A program made the translations under genes and the position numbers. Positions 1-64,000 of a stretch of DNA of 64,000 nucleotides are shown here, in pieces. The notes beneath the pieces are model-generated. The model was not told where the DNA came from and did not search any database. It was given only the letters and a program-made list of their open reading frames with translations. The stretch is taken from positions 6,150,044-6,214,043 of the forward strand of contig NC_057752.1 of the NCBI RefSeq assembly GCF_004010195.1, in the 5' to 3' direction. The DNA is from Chiloscyllium plagiosum. Taxonomy: Eukaryota. The first letter of the stretch is position 1, and each line of letters begins with the position of its first letter.

Positions 1-545
1 GCCTGTATATGATCCCGGCAGGTGAACACAATGCAGTCTGAACTGGCAGGCATCCCTTCATTAGTTCTTTCTCACATCTCAGACAGGAGAATTCGCATTG
101 GGAAACCTATTTGTGCCAGTACTGGTGTAGAACAATTGGCACAGAGACTTATGAGAACCAAGTGTCAGCAAGAGAGAAAATGGAAGAGCACTGGGCCAGT
201 TAGAGCCGAAACAAAAAGCCCTACTGAACATTACCACTGCTTTCAAACAGACAAGTTATGGGCATCTGTCTCTTTTCCCTGTGTTGCTGTATTACATGAA
301 CCAGAGCACACAAGTAAACTCAAAAAACTAGCTTTGTGGAGTGTGGAATATGGTCAACAGTGACAGCACCACACCATTACTTCTTCAATTATGAATATTC
401 TAAACATGTTTCAGTAAAGATATTAAATGCAGGGCTGTCAAGACGGCAGATTCTGTGTTCAACATACTGCCCTACTGCCCATATCAAAATATGCCTTTAT
501 AAAGATTACACCTTTAACACCAAGAAAATTGTTTCATTTTTCCAT

Positions 546-1440
546 TGACACCAAAATTGGAGGTAAAATGGACAGCAAAGAAGGTTACCTCAGAGTACAA
601 TGAGGTTTTGATCAGATGGGCCAATGGGCTGAGGAGTGGCAGATGGAGTTTAATTTAGATAAATGCGAGGTGTTTCACTTTGGAAAGGCAAATCAGTCCA
701 GGACTTGTATACTTAATGGTAAGGTCCTGGGGAGTGTTTCTGAACAAAGATACCTTGGAGTGCAGGTTCATAGTTCCTTGAAAGTGGAGTCACAGGTGGA
801 CAGAATAGTGAAGAAGGCATTTAGTATGCTTTCCTTTATTGGACAGAGCATTGAGTATAGGAGTTGGGAGGTCATGTTGTGACTGTACAGGACACTTTTG
901 GAATATCCTGTGCAAATCTGTCTCCCTCCTATAGGAATGATGTTGTGAAACTCGAAAGGGTTCAGAAAAGATTTACTATGATGTTACGAAGGTTGGAGGA
1001 TTTTGAGCTACAGGGAGAGACTTGAATTGGATTGGGGCTGTTTTCCCAGAGCATCGGAGGCTGAGGGGTGACCTAATAGAGGTTTATAAAATCATGAGGG
1101 GCATGGATAGGATAAATAGACAAGGTCTTCTCCCTGGGGTGGGGGAATCCAGAACTAGAGGGCATAGGTTTAGGGTGAGAGGGGAAAAATTTCAAAGGAA
1201 CCTAAGGGAAAACGTCTTCATACAGAGGGTGGTGCGTGTATGGAATGAGCTGCCAGAGAAAGTGGTGGAGGCTGGTACAATTACAGCATTTAAAAGGCAT
1301 CTGTGAATAGGAAGGACTTAGAGAGATATGGGCCAAATGCTGGCAAATGGGACTCGATTGATTTAGGATATCTGGTTGGCATGGACGAGTTGGACTGAAA
1401 GGTCTGTTTCTGTGCTGTACATCTCTATGACTTTATGACT
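546..1440 (+). mobile_element. CR1 LINE 3' fragment (young subfamily)
   Basis: RT C-terminal peptides WQMEFNLDKCEV and RRLRGDLIEVYKIM; 3' tail catctctatgactttatgact. Confidence 0.9.
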
Positions 1441-1449
1441 CAGCTATGC

Positions 1450-2335
1450 CTTTGTTACCTCCAGAGCTGACACTTCCAACATGCTCCTGGCTGGTCTCCC
1501 ATATTCAATCCTCCATAATGTTGAGGTCATCCAAAGCTCTTCTGCCCATGTTTTAACACACAGCAAGTCCCATTCCCCTACCCCCGTGTGCTCGTTGACC
1601 TACAATAGTAACTGGTCAAGCAACATTTTGATATTAAAAATCTCACCCTTGCTTTCAAATCCCTCCCTATCTCCTCCAGCCTGACAGCCTTGTGAGATAG
1701 CTGTGCTCCTCTAATTCTGACTCCTTTAACAACCCTGATTTTAATCACTCCACCATTGGTGGCTGCACCATCAACTGCCTGGACTTTAAGCTCTGGAACA
1801 TTCTGCCTACACCTCTCCACCTCTGTACCTCATTCTCTTCTTTAAAGAATCTTAGGGGTGTTATGGTGGCTCAGTGGTTAGCACTGCTGCCTCACAGCAC
1901 CAGGAACCCAGGTTCAATTCCAGCCTCGTGTGGAATTTGTACATTCTCCCTGTGTCTGTGTGGGTTTGTTCCAGTTTCCTCTCACTGCCCAAAGATGTGC
2001 AGGTTAGGTGAATTGGCCATGCTAAATTCCCCATTGTGTTCAGGGCTGTGTAGGTTAGTTGTATTCATCAGGGGTAAATGTAGAATAATACGGTAGGGGA
2101 ATGAGTCTGGTTGGGTGACCCTTCAGAGGGTTGGTGTGGACTTGTTGGGCCAAAGGGCCTGTTTCCACACTGTAGGGATTCTATTCTTAAAACCTACCTC
2201 TTTAATCAATCTTTTGGTCATATAATTTAATATTTCCTCTGTGGCTTGGTGTCAAACTGTGTTTTATAATGTTTCTGTGAAGCATCTTAAAATGTTTAAT
2301 TATGATAAAGGCAGTACAGAAATACAAGTTGGTGT
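1450..2335 (+). mobile_element. L2-like LINE 3' fragment interrupted by an HE1 SINE
   Basis: LLAGLP..LHNVEVIQSS.A resembles an L2 RT C-terminus; the same family recurs at ~42490-43110, ~50790-51390 and ~15655-15820. Confidence 0.65.
1856..2186 (+). mobile_element. HE1-type tRNA-derived V-SINE
   Basis: A box tggctcagtggtta, B box ggttcaattcc, V-domain, CR1-like tail gggcctgtttccacactgtag. Confidence 0.85.
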
Positions 2336-3327
2336 TCAGGGACGACAAGGAGAACTTTCCAACCTAGAAGTACTCTGTTCGTTTTAATGGAGGCTGTAAC
2401 TTTGGACTCGTCTGATCTGCAACTGACTAACCCTTGGCAAAACATGCTACTGTTATAAAGCATTCCCTGTATTATTCAGTGCAATGACAGTGCCTTTTTA
2501 ATTTGTCTGCAGTGATATCGCCAGCTCCTCACAGCTAAGATTGAGGGCTTTTCACAGGCTGGCAGCTTAGAATGAAAACTATTTGCTTGCACAGTTTGGG
2601 CTCTGAAGCAACCTTTACAGACGTGCCTTGGCTGTGTGACATGAACTAATTCTCAAACACTTCCATATATTCAGCCTGATTGAGCTCAGCTGCTCCCAGA
2701 ACTGCAGAGTTTTGGAAGATTAGACGATTGCAACAACACCATTCTTTACAGGGGCACGACTTGTTTCTGTGCAATTCTTTTCCTCCCCACCTCTAACCTT
2801 GTGCCAATCAGATTAGGACACAAAGCAAGTTCAGGAGCAGTAGAAGCAGAGAGTGGGGTGGTGAAGGGGCATAGGAAGAGGGTAACGTTGGTCCAAATAG
2901 TCGGTGGAAGACAGTGGATTCACTCACGGTATATCTCTTTATTTGATGGCATTGATAAAAACCGAGGTATGTGGAGGATGCACCAACTGAAACGATCCTG
3001 TAGGTTTGTGATGTCACCAGGGTCTTGAATTCCATGAGGTTTTTATTCATTCTGCTTGGTTGTTTTGATGGGTCCTGAGCAATATTTCCTCTAAACTGTG
3101 CGGCCATATTGCCACACAACTGCAGGGAGGTTCTGCACATGCTGTTTCGTGTATTCTCACAGCAGCAAGAAACAAATTACAGGGTTACATTAGCTCAGTG
3201 GAATGCCTATACCTGCCATAAATATGCCTGTTATAGATATTTTCCAATCAACCTGTTCAGAGATTTTATTACACACTTCTGGAGCAGGTAAGATTTGAAC
3301 CTGGACTTCTTGGTTCAGGGAGGTTGA

Positions 3328-3535
3328 CCATGAATCCATTGTTGATTGTCAGAAACATCTATCTGACTCACTAGTGCCCTTTAGGGAAGGAAACTGCCAT
3401 CTTTACCTGGTCTAGCCTACATGTGACTCCAGACCTACAGCAATGTGGTTGAATCTTAACTGTTCTCTGGGCAATTAGGGACGAGTAATAAATGCTGCCT
3501 AGCCAGCGACACCCACATCCCGTAAATGGATTAAA
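3328..3535 (+). mobile_element. SINE 3' part sharing its tail with a CR1/L2-group LINE
   Basis: ctacatgtgactccagac...gggcaattaggga...ccacatccc tail; related sequence on the minus strand at ~8360-8470, ~19530-19700 and ~48760-48850. Confidence 0.55.
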
Positions 3536-3644
3536 AAGAAAACTACCAGTACGCTACAAGAGTCTCATTAGCGCCTGTCCGAACAATTTATCTTTCACCT
3601 GGGGATTCAAGAGCTTTCTTGACTCAGTATGGAGTTCCACAAAC

Positions 3645-3795
3645 TGTGGGAGGAAACTGGAGAGCCCGGGGGAAACTCATGCAGACATGGGGGAGAACAT
3701 GCAAACTCCACACAGACAGTCATCCAAGGCTGAAATCAAACCCAGTCCCTGGTGCTGTGAGGCAGCAGTGCTAACCATTGAGCCACTATGCCGCC
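3645..3795 (-). mobile_element. HE1-type SINE, 5' half
   Basis: Reverse complement of the tRNA head and V-domain (gcagcagtgctaaccattgagccac). Confidence 0.8.
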
Positions 3796-3844
3796 CTAAG
3801 TGCCTGTTGTATTGTGTCAATTCTCTTAATTAGAGAAACTAGCT

Positions 3845-4220
3845 AATTAAGATTCTGGAGGTTGCCACTGACCAGAAACTCAACTGGACTAGCCACATAA
3901 ACACTTTCAGGCGCTAGAAATTCTGTGGAAAGTAACTCACCTCCCGTCTCTCTCAAGCCTGTCCGCCATCTACAATGCACAAGTCAGGAGTGTAAAGAAA
4001 TACGCCCCACTTGCCTGGATGAATGCAGCTCCAATGACACTCAAGAGGCCTGATACCATCCAGGATAAAACAGCCCACTTGATTGCCACTCCGTCCATCG
4101 CCACACTCCCTCCACCAACGATGCATAGTGGCAGCAGTGTGTGCCTTCTACGAGATGCACTACAGCAACTTGCCAAAGCTCCTTCGACAGACCCTTCCCA
4201 ACCCACAACCTCTGCCACTT
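3845..4220 (+). mobile_element. CR1/L2-group LINE RT fragment (separate family)
   Basis: IYNAQVRSVKKYAPLAWMNAAPMTLKRPDTIQDKTAHLI; related pieces at ~14060-14330(+), ~14370-15630(-), ~48850-49050(-) and ~59320-59570(+). Confidence 0.7.
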
Positions 4221-4399
4221 CATGTGGCTGAGTGTCGTACACTGTTTCATAATGTTTCAGTGAATGAGGCATTGCATTATGTTAAAAGTGTTTTATAAAT
4301 ATCAAGTTTTGTTGCTGTTGAATCAAGCTTAATGATGAACTTGATAATAAAACAGGAAGACAGCAACAAACAAGCAAACTCTGAATCTCATTCTGATAC

Positions 4400-4516
4400 C
4401 TTCCAAGCCATCCTCATGGTGAAGGTTGAAGTTCTCGTAAGAATCCCATCTGACGGTAGGATCAGATGTGTTGTAATCTACAGTCACAGTAGAGTCATTC
4501 TTCAAATGGTCTCCAT
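4400..4516 (-). CDS. TNS2: Tensin-2-like exon (D)[38 protein letters not shown]
   Basis: ctatag|AT...AAG|gtatca, 117 nt, phase 1/1; [18 protein letters not shown] is conserved in tensins; the gene continues below position 1. Confidence 0.95.
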
Positions 4517-4914
4517 CTATAGATGGGGAGAGAAGGTATGATGGATTCCATTAATATGTTCTTGTCAAGTCTCCCAGCTGATAGATCTATCCCCCACAAT
4601 AACATTGACTGACCAGTAGAGATCTGTCCATTAACTGAGATTCAATGAAGAGATCCAGCTATAATATGGCATCTATACTCAGTTCTGACAAAGGGAGCAC
4701 ATGCAAAAAAGAAAGGTTTAGATTTGCACTTTCACAACATTTCTGTTTGCTTTGCAGATTGCCAGCAATTCTCTCTTTGAATTGATTCAGTATTGTCACA
4801 TGTACTTAGGTACAGTGACAAGTTTTGTTCTGCTTGCAGTGCAGGCAGATTATACCATACAAAATGCAAGAGGATATCTTGTTTCCAAGTGTCCAGTGGT
4901 AATGAATTGCTTAC

Positions 4915-4980
4915 CTTTTGTTTTTTCTGGACCTGAAGAGAAAAGAAACTCCACTGCAGCGTCTCGTGGAAATCTGTCGT
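4915..4980 (-). CDS. TNS2: Tensin-2-like exon (D)DRFPRDAAVEFLFSSGPEKTK (end of C2)
   Basis: ttcttag|AC...AAG|gtaagc, 66 nt, phase 1/1. Confidence 0.93.
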
Positions 4981-7277
4981 CTAAGAAGAGAGCAGAAAAA
5001 GCATCACCACCACTGATAGTTCTGGTGCAATCACCATGTTATTGAGTCACTGAAGATCTGAAGTAGCATTCTCACTAAACATGAAGTAAACTTGACAAAC
5101 AGCTCCCTCTTGTTATATAATATGCTTTTCACCTAATCCTCAACCCTGTGGTCTGTGTATTCTATGCTCAGGTAGACTACAGACACTTTGCTGGGCTCCA
5201 TTACATTGACATGGGTAAGTATACACACAGTTTAAGGCATTTGGTGAGACAAATGAGAGACAGGCAATGAACAGAGCAAGAATATGTGATATACATATTC
5301 TAATCATTGGAAGGTTTATTTTCACAGAATGTAGCTTTCATTTTGTGGATTTAAAAGCCCTTTGTGCTCCCCATTCTAAGATTGCAGTCATTTAAAGTGC
5401 TGCAACTATCTTGTATCTAGGAATGGAATATAATTATTTTCATCAGATTTGTGTGGTACAGTGGTAATGTCCCTACGTTTGAGGCAGGAGACCTAGGTTC
5501 AAGTCCTACTTGCTCCAGATGTGTGTACTAACATTCTTGAACAGGTTGAATAGAAAATACATTGGCTTTTATTAAATGTCTGTTTTGTTTTACAGAACTG
5601 GTTTCTTTCTGTGACTCCAGCCCAGACGGGAAAGCTCCACTGTTTCAGTCTACTTCCTTCCTGAGCAACTGTGCTGAAGTGTTAACAGCACTAATTTGTG
5701 GAAACGGCCTTAATCCTAACTGACTTGTTGTGGTCAACTGCAATTGATGCCACAGAGCAAAACACCACTTTAAACCTGGGATTATAATGCACTATTTCAC
5801 AGCCTTTAGCGCTTCTATGCAATGGATCACTTTGAAATGCAGGAGCAGTTACTTTATAGGCAAATGCAGCAGCCATTCTGCGCACAGCAAGATGCCCACA
5901 GCAATGGGTCAGTTAATAATATGTTTTTGATGTTGAATGAGGGAAAACCATTGGCCAAGACACCTTGAGAATTCCTTTTTCTTCTTAAATTAAATGCAAT
6001 GGGGTCTTAAAAGTTCCCCCAAACAGAACAGGCAGGCAAAATCTGGCTTTCATATCTCATCCTTGGAAAATCACTTAACCAATAGAGCATTCTCTCAGCA
6101 AACTCTCAACAACCACTTGCAATTCCAAAGCACATAATAACTTCTCTCTAGAAATGTCCTAAAACGCTTCATGCACAATGAATTACTTTGAAGAGTAGTG
6201 TCCATTGCTATGCAGGTAAAGCAGCAGCCATTGCGCGCGCAGCAAGGTCTCTCAAACACAGGTGAGTTAAAAGGAATTTTTGGCAGCGCTGTTTGAGGGA
6301 AAACTCTTTTTCAAATAGTGTACAGCCAACAAGACAGATGGAAATTTGGCTTTAGGTTGAATATTGAAGGTGAACTGGGTTAGGATGGCAACCTGACATG
6401 TAGTCAAGTCCAGGAATGAGGGTTTGGATCAACAAACTGCGACCACTCAGCCAAACAGATATTCCAGATGATGGCACCAAGGCAATATGTGTGCGCATTC
6501 ATTCCCCATGGTCTGCCACCAATCTAATCCAGGCTGAGACTTTGCACTTCCTCAGTGCAAAAGTGCCCCTGAAAATCTCGTCAGGGCTCCGGTAGGAACT
6601 TAATTGGCAAATCTCTGGACTGGGGAGTGGAAATCTGCCATTTTACCTGGATTCTTTCTCAACCCCATCCCATTCCATTCTCTGCCTCAGTTCACCTGCA
6701 TCTCACCCCTGTGTGAATGGGCCTACTCCAAGAATCTTGCTCTTTCAAGGCCTGAACGCAACTCTTGGCAGCACTCAACTGGGACGAGATTCCCAGAGGT
6801 CTTTAGGCCCCAGGAACTCTGTACACACGGTAATGAATGCTGGGGGAATCAATTGTCTTTGCTGTTCTTGGAAATGCACCCTGCCACCTGTTGGAACAGA
6901 AATGTGTTGATTAAAACTTCTGAGAAGAGCCCTGATAGTATCTGTGGCACAGCAATTCTCCAGTGGAGCCCTTCAGCCATTGGCGACAGAATCTGACAAT
7001 GCTAAACTAAACTATTTTCTGCAATTTGAACCCCAGAAAATCAAACAGGCCAGCATATTAAATGCTGGGAGGAACCCCCTGGGAATGTCTTACCAGATAA
7101 GGTAAGATAAAAGGAGGAAGGGTTCTTAAAAATGGGCAGACCTTTCCTTTTGATTCAAGATCAATTTGATCCTTAGTTTGTGAGACATTAAACATAACGA
7201 TGGGGCTGATCATGGAGCATTTCAGGTTTTGCTCCACGAGACTAGGGATACTACTGTTCCTGAAAAATCCCACTGAC

Positions 7278-7407
7278 CTCCGTAAGCATCATCCAGTTCA
7301 TCCTTTCCAAACCAGAGCTGGGTGCCATGGATAGCACAAGTATGGAACTGTACTCGGAAAACAACGTCACGCTCCGGGTTTTTGTATTGCTTATGGTAAC
7401 ATTTCAC
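7278..7407 (-). CDS. TNS2: Tensin-2-like C2 exon [43 protein letters not shown]
   Basis: ttttcag|GTG...GAG|gtcagt, 130 nt, phase 0/1; FRVQFHT is the PTEN-type C2 motif. Confidence 0.95.
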
Positions 7408-9391
7408 CTGAAAAGGGAAAGATGGAAGAACATGTCTAAGACTGAGCCACTGACTGGGTATTACCAATAGATACAATTGTAAATATGGCTGGGGATCCCT
7501 GATGATGTGACACTGATCTCTGAATCTCAGGGACCTGAGCTCACCTCTCGGAGGTCTGCATTTAAATACCACAGAGAGAATGCAACTTGATCATCTGTGG
7601 TTGGTGACTTGCAACAAATTGCAGGGTAAACTTTACAGAAGCGCTACTACAGAAGTGCTGCTCCCCCCAGACTCGTTTGATGGAAGTGTTGTTGAGAGAA
7701 AGGGGACAAAGGTCAACGTACCTGACTTGCAATGCGCTGATTTCTGGTGAGGGTCCTGATTCTAACTGCGCCATGCTCCCATTGCCATTCTATGGCCGGG
7801 GTAAAGCCACACTAAACTCGCCACGACGAGTTAAAGGAATACAAGTTCTTCTGCAAACGCCTCTAATTCTCTCGAGCATTCCTCAGTTGAAACATTCTGT
7901 GTCAGATATGAGAGCAGAAGTATATGGAAGAAAGGTAAAGAAATGTCTTTCTCAGACCATAAAAGATGTGAGTTATTCAGCCTGGTGTTGCCATAGAATT
8001 GGTAGACAAATGGCTTCCTCGTGCGCTGGAACGATGCTATGACTTCTCCTGTGGTACAAAAGGGATTCCAGAAAGCCTTTCATTCCTCTCTCTCTGACAT
8101 CCTGACCTCACTGCACGAGATCGACTGCCCACGTGCAGTCAATTGGTGGAAAATTTGAGTGTGCAAGACTGACATGTAGGAGAAGATCAAACTGTCCACG
8201 TGTCAAGCATTCTGCATTCCTCAAGTCATCTATCATTCTTGACAGACTAGTATTGTTTCTGTCCACTGATCAAGAAGGAAATCTATGGTTTACCAATGAT
8301 TGCTCCATTTTACCTGGTGAATGGAGACTGTGGGTTGAATGCTTCAGCCCCAGCTTCCTTTTTATTCATTTGTGGGATGTGGGCACCACTGGCTGGACCA
8401 GCATTAATTGCCCATCCCTAGTTGCCCTTGAGAAGTGAGCTGTCTTCTTGAACCACTGCAGTCCAGCTGCTGCGAGGATGGGAACTGAGGGGCAGAGCCT
8501 GGAAATGCTAGCATGTCAGTTTCAATTTTTGTGAGGTGGGTTTGTGGCTGGAAGGGCTACGAACCCCCATGGGCAGGGAACCAATTCAGGCTGTTAAAGG
8601 CCTAATTAAGGTCAATTAAAGAAAGTTGGCTGGAATTTACCCATTGGCCCCTGGTTTCCCACACCACTAGGCGCCAGCATTCCTGGCAGGCCTATAGGCC
8701 CTACCTTGCCTGCCTGGTGCTGGAGCAGCCAGAGGCCACTTTGTAGAGGGGCATTCCTCCCACCATAGTGGTAGCCTGGTTGCTGAAGGGATTTTTTATT
8801 TCAAGATTTTAAAATGTAGGAGAAAGGGATAGCTCCATGTGGAAACACCCTCTCCCTTACTTACCTTCCACTGCTCCTCTCAAGCTAGAAGACCTCTGAT
8901 TGGCCTCTCCAGCTTCACAATCCCACCCAGTGTCCTTATTTGGTCTCCAGGGCAATTCATTGAGCACTCCCATAAAAGTACCAATGAACAACCTTTCCAC
9001 CCCATCCTCTGAGGGCTGAGGTCTGGAAATAGCCCCAACTCCTCTTTTCCAACCCCTGCCCACATGGAAAATCTAGTCTTGCCTTTTCAAAGTTAGGATG
9101 GAGGAGTTGGGTTCCTCAGAAAGTGTATGCATTTACAGAGGGTCTTCCGTCTAGAGATGTTTGAAGGCCATAAATACAGGCAGTAAGGTACCTGTGTAAC
9201 AGCAAGAGAATCAGATCAAACAGAATTTGAGTTTGCCCTTTGTTTCATCAGTTCAACTGGTGCAAACCAAATTTGAAACTTTGCAGCCTCACAAGAACAC
9301 AAGAGATAGGAGCTGGGCAGTCGATATGGCCCATGAGTTTGCTTCACTATTCAGTGCAATCATGGCTGATCTTGAGTGGTCTGAGCTTGAG

Positions 9392-9480
9392 GAGAAGGGC
9401 TCATGCCCGAAACGTCGATTCTCCTGTTCCTTGGATGCTGCCTGACCTGCTGTGCTTTTCCAGCAACACATTTTCAGCTC
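9392..9480 (+). mobile_element. Penelope-type terminal fragment, family P1, single arm
   Basis: gaagggctcatgcccgaaacgtcg...; 15-bp TSD tggtctgagcttgag at 9377-9391 and 9481-9495. Confidence 0.8.
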
Positions 9481-10259
9481 TGGTCTGAGCTTGAGCTTGG
9501 CCCAAGTATTTTATCAAAAGTGTAATTTCCTTAATAATCCGAGGTCAAGGAATACTTTTTTGGACAGGTTCCTCAACAGACAAATTGGGTGGGATAACAT
9601 TTACTTGTGGTAGCATGGATTACACGTGCTTTAACTGTACGAGAACAACAGGAGATCAAGATTGCACTGATTCTTACCTTGTACCAGTAAGTTAATGGAC
9701 CGGCCTCGGCAAACTCTGCCACTGGAAGCCCTCATCCATTTGAGTAGGCCAATGGCATGTGAAAAACACACTTGAACAACTTCAACCCCCAGCTGGGAAG
9801 CATCAAATCCAATGGTGCAGCAGCAACCCTTTAAGCGCTGCAGCTCATTATCATCAGGACAGTTGTACTGAGCAGAAGAATGTGGGTCCATGGCACAACA
9901 GAGACATGGAGGTCAATACTGCTCCCAAATCAGTGCAGTCTGTCAGGGTACCTTTCATCTGCAAGTCAGGAGGTGAAATAACAGCACTCTTGAGATTTTC
10001 ACTGAGGTCTCATGTGGCCCATCAAACATGATAAAAAGTAAATTGGGAACAATTGTACCATCTTGGAGGTAAAGTAGGACAGGACCAGTAAAAGTCCTAT
10101 AATCTCAACTGTTCTTATATTTTTTCCAAGTGTCCCAGTTCTCCTAAGGTCCACCTATCTCGTGTTGCTTCCTCTACCGAAATTTCAATCGGGAATGTCA
10201 CATAATGAAGGAATCATGACTGTTTCCTAGATAACAGTGATAATAGTTTCTATATTCAA

Positions 10260-10565
10260 CTAGAAAAACAGACTTGCAATGCTCTTGCACCCCAGGGTAT
10301 CCCGAAGCATTTTATAGCCAATGTAGTACCCCTTGAAGTGTAGTCACTGTTGTAATGAAGGAAGCATGACAGCCAGTTTGCAAGCTCCACAGCAAGCTCC
10401 AAACAGCAACGTGACAATAACCTGATCCTCTATTTCAGTGGTGTTGATTGAAGGTTAAATGTCTGAAGACCAGAGAGAATTCCCTTGCTCTTCTTTGAAT
10501 TGCATAGTGGGATCTTTTACATTCACCTTAGAAGGCAGACATGTTCTGAAGGATGGCAACTGAAA
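10260..10565 (-). mobile_element. Deu-domain-type SINE (SacSINE1/AmnSINE1-like), decayed
   Basis: gaagtgtagtcactgttgtaatg and tgctcttctttgaa...gggatcttttacattcacct; related copies at ~5790-6330(-), ~44330-44480(+) and ~54220-54750(-). Confidence 0.55.
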
Positions 10566-10905
10566 CAGTGCAGCAGAATCTCAGTACTCAATGGCACTCA
10601 TTCAGTATTGCCCCTCTGCAAGTACAGCGTTCCCTCAGTGCTGCCCCTCCAACTGTGCAGTGCTCCCTCAATACTCACCCTTTGACACAGCGGTTAATGC
10701 CTCACAACTGATCCACTAACAGTGCAGCAATCTCTCAGTACTGCTCCTCTGATAGTGTTGTAATCTTTCAGTTCTGTTTTTCCAACAGTGCAGTGCTCCC
10801 TCACTACCGTTCATTTGCAAGAGAAGTGCTGTCTCTGAATTGATTCTCCAACAGTGTTGTGCTCTCTTAGCACCTCCGACAGTGTGTCCTGTCTCAATAC
10901 AGTGC
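10565..10905. repeat. Degenerate ~33-bp minisatellite (acagtgcagcactccctcagtactgcccctccg-like)
   Basis: About 10 diverged tandem units containing acagtgcag/cctcagtactg. Confidence 0.75.
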
Positions 10906-12219
10906 CTAAATCAGGCTTCAACCAAGGAGTACAACTCAATGACAAATTTTGTTAAGAAACAGGGATAATGAAGAGCAGATCTCCTTCAATGTGCCTGGTA
11001 GATGTGGAGCAGTTAATAAATGCCAGCATTGGGGTACCAGTGTGCAGTGTATTCACAGCTCCTTTAAAGAATACCCATTCTCCTCTCCAACTTTGGAAAT
11101 GGAGATTTAAGTAGCAGCGAGAAGGTTAAAGAACACAGGCATCGACAGAAAGAATCTGTCTAGCAAACCCAACAAATGCATTGAACCAAGTGCGAATGCA
11201 ACTGTTAAAAAAAATCCCCATAACCTTTAAGCAGCAACCGAAATAATCATTCCCTTTAACCTACCTGAATAGTCAAGGACTGCTCCCCGTGTGTAGACAG
11301 GGTTTTGGCTCAAGTCACAAAACTTGATTTGGTGCATTCGAAGAAGTCAATGAACTGGAGTATGCCTGGTGTCTGACACTATTTTCTGTCCCCCAGCAAG
11401 AGAGGGGTGGAAAGCACTCTGTAGACTAGGAGTTTGCGCAGCCTTGGCAAACAACTACTTTGTTAGGCAAGGCTCTGCTGGGGAAAAAAAAACTGCAGGA
11501 ACTCTTTAGAAAACAAAGTGGACTTTCCATGCTTTGACCAGAAACTTGGAGGTGGGTTTGAGGAATTAAAATTGACAATCAGCCCTGTGACATGTGGGTG
11601 GGACTCCAGGGGGAGAAGCTTGCTCTTGGTGTACATGGCCTTCCTTTTGGGTAAAAAAATTCGAGTTTGGGTGGGAGAAGGAACAACACAGTGCAAACTA
11701 TAGTAATCAAGGCTGAAGGTTTAGGTAGCCTATTGCAACCATGAATTCACTGAGCTTAATTACTGTTAATTATAGTAGCCTAATAAGCAGTGCTTAAAGG
11801 GGCCTGATACAAAGCCAGGTAAGTTTTTTTTGCGTCAATTGCAGACCACCCCTTTCTTCTGCCAGTACTTACTTATTGACCACAACTCCTCCAGTCTCAT
11901 TTGTGCCTATCGCTTGCCAGCTTGATGCAGCTGGGGCCTGAGGCTGAATTAGCAGTTCACCTCGGGCTAAAGTCTTGATCATGCATTCCAGATATGTTTC
12001 ACAGTGGTTCCTGGCATATATTAAACCTGTCTTGTATTATAATGATTGAAAGAATCTCGAGAACATTGATGAGAAGCGGCAATATAACAATGATAAACAT
12101 TAAGAGCATCAGTTTAAATGTTGTGTCATCATATGTGGTCTACATTAAAGCAGTTTACAGATTAACACTGCTCCCTCGCAACTGACCATTCTTCGACCAG
12201 TCCTTGATCCTGCACTCAC

Positions 12220-12295
12220 CATTATGTCTCCCTTCAGCAGTAAGGCTGGCTCGATGGAGATGCACAGCTTCTTACACCCAGGGCCTTGGACACTG
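12220..12295 (-). CDS. TNS2: Tensin-2-like C2 exon SVQGPGCKKLCISIEPALLLKGDIM
   Basis: ttctgcag|CAG...ATG|gtgagt, 76 nt, phase 2/0. Confidence 0.95.
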
Positions 12296-12467
12296 CTGCA
12301 GAACAGAGAGAATGAGGAAGCAAGGAGTTGTTAAGCTCATACAAAAGATGCATGGGTGCATGACTGAAAACTTACATAGGGCATCTTGGCACCAGTGTTG
12401 CCTGACAGAGTGCCAAGCAAGTCATGAAACTGATTAAATCCTTTGTGTTTCAACTTAAAAAATCATA

Positions 12468-12689
12468 GTTAAAAATCACGCAACACCAGGTTATAGTCCA
12501 ACAGGTTTAACTGGAAGCACTAGCTTTCGGAGCGCCACTCCTTCATCAGGTGGATGTGTCCACAACCACCTGATGAAGAAGCAGCGCTCCGAAAACTAGT
12601 GCTTCCAGTTAAACCTGCTGGATTATAATCTGGTATTGTGTGATTTTTAACTTTGTACACCCCAGTCCAACACCGGCATCTCTATATCA
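12468..12689. mobile_element. Palindromic Penelope-type insertion, family P2
   Basis: Inverted arms gttaaaaatcac...catcaggtgg / ccacctgatg...tttttaac plus a ~38-nt tail; TSD taaaaaatcata at 12456-12467 and 12690-12701. Confidence 0.85.
12521..12549 (-). ncRNA. Minimal hammerhead ribozyme motif (family P2)
   Basis: cac-CUGAUGA-a-ggagu(ggc)gcucc-GAAA-GC-UA-gug; palindromic AGCU. Confidence 0.62.
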
Positions 12690-12934
12690 TAAAAAATCAT
12701 AAACATCTTGGACCTATAAGCAGCTTGCTGGAATCACTGTCGTGTACAATCTGAATGATGGGGACTGCTGTGGTAGATTTAAGATATATTTGACATACAG
12801 ACCAAGGAAAACACCTGTGCAAGTGTTTTTTTTGAGAAGAGGTTGCTGGATTGTCTTCTCATTATTCAGTGAAACGTATTTCTGGGCATTTCCTATCTGC
12901 AGAGCAAATAAACAAACAACAAAAAGCCACTTAC

Positions 12935-12995
12935 TAGATTCCTGATGTGTAGACAAGTTGCATAGACTGATAAATCTTCAGAAATGGGTGGTATC
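12935..12995 (-). CDS. TNS2: Tensin-2-like C2 exon (G)YHPFLKIYQSMQLVYTSGI(Y)
   Basis: ttacag|GA...CTA|gtaagt, 61 nt, phase 1/2; follows a 26.2-kb intron. Confidence 0.95.
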
Positions 12996-13791
12996 CTGTA
13001 ATTAAGCAGAAATCCATTCATTTCCATGTGGTCAAACAAAGTCAACATTTCGACTTCAAAGAAAAGCAGAACAATCAACAGATAGGAAAGAATTTGGGGT
13101 AATTCCAGAGGCTACTGCACAAAACACAAGGGAGAGGATATGAGGGACTCTGCTCACCCTGACTTGACACACATTAGCCTGGGGTTGCCAGCTGTCAGAG
13201 TTATTAATGGATGCTTCCCCAGGTAGGAGTGACTATACAAATGTTGTTCAAGATAAAATTCAGACAAACCCATTGCTGACCTTAAGAGTTAATATGGAAC
13301 ACTGGAAGCTCCTCCATTGGTTCCCTCTTCACAGAAGTGGGCCATTCAGCTCAACCAGACTATGCTGGTGCTGTGCTCCACACAAGCCTCATCATCTCAC
13401 TTCATCACCATATCCTTCAATTCATTTCTCTTTTATGTGTTTACCAAGCTTCCCCTTAAATGCATCTTTGCTATTCACCTCAACCATTCCCTATAGGACT
13501 TCCACACAGTCATCATTCTGTGGCTAAACAGGCTTCTCCTGAATTCCCTGTTGGATTTATTTAGCGACTATTTTAATATTGATATTGACCTGGTCTGGTC
13601 TCATGCAAAGCTGGAAACATCTTCTCTATGTCCACCCTTTTAAACCCTTTCACAATCTTAAAGGCCTCTGTTAGGTCACTGCTCAGTCTTCTCCTTTCTA
13701 GACAAAAAAAGCCCTAGCTCAGTTGAAACTCTTATCCATGCCTTTGGTACCTCTAAACATGCACCTCTGGATCACCTCTCATATTCCATTC

Positions 13792-14021
13792 GGAGAAAGT
13801 GAGGACTGCAGATGCTGGAAATCAGAGCCGAAGTGTGGTGCTGGAAAAACACAGCTGGTCAGGCAGCATCCGAGGAGCAGGAGAGTCAACACTTCAGGCA
13901 TAAGCCCTTCATTAGGAATGAGGCCTCATTCCTAATGAAGGGCTTATGCCCAAAACATTGACTCCCCTGCTCCTTGGATGCTGCTTGACCAGTTGTGTTT
14001 TTCCAGTGCCACACTATTCAA
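13792..14021. mobile_element. Palindromic Penelope-type insertion, family P1 (decayed)
   Basis: Inverted repeat centred on gaatgaggcctcattc (~13916-13931); near-TSD ctctcatattccattc / ctctcatcttccatcc. Confidence 0.8.
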
Positions 14022-14552
14022 CTCTCATCTTCCATCCTCAATACATTGACATCTGCTTGACAAGCTGCCAAAATCTGCTGTACACCAAAAGCAGGACAAA
14101 TCCAACTTGGCCAATACTTCATCAGTCTATTCTCAATCATCAGTAAAGTGATGGAAGTTGTTATCAACAGTGCTATCAAGAAACACATGCTTAGCAATAA
14201 CCTACTCACTGATGCTCAGTTTGGGTTCCACCAGGGCCATTCAAGTCCTGACCTTATTACAGTCTTAGTCCAAACATAGACAAAAGAGCTGAATTCCAGA
14301 TGTGAGGTGAGAGAGGGAGCCCTTGACTTCATAGTGTTATCAGGGAAAGAGTTCCAGCATTTTTGCCTCAGTGACCCTGAAGGAATTGTAATGTAGTTCC
14401 AAGTCAGAATGGTGAGTAACTTGGAGGAGAACTTGCAGGTGGTGGTATTCCTATCCATTTGCTGTCCTTGACCTTTAAATGGAGGAGGTCACAGATTTGG
14501 AAGATGCTGTGAAAGGAAAGTTGGTGAGTTGCTGCATTGCATCTTGTAGATG

Positions 14553-14753
14553 TGATTTGGAGGTGCCAGTGTTGGACTGGGGTGGACAAAATTAAAAATC
14601 ATGCAACACCAGGTTATAGTCCAACTGGTTTATTTGGAAGCACTAGATTTCAGAGCACTGATCCTTCATCTGATGAAGGAGCAGTGCTCCAAAAGCTAGT
14701 ACGTCCAAATAAACTGGTTGGACTATAATCTGGTGTTATGTGATTTTTAATTT
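14553..14753. mobile_element. Palindromic Penelope-type insertion, family P2
   Basis: Arms meet at cttcatctgatgaag; TSD catcttgtagatg at 14540-14552 and 14754-14766. Confidence 0.85.
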
Positions 14754-15069
14754 CATCTTGTAGATGGTAGACAATGCTGCTACTTTTTGTAGTGGCAGTG
14801 ACTGTTTAAGGTGGTGAAAGTGGTGGCAATCAAGTGCGCCACTTTGTCCTAGATGATGTCAGGTTTCTTGAGTGTTGTTGGAGCAGTGGGGAGTATTCCT
14901 CACACTCCTGACTTTTGCCTTGTCGATGGTGAACAGACTTTGAGGAGACAGAAAGTGAGTTGTTCACCACAGAACTCCTAGCCTCTGACCTACTCTTGCA
15001 GCAACAATACAGTCCAGTTGAGTTTCTGCTCAATGGTAATCTGCAGGATGTTGACAGTAGCAGATTCAG

Positions 15070-15516
15070 TTGAAACTTTATTGCTGGAACAGCACAGCAG
15101 GTCAGGCAGCATCCAGGGAACAGGAGATTCGACGTTTCGGGCACAGGCCCTTCCTCAGGAATGAGCAGAGAGTGTTCAGCAGGAGAAGATAAAAGGTAGG
15201 GAGGAGGGACTTGGAGGAGGGGAGTTGGAAATGTGATAGGTGGAAAGAGGTCAAGGTGAGGGTGATAGGTCGGAGTAGGATGGAGGCGGAGAGGTCAAGA
15301 AGAAGACTGCAGGTCAGGAAGGCGGTGCCGGGCTGGAGGGATCCGGCTGAGACAAGGTGGGGGGAGGGGGGATGAAGAAACTGGTGAAGTCCAAGAGGAA
15401 GGGCCTGTGCCCGAAACGTCGAATCTCCTGTTCCCTGGATGCTGCCTGACCTGCTGTGCTGTTCCAGCAATAAAGTTTCAACTTTGATCTCCAGCATCTG
15501 CAGACCTCACTTTCTC
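15070..15516. mobile_element. Penelope-type insertion, family P1 (young): inverted termini around a 3' region
   Basis: Perfectly complementary arms; the inner minus strand reads ..DFTSF (GIY-YIG ORF end) followed by a pyrimidine-rich 3'UTR; TSD cagtagcagattcag at 15055-15069 and 15517-15531. Confidence 0.88.
15131..15158 (-). ncRNA. Minimal type-I hammerhead ribozyme motif (Penelope-associated)
   Basis: auuc-CUGAGGA-a-gggc(cugu)gccc-GAAA-CG-UC-gaau: full core, 4-bp stems I and II, palindromic ACGU in place of stem III. Confidence 0.75.
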
Positions 15517-18500
15517 CAGTAGCAGATTCAGCAATGGCAACGTCACTGAACATTGAGAGGAGAAAGTTAGGATTCTCATCTATTGGAGATGGTTATTACA
15601 TGATACCTGTGTGGTGAGAACATTACTTTCTTCCCTAAACCTTTTCACTTTTCTATCCCCCTTTCAAACCTTGCTTAAAATAGCCTGTTTGATCAAGCTT
15701 TAGATCATCTGTCCCTAACGTCTCCTTTCTTGGCTCAGGACCAAGTTCTGTTTGATAATTGTCCCTGCGAAGCACCCTTGGTACATTAATGGTGCTATAT
15801 AAATGCAAGTTGTTGTTGTTGGCTGAGATGACGGTATGGGCTCTTGCAACTTTCTGGAGTTCAGAGAGAAGAACATCAGCCAGACTTCCCTTTCTTTGAG
15901 ACAAGCCAACCACATGCTACAAGTTTGGGCTTAACAAGTCAGCCTCACTCACCCTGTACGATGGTCAAAAAGCACACTGACACTCATTGCAAAGTTAACA
16001 TAGGCAATCAGTCAATTGTATGAGGAACCAATGGAGTCAGTGTCTTTAGCAGAGAGCTAATGGAAAAGAATGTGAAGAGGTGGGGCGTGGGATGAAATTT
16101 GCAAACAAGCAGATTAAATATGAATAAATACAATTAGAACAAAATTGTTCAGGTCAGAGTCTGGGAAAATGGAAAATCCTTATTGTATGTTGTTTTTGGA
16201 CAGGGAGAACTTTACCCATGGGCTGTGTAACTAAGAGGTTAACTGCATCAAGAGCAAAATGTGAGTGAAACATTAAACACACAAAGTCTGCCTGTAGTCC
16301 AACAAATGATGTGATAACTGCTGGAGTAAATGTTTGCACAGGTCCAAAGCCAAAACAAGAACCATTTGAAACTTTGATTTGGAAGGAATGTTGGCCTAGA
16401 AGAAATGGGTCGAATGGCTTCCTGCTTTATTGTAATGACTCTATGAGGATTGAAAGGAGTAAGTGCAGGATGCTCCTCAGTGCAATAGTTCACATGCATT
16501 CCCATTATCGAGGCCATATGACTGACAATCCTGTTTTCAGTTTTACTTACATCTAACCCAGCAAGTTGCTTTACAATTTGTGAGTATATTTCAGTCCTTT
16601 AAGAGGAAATTTTAGAAGTTCAGGAGAGAGGAAAACGTGAAGCAACAGTGACTTTGTGGGTTAGCTATGTTTACATGGTGATGGCTATCCTTTGATTTCC
16701 TTATGGAGTCGAACAGAAATCTTTCACGAGTGAAACTGACAACTACAGATGGAACCTCATTGGCATCTGAGCAACATGGTATATGGCGAGATTAGTGGTA
16801 GAATCGGATAAGACATCCAATGAGACCTGTCTCAATGTCAGGAGCATCTTGCTGCATTTTTTATGCTTTTGATGAGTGGTGAGATTAGTTTCTTGCTAGG
16901 CAGCAGTGAGTTGCTAATTAAGGTAGTTTGTAGTTTGTTAAACACCTTGTTAATGGCACAATTCGCCTCATTAATATTGAGCTTCTGTATCTTACCAAAT
17001 CTGCCAAACAAGCTAGATGTCAAGAAATCTTGATATGGAAGTCACAGTGGGTACCTGATGGCTTCAGCTCATTGCTGGCTGTGAGCCTTCATGTTGCTCA
17101 GCATTAAATAGCATCTCAGGGTTTGATCCATAGGCACCAGCCACGCGCACCCCTTGTCCAGAGACATTGCATCTGACATTTGCCACCCTTTGTGATTGTC
17201 ATGCCACCTCACTGATATGCTTGCAGGATGCTTAAGAAGCATGGGCCCACATTGCAGGGTGCACTGGCAACTAGTATTGAAAGGCTACGGCAAGTACACT
17301 TTGTACACAAGGACAGGCACTTCGCTCACAGACTGGACAGGTTGCATCTCATGGCTGCACATTTGTTTCTTTTTTAATGCTTGCTTGCTTGGTGCCTACC
17401 TGCAAGCTCGCATTATCCAGGCGATGTCTTGCCAATTAGCACAGTCACATAGCCAGGCAGCTTGCTTTGCTGTCAGCAGTCCTCAGTCAAAGGGGTGTGT
17501 ACACCAGTGTGTTGCATCGATCACACACCTGCACATTTGCCAGCAACGTATGTGGCAAACTCACACTATGTGCAGCAAACATATCTGAAGTCTTAGGACA
17601 ATAGTCGACACTGAAGTCCATGGAGGCACCCATCAGTCAGGGAGTTCGAGCAAAGTACATTAAAGACAGTCACCAATACTTGTCAAGCAACTGATTGAGG
17701 TGTTCCTGGTCAGATAATCTCTGCTTCTGCAGTGCGGGGAATGGGTCTCAATGTGTGGCTCCATAGCAACCAGTCTGGGGGTTAGGCCAGGCTGAATTTC
17801 AAGCCACCAGTCAGGGAACTGGGCATTTTTTGTCTGGGGCTCTCTGGTCAGGTTGATCAAGGCAGTGGGTCATGGTCAGTGTGATGGATGGATCCACAGA
17901 AACCAAGGGAAGGGATGTCGGGGGAGGAAAGGGCGATTGCTATTACAGGCTTGAGACTTGGGAACCTAATCTTTGGGATTGGGGCTGCAGAATTTTGTTT
18001 TAGGAGAGGGGGTGAGGGAGAATGACAATTGTGAAAGGGACAACAGTATTAGCAAGGGTGGGAATATGATATAGTTGAGGTGGGGGGTCATGAGTATCCG
18101 CCTTGGGACGGGACATTGTATGAACCACATGGGGCACGATTACCTCATTGGCTATGGGGGCTTGGGGGCAGGGAGTTAGCAGAGGTGAGCTGGCGAAGAC
18201 TCATGTGGATAGAGTGGGTGGGGACTTTGGGAGATCACAGGAAAATCTATGAAGAAAGGGATTTGAAAGTTGATGACCTCACAGACACACAAATGTGGAG
18301 GCTGGAAGCCACTGGCAGAGGTGTACTCACTAGCGCCTTCCATTGTGCTGGAAATCAAAAGTGTGCAATGGGACCACACCCGAAGTGGGCATGGTAAGTG
18401 ACTCGGCCTGTGAGGGAGGGGACTGCAGTACCTACCAATGTCAGGGCCCCTTAGAGGCTAATAAAATTATACACAGCATAGGACACACAGACCTATAAGT

Positions 18501-19859
18501 CCACAATCTCTTGGCCATCCTAGTGCATTGCTCCCTGTTTGCCAGGTACCCTTAGACATCACTGACCACTTCATTCACACCAACACCTTTGGACACAGAG
18601 GCCAGGCAAAGAATAGGGACATTACAGTATGAGGGGCAATTGTCTCAGCAATTGCTGGTTCCTCTTGCTTCCACATGTTGCAGCAGGGCCTCAACACAGA
18701 CATCAATTCATCGTACATCATGTGTGAGCATGGCGTTAGGCATCATGCTGGCACAGTTACATTCAAGAATATTATAGAAAGTCAAAATAACAGATACAAG
18801 GTCCAACCAGGGTTCTTTATAGACACATGACAAATAATGTACCATGCATTGTCACCTGTGTCACCAAAGTTCCATCAATAGGTTTCCTTCTTTCTCTCTT
18901 CCCAATATGTCTCAGTGTAGTCCCTGGTTAAACAGCTGGGGTGGAGCCTGTTGGCCCTGGAGGTTTGGTTGGGTGACCCTGGGGGCGTTTGAGTCTGGAC
19001 AGCCCTGACATGCTAAGGGTCCTCTTGGCAGAGGCTGCAACTTCCAAGGGTTGAAGGAGGTAAGACAGGATGGAGGTGAAGGGTCCAGCCACCTCTGGAC
19101 TTCTTTGAGTGGTACCTGTGTATGGTTGCTCCGCTGGCTAGGTGCCATCTGGCACTGCCCTGTCTCAATTGAGGAAGTGTGTGTGAGCCTGCTTCCCCAC
19201 CCTGTTGCCATGCTTTCAGCCCTGATGACCATTAGCTGTAGTGATGGGAGGGCAGGTTTGTGCATCCCTCCAGCAGACTCTGAGGGTTTTGAACCTGGTT
19301 CTGATCGGCAGAATCCAAACTGTCCAGAGGCAACCAGATGCTCATATAACTCACTTGCTCAGCCTTGTGGCAAGAGTCCTTTCAAAAAACTCAAAGCAGT
19401 TCCCACTTAGCCAAAAAAAGTAAGATTCAGTCTACATTTTGTTAATTTATTGCCCTTGGGGAATCATTACCAGCCATTGCATAGGATATCCAGAATTTGG
19501 CCTATGTCAGTGTTATTTTTCCTTCACCTACAGCTTGGGCATTGCTGACAAGTCCAGCATTTGTTTCCCATCCTAGTTGTCCTTAAGAAGATGGTGATGA
19601 GCCACTCTCTTGGATTCAACAGCCAAGAGTCAAACACAATGTTCTGAGTCTAGAGTCACATGTAGGTGAGACTGGGCAGGGACAGCAAACTTCCTTCACG
19701 TATGTTTTTAAAACCAGATATGTTTTTAACAATAATCCAGTCATTTCAAGAAATTGGGAAAATTCATCAGTTTCACTTTCAATTTCTATCCTTTCTCACT
19801 TTCACCTGGTCCATTTCTGACTCTTCACTTGCCTGCCTTGACTTCATTGTTTCCATTTC

Positions 19860-21325
19860 TCAGGATAAGGTATCCATCAATATCCATTAAAAACTCATCG
19901 ACTCCACCACCTCACACCCTGCTTTCTGTGAGGACTCCATTCCATTCTCCCAGTTTCTCCATTGCCACTGTGTCTGTTCTGATGCTGCCACCTTCTACTG
20001 GGCTGCCTCGGACACATCCTCTTTCTTTCCTTCAACCAAGCAACTCCCTGGCATTGTGGTTGACAGGGCCTTCCATTGTGTCCAAACCATCTGCCCTCAC
20101 CTGTTTACCTCCTTCCCAGAACACTTGTCCTTACTTTTCACCCGACCAGTTTCCACATTCAAAGGATCATCACCACTATTTCCACCACCTCCAAACACAT
20201 CTTCCCCTCCCCTCCATGATTAGAATTCTTCAGGGACCATTCGTGGGTGGCACGGTGGCACAGTGGTTAGCACTGCTGCCTCACAGCGCCTGAGACCCGG
20301 GTTCAATTCCCGCCTCAGGCGACTGACTGTGTGGAGTTTGCACGTTCTCCCCGTGTCTGCGTGGGTTTCCTCCGGGTGCTCCGGTTTCCTCCCACAATCC
20401 AAAGATGTGCAGGTCAGGTGAATTGGCCATGTTAAATTGCCCGTAGTGTTAGATAAGGGGTAAATGTAGGGGTATGGGTGGGTTGCGCTTCGGCGGGTCG
20501 GTGTGGACTTGTTGGGCCGAAGGGCCTGTTTCCACACTGTAATGTAATCTAATCATTCCCTCTTTAACACTCTGGCCCACTCCTCCATCACTCCTAATGA
20601 TTCCTCACTCCTCCGTGGCACTTTTCCATGTAATTGCAGAAGGTGTAACACATGCCCATTCACCACCTCCCTCCATGGCCCCAAACACACCTTCCAAATT
20701 TGTACTTCTTTCAATCTAGTCTATTGCATTCCCTGCTTACTATGTGGTGTCCTTTATGTCGCTAGACCAAACGCAGACTGGGTAAATGCTTTGTGGACCA
20801 CCTCCATTCTGTCTGTAGGAATGGCCCCAGCCTCCCAGCTGCTTCCTATTTCAATAAACCACCTTGCTCTCAAGCTAACATTTCTGTCCTGGCCCTGCTA
20901 CCATGTTCCTACGAAGCACAGCGCAAGCTCAACGAACAACATGTCATTTTCCACTTGGGCACTTCACAGCCTGGAAGGGTCAATGTTGAATTCAATACCT
21001 TCAGAAACTGACTACATTATGTCTGTTTGCCATTTTTCTTAGTCTCTTTTCCCCCCCATTTTCCCCCACAGTCATTTTGTGTTTACTTTGCGCTTAGTAG
21101 CAAAGACTCATTCTCTCCCCTTCATGTCTTAATCTACATCCTTTTTACATCTCTTTCTTTTCTTTCTCCACCACTGATAACCTCTCTGTCTTTTGCACTG
21201 GGCCTCTATACCATTTGCCCTCCTGCTTTGCCTCTGCCTCTATCAATGTATAAAAAAGAACTTATTTTCCAACACCTCTCAATCCTGAAACAGTCATACC
21301 AGACTTGAAATGTTAATTCCATTTC
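19860..21325 (+). mobile_element. Penelope-like element 3' remnant (RT end, zinc knuckle, GIY-YIG endonuclease, 3'UTR), interrupted by an HE1 SINE
   Basis: GTFPCNCRRCNTCP; CTSFNLVYCIPCLLCGVLYV; RKLNEQHVIFHLGTSQPGRVNVEF (ORF 20793-21011); decayed hammerhead-like end near 21285-21315. Confidence 0.85.
20243..20554 (+). mobile_element. HE1-type V-SINE, full length, young (CpG-rich)
   Basis: ggcacggtggcacagtggttagc...ggttcaattcc...gggcctgtttccacactgtaatgtaatctaat. Confidence 0.92.
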
Positions 21326-23571
21326 TCCCCAAAGATGCAAACAACAGGGCCTTGTGCATTAACATATGTAGTTTCCAGTACACATAAGTGCACCATACTG
21401 CAAGCCCAAACAACAATCCTAAAATGGTTGCAAGCATGACTCTTCAATACACTCAAGTTTATCTCATAAATGTTGGCCAATTGCAGAATCACATCTAATG
21501 TTAAGACACTACATTGCGAGTTTTGCAAGGGCAGGCTGGTTGGACATGGTCAGGACCCATTTGTTGTGAACAGCTGAAGTTACACGTGATTTGCTACAAT
21601 CAGCCAATGTTTAGGATGAAAGGCTTAGGTATCTGGCATCACAGCAGCACTTAAATTCATATACCAGATTGCTCATTTGTGAGACAGACAGAATGTCTTT
21701 TTCCTGGACAGCAGCATCCTGTCAATGGTGAACACCATTCATGTTCCGACTGTACTTCACCTGTTGCTCAAAACTTTGAGATACTTTACCGAAGTAGACT
21801 GGATACTTTTCCAGACCAAGAGTGACTGCCTTATGACTTTTCATAAGTTTGCACAACCTACAGCAAGAAGTGCCCTGATCAGGGGAACCATTAGTCAACA
21901 GGGTGGCTTTGATCTGCCCTATTTCAGCATCAAGCTTGCACAGTGAACAAATGGCTCGGGCCCTATTTATGAGGTTGCCACTAAGGTCAATCTTATCGTG
22001 TATTCAACTGTAGGAATCCCAATGTGTACACCGATCAGTGAAGGTTGATTGGCAGTTTGAGTAGTACTCAGCCCCTGGCCGATTTCTCAAGTAGGACATC
22101 AAGGAAGGGGAATTCATTTAAACTGATCCATTTCAAATGTGGATTTGATGCTGGATGGAACATATAAATTCTTACGTGCAGCTGTAGATGCTAGTGTAGC
22201 AAATGTATCATATACATATTGGAAGTATGCAAAGGGTCTGAGGCAGATTTGGCAGTTAACTGTTAATCAGCAATAACCAAACCACACTTCTATTATTCAG
22301 AGTTCACTTGTCAACCAATCAGCATTTTCCTCTCATGCAGTACAAATGTTGGTTTCTCCCCCTTGAAATGGTATTCTTGCAAATTGTCTTGATAAATGCA
22401 AGACAAAAATATTCATTACAATGTACCTTTCCTCAGCAATATTTGAATCTGAATTCCCCCATGTGCCATAGTGGGATCTGAATTCCTGTACCTCTTACTT
22501 TCTAGTCCAGTAACATAACCACGATGCTAAGATATCATTACTGCAACAGCAAGCACACTTCAAAACAGTAATTAATTGGTAATAAAGTACTTCGGGACAT
22601 TATGAGGTTTTGAAAGGCACCATAAAATGCAAATCTTTGACACGTATGTGGATTTGGGACAGATCGCCATGGCAACTTGCCTTCATTCCTGAGGCTCAAC
22701 TGCACAAATCAGAGTGTTTGCAGGGAAATTCTAATTCCAGATTGCAGAGGCTGATTTAGATCACACCCTGATCACACTCTGATGAATATCAGGTCGAAAG
22801 TGAAAGCTGGGCCTGTTTGGTATCCAGCTGAGAATTTAGATTCCAGACAAACATACAGCTGTTTCATGGCCCCACTGAATCTCTCTGCTGCTGGATCAGT
22901 GTGAAGAGTTCAGCTATTTCCTGATCTAATTACTTGCGAAGTGGCTTGGGCCGATGTTAACACTGGCTGGGGCAAGGAGTCTCATTTGCCTCCCTGCTGT
23001 ACACTTTTGGCCTGCTGGCATGTTTTCACAGGAGTTTGATACTACACTCTACACACTCTGACTATGGGAGAGACAACTGTAAACAGCGGAGACATTGAAT
23101 TCAGACAAAATATCAAATACTTCAATAGAATTGCACAGACCTTATAAAAAATAAAATAAAATTGAGAATCCTTGGGGATGGGAAATAAGAGAGAAAGTGA
23201 GCTAAAGCTCTACTTGAACCCAAAATGATACTGAATCTATAATGGCTTATAGTGCAGAAAAAAGCTATTTAGCACTTGGTGAAGTCCTTTGTGCAGTTTT
23301 GGTCTCCTTACACAAAGAAGTATATACATGCTCCACAGAGAGCTCTGAAGGATCACGAGACTGGTTGCTGGGCTGAGGAATGCCTTTGAGAAAGGCTTGA
23401 GTAGGCTCGAAAATGTAGAAGAATGAGAGCTGATCTAGATCAGATATTGAAAAGACATTTCTCCTTGTGGGAGAGCCCAGCACCAAAGGACACAGTGTAA
23501 AAGTAATCAGCTGCCTATTTAAGAGTATTTAGGAGTATTTGTTTTCTCTCAGAAGGTTGAGAGTTTTTAGA

Positions 23572-26500
23572 ATACAGAACATTCCAGCGCAGCACAGCCC
23601 TTTGGCCCTCGATGTTGCATCGACCTGTGAAACCAATCTGAAGCCTATCTAACATACACTATTCCATTTTCATCCATATGTTTATCCAATTACCATTTAA
23701 ATGCCCCTAAAGTTGGTGAGTCTACTACTGTTGCAGGCAGTGCGTCCCACACTCAATTAAGTCACCTCTCAACCTTCTTCTCTCTAACGAAAACAGCCTC
23801 AAGTCCCTCAGCCTTTCCTCCATACCAGGCAACATCCTAGTAAATCTCCTCTAAACTCATTCCAAAGCTTCCACATCTTTCCTATAATGCAGTGACCAGA
23901 ACTGTGTGCAATACTCCAATGCAGCCGCACCAGAGTTTTGCACAGCTGCAACATGACCTCATGGTTCCGAAACTCAATCCCTCTACCAATATCCGCCTAC
24001 CAATAAAAGCTAACACACCATATGCTTTCTTAACAACCCTATCAACCTGGGTGGCAACTTTCAAGGATCTATGTACCTGGACACTGGGATCTCTCTGCTC
24101 ATCTACACTATCAAGAATCTTACCATTAGCCCAGTACTCTGCATTTCTGTTCCTTCTTCCAAGGTAAATCATTTCACACTTATCCACATTAAACCCCATT
24201 TGCCACCTCTCTGCAGCTTATCTATGTCCCTCTGTAACCTGCAACATCCTTCGTCACTATCCACAACTCTACCAACCTGAGTGTCATTCGCAAATTTACT
24301 AACCCATCCTTCTATGCCCTCATCCAGGTCATTTATAAAAATGACAAACAGCAGTAGACCCAAAACAGATCCTTGTGGTACACCATTAAGAACTGAACTC
24401 CAGGATGAACATTTCCCATCAACCACCACCCTCTGTCTTCTTTCAGCTAGCCAATTTCTGATCCAAACCACTAAATCACCGTCAATCCCATGCCTCCGTA
24501 TTTTGTGCAATAGCCTACCGTGGGGAACTTTATCAAACACCTTACTGAAATCCATATACACCACATCAACCACTTTACCCTCATCCACCTGTTTAGTCGC
24601 CTTCTCAAAGAACTCAATAAGGTTTGTGAGCCACAACCTACCCTTCACAAAACCGTGTTGACTATCCCTAATCAACTTATCCCTTTCTAGATGATTAGAA
24701 ATCCTCCAATTCTTTCCAACATTTACCCATGACTGAAGTAAGGCTCACTGGTCTATAATTACCAGGGTTGTCTCTACTCACCTTCTTGAACAAGGGAACA
24801 ACATTTGCTATCCTCCAGTCTTCTGGCACTATTCCTGTAGACAATGATGACATAAAGATCAAAGCCAAAGGCTTGGCAATCTCCTCCCTGGCTTCCCAGC
24901 GAATTATAGGAAAAATCCCATCCGGCCCAGGGACTTATCTATTTTTACACTTTCCAGAATTGCTAACACCTTCTCTTTGTGAACCTTAGTCCCGTTGAAT
25001 CTAGTAGCCTGTATCTCCATGTTTTCTTCAACAACATTGTCTTTCTCTAGTGTGAATGCTGACAAAAAGTATTCATTTAGCACTTCCCCATCTCCTCTGA
25101 CTCCATGTACAACCTTCCACTACTATCCTTGATTGGCCCTAATCTTACTCTAGTCATTCTTTTATTCCTGGTATATCAATAGAAAGTCTTAGGGTTTTCC
25201 TTAATCCTAACCACCAACGACTTCTCATATCCCCATGTGGCTCTTCTTTGCTCTCTCTTTAGCTCTCTTTCTCTGGCTAACTTGTAACTCTCAAGCACCC
25301 TAACTGAGTCATCACATCTCATCCTAACATAAGCCTTCTTCTTCCTCTTGACAAGAGATTCTACTTCCTTAGTAAACTACAGCTCCCGTGCTCGACAACT
25401 TCCTCCCTGCCTGACAGTACATACTTGTAAAGGATCCGCAGTAGCTATTTTAGTCATAGAGATGTACAGCATGGAAACAGACCCTTCGGTCCAACCCGTC
25501 CATGCCGACCAGATATCCCAACCCAATCTAGTCCCACCTGCCAGCACTCGGCCCATATCCCTCCAAACCCTTCCTATTCATATACCCATCCAAATACCTC
25601 TTAAATGTTGCAATTGTACCAGCCTCCACTACTTCCTCTGGCAGCTCACTCCATACACGTACCACCCTCTGCGTGAAAAAGTTGCCCCTTAGGTCTCTTT
25701 TATATCTTTCCCCTCTCACCCTTAAACTATGCCCTCTAGTTCTGGACTCCCCGATCCCAGGGAAAAGACTTTGTCCAATAATCCTATCCATGCCCCTCAT
25801 AATTTTGTAAACCTCTATAAGGTCACCCCTCAGCTGCCGACGCTCCAGGGAAAACAGCCCCAGCCTGTTCAGCCTCTCCCTGTAGCTCAGATGCTCTAAC
25901 CCTGTCAACATCCTTGTAGATCTTCTCTGAACCCTTTCAAGTTTCACAACATCTTTCCGATAGGAAGGAGACCAGAATTGCACGCAATATTCCAACAGTG
26001 GCCTGACCAATGTCCTGTACAGCCGCAACATGACCTCCCAAACTCCTATACTCAATACTCTGACCAATAAAGGAAAGCATACCAAACGCCTTCTTCACTA
26101 TCGTATCTACCTGTGACTCCATGTTCAAGGAGCTATGAATCTGCACTGCAAGGTCTCTTTGTTCAGCAACAGTCCCTAGTGTATAAGTCCTGCTAAGATT
26201 TGCTTTCCCAAAATGCAGCACCTCACATTTATCTGAATTAAACTCCATCTGTCACTTCTCAGCCCATTGGCCCATCTGGTCCAGATCCTGTTGTAATCTG
26301 AGGTAATCCTCTTCACTGTCCACTACACCTCCAATTATTCCTTGAATAAGCTCCACATTTCAATTGTGTCCATCCCCTGCAGTTTCCCTCCCCATCCTAT
26401 GCATCCTAAATCTTGCCTGATCACATTGTAATTACCTTTCCCCCAGCTATAACTCTTGTCCTGCGGTATATACCTATCCCTTTCCATCGCTAAAGTAAAC

Positions 26501-26637
26501 ATAACCGATTGTGGTCACTATCACCAAAGTGCTCACCTACCTCCAAATCCAGCACCTGGCCTGGTTCATTACCCAGTACCAAATCCAATGTGGCCTCGCC
26601 TCTTGTTGGCCTGCCTACATACTGTGTCAGGATGCCC
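23572..26637 (-). mobile_element. CR1 LINE ORF2 ~2.2-kb fragment (subfamily A), inserted in an older plus-strand CR1 and containing a nested CR1
   Basis: ORF 24169-24675: SQHGFVKGR, YMDFSKVFDKVPH, GVPQGSVLG, SKFAND; host CR1 at ~23220-23570 resumes at ~26638-26830. Confidence 0.9.
25450..26335 (-). mobile_element. Nested young CR1 3' fragment
   Basis: ORF 25528-26085: LYRTLVRPLLEYCVQFWSP...LRGDLIEVYKIM; same tail as 546-1440. Confidence 0.92.
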
Positions 26638-28412
26638 TTTTGGAATTCTTCTCCCCAGAGAGCAGTGTAGGCAGTGTCATTGAAAATTTTTTAAAGCAGA
26701 GGTAGATGGATTCTTGGCTAACAAGGGAGTCAAAGGGTCTCCAGGCAGGCAATAAAGTGCAGTTGATCCAAAATCAGATTAGCCATGATTTTATTCAATT
26801 GTGGAGGGGCCAAATGGCCAATTTCTGCTCCAAATCCCTAACGTTTTATGTTTGCAAAGTACATTCCCAGGCTGGGGAGGCTGGAACTCAGGGTTACAGT
26901 CTCAAAATAAGGGGTCAGCATTTAGGATTAAGATGAGGAGAAATTTCTTCACTCAGAGAATTGTGCAGCTTTAGAGTTCTTTACCCCCGAGGGTTGTGGA
27001 TGCTCAATCATTAGGTACATACATGTCAGAGAGTGATAGATGTTTGGACACTAAGGAATATGGGGACAATGAAGGAACATGGAGTGGAAGTAGTTGATCA
27101 GCCAACAACAATAAACTAATATAACCTAAGAATCTAACAGCCGAATGTCAATTCAGCTCGCAAATTCAGTTCAGCCGTGGACAGAGTGTGTGCATTGCCT
27201 GCATAAGAAAGTATCTAAATCTTTAATTTGTGCAAAACTAATTTAGCTAAATTTAGATTGTAATTTGGAGTTGGCACTGAAATAAAATTTGTAGCTTAAA
27301 ATTCTGTAGTCATAAGCTTTAAGCAGGTTTATATCCAAATGATGCAGTGAAAGAGCAGCCTAAGTAAGAAACAGCCGAGTGAGATAGGGGCTTTGTGTTG
27401 GGAGCATACATCAGTAGTCAAATTAGTATGACTTAGCAGTTGAGTGTGATTTATGCTAGAGTGCTGGTGTTCAGCGGAGAAAGGAGAGACGTGTTTGGTC
27501 GCTTTTGCTTAACAAAGTAGCAGATTGGTAAGTAGAAGTGATGAGTATTTGTCATCTGATTTCAAATCAGCCATGATCTTACTGAACGGCGGAGCAGGTG
27601 CAAAGGGCCAAGTGGCCTATTCTTGTACCTTGTTCATGTGCTCATATGTTCTTTAACCAAAATGTAAGGTCTTTAGTTTGTGTTTTGGTTTCTCGTCTTT
27701 CTTACCCCTTTAAAAATAGCACTAGTATGTAAAATAAGGAAGTAAAAATATAATGAAGTGTTCCGAGTAGAGATTTATCGAAAGTAAAGAGCAGAAATTT
27801 AGAATGATTTTTATTCATAACTGAAATAAAATATGACAGACATGGCAGATTGAGATGATGTGTCACAGCTGCAGTATGTGGGGGCTGCTGGACACGAAGG
27901 TGATCCACCATGAATATCTCAGTAGCGTTTGCAGCTCAAACTTCAGATCCAAATTAAAGAGCTGGAATCCAAGCTGCAGGCATGAGGCTGCATCAGAGAG
28001 GGGAAAGGTTACTTGGAGCTTTGTTCCAGGAGGCAGTCACACTCCTTAGATTATGTACTTTAAACTTGGTTCTGTATTCAAGGACAGGGATTGTGATTGT
28101 GGGTGGAGCAGGTCTGAGAACCCTAGGAGCACCTCTCAACGACCTCTGTCCATGCAATTGTGCAACAGTTATGAGGCTCTTGCAAGTTATGGATGAGAGT
28201 GGGAACTGCAGGAAGGATAAGCAAAGTGACCATGATCCTATGGTACAGGAAGTCATTCAAATGTGGGAGGAAATAGGATTGTAGTTGTGGTATGAGACAG
28301 AAAAATTAAGTGAACACTGTTCTCTGCATTGTGAGTGGGACTCCTGAGGCTGTATTTCCTGCCTGGTGCCACGGGTAGGACATCTGTTCAAGTCTGGAGA
28401 GGAACCTGGATG

Positions 28413-28745
28413 ATCATAACATCCTAACAGTTTGGAAGCAGGCCATTGGCCCATCGAATCCACACTGACCCTCCGAAGAGCATCCCACCCAAACCCACCC
28501 TCGTAACCCTGTATTTACCACGGCTAATCCACCTAGCCTGGACACTATGGGCAATTTAGTTTGGTCAATCTGTTTGACCTGCACATCTTTGGATTGTGGG
28601 AGGAAACCAGAGCACCCGGAGGAAACCCATTCAGACACGGGGAAAATGTGAAAACTCCACACAGTCACCTGGTGCTGGAATCAAACCCGAGTCCCTGGCA
28701 CTGTGAGGCAGGGATACTAACCACTGAGCTACCATGCTACCCATA
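28413..28745 (-). mobile_element. HE1-type V-SINE nested in CR1 ORF1
   Basis: Reverse-complement tRNA head, V-domain and CR1-like tail. Confidence 0.8.
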
Positions 28746-29813
28746 CTGCCATGGGAGAGATCCAGTTGTTATTATCTACATAATAAAAACATTGATAGGA
28801 CTGGAAAGGAGGTTCTGCCAAACTGAAGAGCAGAACCTCCAAAATAATAATCTCAGGACTACCACCAGAGCCACAAGCGAACTGGCACAGAGTAAACAAG
28901 GTGAAGGAGTTAAGTGCATGCCATAAAGAGTGATGTGGCAGGAATGGGTTTCACTTCGTGGGGTACAGGCACCAGTACTGGGGTAGAAAGGAGCTGTTTC
29001 AGTCAGATGGGCTTGACTTGAACCATGCTGAGACCAATATCCTGGTGAATCAAATAATTACAGCTATAGGAGGGCTTTAAATGAATTAGAGGGAGGAGGC
29101 TTTAGGAGAATACGTAGACTTACAAAGTAAGAGGATATTGTCACACTGGAGGGCAACTATTTTAATAATAATAGGCAGAGTGGGACAGGAAAGGCCAGTG
29201 TGTGCAAATATTAAAAAGCAGCAGCAAATAGGGTAAAAGGGGGAGAAAAGAGTAAACAAATCAAATTAATGGCTCTTTAATTAAATGTGCATAGTATTCA
29301 GAATAAATTAAAAGTATTAGTGGCACAAATAGAGGTTAATGGGTATGATGTTGTAGCCATCACAGAGACATGGTTACAAGGAGATCAAAGCTAGAAACTA
29401 AACATTCAGGGATATGTGGCTTTTCAAAATGACAGGAAAAGAGAAAAGGGGGGTGGGTTAGCTTTGTTAGTACGAGATGGAATGAATAGGATAGCAAGAA
29501 ATAATCTATGATGGGATGATGTAGAAAAAATCAAGGGGAAGAAGACACTGGTGGGAGAAGTCTATCGGCTCCTAACTGTAGCTGTTCTGTAGGACAGAGG
29601 ATAAATCAGGAGATAATGAGGGCATATAAAAAAGGCAATACATTAGCCATGGGTGACTTTAATCTTCATATCAATTAAAACAATATTGGGAAAATGAAGA
29701 AGAATTCAGAGATTTTATTTGGGACATTGTCCTAGAACGTTACATTGTGGATCTAACCAGGGACCAGGCTATTTTAGATCTAGCAATGTGTAATGTTGTA
29801 GATTTAATGATCT

Positions 29814-30022
29814 GGGGTTGGTTAGCTTTGTTGGTTGGATGGCTGGTTTGTGATACAGAATGACGCCAATGGTATAGGTTCAGTTCCCGCACTGGCTGAT
29901 ATTATCATGAAGGACTCTCCTTCACAACCTCTCCCCTCACCTGAGACATGGTGACCTACTACCTCTGTCTCTCTCGACAGAGCAGCCCTATGATTCTCAG
30001 GACTCTGGCAACTTTACCTTTA
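29814..30022 (+). mobile_element. Second tRNA-derived SINE family, nested in CR1
   Basis: ggggttggttagct..ttggttgga...ggttcagttccc head; homologous to 54369-54584. Confidence 0.65.
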
Positions 30023-30446
30023 ACTTGAATAAATGATCTCAAAGTAACAGAATAACAGTGACCTGTGCTTAACATGGTAGAATTTAGCATTCAGTTTGCA
30101 AGTGGGATACCTGGGTCAGAAACAACTGTGCTAAACTTAAATTGGGCAATTACATTGGAATGAGGGCAGTGTTGGCTGTGATGGGTTGGGAAAGATGTTT
30201 AGCAGCAAACAGAGTTGAGGAACAATGGCAGACACTTAAGAAAATAATTCATAATGCCCAACAGAAATATCTCCAAGTGAAGAATAAGAAATTTAGGAAA
30301 TAGGATAAACTGACCCAAGTTAACAAAGGAAGTTAAGAATGGTATTAATTTGAAAGAAAAAAGCATACAATGTGGCAAAGAATAGTGGTAAGACAGAGAA
30401 TTGGGAAAGTTTTAGAAGTCAATAAAAGATGACCAAAAATAATAAA

Positions 30447-30655
30447 GTTAAAAATCACACAACACCAGGTTATAGTCCAACAGGTTTATTTGGAAGCACT
30501 AGCTTTCGGAGTGCTGCTCCTTCATCAGGTGGTTGTAGAGCAGAAGATCGTAAGGTCCGAAAGATAGTGCTTCCAAATGAACCTGTTGGACTATAACCTG
30601 GTGTTGTGTGATTTTTAACTTCGTACACCTCAGTCCAACACCGGCACCTCCAAAT
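30447..30655. mobile_element. Palindromic Penelope-type insertion, family P2, nested in CR1
   Basis: Inverted arms plus tail; TSD caaaaataataaa at 30434-30446 and 30656-30668. Confidence 0.85.
30500..30528 (-). ncRNA. Minimal hammerhead ribozyme motif (family P2)
   Basis: cac-CUGAUGA-a-ggag(cagca)cucc-GAAA-GC-UA-gug. Confidence 0.62.
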
Positions 30656-31704
30656 CAAAAATAATAAATGATGAGAAAATAAGCTTTTAAGGGCAAAACT
30701 AGCAAGTAATATAAGTAACAGTAAGAACTCCTTTAAATATATAAAAAGAGAGAAGCCAAAGTGAATAGAGGCCTCCTAGAAAATGAGGCTGGGGAAATAA
30801 TAACATATAGCTAGGAAATGGCAGAGGAGTTGAATAAATACCTTGCATGCTAGAGGACAATAATAGCACCCCAAAATTATTAAATAATCAAGGGTGCGTG
30901 TGTGAATTAAACAGAAAGTACAAGGGTTAAAAGGCCCTAAGTCCCCTGGACCTGATGAGTTGTACCTTAGGATTTTTAGGAAGTACCAACACATCCACTG
31001 GATGCACTGGTAATCATCTTCAAGGAAGCCTTAGATTCTGGAAAAGTCCTAGAGGTTTTGAAAACCACCAATGTAACACACTTATTCAAAAAGGGTGAGA
31101 AACTAAAAGAACAGGAAAGATGCAATAGCAGAGCATTTAGAAATACATAATCCAATCAAGTAAAGATAGCTTCAATTAGGGGGAAATCATGAAAAAAATC
31201 ATTCGAGTGCTTTGAGAAGGTAACAAGTAGGATGGATAAGAAGAAACAGACCATGTAATTTATTTGGATTTCCAAAAGGCACTTGATAAGATCCAACACA
31301 AAAGAGTACTTAATCAGAACCGATTATGTTGAGGGTAGTATATTAACATGGATAGAGGCTTGGCTAACAAATAGAAAACAAAGAGTTGGGATAAGGGGAG
31401 GCATTTTCAGGGTAGCAACCCGTAACAAGTAGAGTGGAATCAATGTTGGGGTCACAATTATTTACAATATATCTGAATGACTTGGGTGAGAAAAGTCAAT
31501 GCATAACAGTCAAGTTTGTGGATGATGCAAAAATTGGTGTGAAGGCAACATAATGAGGATGACATAATGAGTCTGCACAGGGATACAGACAGGTTGACTG
31601 GGTGGGTGAAAATTTCGTAGTTAGAATATAATGTGGAAAAATGTAAGGCTATGCAGTTTGGCAGGAAGAATAGAAGACTGAATATTACTTAAATGGAGAA
31701 AGAC

Positions 31705-33061
31705 CACTGCCAGAACCCCATTGTCATTAGTACAGTCAGGGCTTGGAGGGAAAGGCGTCAGAGTGAGCGTTGTTTATCCAAGACTTCGCTACTTACACCT
31801 ATAGTTGGCATGACAGGGATGATGGACTCAGGGTTCAAACTATGGGCAGCGAGAGGAGTTTCTAGTTTGGGAGACTTGTTTGAGGGGGAGGTTATGATGT
31901 CTTTTGAGCAACTGAGCTGCAAATACGGGTTACCCAGCAGAGATCTTTTCCGTTTTTTTCAGGTTAGGGATTTCATCCAGAAGACGACTACGCTTCTCAC
32001 TAAGCCCTATAAGCCCGATACAGAGAGGTTGTTGCTACGTTCCACAAGCACCCTTTCGGTTAGTGCCCTCTATCGCCTGCTGGGTGGCAGGGCCTGGCAG
32101 GATATTAACCGGTTATGTGAGGTCTGGGAGCAAGAGTTAGGAGTGGAGATCTCTTTTGAAACATGGGAGAACATATGGGAGAATACTCGAAAGATCTCAA
32201 TCTGTAATAGGACATACGCTATGCAGTTAAAAGTTCTGCACAGGGCTCAGCTGGCACCAGACCGTCTGGCGAAGTTTAAAAAAGGGGCATCTTCAGTGTG
32301 CCCCAAATGTAAACTAAGTGTAGGTACTCTTACCCATTGCTTCTGGACATGCCACAGGCTCTGTGTTTACTGGAGCACTGCGGTGAGAGAGATAGGGAGG
32401 GTATTGGGGACTGAAGTCAAAGTAGACCCGATATCTCTCCTCTTAAGTTTACCGAATTTACCATCTTTAGATGGGCATGGGGAGAAACTATTTAATATTC
32501 TTGCATACTGTGCACAGAAGAATATTCTGATGAATTGGGTGTCTGAGAACCTGCTGGGCTTGCTGGGATGGCAGAAATTAATTATGGAGCACATTCCCTT
32601 GGACCTTTTTACAAACATGGTGCACCACACAACAGACAATCTTTAAAGGACATGGCAGCCCTACTTGAGTTATTTGGAAACAGATTTGTCAGTTGTCTTA
32701 ACTAGGGCATTTGTTTAACCAGGATGGTCAGATTTGTCAAGCCCTGGGCCCTGGAGGGGGTCTCCTGAGTTAATACAGGCATATATACAATGCTCCCGTT
32801 CCTCTGTTTGGGAGCTTTGCACTGAGCATAGCTGTTCTGTATTCTGTGTTTTTTTTGATTTTCTTTCTTTTTTTCGGTGTTGCTTTGCACAGTGTTCGGG
32901 TTTGTTTTGTATTAGAGGATAGGTTAATAGGAGACAGTCGTTGTATTGTTTTTGTGTTTGTTTTCTTTTTATTATACTGATATTTGTTATTGATTGTATT
33001 TTTCAATAATTTTATATGTTTGTAAAGTTAAAAAAATTGCTAATAAATATATTTACAAAAA
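31705..33061 (+). mobile_element. 5'-truncated L1-clade LINE (ORF2 C-terminus with CCHC zinc finger, 3'UTR, polyA)
   Basis: SFEQL..KYGLP..DLFRFFQVRDFI and CPKC..GTLTHCFWTC; AATAAA at 33042-33047; A-tail; TSD aaatggagaaagac at 31691-31704 and 33062-33075. Confidence 0.92.
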
Positions 33062-33305
33062 AAATGGAGAAAGACTGCAGAAAGCTATGGAACAGAGGGA
33101 TTTGGGAGCCCTCATGCATGAATCACAAAAAGCTAGCATCCGAGTTTATTAGGAAATAGGGCAAGTGGGATGTTGGCCTTTATTTCAAAGGGAATGGAGT
33201 ATAAAAATGGAGAGAGCTTGCTAAAACTATACAAGGCATGAGTCAGATCACATCTGGAATATGGTAAGCAGTTTTGGTCTCTTTATCCAAGGAAAGATAT
33301 GCTGG

Positions 33306-33390
33306 ATCAAAAACAGAAATACCGGGAGAAACTTAGTAGGTCTGGCAGGATCAGTGGACAGAAAGCAGAATCAACATTTCAGGTCCATTG
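33306..33390 (-). mobile_element. Penelope-type terminal fragment (P1-related, old) nested in CR1
   Basis: aaaaacagaaata..ggagaaactt agtaggtctggcag..gaaagcagaatcaacatttcagg resembles the arm at 51991-52090. Confidence 0.55.
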
Positions 33391-34683
33391 GAGACTGTCC
33401 AGAGACGGTTCACAAGGCTGATACCAGCTTTGGAGGGATTTCCTTCTGAGAAGAGGATGAATAGATTGAGCTTGTACTCATTGGAATTTAAAAGAATGAG
33501 AGGGTTGAAACATTTTATATTCTTAGGGGGACTGACAGGATAGTTGCAGAGAGGTTGTTTCCCTTGTGGGAGAGTCTAGGACCTGAGGGCATCAACTCAT
33601 TGTAAGAGGTTACCCATTTAAGGCAGAGATGAGGAGGCTGGGTCGCTAAGTGCATTCAAAGCTGAGATACATAGATTTTTAATTAGTAAGGGAATCAAGT
33701 GTTACAGGGAAAAAGGTAGGAAAATGGTGTTGAAGATTATCAGATCAGCCATGATCTCAATGAACAACAGAACAGACTCGATGGGCTGAATGGCCTACTT
33801 CTACCCCTATATCGTATGGTCTTCCAACCTGTTCCTATTTTCTATGTTTTTGTACTTAGCCGAACATGTGTTGGTTCTCTGCTGAATCAATACAAAACCA
33901 ATCCTATTGCCCTTAAACCGTGTACTTTGATTTGCTTCAAGGATTAATCCATCAAGAATGTCAACTGATGAATGGCTGAGGACAAAGTTCTTATATGCAA
34001 GAGGTGAAAAGTGAGAGGCCAGTAGTTCGAATTGTGAGAAAGCTGAAGGAACTGTTTCAAGAACTGGAAGCATTGGGATTTTTGCTGCCTCACTGAAGGG
34101 CAAGAAGGTGATTCAGAAAGTGCCCTGGGAAAGGAAGGGAGGGGGCAAGATCTGCAGATGTGGGATTGGAAATAAGTGGAAGCTTGTCGAGAGCAAACAG
34201 CAGTAAAACGATGGTAAATGTTTCATACTGCAGTGAGTTGACCCTGCTGTGAGCTTTGCTGGCCTGTTAAGGGAAAATAAGAAAAGAATTTTCCAAAGTT
34301 CAGGAGGTCATGAGATTGAAACAGTTCTCGTGAGCTGAATAAACACAGCAGCAAGCAGCTGAAGATTTGATAACATGGTAGATTTAAATGCAGAACAACT
34401 TCCTGTTTTCCAGAATATATGCATATTGACACTGTAAAGCACTACTGACAACACAGAAAGTGGTCTGAATTTCTTACCTTAGGACAGTTTGGTGGCAGTG
34501 GTCTTCTGGTATGTGTTAAAGTGGACAGTATTTAAATCTCAAGGATTGTGCTGAGCCCCATCCACATTACTATATCACTGAGAGGTTACTTAAGGGCTGC
34601 TGAAATGTTGTCATATGAGGAGAAATCTTCTCATGCTACAAAGGACTTGAAGAGATTTGGACTAGACTGTGTGGAATCCGCAA

Positions 34684-34976
34684 AGTTAAAAATCACACAA
34701 CGCCAGGTTATAGTCCAACAGATTTATTTGGAAGCACTAGCTTTTGGAGCACTGCTGCTTCATCAGGTGGTTGTGGAGTATAAGATCGTAGGACACAGAA
34801 TTTATATTATCTTTGCTATAAATTCTGTGTCCTATGATCGGAGACTCCACAACCATCTGATGAAGGAGCAGCACTCCGAAAGCTTGTGCTTCCAAATAAA
34901 CCTGTCGGACTGTAACCTGGTGTTGTATGATTTTTAACTTTGTACACCCCAGTCCAACACTGGCACCTCCAAATCA
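34684..34976. mobile_element. Palindromic Penelope-type insertion, family P2 (~125-bp arms)
   Basis: Arms extend to gacacagaatttata / tataaattctgtgtc; TSD tggaatcc(g/a)caa at 34672-34683 and 34977-34988; plus-strand CTGATGA..GAAAGCTT at 34857-34885. Confidence 0.85.
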
Positions 34977-35799
34977 TGGAATCCACAAGTAACTCATCAG
35001 AGTTTAATACTTTTCACATCATTTTTCTTCTTCACAAACTCACCAAACTGGCATCTCTGCTTCCAGTAAGCCCACTCCCAGGAGGATGTCAGTATCTACA
35101 GTACGGTCAGCAGCTGCTGGGGGTGGGGGCAAGAGGAGGAGCCATTTGGAGTCTCTCCTTCCTCTTAACAGAAGTGACATCCTGCAGCTTCCACTTGGCT
35201 CCCTTTCCACGACTGGGACTCAGTTAGACAGGAATTCAACCCGTGCTGTACCTCACTCCATGACTCTGACAAATAAGAGCCAGCTAAGAGCTGTTCTGCT
35301 CAACGAAGGGGTATGAACCCCAATGAGTTTATTCAACATATGCCATTATTTCCCAACCTTGTCACAAATTGCCCTTGCTCTTGTCCAGTCAAACTCTCAT
35401 TGCTCAATTCCTGCACACTGCTCAAACTCAAAACTACAGGTGGCAGTGCAGTGGCATGAGCAGAGCTTCCCAGGGTTCACGCTTGTGATATTGCCATGCG
35501 TAGTCAATGTATCCTTGCTTGGGATTGGAAAAAGATTCGCTGATGACAGTTTCAGGAAAGGGAGAACCTGGCTCCTCCCCCAAACTGTGACAAAATGGCA
35601 GCCTGGAGACAAGCACTTCAGTCAGTGCCCATTTACACTTGCCAACATTGTCACCCAAAATAGGAAATAAAATCCTCTCATGAAGGCCTGTGGACAGCAG
35701 CCTTTGCAGGATGCATTCTTGGAATGAGAAGATTGCTGGCAACCTGAGGATTTTTAAATCATTCTTGTTGCCCCTGAGGTGGTGAACTGTGCCATGTTA

Positions 35800-36370
35800 T
35801 TTATATAACAAATGCTATCCTGGGCTTTATAGGTAAACACAAGAAAGTTATGGTGAAACTTTAAAAGCTACTGGTTTGGTGTCACGTTCTGGGCCTCATA
35901 CTTTATGAAGGTTATGAGGACCTTAGATATGGTTCTGAAAATATACATGAGAATGAGGTCAGCAACGAGGAGTTTTGGTTATGTGGTTAGATTGGAGAAG
36001 CTGGGATTGTTCTCCCTAGAGAAGAGAAGATTGAGGGATGATTTGACAGTGGTGTTCAAAATCTTGAAAATCTGGACAGAATAGATCGGGAGAAACTGAT
36101 CCAATTTGCAAAAGGATTGAGACCAAGAGGACAATGGTTTAAGGTGGTTGGCAAAAGAAGCAACGGCAGGATGAGGCAATACATTTTCTGCAGCAATGGT
36201 GAGAGTGTTTTGGAGGAAGATTCAATCGGGACTTTCAAAAGAGAAGTGGTTCATTATCTGAAGAGAAAAGAAAAATGTAAGGCTATCTGGAAAAGGTGGC
36301 AGTGTGGGAATGGATGGGTTGTTCTTGCAGACATGGACTCAATGGGCTGAGGAGCCTCCTTCTTTGCTAT
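35800..36370 (+). mobile_element. Old CR1 3' fragment
   Basis: LGLFSLEKRRLRDDL..VFKILK motif; CR1-like tail. Confidence 0.75.
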
Positions 36371-38399
36371 TACTGTCAAGTCAGTTTTGAATATGAACAG
36401 GGTACGGAGCAGCGGTTTGAGAGCTGTTTCTGATATTTGTTTTCCTTTTAATGAAACTTGTATTTATCTTGTTTTAAATGTTTGCCAGTATAAACATGCT
36501 TTTAATGTCACCACCAATGATACTGTACTTTGAAGTTGCAAAGTGGATGAGTCACATGACATGGGGGGGGTTGAGTGTTGTTTTTTTGCTGGAATTGCCA
36601 GCCGTTTTATTTTGAAGTTTGTGCTCTCTTACTTTCATAGCTCAACTACCCAGAAAATGGAAACAGGTCACAAACAGCAAAACTTTGCCAATTTAAGTGC
36701 TTTGGTCAGATCTGGATAGCTCAGAACAGTTAAGGTATATGTGGGGCCTGGAGGAACCATCGCTTTACTGGCTTCGGTGCAATATTCACATCAGAGGCTG
36801 GCTTAGTCACATCCTCTGAAACCAGTGTTGAGCCAAAGGAAAGCTTTCTTTTAAATAATAAAATTAAGAAAAACAAAAAAGATTGCTCCGACGTCCAAAA
36901 TGAAGAGCCAGGCATCAAAGTGAAAGCAAAAACCATTTTTAAACTTAATGGGATTGAGAAGAGAAAAGTATAAGTAGGTAAAGTCAATAAGGGAATTCAG
37001 GAGAAACCTCTTTACTCAGAGAGTGGCGAAAATGTAGAACTCACCTTCACAGGGAGTTTCTGAGGTGGATAACTTGGAATCAGGGGAAGCTGAATAAAAA
37101 AATGAAGGAGAAAGGAACAGAAGAAAACATTGATATGATTAGATCAAATAGGGTAGGTGGATGCTTGTGTGAGGCATGGCCATTGCCCTGTTGACCTGTT
37201 TCTGCGTCGTAACTTGATGCAACATGATGTCTTTCTCCCTCTCCGCAGTCTGGACTCAATTGGAAAAATGGGAATCACAAACAAGAGGCCATGGTCTGTC
37301 TCGCGAATGGTTCTTCTTGCTCACAATCAGAATGAACAATCAAAAGGCACATTCTGAATTTTTAACTGGACACAAAAAAAACTGTTCCAGTCTCTTCCAT
37401 ACACCTCCGAACAAGCCAGCTTTACATTGGTATATGAGCCATTGCATCATTCTCATCTGCTGTTAGTTTGAGCATTGCCGATGTTCTGTTTAAAATGCCC
37501 ACTAAAAGAGGGTAAAGGACAGGAAGAATATCTTAATACAACCACAAGAATTGTGGCATTAGGGGGCCATTTGGGCCCTCTAGCCTGTTCTGTCTTTTTG
37601 TAAAAGATATGATTGTGGCCTCAACTGCACATTCCTATTTACTCCCAATGACTCCCTCGTCTATCAAGAATCTATCATGCTCTGTCTTAGAAGTACACAA
37701 TGACCCAGCCTCTCCATCTCTCTCTGAGGAAGAGAATTGAGACAAACCACCCTCTCTGCGGAAAACAGTCTCATCATCTGTCTTAAATGGGAAACCCCTT
37801 ATTTTTGGATTGTCTCCTGTTTTCTGTCTCTCCCACAAGACGAAAGATCCTTTCAATATCCACTCTGTCAAGTTCCATCAGGATTTATCTGTTTCAATAA
37901 GCTTTCCTCACAAACTTTGTTTCCTCTCATTCTTCTAATGGAGTGATTCTTCATAATTCAATGTGGCTGCCTTAGAGGTGAAGATGTGGCCAGAGATGTC
38001 ACCTGGTCATGACAGGACAGGCCGCAAGAAACGTCTGCACGTACATCGATGATGTCAGTGTGTGTTGTGCATGGTGGCATCATTACCAGTGCACATATGG
38101 CTGAGGAAGAATTGAGGTGGTGAGATGAAGGCTTTGGCCCAGCTGGACAAAGGCCAGATGTGAGTAAGGTGAGGGAGGCCTGCACCAGGAGCTAGCCTCC
38201 TTTTTGCCTGGGGTTAATGGGGAGCCTGGGGTAAGATTGGGAGGCTGCAGGGGTCGTGTGACAGAAAGGCAGGCTGCTAGGAGAAAACAAGAATAGAATT
38301 CTCTCTTTTTTTTTCAGTCATGTGGGTGGCTTTATTTTACATGCAGGATACACCATCTTTAGACAGGTGGCTACTTCTTGTTGCTTGAGAATGACATAA

Positions 38400-38890
38400 G
38401 TTCTCTTTCTGCTCTGTGCCACCTAGAGGAAGTGTACATAGGATACTCAGGTTCTTTCTAAACTCCAATATGCCCAGCCTGTCCAACCTTTCCTCAAAGA
38501 TAGTCACTCACTGCAGGTATCAGATGAGTGAACCTTCCCTGAACTGCTTCTAAGGCATTTATATCCTTTCTTAAATAAAGAAACCAAAACTGTGTGTAGT
38601 ATTACAGGTGTCATCTCAACAATTCTCTGTACAACTGTAGCAAAGCATGCCCACTGTGAAATTCAATTCCTCTTGCAATAAACAACAATATTCCATTTTC
38701 CTTCCTACTCATTTGCTGTACTTGCATTCTGAATTTCTGTGATTCATGTACCAGGACACCCGGATCCCTCAGTGTCTTCAAGGTTTTGCAATCTCACTCT
38801 ATTTAAACAATGTGCTTTTCTATTCTTTCGACCTAAATGTACAAGCTCACACTTTCCCACATTATACTCCCTGCCAAATGTCTGCTGTTC
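38400..38890 (-). mobile_element. Old CR1 RT fragment
   Basis: Minus strand YNVGKCELVHLGRKNR motif. Confidence 0.65.
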
Positions 38891-39188
38891 ACTTTAGCTG
38901 GCAGCTCTCCCTGTTTAGCTCTATGCTTTCGTTCACCACCCCCCCCCCCCTTACACACTCTGGTTGGCCAGCGTGCAGCCAGATCAGGTATGTAACCTTC
39001 TTTATGTTGGTGCTTCTGGTGCAACTGCATGTTGTTGGCCTTTCCATGAAGAGCCATATTAAGTTGGATTTTGACTCACTGAAGTGAATGGGGAGGGGAA
39101 TGGGGAGGCAGTGTTGGTAGCCTGACAATTAAAATAATCAGTACAGTATGGAGATGCACTTGAGTACAACCTGGCTGAATGCAATTAC

Positions 39189-39301
39189 CTCCATGAGGCT
39201 CGAAGCTCGGAATAGCAGGGATAACGACATGATGGAGGAACAGTGGCATGCTGTTCATTTTGATTGCTCCAGACAACAGGCCGCTGAAGTAATAAATGTA
39301 C
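39189..39301 (-). CDS. TNS2: Tensin-2-like exon [37 protein letters not shown] (PTP-C2 junction)
   Basis: ttcctccccag|G...GAG|gtaatt, 113 nt, phase 2/1. Confidence 0.95.
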
Positions 39302-41134
39302 CTGGGGAGGAAAAAAATAGCAACGTCAGAAGTCTGGAAGTGAATCCCAATCGAGTCATAGTGAGTTCAGCTATGTTGAGTGTCAGGCATGTAAGGCGAG
39401 GCTGGACAGTCTTTAATGTTAAGAGTATAACAGGGAAGACTGATGAGTTAATGGCGTGGATTGACACAGGGAAGTATGATATTATTGCCATCACAGAAAC
39501 ATGGTTCAGGGAAGGGCTGGACTGGCAATTCAACATTCCAGGGTGTAGGATCTTCAGGTGAGACAGAGGAGGGTGTAAAAAGGGTGGTGACGTTGCACTA
39601 TTAATTAAGGAGTCAATTATTGCAATAAGGAGAAATTATATCTTGGAAGAGTCCTTAAACGAGGCTTTGTGAGTAGAACTTAGGAATGTTAAGGGGCCAG
39701 CTACTTTACTGCGAGTGTATAATAGGCCCCCAAAGTGTCAGTGGGAAACAGAGGAGCAAATAAGTAGACAGTTTACAGAAGTGTGTAAGAGTAATAATCA
39801 GATAGTTATATTAGGGGATTTCAACTTTCCCACATAAATTGGGATAGTCATAGTGTTAAGGAATTAAAGGGGGCGGATTTCTTGAAACGTATCCAAGAGT
39901 TGTTTACATCAATACACAGAAGGCCCTTCAAGGGACAGCACAGTGCTGGGTCTGGTTCTGGGCAAAGAAGCCGGACAAGTGTTCAATGTGTCAGTCGGGG
40001 AACATTTTAGAAACAGCGACCACAACATGGTATGGTTCAACTTTGTTCTGGACAAGGAAAAAGTTGGCCTGCAAAAGATAGCTATGGATTGGGGGAAGGC
40101 AGATTTTATTAAACTAAAGCAGGATCTGGTCACAGTAGACTGGGAACAGTACAGGTCCAACATGTATCTTTTACAGGGAAATGTAGGAGCAATAAGTTCA
40201 GAGAACCCTGGATGTTTAAGACAATTCAGGACTGGATAAGGAAGAAGAATAGGGCTTTAGCAAGTCCAAAGGGAGCAATACAGCTATGGCCCGAGAGGAA
40301 TACAAGAAGTGCAGGAGGGAACTTAAGGAAGAAATTAGAAGAACAAAAAGGGGGCATGAGAAAGGACTTGCAAACAGGATTAGGGGGAATCTTAAGATAT
40401 TTCACAAATACAAACAGTCGGGCCCCATTATGGACCAAGAGTGCAACCTGCGTATGAAACCGCAGGATATTGGTAGGGTGTTGAATTAGTACTTCTCTCT
40501 GGTTTCCACGCTGGAAAAAGAGAATGTAGAGATGGAATTCAGGAAATGGGGCTGTGAGGAATTTACACAGTTTGACAGAGGAAATGGGGAGGTATTGCAG
40601 GCTCTGTCAGGCTTTAAAAAAAAATTCCTTGGTCCTGATGAATTGCATCCAGTCTGCTGTGGGAGGCAAGGCAGGAAAGTGCAAGGGCCCTGACATGAAT
40701 TTTTAATTCCTCTCTGGCCACAGCGGGAAATGCCAGAGGATTGGAGGACGGCAAATGTGGTTCCACTTTTTAAGAAGGGCGGGAGAACTGAACCAGGAAA
40801 TTACAGACTGGTGAGTCTCACATCAGTGATAGGAAAACTATTGGGAGAAAATTCTGAAGGAGTGAATTAATACCCACTTGGAAAGGCATGGGTTAATTAG
40901 GAATAGTCAGCATGGCTTGTTCAGAGGGAGGTCGTGTCTAACAAATTTATTAGAATATTTTGAAAATGTGATCAAGTGTATTGATGAGGGAAGTTTAGTT
41001 GATATAGTTTATATGGATTTTAGCAAAGCTTTTGACAAGGTCCCACGTGGGAGATTGATTGAAAAGGTTAAAGCACATGAAATTAAGGGAAACTTGATAA
41101 GATGAATCAGAAACCTGGTTATCTAATAGGACAC

Positions 41135-41263
41135 GAGCTGAAAATGTGTTGCTGGAAAAACGCAGCAGGTCAGGCAGCATCCAAGGAGGAGGAGAATCGA
41201 CGTTTCGGGCATGAGCCCTTCTTCAGGAATTTTTCTCCAGCATCTGCAGTCCTCACTTTCTCC
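41135..41263. mobile_element. Penelope-type insertion, family P1, nested in CR1 RT
   Basis: One arm plus an inverted 30-nt tail; TSD tatctaataggacac at 41120-41134 and 41264-41278. Confidence 0.88.
41199..41226 (-). ncRNA. Minimal hammerhead ribozyme motif (family P1)
   Basis: auuc-CUGAAGA-a-gggc(ucau)gccc-GAAA-CG-UC-gauu. Confidence 0.7.
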
Positions 41264-43924
41264 TATCTAATAGGACACAAAGGGTAGTGGCAGAAGGCTG
41301 TTTGAGTGACTGGAAGCCTGTGTCCAGCAGTGTACCACAAGGATCAGTACTGGGAGCCTTATTGTTTGTTATATACATAAATGATAGAGATGAAAATGTA
41401 GGGGGGAATGTTCAGCAAATTGCAGATGACGCCAAGATTGATAGAGTGGTTAATGGCAAAAAAGATGGTTGTAGGTTGCAGGAAGATATAGATGGGTTGG
41501 TCAGATGGTATTGAACCCTGATAAGAGCAAGGTGATGCACTTTGGAAGAAGAAACAAGATGAGGGAGTATTTAATGAACAGCAAGACACTGGGTAGCTTA
41601 GAGGAAAAGAGGGATCTTGGGGTAATTATTCCCAGGTCCTTGAAGTTGGCAGAGCACATCAATAGGATAGTTAAGGCGGCATATGGGACACTTGCTTTCA
41701 TTAGTCACGGCATGGAGTATAGCAGCAAGGAGGTCATGTTGGAGCTGTACAGGTCAGGCCCCAGCTGGAGTACTGTGTGCAGTTCTGGTCACCTCACTCC
41801 AGGAAGGATGTGACAACACGTGAGGGGGTCCAGAGGAGGTTCGCCAGGATGTTGCCTGGGATGGAGAAACTGAGCGATAAGGAGAGACTAGAGAGGCTTG
41901 GATTGTTTTCTTTAGAACAGTGGAGACTGAGGTGGGGATATGATTGAGGTGTACAAGATTATGAGGGGTACAGACAGGGTGAATAGAGAGCAGCTGTTCC
42001 CCTTGGTTGAGAAGTCAATCATTGGAGGGCATAATTTTAGGGTAAGGGGCAGGAGATTCTGAGGGGATCTGGGGGAAAAGAAACCTTTTCACTCAGTGGG
42101 TGGTGGGAATCTGGAATGCACTGCCTGGGGAGGTAGTGGAGGCTGGAAACCTTACAACCTGTAAAAAATATTTGGATGAGCACTTCAAAAATAACATGCA
42201 AGCTTATGGGACAAATGCAGGAAACTGGGATTAGTGCACTTTTAGTGGTAGCTATCTTGGTGCAGACTCAATGGACTGAAGGTCCTTTTTAGTGCTGTTT
42301 GCATCTATGAAAAATACCTACGTTTTTGCCTGTGACTTTACCTGACTACCTTCACCCAGTTACAGAAAATAATAGCTAACACACAACATAAAATTTTGCA
42401 AACACGTTAACTTTTCACCTCTTAATGTAAGGAATAGACATTGGAGACCGTGCTTATACAATAACAGTCCAAGAATACCAGACCCTGCCCCAGCCTCAGC
42501 TCACCTGCTGCAGAAACTCTCATCCACGCTCTGACAATGCCTGACTTATACTCCTCAACTTAATGTTTGCATGTTCACGTTCCAAAGCACTTCTGGCTGA
42601 TCTCTCATATTCTACCTTCTGAAAACACGAGGTCCTCCAAAATTCTGCTGCTTGTGCCCTAACTTGCAAATTAATCCTGATCCTGCAATGCCCAATGCTC
42701 ACTGATCTAACTTGCTCCCAGTTTGGCAATACCCCAGTTTTCAAATCCCTTCACTCTATGGTCTTACGAACCACCACCCCCCTCTCTATAATCTCCTCCA
42801 GCCTCCAAAATTCTCTGGGAATCTGCATTCCTCCAATTCGGGCCTCTTCAGCATCCCAAATTTAAACGTCCCACCACTGGGACTGTGCCTTTAGCTGCCT
42901 GGGCTGCAAGCTCTGGAATTCCCTCCCTAAATCTCTCCACCTCACTTTCCTCTTTTAAGGTACTTCTTAAAACCTATCTCTTTAACCACGCTTTTGGTCA
43001 TCTGACTTAATACCTCCTTATGTGACTCAGTGTCATTGTTTGGTTTCTGATGCTCCTCTGAAGCACACTGAAATATTTAATTACATGAAAGATGGTATGT
43101 AACTGTAAATTGTTATGGTTTGGTCCTGTCAGTTACAGTTCCAAATCGGTTGGGTCCATTTGTTGACTTTCCCACTGCCATTGCCCCTGGACTTGGAAAG
43201 CTCTGTTCAATCTCCTGCTCTGCCTCAGTCATTTTGAGAAGGCCCCCACAGGATCCTTTGCTATTTGTGTTGATTAATTCTTGTCTCTGCTCCAGTAGTA
43301 ACATCACTGTTCTCTGGCTTAACTCCATCACGTTATTTGACATCAGTTCATTTCTCAAGATCAGTACGTTCCACAGGGTCTCTGGAGGCAGTTCTCCAGG
43401 AGACATGTTGTTCCCACTCTACGTCCTCCTCCCTGGACAGTTAAAAATGGCAACTCACCCAAGCAGTGTGTGTGCGTGCATATGTGTGTGTTATAGAGAC
43501 AGTGTGTGTGTGTGAGGGTCTGTGTCTTTGTCATTGCCTATCACAAAAGGAGGCCACCCCTCCCACCTCCAGTTTGATGATGCCTAATTTCAACATCCTT
43601 ATTGCCATGCTGAGATCACGTAGACGGATCTAGGCCTGTTACTGAACTCCCAGTTGCCAGCACTGTTCTGAAACCCAGCCTGCAGTGTAAATCTGACACA
43701 TTCTCAGCAATCCAGCCACTCTTTGGAGGATCCTGTCAGATAGAATATCTCGGGATATATCTTGGAGTCCCATCAGAAAAAGAAACAGTAAAACTTGCGA
43801 ATGCCTCACACCGGTCTGACTTGTCTTGTATACTTCAAAATGGAGCTGAAGTGTGACAAGTAGATTCATTACCAAGTATTTGCAGTTTTTTTTACTGGCT
43901 TTCCCTAAGGTGTCACCCCTGATT

Positions 43925-44144
43925 GGAGAAAGTGAGGTCTGCAGATGCTGGAGATCAAAGTTGAAACTTTATTGCTGGAACAGCACAGCAGGTCAGGCAG
44001 CATCCAGGGAACAGGAGATTCGACGTTTCGGGCACAGGCCCTTCTTCTTTCCTGAAGAAGGGCCTGTGCCCGAAACGTCGAATCTCCTGTTCCCTGGATG
44101 CTGCCTGACCTGCTGTGCTGTTCCAGCAATAAAGTTTCAACAAC
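43925..44144. mobile_element. Palindromic Penelope-type insertion, family P1 (young; perfect 88-bp arms)
   Basis: 43960-44047 is the exact reverse complement of 44054-44141; TSD tcacccctgattgg at 43913-43926 and 44145-44158. Confidence 0.9.
44052..44079 (+). ncRNA. Minimal hammerhead ribozyme motif (family P1)
   Basis: uuc-CUGAAGA-a-gggc(cugu)gccc-GAAA-CG-UC-gaa. Confidence 0.72.
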
Positions 44145-44197
44145 TCACCCCTGATTGGGCCCAGCTATGTTTCCATGGCAGATGAACCCTCTCTCAC

Positions 44198-44281
44198 CTG
44201 GTCTGCGAAGGCTGTATCGCAGGAGCCACTTTGTCCTCACAGAATTTCCTCATGGCAAGTGTGCTGAGAGCCTGGTCAGCC
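44198..44281 (-). CDS. TNS2: Tensin-2-like exon ADQALSTLAMRKFCEDKVAPAIQPSQT(R)
   Basis: atgcag|G...CAG|gtgaga, 84 nt, phase 2/2; MRKFCEDKV is as in TNS2. Confidence 0.95.
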
Positions 44282-44929
44282 CTGCATTAGCAAAACAGAA
44301 ATGAAAAGCTATTCATCCATAAACCTGCAGAAGGCCATAGGTTTGAAGCCCAGTCCAGAGACTGGAGCAGAAAGTCCTGAGTTCCACTCCAGTGCAGTGC
44401 TAAGGGAGTGCTACACAGCAAGAGAGGCGCTATCATTGGGATGAGGCATTAAGCGGAGACTCAGTCTGCCTGTTTAATACAATGAAAGATGGGGTGTTCA
44501 AAAAAGAACAATTTCTCCACTTGATGGTTAAGACTCAAGAAACATCATTAAAAAAATCAATCATTCATATAAGAGCATAAAAAACAGAGCTACACTTCCC
44601 CTTCTTCCAATATATAAGACAATGATTGATCTTCTTAACTCCATCTTCCTGCATTGTCCCCATATCCCTTAATTCCCTGCTGTTTTGAACATACTCATCG
44701 ACTAAAAACCCACAATCCTCTGGTATAAGAATTACAAATATTCAGAAACCATTTTGAGTGAAGACATTTCTCCCCATCTCAGTTATGAATTATCCTGAAA
44801 CTGTGAACCTGTGTTCTGCAGCCAGGGGAAATATTTTCTCACCATTCTAAGCCCCTTAACAATTTTAGATGTTGAATGAAATCACTTCTCATTCTTTTGT
44901 GGCCTAATTATTTCATTCCAGGAACCAGA

Positions 44930-45245
44930 AGATTAGATTAGATTCCTTACAGTGTGGAAACAGGCCCTTCAGCCCAACCAGTCCACACTGACCCTCCGAA
45001 GAGTAACCCACCCAGACCCATTTCCCTCCAACTAATACACCTAACACTAAGGGCAATTTAGCCAATTCACCTGACCCACACATCGTTGGACTGTGGGAGG
45101 AAATCAGAGCACCCAGAGAAAACCCACACAGACACAGAGAGAATGTGCAAACTCCACACAGACAGTCACCCGAGGCTGGAATTGAATCTGGGATCCTTGT
45201 GTTGCGAGGCAGCAGTGCTAACCACTGAGCCACCGTGCAGCCCAA
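44930..45245 (-). mobile_element. HE1-type V-SINE
   Basis: Full reverse-complement copy ending in a (tctaa)n tail. Confidence 0.88.
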
Positions 45246-45435
45246 AGGTTTGCTGCGCCAGTGTTTTCTGAAACCTTTTCCGGTCTGATCTCATTTTTAT
45301 GCCTCAGACTTTGTGTCAGCCAAGTGAAATTTTTATTTGGGGGGGGGCGGGGAGTGAGTTTGAGAGTTGGATGGGAGAGGGGAGCACTTCAGTTGTTGAT
45401 GTAATTGGGGGAAGATGGTCATGAAAAGGCAGAGT

Positions 45436-45553
45436 CTAGATTAGAGTGGTGCTGGAAAAGCACACTCGGATGCTGCCTGACCTGCTGTGCTTTTCCAGCA
45501 CCACTCTAATCTAGACTCTGGTTTCCAGCATCTGCAGTCCTTGTTTTTACCCT
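45436..45553. mobile_element. Short palindromic Penelope-type insertion (P1 variant, no ribozyme core)
   Basis: ctagattagagtggtgctggaaaagcaca / tgtgcttttccagcaccactctaatctag; TSD at(g/a)aaaaggcagagt at 45421-45435 and 45554-45568. Confidence 0.8.
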
Positions 45554-46251
45554 ATAAAAAGGCAGAGTTCCTCCAAAAAAAACCTACCCATTCACAGGCT
45601 TTCTCACAGCAATAGTAGGGCCTCAGAGAGCAGCCCACTAGGCCACGTTCACCAATAAAGCAAACGCATGTGTTTTAAGGGGCCTCGCAGCTGTCAGAAA
45701 TCAAACTGAACACCATGAGAGTCGTGCTACCTCAGAGTTCGCAATTCCACTGAGATTCACAACCCACAGTTCAGGACACCCTGCTCTAAGGCAAGTATGC
45801 CCTTCCTTAGGTAAGATGATTAAAACTCTACTATTTCTGGGTTTGTATTGTGCGCAAATTACATCAGCCTACATAACCACAGTGATGGCCTTCTAAAAAG
45901 GATCTTATTGGTTGTACTGTTCTAAGAATGTGACAAGGCTCCAAATAAAAGCTTTATGCCTGGGTTACCTTGAGCCCATTGGTGTCTACAAATGGAATCA
46001 TTTGAAGTGAGTCATCCTGCACTTTCTCATCTAGACGGTGCAGCAAAGTACATGGGGGAGGGGTTCGTTTCCACCTGCCTACAATTACTGGCCTATAATG
46101 TGAGGGTAAGAAGCGTTCACCAGTGAACACTATCAATTGGAATTCCGAACAAGGTCCATTTGCACGTGCTTTTCATCATGCCAGTGGCTGACTGGGCCCT
46201 GGCTTAGAGGGGCAGGGGAAACCTCAATAAACTGACCCCTTCAAATTTTAT

Positions 46252-46449
46252 GCGAAAGTTGTAGATGCTGGAGATCAGAGTCAAGATTAGAGTGGTGCTG
46301 GAAAGCATGGCAGGTCAGGCAGCATTGAGGAGCAGGAAAATCAACGTTTTGGGCAAAAACTCTTCATGATTCCTGATGAAGAGCTTTTGCCCGAAATATC
46401 AATTTTCCTACTCCTTGGATGGGATTTTCCAGCACCACTCTAATCTTGA
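46252..46449. mobile_element. Palindromic Penelope-type insertion (P1 variant, decayed)
   Basis: Inverted arms with cctgatgaagagcttttgcccgaaa; TSD cccttcaaattttat at 46237-46251 and 46450-46464. Confidence 0.8.
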
Positions 46450-46565
46450 CCCTTCAAATTTTATCCTGCTGTCCTGTTTGACAACTGCCTTTGGCATCTC
46501 CTGGCGCCATCATCTCATAGAGTAGTTACAAATCCAGTGTTTCCCTACTCAAATCAAGTGCTCAC

Positions 46566-46630
46566 CCTGCAGAGATCTTGCTGTAATGCATGTATGCTGC
46601 AATGATCACTCCTGTTCGACCTTTGTTGCC
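46566..46630 (-). CDS. TNS2: Tensin-2-like exon GNKGRTGVIIAAYMHYSKISA(G) (second half of P-loop)
   Basis: tcaacag|GGC...AGG|gtgagc, 65 nt, phase 0/2. Confidence 0.95.
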
Positions 46631-48017
46631 CTGTTGAGATACAAGTGTAAAGATGGTTATTGTAATCAACTCAATACCATTTACAGCAGTTCAAAACCAT
46701 GAGAAGTCTGATAGTAATAAACTGTTCCCGAAGGGTCGAAATATGGAGGCAAAATAGTTGTTACGCAGTGAGTAGGTAGGATGTGGAGTGCACTGCCTTC
46801 AAAACAGAAATGGATAATTATCCAAAGAGAAAATAAAATGCATGGCCGCAGGGAAACAGTGAGCAAGTGGGACTGTTCTTGCAAACATCCAGTATCAATA
46901 TGATGGCCTCCTTCAATGCTGTAACCATTCTGTGATTCTACAGGCAATTGGCCATGTTGTAGTTCAATCATGCAGAACAGGGCTGGGGTGGCATGCTACT
47001 CCACTCTAAATCAGTACCCACTCCTGAGAACAAAGCTTTGCTGGGTCTGACAGCCTGGCATAGTTTGGCTTGTCACCACAGTGCCCAGCCCTCCAAAGTT
47101 ACAAAGGTTTAATCCTCAGTTAGCCTCCAAGGTTGGGGAAAATCAGACTGACTTTATCCGAACAGGAGGGGTTTGTGTGTAGGTAAGATCAGGCTCGACT
47201 GTGAAACACCACACGACTGATCAGTCTCACCATGTTTCACTGCTCATGCCAACATATACTGGGTGAAATAATGAAGGCCAATGGCACTATTGAAAGGCAG
47301 CGCCTTTAGGAGAATGGGGGATGCGGGGGGAGGGCAGCGTGGACAATAAATTGCTACCTACAATTGGACCTTAATAGTGGATTCGGGACATTGGGGCAAT
47401 AAACCGATCTAATCACTGCAGCTACCAAGTAGGGTTTGCGTCAGCGTTTTCCGGGAGACTCAGGTGTCTATTTGCCCTGAAATTGAGGGGGTGAAAAAAT
47501 CCAACTTTTTAAAATTGGATAATCTGGGCACTTCTGTGATCTGGTTTCACGTGGAACCAAAGTTCTACTCCAGATTGTGAGAGACAAAGTCCTGAAGTGA
47601 GTCTTCAGTGTTTAGGTTCTATGTCCTTGAGGGTCACAACCAGTGCACCCAACACCCCTTCATATCAATGGCAAAATGTAATGATGCTACATCCTTTGCA
47701 GCAATGCTTTAGGATTTTACAATTTATGTGGTTTTCAATCTATCCAATCAAGTCAGCTGAAGTCATTTTAATAAAAACACTCTGAAGCTGATGGCAATAA
47801 GTCTTCAACTTAGCAACACTCCAAGCTGTGGCCTGTGGAGGGGGTGCAGTGTACCATATTAAATAACAGCGGCCTACTTTTGCAGGGTTGGACATGCTCA
47901 ACTGGGTATTTCCCATCAGTAAGGAGGAAATAATTTGCAGTAACACTGAGGAGACATGGATGGTTTCCTGCCCCGATTTTCCTTTCTTGGTCTCATCAGG
48001 AGCCCTTGCGCACTGAC

Positions 48018-48140
48018 CTTGCAGTGTAGAACCACGACATGATGGGAGTCTGAGTTCAGCCACATCTCCATGGCTTTGCAGATGGCACAGATCTTGTCCA
48101 AGGGAGGAGCATGAAAATCAGGCCAGCCAAAGTCATGAAC
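48018..48140 (-). CDS. TNS2: Tensin-2-like exon [41 protein letters not shown] (WPD loop, first half of P-loop)
   Basis: tttccag|GTT...AAG|gtcagt, 123 nt, phase 0/0. Confidence 0.95.
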
Positions 48141-49247
48141 CTGGAAATCAAAAGCACAGCAGCAGTTTGGGAGGGATTGCAGTTCAGAAGGTATAGAGGT
48201 GTTAATGACACAAACATTTAATCTGATGCTGCAAATTCACTGAGTGGCACCAAACTGCAAACTGTGACTGGCCACAAGCTAAGAATAATGCGCACTTCCT
48301 GGACTATACCAGATTCCATGGTGCTTGTATGAGAACAGAAGAAATAGGAGCTAGAGTGCGCCATTTGGCCTGCCAAGCCTGTTCCACCATTCAATAAAAT
48401 TGGGGCTGATCATCTACCTTAACTCCACTTTCCTGCACCATCTCTGAGTTCGCTAGTACCCCGTAAACTTACTGACCTCAGTACTGAACATACTCAATGG
48501 CTAGGCTCTCTGGGAGACAGAATTCCAAAGCTGCACAATTCTCTGAACCAAGACATTTTCCCTTCCCTCAGTCCTAAATGGCTGACTTTTTATCCCGAGA
48601 ATGTGCCCCCACATTCTAGATTCCTCTGCCAGGGGAAAACAACCTCTGAGTTTCGACTGTGTCAAGCCCCTACAAAATGTTATGTTTCAATGGGATCATC
48701 TCTCATTATTCTAAACTCCAGGGATAAGAGGCTTACCCTACTTAATCTGTCTTTTCTTATTCATTCATGGGATGTTAGTGTTGCTGGCTTGGTTAGCAGT
48801 TATTGGCCTGGAGAAGGTGGTGGGTGTTAAGCTGCCATCTTGGACCGCTGCAGTCCAGTGTGTAGGTATCCCACAGTTGTGAAGGGAGTTCCAGGATTTT
48901 CACCCAGCGATAGTAAAGAAACAGCAATATAGTTCCAAGTCAAGGTGGTGTGTAGCTCGGGGTGGAACTTGCAGGTGGTGATGTCCCCATATATCTGCTG
49001 CCCTTGTCTTTCTAGGTAGTAGTGGTCATGTATTTGGAAGGTACTGTCAAAGGATGATCCCTTCATTCAGTCTAGTGAACCTTCATTGTACTCATTTTGA
49101 AACAAGTACAGGGCCACACATGCTGTCAGCTTGAAAATGGAGAGGTTTGCATTTTCAGTCAGTCTTAATCTCACATTGGTCTAAACTCGAATTTACTTTA
49201 GAACTACAAATGTCTGAAAAACAAAATGAGAATTCAAACAGACGTAC

Positions 49248-49298
49248 CTTGGGGTTGAGTCTGCAAATGTCTTGCCTCTTTTCGGAGAGATTGAAAAG
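49248..49298 (-). CDS. TNS2: Tensin-2-like exon LFNLSEKRQDICRLNPK
   Basis: ttcatag|CTT...AAG|gtacgt, 51 nt, phase 0/0. Confidence 0.95.
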
Positions 49299-49351
49299 CT
49301 ATGAAAGAAATGAGGTTATTTTAGATTGATTGAGTGAGGGGGTGCACTGGT

Positions 49352-49690
49352 ATCATACAATCCATATAGTGCGGAAGCCGGAATTTCGGCCCACCAAGTC
49401 CATACTGACCATCCAAAAAAGCATCGCACTCAGACCCACCCCCCTACCTGTAACCCTGCATTTCCCATGGCTAATCCACCTCGCCTGCAAATTCTTGGTC
49501 ACTATGGGCAATTTAGCATGGCCAATCCACCCTAACCTGCACATGTTTGGACTGTGGGAGGAAACCGGAGCACCTGGTGGAAACTCATGCAGATACAGGG
49601 AGAATGTGTAAACTCCACACAATCGCCTGAGAGTAGAACTCAGGTCCTGACACTGTGAGGCAACAGTGCTACTCACTGAGCCACCGTGCA
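49352..49690 (-). mobile_element. HE1-type V-SINE
   Basis: Reverse-complement head, V-domain and tail; ends ~50 nt before the acceptor of exon 49248-49298. Confidence 0.8.
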
Positions 49691-51614
49691 AGGATGACGT
49701 GGTGGTGCCTATTAGTAACTGAGAATCATTGTGAATGGCTCCATTGCCTTGGATACACCATGGGTGATGGCATATTCTTGTATGGGCTAGGAGGGAGCCC
49801 TAGTTGTTGCAAATCAATTTTAAACCACAACCCCTCATCATACAATGCAGAAAACATGTCAGAACAAAAACCAAGTGTTTCTGTTTATGCTCTTGTGAAA
49901 GCACAAGTTTCTGCCCATTCACTTGAAAACCAATGGGAAATCAGGAATGCAGAGACAGAAAACCTCAACGACATTTTTAACCCAGCACCTTCTGCAGCCA
50001 CTCTGCAACCTCGCTACTAAATTCCCTTGCTACTGCTCATTCTCAGATTACATGTATGGGAATTTCTCAAAATACCAAGTTAGCAAGTTATTCCTTTGCA
50101 AAAGAAGCCGTTCAGCCCATCGAATTCATGCTGCCACTCTATAGAATCTGTGGTATTCACAGGAAGGTGCAAACGACCACAAATTTCGATCAATTAATTG
50201 CAAAGGCAGCTGGTCCCACTCAGGGATCCTCTTGGAACCTTTTGCAGCTTTTTTCACTATTGTTGTGAAGTTTGTTTTGATGGAATATTTTGCTTTAGTT
50301 TTTGCCAGTGATATCAGTAGGGTAACTGAGAAGATGCCAAGTTAAACTCAGCACTGAACCAATCCCGACTTAATGACTGTATCCATATATCTGCTGATGT
50401 CTATTAATTCAGCTCTATCTCACTTGCAATCTCAGTAATTCCTTCATGTTAAGATGACGCCATAGGTACTTGCTGTTCAGACAAAAACATCACCTCAAAA
50501 GTGATAGACAAGGAGGAGATGTTAATCATAATTCAATAGAACTGCCAGCAGAACTAAATCTCCAAGAGCATCAAGGACCAGTGGGGATTACCAATGAAGG
50601 TTGAGAAAATACTTTCTTCGTATGTTGGTCCTGCTCTTGGCTTTCTCTTCTGCCAGACTCACACCAGGATTTGTACAATTGTGCAGGGACCAGCAGTTCT
50701 GCAATGTCTCAACCAAGTCACTGCATCCTATGAACTACTTGCTGGGGGTGTTGGTGCATCCTGCACATCTTTGCACCCCCAATAGTACGCATAACAAAAC
50801 TGCCCCCTTCCACCTCCATAACATTGCCTGATCTCAGTTTATTCACCACTGAAACCTTTTTCTCTGTCTTCATTGCCTTTAGATGTGACTATTCCATCAC
50901 ACTCCCAGTTGGTCTCCCACATTCGATCATTTGCAAATTTGTGGTCATCAAAAATTCTCTTAACTCACACCAAGTCCCATTCCCTGATCTCCCTTGTAAT
51001 TGCTAACATACAATGGCTCTTGGTCAAGCTGCATCTTGATTTTCATTCTTGTTTTCAAACACCTCCATGGTCTCAACCCTCCCGATCTCTATAATCTTTT
51101 CCAGCCACATAACCTTCCAAGATAACTGTCGTCCTCTAATTTTGGCCTGTTTGTGCATTCCCGGTTACTATTGTTCCACCAATGGCAGCTGTGCCTTCAG
51201 TTTCCTGGGTGCTAAGCTCTGGAATTCCCTCCCTACACCTCTCCATCTCTCTTTCCTCATTTAAGGCAGTCCTTAGAACTTATCTCATAATCTGAACTAA
51301 CATTTCCTCATGTGTCTTGGTGTCTTACTTTGTTTTATCATGCTTCTGTGAAGCACCTTGAGCCTTTTATATGAATATAAATTGCTGCTGTAATCACCAG
51401 AAAGTCACTACCCCCAAGGGCTGATTTCAACCTTTCTGATGCAAAAAGGGTCAAAGAGATGGGAGGACAACACTAATTTTAAATCCCTGAGCTCTCGCTC
51501 AGGCCAAAACAGCACACATTGAAGATTGAAGCTGGTGACCTTCTCAATCTATGGGACTCTGCCACATTAAACCATCGTGACACCACATAATAGTCTTAAA
51601 ATGTGCTCTATACG

Positions 51615-52345
51615 TAGATTATTGCATCCATATTATGAAAAGGATATAGAGGCAGTGGAGAGAGTGCAGGGAAGATTTACAAAGATGATCTTGGAAATGG
51701 ATGTGGGCATTTTTATCAGGAAAGGATTGAAAGACTGGGTGTCTTCTCTCCTGGAGGAGACATATGGAGGTCTTTAAAATTATGGAGGATTTTGATAGAG
51801 TAAATACAGAGAGAATGTTTCCTCTTCTGGGCAAAAGCAGAACTGGAGACCATCAATACAATAAATCCTCAAGAAATTCAATACAGAATTCAAAACAAAG
51901 TTCTTCACTTGCAGTGAGAACCCACTACCACAGGGTTGAAGTGAATGGTATAGTTGCATTTCAGGGGAAACCAGATAAGTATCTGAAGGAAAAGAAAGAA
52001 CAGAAATTGCTGGCAAAGCTCAGCAGGTCTGGCAGCATCTAGGGGAAGAAAGCAGAGTTAAAAATTCGAGTCTGGTGACTCTTCATCAGACTTTGTTGGA
52101 CTCACAACATTAACTCTGCTTTCTTCCCCCAGGTGATGCCAGACCTGCTCAGTTTTGCCAATAGTTTGTTTTTGTTTCAGATCTCCAGTATTCACAGTTG
52201 TTTGTTAGATTTAAGTGTCTGAAGGAGAAAGGAATAGAGAGTTACAATTACAAACTTAGATGAGGAAAGATAGGAGGAGAGCTGAGTGGAGCAGTAACAT
52301 CAGCATGGACTAGTTAGATTAAATGTCCTGCTCCTGTGCTGTGTA
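51615..52345 (+). mobile_element. Old CR1 3' fragment with a nested Penelope palindrome
   Basis: PYYEKDIEAVERVQGRFTKMI; EVFKIMEDFDRVN. Confidence 0.75.
51991..52211. mobile_element. Palindromic Penelope-type insertion (P1-related, old)
   Basis: Inverted arms; minus-strand CTGATGAagagtc(acca)gactcGAA; TSD taagt(a/g)tctgaagga at 51976-51990 and 52212-52226. Confidence 0.75.
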
Positions 52346-52486
52346 TCTTATATAATTATTCAGTATTACAACTGTATGCATAAACGTAGAAAAACAGTCC
52401 AAAGTGTGCATTTTTGCAGGAACCTGCTACAAACCAATTTCACTGACTGCCCTGAGCTGCTCAATTTCGAAAAATGGGAACTTCAC

Positions 52487-52658
52487 CAAGTAGCTGTCTC
52501 CATGTTTGGATTTCAGCATCTGGGCCACCTCTTTCAGATTACTGCGGTATCGTTGCTCCTCAAGCACTGGTGGGAAGAAGACTGAAATAATCCGCTCTGT
52601 GATGTATGTCAGGTCAAAGTCGTAGTTTCGCTCCATGACGTGGTCCACACTGAAGCTC
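52487..52658 (-). CDS. TNS2: Tensin-2-like exon, start of PTP domain: [57 protein letters not shown]
   Basis: gagcag|G...TTG|gtgaag, 172 nt, phase 2/0; [10 protein letters not shown] is the PTEN/tensin PTP N-terminal motif. Confidence 0.95.
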
Positions 52659-53889
52659 CTGCTCGAAAACAAGATGGCAAGTCTTGATTACAATCTGACA
52701 TCGGGGCAACAGCAGCCATGGGCTCATCAAGTAGTGTCAATGTTAAACTATGAGATTAGTAACTCAAATGTCACAAGGTCAAATTCATCCCTGATTTAAT
52801 CCACTAATCTTTTAAGGCTAATGAAACCCCCAATTGATGCACTCATGTGGTCCTGCGGAGGGAGGCTGCTTTATTTGACTGTCCATTACTTTAGTCCTAT
52901 CTTCTTCTTGTTTATTATTCTGCATTCTTGTTACAGAGGCAGGAAACAAGAGGCAGGAGTGTCTTTGGGGGCTGGGTGTTGGGGTAGTGCTCACTACAGT
53001 TAATTTTTTCTTGTAGGCGAGCCCTGAGTCACCATGGAGATGGGTTCACTGACAAAACAAAGGTCATAGGTGTGGTCTTCCAGCTTCGGAGATGAAACCT
53101 AGCTGCAGTGTAAGGTAAGTAACTGAAAGGGTGTTTCAACAAGAAGGTGCCTACTCAGCATCTTCTTAAAACATTATATAATGCAAGTACAGGAAGCAAC
53201 CAAGCCAACGATGTTGGTGGTGTGGGGGTGGGGGTGATTCAAGCTCCTCCACAGGGCAGCTTGTCCTGAACCACCACCACCATCACCACAGGTTGATGGG
53301 GACAGCCTGTATTACTTTGCACAGCAGTTTCAGCAGTGCCTGTTTCTGAGTTCTGGAACTACCAGCCAATCAGATTGACCAACAGCTCTCAAAACATTTC
53401 CATGGGGTGGGTTTGAGTAACACACACACAATCTCCTTTTCTTATTATTTAGAGACACTCCCTTGACAAGAGGAAGTGTCAACCAGGCTTTGGGAGTCAC
53501 TAAGTTGAAAGCAATTGTTAATGGCAGCTGGAGCAGTTTAACATTGTCTTTCAAAATTGCTTAAATCTATAACAAATCCAATTACTTGTCCCTTTCTTAA
53601 TCAGTGTTGGAATATTAAACTGGAAAAGAAAAAACTACAGAAGAACTGTAAATGAGATCAGTTCACCATTTACCACAATCCCAACCAGACAGTCTATTAG
53701 ATCAGCCCAATGTTAGTACAAAACCTTTCAGTGTGTTTCCCACGAGGATTGTTCATTCTTTGTAACCCTGTGGCAGAGAAGTTTTTAAAATGTCTCTCCA
53801 GTACCCTAGATCACGCTGTACCCAGCACTTTCCCAAAACTATTCAATTGTCTCAATTATCTACTTTTAAAATGAGTTGAGTGTTTTTAC

Positions 53890-53939
53890 CTTGGTAGGGT
53901 GCTTCTTTGATGGGTGCTTTTCAAAGATTTTGTTGACCC
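53890..53939 (-). CDS. TNS2: Tensin-2-like coding exon GSTKSLKSTHQRSTLP(R)
   Basis: actag|GGG...AAG|gtaaaa, 50 nt, phase 0/2; matches TNS2 GSTKSLNHSKQRSTLPR. Confidence 0.9.
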
Positions 53940-54368
53940 CTAGTGCATTGAAACAAAAATGGACAATATTGAAACCCAATGAATATGGAAAACCTCCTCC
54001 TACTGTACCAGGCAGTCGGGTCTTTGAAAGAGCTTTTTTGATTCTTTCATATTTAATAATGTTTATCACGACTGTGTAGGTTGGAAACTGGTAAAGACAC
54101 CCTTATCAGTGAAGCATCATACTGCAGACTTGGACTCGCTTCCAGGGAAAGTTCATAACAACGAAAATACTTGTTTTACAAGTTCATTGTCAGAAGCTGC
54201 AGAGTTGTTTACAGAGTGACAGAAAAAAAGACTTGCATTTCTATAGTGCCTTTCACAAACGGCCTCAAGGCAATCAAAAATGCATTATAGACAATAAAGT
54301 GCCCTTAGAACTATAGCTGCATTGTAACAATGCATGCAGTTTGTGAACAACAAGATCCCACAAAGAGT

Positions 54369-54584
54369 CTGTTGGTCACCATAGCCTGACCAGACCAAAT
54401 GGGTGCTCCCTCATTCGAGAAAGACAACTGGTGGCGATTTAACCTGAATGTCACCATGCCTCACTCAAGGTGAGAGATTAAGAAAGGCAGCCCTTCATAG
54501 TAACCTCAGCCAGTGATGGGAATTGAACTCAGGCATCACATTACTTTACAAACCAATCATCCAGCCAATTGAGCTAAACCAGCC
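54369..54584 (-). mobile_element. Second tRNA-derived SINE family, nested in a Deu-type SINE
   Basis: Head gggctggtttagctcaattggctgga and B box gttcaattccc; TSD cccacaaagagt at 54357-54368 and 54585-54596. Confidence 0.72.
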
Positions 54585-55763
54585 CCCACAAAGAGTGATA
54601 AGATAATGATCAGACCATTTGTTTGAGACATTAGTTGAGGAATGAACATTGGCCCAGGTCACTAAGTGGGTGGGGACACAGCAGCCAAGGGATTTTTGTA
54701 ACTCACCTGAGCGCGCAGACATGGGCCACTGGTTAACATCTCATTCAACTGACAAAAACTAGACAGATTTACAGAGAAGGCTATGTGTACTCAGAGAGAG
54801 ATGGCAACAGGTAGACAACACCTATTCGGTATCAACACACGCGATCAGGAAATAGGCAAACAAACTGATGGACATACATTATATGAGATTGAACCATGAG
54901 ACAGAGACAGGTGTTAAAGAGAATATACTTGGAGAGGTACAGAGAGAAACACTTGAGAATGAGACAATCAGAGACTGAGGCCTCACAGGACCAATGTGAC
55001 TTCAATGGCTTTTGTTCCCTCCAAACTACGTTATGCCTCCATACTCAGAAGGGTTTTTCGTGTACATAGGTCACGATCATATACAAAATGAGGCATTTAT
55101 TTAACTCTCTGCACTGGAGAAATGCCAAGCACTCACTGGCACAGGTTCTAAAATGCCTGCTTGACCACTGTCTCAAAAATTGTGATGGTTTCAGATATGG
55201 TCCAAGCTTTTTTCAGAACAGCATTGATTTCAGACAGTATCAGCAGCACCTCTCAGGAACCACAAGGAGGAAAACATAATCCTTGTGAAAGAGTCTTGAA
55301 AAGGCTGCCAATTGATGTTTGTCATCAAGGAAACATCACTCAACACCCTGTGATTTGTGGGAATGAAAGAGGAGAAAACAGGAGGGGAGGGGGTAAAAAT
55401 GGCAGAAAAGAGCCAAGACCAGAGAGATGAAAAGTGTTTTCAAAATGATGAATAGAAAGAAGAATCAGAGGTAAGGGGGAATCCAATTCCAAAATGGGCT
55501 CGAAAATATTAATTCCTTGCCTGCCAACAACTTTAGTTACACCATCCCAAGTGTGTAAATACATTTACAGACAAATTTAAATAGAGCAAGAACACTCACT
55601 CTGTGCAGGAACTTTATTTATCTGGAAAGATATAGCCTCCAGCCTTTGATATTTTAACCTAGGCATGTGGGCACATGCCAACTTCACAATGCTTAATACA
55701 TACGCACATACATCTACACATGCACATACATACTGTTCCTGGCAGATTATGTATTTTACTCAC

Positions 55764-55805
55764 CAAATGCTCAATATTCTTTACGGTTCCAGTACCCTTT
55801 CTTGG
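55764..55805 (-). CDS. TNS2: Tensin-2-like coding exon (post-C1 linker) PRKGTGTVKNIEHL
   Basis: ttcccacag|CCA...TTG|gtgagt, 42 nt, phase 0/0; resembles human TNS2 RRNTAPVRRIEHL. Confidence 0.85.
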
Positions 55806-57498
55806 CTGTGGGAAATCGGAAACAGGAAAGTTATTAACTGACGCATTAACAAAACTAGCCTTTTTCCTGCAGGAATGTACAACAAGCTAATTCTGGGCAC
55901 TCATCCAGCCTGACATGACAGAAATGTCACGTGCTTATATCTCACTACCCCACGCCCCTCCCACTTCTATCCTCCTGCATTTCCCAATTGTAAGAGGAGT
56001 CAAGAATGTCCTGATTCAGAATTTTCAAAAGCCACAAATAACCACAGAGTTGGAAAACATAAGCACCAAGGATTTTGTTCCAATGAAGAAATGTCTCCAT
56101 GAAATCATGGACTGGTTTTAGCATAAGAGGAGGTGACTGAGCTTGTCATGTCCATGCTGATTCTCTGCAATATCAACTCAGCTAGTCCCATTTCATCACC
56201 CTCTTCCTGGAGCTTTCCAAACTTCTTTTTCTTCAGGTAATTATCCAAATCCCATTGAAACACCACAACTGAATCTGCTTCTATCACATGCTGAGACAGT
56301 GCATTCCAGACCTACACTTAAATAATGTAAAAAGGTCTGTCTTGGTGCGGCCTTTTTTTTCTGCCATTCACCTGTGTCCTCTCATTTTCAATCCTCCCGC
56401 CAACAGGAACTGTTTCTGTCTAGCTACTCTGTCCAGGTCTCACATGACTTTAAATGTCTCTTATTAAATCTCCTCTCATCGTTTTTCTAAAGAGGAGAGT
56501 TCCAGTTACTCCAATCTATCCAAATAACGTTTTGGACCCATTCTCATTCAGCGGTTTTTGCAGGAATTTCGTGCTTCTGGTCGGAAAACTGCACTCTAGA
56601 TCACAGAGTGATTTTACATCAGAAAAATTTCTCTGTAAAATTCTCGTCCTGAATATCATGGAGTGAAATTGGAGAAGACAAAAAGGAGTGAACAATGAGT
56701 GTTCTCTGTAAGAGAAATCTGGTCAGCATGGATGGGTTGGACCAAAGGGTCTGTTTCCATGCTGTACATCTCTATGACTCTATGACTCTATAACTATAAA
56801 AATGAAGCTCCCGCTGATCAGCCCTATCACCAGCCTGCCACCCCAGAGGAGCGCACAGATTCCTGACAATGCGGAATCACAGCTTAAAATACCCCATACT
56901 CTACAGTTTCTTCTTCCCTTGTTTGTCAATTGTATTACTGAAACAGAACTTGAAGCAGGCACATTATAATGCTATTTATTTCAGCCGAGACATAATTTTA
57001 TATGCAACACTATACGTATAAGGTAGAGACATTAATAAGTAGAATGTAAGCAAATAAAAGATTTTAAAAAGATAATTAAGTGTACAAATTGGTTTCCATT
57101 CAAAGGCATGAAAACTGCACATCGTCTTTACTTTCAATTATTTACAATTGTCACATACAGTCACTGATGTGTCTTGTAACATAAATTATTGAAAATCCAT
57201 TTAAACATTAGCCTGAGAAAGTTTCAGTCAATACTTAAACACTGCTAAAAAGATGCATAAAATTTAAGCTTTGTGTCTTGCACTCATTAGGACTGGGATG
57301 CAAGAAAACAAACTTCATAATGGAACACCAATTTTTCGATTCAATTAATTCAAATATAAGACTGTTTTTCTCCAAAGTCTGATTAACCTGTTGGTGCATG
57401 CCGGTATTTTTGTTGGTATCCATATATTTTTTTAAATTCCAAACAAATTAGAAAAAGGATACAGAACCAGAATCAATGCCCAACACCAACGCCAACTG

Positions 57499-57623
57499 GG
57501 AGAAAGTGAGGACTGCAGATGCTGGAGATCAGAGTCGAAGAGTGTGGCGCTGGAAAAGCACAGCAGGTCAGGCAGCATCTGAGGAGCAGGAGAGTCGAGC
57601 TTTTGGGCATAAGCCCTTCATCA
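57499..57623 (-). mobile_element. Penelope-type solo arm, family P1
   Basis: ggagaaagtgaggactgcagatgctggagatc...gggcataagcccttcatca. Confidence 0.78.
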
Positions 57624-59574
57624 ACATTCACTGATTTGCATTTATTTAATGAATGTATTTTTATGTAGTAAAAGGATTAAATGAAGAGCAAAAAAAGCCA
57701 CAGGTATGGCACATGTACCTTCCAAATGTCAAAGACCAAAGACCACTCATTCTAAGTTTTGTTTCTTGTGTCCAAGTCTGGTTGATTGCAAGACAAGAAG
57801 CTTCGACTTTCTGTTTCTTTTTAGCAATGTTCAAGTCCTGTTCTGTCAAGCAATACCTCAGTATCATGCAAATTCATCATACAGTGGAGACCCCAGAGAG
57901 GCAAATCTTTATTTAAGTTTTCATTTTGCGAGTTAACTTTTCCCTGAATCACATTAGCATAGAAATAGCCTAAAAGTATTACGTCTGGTAAAGTAACAGC
58001 CATTGTTTAATTGTGGGGATAAACAGTTTACCATTATGCTGCACTTTATGGTTTCAAACCATCATTTTAACAAGAAAGTCATCATTCTCAAAATAAAAGT
58101 GGAATACTAAATCTTGATTATGACTGGTGTTTTGGTTTGAGCAACAGGTTTTCTGATTGCAATGATTATCATTTGGAACATAACTGAAACAATAAATTAT
58201 TCTGAATGACATATTAGAACTTTTTTTATTATGAGAAACAGTAGCTGGCAAAAGTCAGCCTGACACATCTGAAGTTAAGTTATACTTTAAAAATGACTTC
58301 ACTGGCAAAATTATAATCAAAATAAAGAAGAAAAAATTATACAGAGTTCGTTCCATTTTAATGTTAATATTTGTTCTGTATATACATATATTATTTATTA
58401 GATATGTAAATTATATAATTTTACCTAATCTACCAATGATACTTGGCAACGGGTCATGTACTGTATTTGGTTCAGAAATGCCAAGCTTGTATCTTGTGGC
58501 TCCCAGTAGTTTTTATTTTTGGCAATTTATTATAAAAAATGGTTCTTCAGATTAAAATTGCTTGTTGACCCTGAATTAATAGATTTTAAAAGAGCAATTA
58601 ACTAACAAGGATAAAAGCCTGCAGAAAGCAAACATATTAAAACCAATGTACATCAACAGTATGGAAGGAGTAAGCCTGAAGCTTGTGGACAGCAAATTAG
58701 TTAAGACGTTGATTATTTCTATGACAAATATGGCAGGATGACCACTTACACAGAATATGTGCAAGAGGAAGGAACTTTCACACACACACACACACACACT
58801 CAATGTACGCAAACTTCAACAATATTATCTAGGAAATTTCCTAGGAACGGTATCAAGGCCTGTACAATCGCAGCTACTTGTACAAATTTATTGCCGAACG
58901 AGCCCAATGCCAGACTTACTTTCCGATTCATTTAATTTCCGTTACCACATGGCGATCACCTTTCTGAGGCTGACAACCTCCTCAGCAGTCACCATATGAA
59001 CCAAACTTCCGATTCTTCCTGCTCTTCTTTTTTCCCTTCCATTTCTCAGCTCTCAGGTGCGCTTGGTGTTTGCTGATTAAATGAAAAGCAGGACTGCACA
59101 ATGCTTCAACTCTTTTCAGATGGGAGACAAGAGGAGCCCACCCACAGCCACAGGATTATCAGCTCGATCTGGGAGCAGAGGCATTTTTGTTGAGGCCCCA
59201 GTGAGTGTGATTATTCAATGCAGGACACTGATAGATGAGACAGCTGACATTTTATACTGAATTCAGATTTGTTGCAAGAGATTGCTTTTAACCCTCTGAG
59301 TGCCAGAAATAGGTTCCTTCTACTCCTCCTTCAAACATACCACCCCAACCCGTCATCTCTACCATCTGGGAAGACAAGGACACCACCACCTGCAGGTTCC
59401 ACTCCAAGCCACGCACCATCCTGACTTTGAAATATATCGTGTCCCTGCACAATGCCTGGATCAAACTCTTCCTTCCACCTCCTTATACCGACACCACATG
59501 GACTGCAGCAGTTTGAGATGGCAGTCTCACCATTGCCTTTTTTATGGCAATGAGGGGTGGGCAATAAATGTACC

Positions 59575-60660
59575 TGGCTCAGCGTGGTCTTCACAGTATG
59601 GATAAATGGCCAGCTGCACTGTGAGAAGGTCAATGACCTTTTCTACTTCGTCAGGCTAAGAGTCACACTCTGCTCTTTGCTGCCTCACACTCATTCTATC
59701 TCTGCCACTAAACCCACCTCCCACCCAGACTCATGCTCACTATTGCCATTAACACCTTCTCTCACTCGCTCTCATTCCCCTCAACCTCTCCCACCACTAA
59801 CCCTGTCTGAGCTCTGCAGTGCCTACTCAATTACCCTAGACATCTCACTATTTTTTCACTACTTGCACCAGTACTAACAGCTGTACTGCCCACTTCCATC
59901 TCACTCAAGCCCTCCTTTTCTCTCATTCCAGGAGGAGACAGCCCATAATAGGGCACAGAGGAAGTGGAAGGCTGCCCGACATCAGGCTTCTCACCAGCTA
60001 TTAGATGATCTTGTGCCTTGCAGGAGGTGCCGAGACATTCACGTCCCATCAACCATGTAACTCCCACTCTTCATTCCACAGCAACTCTCACAGTAACCCT
60101 GTTGTCAGTGTCATTCACTGAACACCATTTCTAACCATTGGTCGCGATGCCATCTCTCCCATGTCCTGCAGGTGAGATGTCCACAAACCCAATAGAGAAA
60201 TGGCCAGCTCCACAAGTCTTCTCCACAACCTCTGGGGAAGAGATAACCAAAGCCTTAGAGGAAGTATCAGTGAAGCGGCCTCCCGCACCCACCTCCAGCT
60301 CAGATACTGATACTTCAGTGGGAATGTCACACTTTGAAAGCTTGGGAGCACAAGCTCCTGAGCACTTCACTGTGACAGACTGCTTTTGCATTAAATTGCT
60401 CGAGTCTCTGTATACATCCAAATGTAACTGTGCCAGTGTGATGCCTAACGTCATGTCCATACAGGATGTACCATGGATTGAGAGCCTGCTGCAGCATGTG
60501 GAAGCAAGCTAACAAAGCATTTATAGGGCAATGCGTTTTGCTGGGGTAAAAGATCCACATTCTTTCCTTGGCCTCTATGGTCAAAACTGATGACGTGAAT
60601 GAAGTGATCAGCAATGTCTGTGATAGGGAGGTGCACAGAACAGAGCAAGCCAATGCCTTA
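59575..60660 (+). mobile_element. Decayed PIF/Harbinger-type Myb/SANT-like gene remnant
   Basis: ..GQLHCEKVNDLFYFVR, a pyrimidine-rich intron ending cattccag, then EETAHNRAQRK..PDIRLLT; resembles the recalled QCRKKxNDL / AHNRRERxKTGGG pattern. Confidence 0.5.
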
Positions 60661-62294
60661 GGATGGATTTAGGGGGTCTGCAGGTCTGTATTCTGTACAG
60701 TGCATGGTTCGGTGAGTAATGTTGTTGCCCTCTAATTGTCTTCACATCAGCAGCACCCCCCCCCCACGCAGTTTGAGACACATCACTCCCATGCCCTGTG
60801 TGGTTTTGGCTATTTTCTTCCCCATTGTGTGGTTTCAATTTCCAGCACAATGGAAGTCAACATTGAACACACTTCAGCTAAAGGCTTCCAGCTTCTGTCT
60901 CTATGTGATGGTGAGGCTCCTAACATCCATATCCCCTTCGTGATCGTTTTTCCCGTGAGCCCAAGTCCCTACCCAAACCATCTACATGAGCCTGCACCTG
61001 CCCACCCATTGCCGCCCCACCACCCCATTCCCTGGCACACAAGGCGACCATACCATGTCCCCCCTTGAAGCCAGGCTGTTCCTGACCATGGAGGAGCACC
61101 CTTACATACAATTCCCTTCAAATTCATGCTTTCCACCCAACCTGCAGTCCCCATCCCTATGACTAGCTCCCAGAGTCTTTCTCATAGTAGCAACACCCCC
61201 ACACCATCTTGTCTGTCCACGTATGCATGCACACGCACACACACACACACCATGATCCATGCGACCTGACTAGGCAGCACCAGAGAGAAGTGCCCAGACC
61301 CCTGATTGGTGGCTGTACATGTCCACAGCTGTGATTTCCCTAGCACCCAGACTGGCCACAATGGAGCTACAGAATGTACTGTAACCAATTCCCTGGTCTA
61401 CAGACGCATGGAGCCCCTGTCTAAAAAGAGCCCAACTGGTTTCCTGTGGCCAATCTTCTGGACAGGTATCACACATTGAGCAAGCCCACTTGATCAAAAG
61501 GAACCGGTGAGAATTCAACCCAGTCGGAGTGAACAGGTGGGAAAAAGGTGCTGTGGCAGTTCTACCTCTGTACTGTGAACACAGTGAAAATTGGCCTTCC
61601 ATTCAAAGTAGAAATTGGTCAATCATCAAAAGGTGATGGAAGTGAAAGAACAGTTCATTTATTGTATTTATGAACAAAATACCCAGATGCAGCTGAAGAC
61701 AGCTTCTGGTTCTATTTAATTTTGAGGGAAAACAGCTTTTAATTACAGGTAATGATGATGGATACAAAGCTGGCTGCTTCTGTAAATAAGGGAAAGGATA
61801 CTGCCCCTGTCATTGAAGTGTTTTATGAATAACCTGTTTTACTCTGTTGATGTTTCTTCACGTCATTTGCACAGCAAACAGACCTCAGCTGATCAAACAT
61901 ATTTATGTACACAGTCTGCTTCCTTTCCTGAAACTCTCACCTGTGTACTATTTATTTTGCCAAACATCAGCCCCCGTGTTCACATTTCAATCACAACCCT
62001 GCACCAGAATGCAGTGTTCATGAGGTAAAAATGAAAGACAATGCGACTGTTAAGCCAGTAGAGACTGTTCCAGTTAATTGACCACTTCACCTTGTACTGA
62101 ACATAACAGGTGAAATCCATTTATTTCTCAACAACGTACAAGGGCAGAATTACAAAAAAAACATATTCGATAAAAACTCACCAGCATAACCAAAAGGAAA
62201 TGAAATAAACAAAAAATAAATTGGAATGTCAATAAGTAATTTATTGACTGAGCAAATACAAATCACCAAAGCCAAGGAATCGCCTCCTCACTTA

Positions 62295-64000
62295 GAATCA
62301 CAGAATCATAGAGATGTACAGCACGGAAATAGACCCTTCGGTCCAACATGTCCATGCCCGACCAAACACCCTAAATAAATCTAGTCCCATTTGCCAGCTT
62401 TTGGTCCATATCCCTCTAAACCCTCCCTATTCATATATCTATCCAGATGCCTTCTAAATGTTGCAAATGTACCAGCCTCCACCACTTCCTCTGGCAGCTC
62501 ATTCCATACATGCACCACCCTCTGTGTGAAAATGTTGCCCCTTATGTCCCTCTTATATCTGTCCCCCTTCACCTAAACCTATGCCCTCTAGTTCTGGACT
62601 CCTCCAACCCAAGGAAAAGACCTTGTCTATTTATCCTATCCTTGCTCCTCATGATTTTATAAAGCTCTATGAGGTCACCCCTCAGCCTCCAATGCTCCAG
62701 GGAAAAAAGCCCCAGCCTATTCAACCTCTCCCTATAGCTCAAATCCTCCAACCCTGGCAATATCCTTGTAAATCTTTTCTGAACACTTTCAAGTTTCACA
62801 ACATCCTTCTGATAGCAGGAAGACCAGAATAGCACACAGTATTTCAAAAGTGGCCTAACCATGTCTTGTACAGCCGCAACATGACCTCCCAACCTCTGTA
62901 CTCAATGCACTGACCAATAAAGGAAAGCATACCAAACACCTTCTTCACTATCCTATCTACCTGCCACTCCATTTTCTTGGAACTAAGAATCTGCACTCCA
63001 AGGTCTCTTATTCAGCAACACTCCCCAGGACCTTACCATTAAGTGTATAAGTCCTGCCAGATTTGCCTTTCCAAAATGCAGCACCGCCCATTTATCTGAA
63101 TTAAACTCCATCTGCCACTCCTCGGCCCATTGATCGAGATCCCATTTTACGCTAAGGTAACCTTCTTCACCGTCCACTACACCTCCAATTTTGGTGTCAT
63201 CTGCAAACTTACTAACCATACCTCCTATGTTCACATCCAAACCATTTATATAAATGACGAAAAGCAGTGGACCCAGCACAGATCCTTGTGGCACACTGTT
63301 GGGTACAGGCCTCCTGTTTGAAAAACAACCCTCCACCACCACCCTCTGTCTTCTACCATCGAGCCAGTTGTGTGTCCAAATAACTAGATCTCCCTGTATT
63401 CCATGTGATCTAACGTTGCTAACCAGTCCAACATGAGGAACCTTGTTAAATGCCTCACTGAAGTGCAAAGAGATCATGCCCACTGCTCTGCTCTTATCAA
63501 TCCACTTTGTTACTTCTTCAAAAACCTCAACCAAGTTCGTGAGACACAATTTCCCATGCATAAAGCCATGCTGAGTATCCCTAATCAGTCCTTGACTTTC
63601 CAAATACATGTAAATCTTGTTTCTCGGGATTCCCTCCAACAACTTGCCCACCACCGATGTCAGGCTCATCGGTCTATAGTCCCTGTCTTGTCCTTACCAC
63701 CTTTCTTAAATAGTGGCACCACGTACACCAATCTCCACTCTTCCGACACCTCACCTGTGACTATCGATTATTCAAATATCTCATCAAGGGGCCCAGCAGT
63801 CACTTCTCTAGCTTCCCACAGAGTTCTAGGGTATACTTGATCAGGTCCTGGGGATTTATCCATTTTTTTGCATTATACACTGTCCAGCACCTCCTCCTCT
63901 GTAATATGGACATTGTGCAAGGTGTCACCATCTATTTCCCCATATTCTATATCTTCCATATCCTTTTCCACAGAAAACACTGATGTAAAATACTCGTTTA
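62295..64000 (-). mobile_element. CR1 LINE RT and 3' end (young subfamily; continues beyond the window)
   Basis: ORF 62983-63669: SLTSVVGKLLE, QHGF, VPQGSVLGPLLF, SKFADDTK. Confidence 0.93.

Follow-up and report, generated by a model that had tools for sequence, protein, structure and literature searches.

Palindromic hammerhead-bearing inserts in a shark genome as probable truncated copies of a Penelope-like element

The P1 inserts of Chiloscyllium plagiosum are quite probably 5'-truncated products of an autonomous, endonuclease-bearing Penelope-like element (PLE), and no separate mobile class. All ten related inserts that the initial annotation had placed in the window (the whole 64,000-nucleotide stretch of DNA that was analysed) are found in place, including the relative at 51991. 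In total, P1 makes up 1861 bp, or 2.9%, of the window. The earlier reading of these inserts as Penelope ends holds, with ORF linkage found in the 15070 insert and in contigs of run X15 and with a structure that matches published PLE insertions throughout. A distinct ribozyme-bearing mini-retroelement class, which had also been proposed, is not borne out: junctions vary, one copy retains ORF and 3' UTR sequence, the P2 family shows the same layout, the majority of hammerhead cores are damaged, and the cleavage site coincides with no 5' end.

Arms are numbered with hammerhead C3 as +1. P1 has two fixed 3' end sites separated by 35 nt, and the 35-nt tail is present on exactly one arm in 7/7 two-armed inserts. 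The 13792 insert (13776..14035) has a tail arm on the minus strand (13790-13923), a short arm on the plus strand (13924-14021) and a 14-bp target-site duplication (TSD). Both of its arms start at about -10 and carry the core change G5A. The centre of this insert is perfectly palindromic. The young 15070 insert (15055..15531) has a short arm on the minus strand and a tail arm on the plus strand (15395-15517, from +3), with a 15-bp TSD at 15055-15069 and 15517-15531. The young 43925 palindrome (43913..44158, 14-bp TSD) consists of a minus-strand tail arm (43925-44047, from +3) and a plus-strand short arm (44049-44141, from -3) with complete core. The arms are 100% identical within 15070 and within 43925 and 98% identical between these two inserts; the arms of one insert share private letters. 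At 41135 (41120..41278, 15-bp TSD) a minus-strand short arm from about -4 to +90, with complete core, is joined to a second, plus-strand arm that is a tail-only piece (41231-41263). These two arms do not overlap and have no sequence in common. The 45436 insert (45421..45568, 15-bp TSD) has no hammerhead and joins a minus-strand short piece (45436-45464) to a plus-strand tail arm (45465-45553). The 46252 insert (46237..46464, 15-bp TSD) has a minus-strand tail arm from +4 and a plus-strand short arm from -4, the latter with an internal deletion and a stem II mismatch. The 51991 insert (51976..52226, 15-bp TSD) belongs to a related subfamily, with a minus-strand short arm, a plus-strand tail arm and a 5-bp stem II changed on both sides.

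The remaining three inserts are single arms. The plus-strand copy at 9392-9480 (whole feature 9377..9495) ends at the short site without a tail, starts at about +5 and is flanked by a 15-bp TSD (9377-9391 and 9481-9495). A minus-strand tail arm at 57499..57624 starts at +2, and its second arm was possibly lost by later deletion. The diverged minus-strand arm at 33304..33386 is of the 51991 type and without the CUGANGA box. The TSD search found no duplication at 33306 and 57499. The description of the copies as mostly palindromic with an unpaired tail thus stands for seven of the ten, where two arms lie head to head, though 41135 forms no palindrome; of the nine related copies, 33306 groups with 51991. 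Direct repeats flank eight of the ten inserts (9392, 13792, 15070, 41135, 43925, 45436, 46252 and the relative at 51991). They are 14-15 bp long with 0-1 mismatch and score 12-15, while a score of at least 12 is reached by just 1 of 300 random position pairs. Target sites show a slight preference for AT (64% vs 57%).

The link to a source element comes from the long arm of the 15070 insert. Its 5' end holds the last 26 codons and the stop of a GIY-YIG ORF (LDFTSFFIPPPPT...; 15314..15394, minus strand), and a pyrimidine-rich 3' UTR (15159..15313, minus strand) runs from the ORF stop to the hammerhead. Linkage of the arm to such an ORF, considered in the initial annotation, is therefore present, the arm being preceded by ORF end and UTR. 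The peptide aligns with the C-termini of GIY-YIG proteins that whale-shark gene models encode. A search with a GIY-YIG C-terminal profile gives E 0.0036 among 3263 window peptides, an optimistic value because the profile was made from only 5 of 123 proteins, chosen for carrying the same C-terminal extension. Contigs of run X15 extend past 15395 in frame into the endonuclease; they are three in number, come from another organism and have a median loose length of 8. Their hand translation reads LGTLRPRGMN, with 7 of 10 residues identical to P0042. The homologue P0117 has RVT_1 and GIY-YIG together; the material examined contains neither a full-length P1 element nor a P1 copy reaching the RT.

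The hammerhead motif itself is complete at 15127..15162 on the minus strand. This minimal type I motif is made of a 4-bp stem I, CUGAGGA, an extra A, a 4-bp stem II, GAAA, CG and UC, and its predicted cut lies after +28. Minimal cores had been attributed to the best copies; complete ones with stem II occur in three arms (15158 minus, 41226 minus and 44052 plus), which is 3 of the 7 arms extending back to C3, and the cores of the other 14 of 17 P1 arms are incomplete. A hammerhead pattern scan of the window returns six matches, three in P1 and three in P2, vs none in all 200 resampled windows. Palindromic 15.2-16.2 and the extra A are seen in 6/6 matches, and G-C at 10.1-11.1 was required by the pattern filter and hence is no independent result. 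Pattern scans find no match in prokaryote genomes and three loci in metagenome contigs, all chance matches of 24-25 nt within a bacterial-looking gene. In an Rfam search of the window, with matches to E 5 considered, hammerhead families are absent. Stem II is paired to 90.6% and stem I to 69.7%. The paired share is attained by 6 of 500 shuffles and the number of double-changed pairs by 24 of 500, a covariation signal that is weak given the relatedness of the arms; two of the stem II changes are contributed by the 51991 type.

Folded as the motif, the monomer is predicted at -7.7, less favourable than its minimum of -9.8, and for two strands the predicted structure differs from the hammerhead dimer. 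The motif is buried in a predicted hairpin of -199.5 kcal/mol. Cleavage as the origin of the 5' ends was rejected, as 0 of 17 P1 arms start at the predicted cut site (+27..+31). In RNA run X23 neither read starts nor read ends pile up, which says nothing on cleavage because the run is from a single-cell poly(A) library, fragmented and read at about 2 in 100. We infer that these stubs carry the hammerhead as a passenger, which would not set their ends and, by the fold model, could not form within the long hairpin. An AATAAA at +77 was dismissed as a family poly(A) signal, being confined to the 15070/43925 subfamily.

The ends of the arms are more informative for the insertion process. The tail end is fixed, with diverse loose ends behind 15517 in 4/4 runs from three organisms (agreement 0.35-0.39). 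The initial annotation had set recurrent ends against variable breakpoints, and the map within the 64-kb window is mixed in this respect: the internal junctions of all seven two-armed P1 inserts differ, yet 11 of 17 arms have their 5' end within -10..+5, a 16-nt stretch at the hammerhead's front edge (the other six lie elsewhere). The simulated chance of this clustering is 0.0002-0.003, or 0.005 with one end per insert. The cluster perhaps marks the start of the template RNA. Contig joints occur at many places, each in a single contig and several with 1-3 extra letters, though subfamily divergence at 90% likeness makes part of these positions artefactual. At 15070, 41135, 43925, 46252, 51991 and in the P2 insert 30444 each arm has sequence that its partner lacks, so fold-back of a single cDNA cannot yield these six inserts and is ruled out for them. 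None of the ten inserts in the window is a head-to-tail tandem; contig joints from 15517 to 15430/15437 may be partial tandems of this kind, in a joint table that is without orientation.

A second family, P2, is unrelated to P1, yet its layout is identical. It makes up 1.5% of the window, with palindromes at 12456..12701 (with hammerhead, 12-bp duplication), 14540..14766 (13-bp duplication) and 34672..34988 (12-bp duplication) and a two-armed insert at 30434..30668 (13-bp duplication), each with one tail. The shared layout points to a general insertion pathway rather than a separate class. One tail arm is paired with one short arm in 7/7 P1 and 4/4 P2 two-armed inserts (0.5^11 = 0.0005).

The most likely origin of the two-armed inserts is double priming, with one cDNA per staggered nick, the tail end on one and the short end on the other. 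The element protein would nick both strands 14-15 bp apart, and each free end would prime a separate cDNA on the element RNA, with the tail site used by one and the short site by the other. Both cDNAs would end early, often at the RNA start or by stalling of the enzyme before stem II, and host repair would produce palindrome and duplication by joining the two far ends head to head. An inverted truncated copy with a one-sided 30-40 bp tail is known for PLEs from the available text of PMC8557442 and PMC3846280, and minimal hammerheads stand solo or on opposite strands in PLEs according to that of PMC4209133. Two RT start sites bound the tail, both strands are nicked and extended, and hammerhead mutants leave insertion unaffected (PMC11167929). 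The geometry suggests double priming, though antisense self-priming would give an identical one.

Such self-priming, in which an antisense RNA of the same PLE folds back on itself, has been proposed for rotifer Penelopes (available text of PMC3846280), and we regard it as improbable here. It predicts that the tail-less arm extends further 5', as at least 6 of 11 inserts show, but the tail arm extends further in 45436 and P2 12464. The palindromic centre of 13792 and RNA reads mapping to both strands agree with it; the junctions, with little complementarity and extra letters, do not, and in vitro it is sense RNA that is copied, from two tail boundaries and on both nicked strands (PMC11167929). 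Since the 5' clustering exceeds plain random truncation, a short dedicated RNA also fits. A non-autonomous family could use an RNA with a length of about 95-135 nt, beginning at the hammerhead front edge and made from solo pLTR copies, an unlikely proposal. It includes SINE-like copying of this RNA by the PLE protein in trans, where the insertion chemistry would be the same and the template different. The 11 of 17 clustered 5' ends occur regardless of 3' end type, but run-off from the 5' pLTR of a full mRNA accounts for them with no new element needed, and six ends fall outside. Between arm and UTR, depth in run X2 falls by a factor of about five to ten, a drop confounded by subfamily divergence, and the UTR and ORF end still stand at 0.6-1.6 million summed depth (summed contig depth was not taken as copy number). 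PLE transcription starts within the pLTR, which is sufficient in cis (available text of PMC8557442 and PMC3846280), and G5A on both arms of 13792 also favours such an RNA. Against it, 15070, which is 98% like 43925, contains the UTR and ORF end, and X23 shows no read-end pile-up, although its library type is unlikely to reveal one.

A non-LTR retrozyme, whose RNA units cleave themselves, circularise and are copied into the genome, is very unlikely, and for these copies this reading is largely refuted. Animal non-LTR retrozymes resemble P1 in being non-coding and pLTR-related with a type I hammerhead (PMC7229834; bioRxiv 10.64898/2026.07.22.740005), and pLTR-derived retrozymes are known in one chondrichthyan (bioRxiv 10.64898/2026.07.22.740005). 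They are, however, head-to-tail tandems with a ribozyme per unit and circular RNA (PMC7229834; bioRxiv 10.64898/2026.07.22.740005), while P1 is head-to-head or single and dispersed. The window holds no head-to-tail units, 0 of 17 ends lie at the cut site, complete cores number just 3 of 17, and the long hairpin buries the motif. A MITE-like DNA transposon with terminal inverted repeats would share the palindromic form and the flanking duplications. The asymmetric tail, the variable centres, the 14-15 bp duplications and the single-arm copy 9392 with its duplication leave it virtually no chance, and the GIY-YIG ORF-end link together with the one-sided tail rules it out.

P1 stands close to described systems. 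In the available text of PMC8557442 and PMC3846280, EN+ PLEs (Penelope/Poseidon, Neptune, Nematis) share with P1 the 5' truncation, the head-to-head inverted copy and the TSD. Such sources also describe a one-arm tail (35 nt in P1) and a repeat preceded by a GIY-YIG ORF end and UTR; unlike these elements, most P1 inserts are the repeat alone (85-250 bp), at high density. Rotifer PLE duplications are given there as 8-10 bp, vs 14-15 bp in P1. For the minimal hammerheads of metazoan PLE pLTRs described by Cervera and De la Pena (2014, available text of PMC4209133), the core boxes, the short helix I, the extra base between 9 and 10.1, G10.1-C11.1 and palindromic 15.2-16.2 are as in P1, and so is the arrangement, mostly solo or as opposite-strand pairs 100-700 bp apart. 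Helix II has 4-5 bp in P1 vs 7-8 bp in Schistosoma families; that available text has no mention of 5'-end clustering at the motif and does not name sharks. For Poseidon of Anolis carolinensis in vitro (Frangieh et al. 2024, PMC11167929), two fixed 3' ends bound the tail and insertion ends are not defined by the hammerhead, as in P1. In contrast, that element is of the Poseidon clade with its ORF start within the hammerhead, and the study reports no paired use of both start sites in one insertion.

In the published literature searched, no paper on this shark family was found. P1 is one more PLE with minimal hammerheads and an insertion pattern already described for PLEs, very abundant and mostly ordinary. 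It is useful chiefly for repeat annotation, where its hairpins are easily taken for MITEs or miRNA precursors. Rfam gives miRNA/hairpin matches in the window, all sub-threshold. The mechanistic hints, i.e. strict tail/short pairing, paired arms of which neither is copied from the other and 5' ends at the ribozyme front edge, weigh more, and the formation of PLE inverted repeats and tails becomes testable by counting within one genome. If double priming is true, sharks would carry PLE start site, nick spacing and joining as very numerous natural read-outs.

The source PLE of P1 is probably of the Neptune clade, to judge from sequence relatives. The CX2-5CxxC motif of the linker that precedes the endonuclease is found in P0117 and in a remnant near 20 kb, that is, in relatives only rather than in P1's own ORF. 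This decayed Neptune-like remnant (19771..21011, plus strand) has the linker, a CxxxxCxxC motif and a GIY-YIG end, is frameshifted, and belongs to a family other than that of the young P1 copies. A Pfam search of its pieces gave no family, and ORF 20548-21039, which is in the wrong frame, matched 0 of 92 candidates in a word-based protein search. A SINE is inserted in it at about 20244-20550. A putative degenerate hammerhead-like end of the remnant, weak at nhmmer E 0.42, lies at 21270..21335 on the plus strand and resembles 51991/33306.

The ten P1 inserts proposed in the initial annotation (9392, 13792, 15070, 33306, 41135, 43925, 45436, 46252, 51991 and 57499) are all present at the places it gave. 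The direct repeats that it placed around them also hold: repeats of 14–15 bp flank 8/10 P1 inserts, compared with 1/300 random position pairs, and none were found at 33306 and 57499. In a search of the window, all matches to an arm profile fall within the ten inserts: 15 have E <1e-9, and a short piece has E 0.11. Blastn recovers a tail-only piece at 41135, for a total of 17 P1 arms. Each arm is a fragment of a single unit that runs, in one sense, from a short stem I through CUGANGA, an extra A, stem II, GAAA and a palindromic dinucleotide to UC. With C3 numbered +1, some 60 nt lead from the UC to +90, called the 'short end', and certain arms reach +125 by way of a 35-nt tail. Seven of the ten inserts are two-armed. 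P1 takes up 2.9% of the window and a second family, P2, another 1.5%. P2, an insert family with a hammerhead, lies at 12456-12701, 14540-14766, 30434-30668 and 34672-34988; it is unrelated to P1 in sequence but alike in its two-armed layout, with an AC-rich tail of about 38 nt and duplications of 12–13 bp. The inserts at 15070, 33306 and 41135 sit inside what we take to be LINE relics.

The pairing of arms is strict. One tail arm is joined to one short arm in 7/7 two-armed P1 and 4/4 P2 inserts, with a probability of 0.0005 for 11/11 if the ends were independent. In six inserts (15070, 41135, 43925, 46252, 51991 and P2 30444) the short arm has 5' sequence absent from the tail arm, and the tail arm has 3' sequence absent from the short arm; in 41135 the overlap is zero. 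This mutual exclusion rules out one cDNA copying itself. Private letters are common to both arms of one insert: 15070 and 43925 differ at N7, alike in both arms, and G5A stands in both arms of 13792, so both arms came from one template or were homogenised later. In the in vitro work of PMC11167929, each of the two strands is nicked and then extended by a PLE protein, reverse transcription has two start sites, one at either boundary of the tail, and insertion is still normal with a dead hammerhead. Double priming is the simplest joint reading that we infer from these data and the window patterns. Two nicks would be made 14–15 bp apart at the target, each start site would give one cDNA, and repair would join the two cDNAs head to head. 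Antisense self-priming, as outlined in PMC3846280, also fits the geometry of the two-armed inserts, but is the less likely alternative on biochemical grounds.

The 5' ends are clustered as well. By manual reading, with an uncertainty of 2–3 nt, 11/17 P1 arms begin at -10 to +5; none of the 17 begins at the predicted cut (+28/+29). Under a uniform and arbitrary null, the simulated chance of this cluster is 0.0002–0.003, rising to 0.005 when each insert contributes a single end. The position is equal in tail and short arms, indicating that it is set by sequence and not by length. Ends at the front edge of the hammerhead could plausibly reflect run-off at a hypothetical RNA start within the upstream pLTR, since the pLTR is where Penelope's start lies (PMC8557442). 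The same cluster may also come from a short template RNA made for the purpose or from an enzyme that stalls ahead of stem II. The P2 5' ends are more spread, from about -44 to +19. At 15159-15164 (-), letters just before the core resemble an initiator element, a highly degenerate motif; its A falls at -4, and three arms begin there or next to it, at -4, -4 and -3.

In the window a hammerhead filter gives six matches, three in each of P1 and P2; 200 resampled windows give none. The hammerhead is complete in only 3/17 P1 arms, pairing is 90.6% in stem II and 69.7% in stem I, and the stems show weak covariation. No Rfam hammerhead model matches at E up to 5. The predicted transcript of a two-armed insert is a perfect hairpin of 88 bp (-199.5 kcal/mol); since this predicted hairpin would bury the single sense-strand motif, a P1 stub probably does not function as a ribozyme. 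G5A is an inactivating hammerhead change, and in insert 13792 it occurs identically in both arms (13893-13954). The central 60 nt there form a near-perfect palindrome, against 88% likeness over the arms as a whole. The cause is either mobilisation of a template with a dead ribozyme or later homogenisation of the hairpin centre.

Protein alignments and independent contigs identify the P1 arm as a GIY-YIG element's downstream terminal repeat. In 15070, the long arm starts with LDFTSFFIPPPPT and a stop, followed by a 155-nt UTR and the hammerhead; the insert therefore breaks off within the ORF, and the break coincides exactly with the inversion point. With the decayed GIY-YIG remnant at 19.8–21.0 kb as bait, 123 proteins are found at E up to 0.001; ten were checked for source and comprise eight whale-shark gene models, one ray and one unnamed. 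Several matched proteins end in VDFTSFKISPPPT, which aligns with the codons that open the 15070 arm. With a profile built from 5/123 proteins picked for carrying this extension, the arm start ranks second, behind the bait, among 3263 peptides of the window (E 0.0036, which is optimistic given that choice). In sequencing run X15, three contigs diverge from the reference behind 15395; hand translation in frame gives LGTLRPRGMN, whose counterpart in protein P0042 is LGTLQPKGIN. Protein P0117 carries RT and GIY-YIG. The putative Neptune label for P1 derives from relatives and not from an RT of its own: the Neptune-type cysteine motif, as defined in PMC8557442, is present in the remnant and in P0117. 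This decayed Neptune-like PLE with a GIY-YIG end spans 19771-21335, and its own end is degenerate and hammerhead-like, resembling 51991 and 33306. It is interrupted at about 20244-20550 by what is presumably a SINE. In the shark and ray gene models P0011, P0009, P0001 and P0005, one of them named mucin-2, PLE endonuclease ends are fused to unrelated or out-of-frame sequence; these fusions are annotation artefacts.

The P1 inserts are thus real and abundant, and are a further instance of a known PLE insertion type. Truncation, an adjacent inverted copy and a one-sided tail of 30–40 bp are typical PLE features in PMC8557442 and PMC3846280. The motif has the traits given for minimal PLE hammerheads in PMC4209133, where they are reported solo and on opposite strands. 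For the whale shark, PMC8455134 includes Penelope among the LINEs it lists. Tests for retrozyme and for MITE identity of the inserts fail. A search that covered few subscription papers found none on the P1 family, paired start-site use or 5'-end clustering.

The stretch 15068-15394 is found in 20/24 listed runs, from eight studies and four coded organisms. Four runs were mapped onto 15147-15640 at 90% likeness, with 26,657 contigs from run X2. Summed depth in X2, which is no copy number, is 4.9–10.6 million in the arm core, 0.6–1.6 million in the UTR and ORF end and at most 11 in the flank. Low-agreement loose ends accumulate behind 15517 in 4/4 runs, indicating a fixed tail end and diverse flanks. 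Among the best supported rows, low-depth single-contig joints are scattered over many places, some with 1–3 extra letters, their exact positions being partly a product of subfamily divergence. RNA reads map to both strands and 93 in 100 continue into dissimilar sequence, the pattern that passive read-through would give. Over 15147-15520, RNA run X23 has A>G or T>C at 36/77 changed places, versus 16/42 in X2, and T>C at 15190 is confined to one read orientation (10/73 versus 0/41). These changes could reflect A-to-I editing of hairpins or alleles of other copies.

Elsewhere in the window, presumed LINE reverse-transcriptase fragments lie at 24169-24744 (RVT_1), 25528-26094 and 62983-63693 (RVT_1). 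The 317-aa ORF at 31693-32646 matches zf-RVT weakly (E 0.0027, under the cut-off) and is likely a LINE of another clade. A 125-aa open frame at 60135-60512 (+) is not repeat-like and is possibly a host exon. A degenerate short-period repeat cluster (family D16) occupies 10594-10873.

Follow-up and report, generated by a model that had tools for sequence, protein, structure and literature searches.

How can a short DNA insert that carries a hammerhead ribozyme come to read as a palindrome, and what part does the ribozyme play in it? This question is raised by a 64,000-nt stretch of the Chiloscyllium plagiosum genome (contig NC_057752.1; hereafter the window), in which a preliminary description had reported two hammerhead-bearing palindrome families, P1 and P2. 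The four P2 inserts with the layout of arm, inverted arm and tail proved to be real: c1 at 12468-12689, c2 at 14553-14753 in the opposite orientation, c3 at 30447-30655 and c4, the longest, at 34684-34976. On the plus strand, c1 consists of an inverted arm, a sense arm and a tail of about 38 nt; c3 has a long inverted arm, a sense arm beginning within helix II and a tail of about 36 nt; and in c4 both arms extend about 40 nt upstream of the ribozyme core, with a 37-nt tail at 34940-34976. The minus-strand copy, c2, has its 36-nt tail at 14553-14588. Thus, in all four inserts the arms lie head to head and a tail of 36-38 nt is found on one side only. The arms are complementary at 85-88% over 82-126 nt in c1, c2 and c4, and at 97% over 66 nt in c3. 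Each insert has its own centre: relative to C3 of the ribozyme, the two arms start at about -9/-11, 0/+2, -27/+19 and -40/-40 or further in c1 to c4, respectively. Private changes common to both arms of one copy, a 2-nt change in c1 and a 1-nt change in c2, are as expected if both arms came from one template.

Direct repeats (TSDs) of 12-13 bp had also been claimed for all four, and they are exact in three: 12 bp in c1 (12456-12467 and 12690-12701), 13 bp in c2 (14540-14552 on the tail side and 14754-14766 on the inverted-arm side) and 13 bp in c3 (30434-30446 and 30656-30668), the first two letters of the left c3 repeat being also compatible with the tail. The 12-bp pair of c4 (34672-34683 and 34977-34988) has one mismatch (11/12, 8 exact), and the first letters of its right member are also compatible with run-on sequence of the element. 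Exact repeats of at least 12 bp occurred by chance in 0.2% of 3000 random pairs of similarly sized windows.

What kind of ribozyme do these inserts carry? A hammerhead descriptor found five matches in the window against 0.015 per shuffle (200 shuffles), which is above chance. The motif with its AGCU palindrome and CUA site is as previously described, but it is whole in only three of the eight P2 arms: the c1 inverted arm (12518-12552, minus strand; C3 at 12549, AGCU at 12525-12522, predicted cut after 12521), the c3 inverted arm (30497-30531, minus strand; C3 at 30528, AGCU at 30504-30501) and the c4 sense arm (34854-34888, plus strand; C3 at 34857, AGCU at 34881-34884, predicted cut after 34885), and in the last of these the predicted site is CUU. 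Two further arms, c1 plus and c4 minus, have point changes within the motif, and another three, c3 plus and both arms of c2, are truncated at the core or inside it, so that c2 holds no intact ribozyme. The intact arms have the core boxes CUGANGA, GAAA and UH, a helix I of 3 bp and a helix II of 4-5 bp; an extra A follows A9 and is in turn followed by GGAG/CUCC with the G10.1-C11.1 pair, and helix III (15.2-16.2), which is not expected to form in the monomer, is the palindromic AGCU in all three. Among the variant rows listed for the public contigs, no variant falls at 34882-34883; position 17 is most often A (82% of depth, X1), and the core shows CpG decay (C11.1>T 26% and G12>A 20% of depth). 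No match was returned by Rfam at gathering thresholds. All four diagnostic traits of the minimal hammerheads of metazoan Penelope-like elements (PLEs) given by Cervera and De la Pena (2014, PMC4209133) are found in P2. By its sequence, therefore, the motif belongs with the minimal type I hammerheads of PLEs.

The likeness to the minimal hammerheads of that study covers the core boxes, the extra nucleotide after A9, G10.1-C11.1, the 4-nt palindromic helix III and, by analogy, a probable dimer requirement, and also the occurrence of many families per genome, mostly as solo truncated copies, with opposite-strand pairs 100-700 bp apart. AGCU is found in 5 of the 56 published motifs (Fig. S3 of PMC4209133), which include no shark row. 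One of the five, from the turtle Chrysemys picta bellii, resembles P2 in having AGCU and a downstream stretch with AAUAAA; by eye, counting from G12, 20 of 23 letters match once a single 2-nt gap is allowed. Its site is CUU, whereas the P2 majority is CUA, and the row lacks the asterisk for PLE association.

The anatomy of the inserts can be compared with that of PLE insertions. Endonuclease-bearing PLEs leave an inverted, 5′-truncated copy adjoining the pseudo-LTR (pLTR) and a one-sided tail of 30-40 bp, with a TSD, in AT-rich targets (Arkhipova et al., 2013, PMC3846280; Craig et al., 2021, PMC8557442; Frangieh et al., 2024, PMC11167929), and each of these traits is found in P2. There are differences as well: the TSD is 8-10 bp in the rotifer cases and 12-13 bp in P2, and the whole P2 insert is only 200-290 bp, without an ORF, in a very abundant family. 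About 57,700 contigs from one public DNA run match P2. In each of three contig runs the junctions are concentrated at 34976-34979, and loose ends (830+1315+1030) run off the element at 34976-34978, where the adjoining DNA is mixed and AT-rich (agreement 0.36). We consider it very probable that P2 is the 3′ end piece, or pLTR, of an endonuclease-bearing Penelope-like retrotransposon, that its palindrome is made at each insertion, and that the hammerhead is a passenger. The parent element was probably of the Neptune type.

How might such an insertion proceed? The GIY-YIG nuclease of the element would make a staggered cut in AT-rich DNA, giving rise to the TSD of 12-13 bp. Reverse transcriptase would then begin at two internal positions of the RNA separated by about 37 nt, so that one arm has the tail and the other does not; two start sites are the published explanation of the PLE tail (PMC11167929). 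Both copies would end early, in most cases close to where the hammerhead begins, before being joined head to head. Thus, the palindrome would be formed anew each time and decay afterwards, and P2 palindromes indeed look like insertion products rather than a family copied as palindromes. Cutting by the minimal PLE hammerhead would need two copies on the same strand, as in tandem parent elements, probably with the help of protein, while the two ribozymes of a P2 insert are on opposite strands because the arms lie head to head. In the inserts the hammerhead may be hidden in a long hairpin, whichever strand is transcribed. Read-through RNAs are predicted to fold at -121 to -213 kcal/mol with a helix II probability of 0.0 in the four strands with the motif pattern, that is, into long hairpins that would bury the ribozyme. 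This reading rests on the observed anatomy, TSDs, differing centres, abundance, junction clustering and core CpG decay; the enzyme, the two start sites and the dimer cleavage are taken from published PLE work.

Another possibility is that P2 is a self-standing non-autonomous retroelement, whose short RNA begins just upstream of the hammerhead and is mobilized in trans by a PLE enzyme after the loss of its own full-length parent, the inverted arm being still produced at insertion. PLE-derived non-autonomous elements are known (10.64898/2026.07.22.740005), and depth in the public contigs rises steeply at 34844-34867, immediately ahead of the core and into it. Summed depth in X1, which does not equal copy number, is 70-79 thousand upstream of 34836 and 1.3-2.1 million across the core, and besides truncation this drop may partly reflect subfamilies less than 80% alike or changes private to c4. 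However, about 4-6% of core depth persists upstream of 34836, and c3 and c4 reach 27-40 nt or more upstream with shared sequence; longer templates therefore exist. Head-to-tail tandem copies are also absent among the four inserts. We hold this alternative to be unlikely. The related non-LTR retrozymes, which like P2 are short non-coding repeats with type I hammerheads related to PLE pLTRs (PMC7229834; 10.64898/2026.07.22.740005), were rejected, since they are head-to-tail tandem units and in all four inserts of P2 the arms lie head to head; a go-back joint was seen in single contigs only. Abundant monomeric circular RNA is a further retrozyme trait, and the one RNA run covered here was poly(A)-selected.

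The non-autonomous alternative also draws on the lack of an ORF linked to P2, for which all searches were weak. No ORF for reverse transcriptase (RT) and endonuclease linked to P2 was found within the window. A protein search with the alignment of the four P2 tail-frame translations gave 31 candidates, all with E values worse than 10, which is weak either way; a P2 tail-frame word occurs in none of 144 PLE-like proteins; and none of 64 candidates passed in a search with a decayed RT-thumb frame. The exact P2 pattern had no matches in metagenome contigs and none in viral contigs, and 20-mer scans of contig collections gave 1 and 4 matches, all of them chance, with likeness confined to the pattern. 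In the public data, run-on sequence reading ATG-R-CT follows the tail, and a parent ORF would be predicted to begin at this point. The window does contain a remnant with an RT thumb, a zinc-finger linker and GIY-YIG at 19711-21012, ending in a decayed hammerhead that matches another short head-to-head palindrome at 51999-52172 (0/500 shuffles). This sibling is a different family, as 302 of 500 shuffles scored as high as its comparison with P2.

Does the palindrome of helix III mark the family? The absence of visible similarity between P1 and P2 outside the motif was borne out by three shuffle comparisons, none significant (34, 152 and 36 of 300 shuffles scoring as high). For the same reason the differing stems do not amount to statistical covariation, as had been proposed: P1 and P2 cannot be aligned, and what remains is class-level agreement, which was published already in 2014. 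A candidate compensatory pair in helix I of a subfamily, 34854 C>T with 34888 G>A (27% and 30% among RNA reads of the minus mate, against 5% and 16% for X1), was left out because the two changes are unphased. Nor is the presence of AGCU and ACGU in one genome new, since both are published for S. mansoni. In constrained double-hammerhead models, energies are -10.4 to -12.5 kcal/mol for P2/P2, -13.4 to -14.3 for P1/P1 and +3.5 to +3.6 for P1/P2, in which two of the four helix III pairs are lost; heterodimers are thus predicted not to reach the active fold. This much of the earlier idea of family-specific cleavage holds in the model, and it might be taken to mean that AGCU and ACGU are a selected code confining dimer cleavage to one family. 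However, helix I fails too in the heterodimer (2/4 and 1/4 pairs), so the failure is not due to the palindrome alone, and since both helices I are intermolecular in the double hammerhead, specificity would come from them as well. ACGU is no barcode by itself: 29 of the 56 published motifs have it, and S. mansoni, Clonorchis, Ixodes, Lottia, sea urchin and Xenopus each contain two families that share it. Even homodimers are not predicted to adopt the active dimer as their minimum (alternative fold -24.1 against -12.5), and ribozyme mutants of the anole element had no effect on in vitro insertion (PMC11167929). A selected code seems to us highly improbable. Last, a MITE-like DNA transposon with the arms as terminal inverted repeats and an incidental hammerhead would fit the long inverted arms, the missing ORF and the flanking direct repeats, but can hardly be entertained and was rejected, because the tail of 36-38 nt falls beyond the inverted repeat yet inside the TSD, the inverted repeats are not at both termini, the centres and internal structure vary per copy, and the motif is far above chance.

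Next to the ribozyme of c4 there is a poly(A) signal, AATAAA at 34895-34900 on the plus strand, and RNA reads of the family have A-tails behind 34911 and 34915. In one poly(A)-selected RNA run, 797 of 2,810 P2-family reads carry A-tails 11-15 nt past the signal. In the published turtle row and the second Xenopus row, too, helix I is followed by AAUAAA (PMC4209133 Fig. S3). The same run shows no accumulation of read ends at the predicted cut, which is uninformative because cleavage there, 26-30 nt short of the poly(A) site, would leave a 3′ product of about 30 nt, too short to show; no such accumulation was seen even for an active PLE ribozyme (PMC11167929). The A-tailed reads, the turtle and Xenopus rows and the predicted failure of heterodimers would together allow the end of P2 to be a conserved two-part switch, in which a hammerhead dependent on same-family dimers is followed after 10 nt by a poly(A) signal used in vivo, though we regard this as distinctly unlikely.

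P2 is thus a fresh example of a published class rather than a system of its own; the class gains one abundant family, and AGCU-type minimal hammerheads resembling the turtle's are also present in this genome. No cross-cleavage test between families of this kind was found in the published literature covered, which did not extend to Lunse et al. (RNA Biol 14:1499), and a genome with several ribozyme families that differ in helices I and III offers material for such a test. A used poly(A) site beside the ribozyme also bears on the question of what PLE hammerheads do. If the two-part switch were true, accumulating family RNA would form trans-dimers that cut the tails off element transcripts, host mRNAs borrowing solo P2 copies as poly(A) sites would lose their tails as well, and RNA 3′ ends would come under a family-specific and dose-dependent control.

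A BLAST search of the window finds four copies only of P2, the hammerhead-bearing palindrome family with AGCU as its helix III palindrome, and these are the four inserts of the preliminary description: c1 at 12468-12689 (plus; inverted arm, sense arm, tail), c2 at 14553-14753, in opposite orientation to the other three, c3 at 30447-30655 (plus) and c4 at 34684-34976 (plus). The layout reported for them, an inverted arm, a sense arm and a one-sided tail of 36-38 nt, is confirmed in each, and so are the target-site duplications (TSDs) of 12-13 bp: three are exact (12, 13 and 13 bp), and that of c4 is 12 bp with one mismatch. The chance of an exact 12-mer repeat is 0.2%, as estimated from 3000 random window pairs. 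The 13-bp TSD of c2 (14540-14552 and 14754-14766) is itself a near-perfect palindrome. The host is a vertebrate and, judged by the likeness of its repeats, probably a shark. All P2 inserts are intronic; the gene around them, on the minus strand, is of tensin type, with a PTEN_C2 exon at 7225-7590 and, at about 4981, 12252, 12984, 39279, 46618 and 48032, motifs that we take to be those of tensin. Exons of this gene span 4981-48032 (minus), and c1 lies in a short intron, with exons near 12250 and 12980.

A minimal-hammerhead descriptor matches five sites in the window, three in P2 (12549 minus, 30528 minus and 34857 plus) and two in P1, another hammerhead-bearing palindrome family, whose palindrome is ACGU. 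Helix III is palindromic in all five; dinucleotide shuffles (n=200) gave a mean of 0.015 matches, with zero palindromic ones. The whole motif is kept in only three of the eight P2 arms: the plus arm of c1 and the minus arm of c4 have point changes within it, and both arms of c2 and the plus arm of c3 are cut at or inside the hammerhead core. At gathering thresholds, Rfam gives no match for the P2 motif. The absence of visible similarity between P1 and P2 is borne out by three local comparisons, all non-significant (34, 152 and 36 of 300 shuffles as high), and the predicted CUA cleavage site also holds, position 17 being A in 82% of the depth of X1, a public DNA contig run.

P2 is a further member of a published class of minimal hammerheads of Penelope-like elements (PLEs). 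In 2014, Cervera and De la Pena (PMC4209133) defined the motif class, with palindromic positions 15.2-16.2. They reported that a genome has many such families, which show compensatory changes, that dimers cleave weakly and that pairs occur on opposite strands. Counted by eye, AGCU occurs in 5 of the 56 rows of their Fig. S3 and ACGU in 29; S. mansoni is represented by two rows of either kind, and ACGU appears twice for each of five further genomes. That figure is without a shark row. In its row for the painted turtle, the palindrome is AGCU, and 20 of 23 letters from G12 on agree with P2 by eye, with one 2-nt gap; this row carries no PLE-association mark. The dimer model is restated in a review (PMC6765202), and there are accounts of repeat hammerheads with palindromic stem III (PMC3088659), of tandem retrozymes (PMC7229834; 2026 preprint 10.64898/2026.07.22.740005, the latter with one cartilaginous fish) and of a promoter in the pseudo-LTR, or pLTR (PMC2377424). 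Among the records listed, our literature search found neither a description of the P2 family nor a cross-family cleavage test; Lunse et al. may contain shark examples or heterodimer tests.

From what kind of element, then, do these inserts come? The best explanation is that P2 is the 3' end piece (pLTR) of an endonuclease-bearing PLE, and that the inverted pair is made at insertion. The P2-linked full-length Penelope ORF that the preliminary description had proposed to look for was not found, either in the window, by pattern scans of metagenome and viral contig collections (chance matches only) or by a protein search with the tail frame (no match). The window contains a single PLE coding remnant, at 19711-21012 (plus), and this is of another family. 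It is decayed and retains an RT thumb, a zinc-finger-like linker and a GIY-YIG region, and the proteins it matches are full-length, with RVT_1, a CxxxxCxxC linker and a weak GIY-YIG match below the curated cut-off. The CxxxxCxxC linker fits the Neptune or Nematis type, of which it is a trait (PMC8557442). A decayed hammerhead at about 21285-21345 ends the remnant; its alignment is with the short palindrome, also head to head, that lies at 51999-52172 (0 of 500 shuffles as high), and with neither P1 nor P2. Thus, the window holds a sibling family in which this short layout goes together with a PLE ORF, and P2 is assigned to PLEs by analogy with that family. The remnant as a whole (19711-21345, plus) is interrupted by a repeat at 20244-20554 and has a pyrimidine-rich 3' UTR before its hammerhead. 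By eye, a possible fourth hammerhead family, decayed and with AAGCUU as its 6-nt palindrome, is seen at 57233-57836, where two inverted arms of 76% complementarity are separated by 438 nt.

Four public runs were aligned, at a likeness of 80%, to positions 34812-35040, which take in the c4 sense arm and its tail. Matching contigs number 57,712 in X1 and 55,426 in X10, a contig run with a different organism code, and the summed X1 depth, which is not copy number, reaches a maximum of 5.4 million over the arm versus 4-22 on unique flank; this points to a very large P2 family. The 3' junctions in X1 concentrate at 34976-34978 (830, 1315 and 1030 loose ends), and the sequence beyond them is mixed, AT-rich DNA (agreement 0.36). 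Depth steps from 70-79 thousand upstream of 34836 to 1.3-2.1 million over the core, a difference possibly enlarged by divergent upstream subfamilies and c4-specific changes, so that most P2 copies start near the ribozyme front. CpG decay at C11.1-G12 affects 26% and 20% of depth, and thus the genomic copies are not kept active. At 34976-34979, the consensus of loose ends after the tail starts alike in three runs and reads, with c4 letters, ATG-R-CT; by analogy with those PLEs in which the tail and the first codons of the ORF overlap (PMC3846280), this may be an ORF start, as a lead only. Loose ends ending AGTTAC before C3, together with the similar frequencies in RNA reads of C>T at 34854 and G>A at 34888, may hint at a P2 subfamily with a different helix I (34851-34856, 34888-34889).

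X21 is one poly(A)-selected RNA run from one sample, of which about 2 in 100 reads were sampled. Here, 2,810 reads match P2, and a total of 797 A-tails stand behind 34911 (379) and 34915 (418), 11-15 nt past AATAAA (34895-34900) and 26-30 nt past the predicted cut, where the genomic sequence is not A-rich. Most of these reads are <90% alike to c4 and therefore derive from other P2 copies; their source loci possibly include a few host 3' UTRs. Depth continues over the predicted cut with no pile-up of read ends, but the product of a cut would be too small to be visible.

In the established model of the double hammerhead, helix III carries each strand over to the opposite junction, and both helices I are therefore intermolecular. 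The constrained secondary-structure energies of P2/P2 (three pairs) lie between -10.4 and -12.5 kcal/mol, those of P1/P1 (two pairs) are -13.4 and -14.3 kcal/mol, and those of P1/P2 (three pairs), which are inflated by lone pairs, lie at +3.5 to +3.6 kcal/mol. It had been proposed that the different palindromes could make dimer cleavage family-specific. The heterodimers are indeed predicted to be unfavourable, but the palindrome alone is not the cause: two of the four helix III pairs are lost together with most helix I pairs, so that the predicted specificity would follow from general sequence divergence. The preliminary interpretation is partly supported. The active P2/P2 dimer is not the predicted minimum (alternative fold at -24.1), in line with the low in vitro activity of minimal hammerheads (PMC4209133) and the protein-assisted cleavage of an anole PLE ribozyme (PMC11167929). 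For read-through RNA of the inserts, the predicted folds have energies of -121 to -213 kcal/mol, and helix II has a probability of 0.0 in those strands, 4 of 8, in which the motif pattern occurs; since the antisense arm is transcribed first on either strand, co-transcriptional folding would not rescue the ribozyme. For isolated P2 ribozymes (30497-30531, minus; 34854-34888, plus), a competing hairpin of helix II with the 3' strand of helix I is predicted at about -9 kcal/mol; in the P1 ribozyme, a different predicted hairpin masks the 3' strand of helix I.

How might the head-to-head inserts be formed? Relative to C3, the arms start at about -9/-11 in c1, 0/+2 in c2, -27/+19 in c3 and -40/-40 or further in c4, and private changes are common to both arms in c1 (2-nt) and c2 (1-nt). 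Such varied starts and shared changes fit the view that, at each insertion, two short copies from one template would be joined head to head. Published PLE insertions have the same pattern as P2, an inverted 5'-truncated copy with a tail, of 30-40 bp, at one end (PMC8557442, PMC3846280, PMC8969392). For an anole PLE, the tail has been traced to two RT start sites within the RNA, and cleavage prefers AT-rich DNA (PMC11167929); we infer the enzyme steps for P2 by analogy from these PLE papers. Two P1 inserts, at 15068-15518 and 43924-44141, are young and near-identical in sequence, with arms 100% complementary; in the former, the arms are separated by 238 nt of other DNA. Like the two members of an LTR pair, the arms of inverted inserts could, by their identity, date the insertions.
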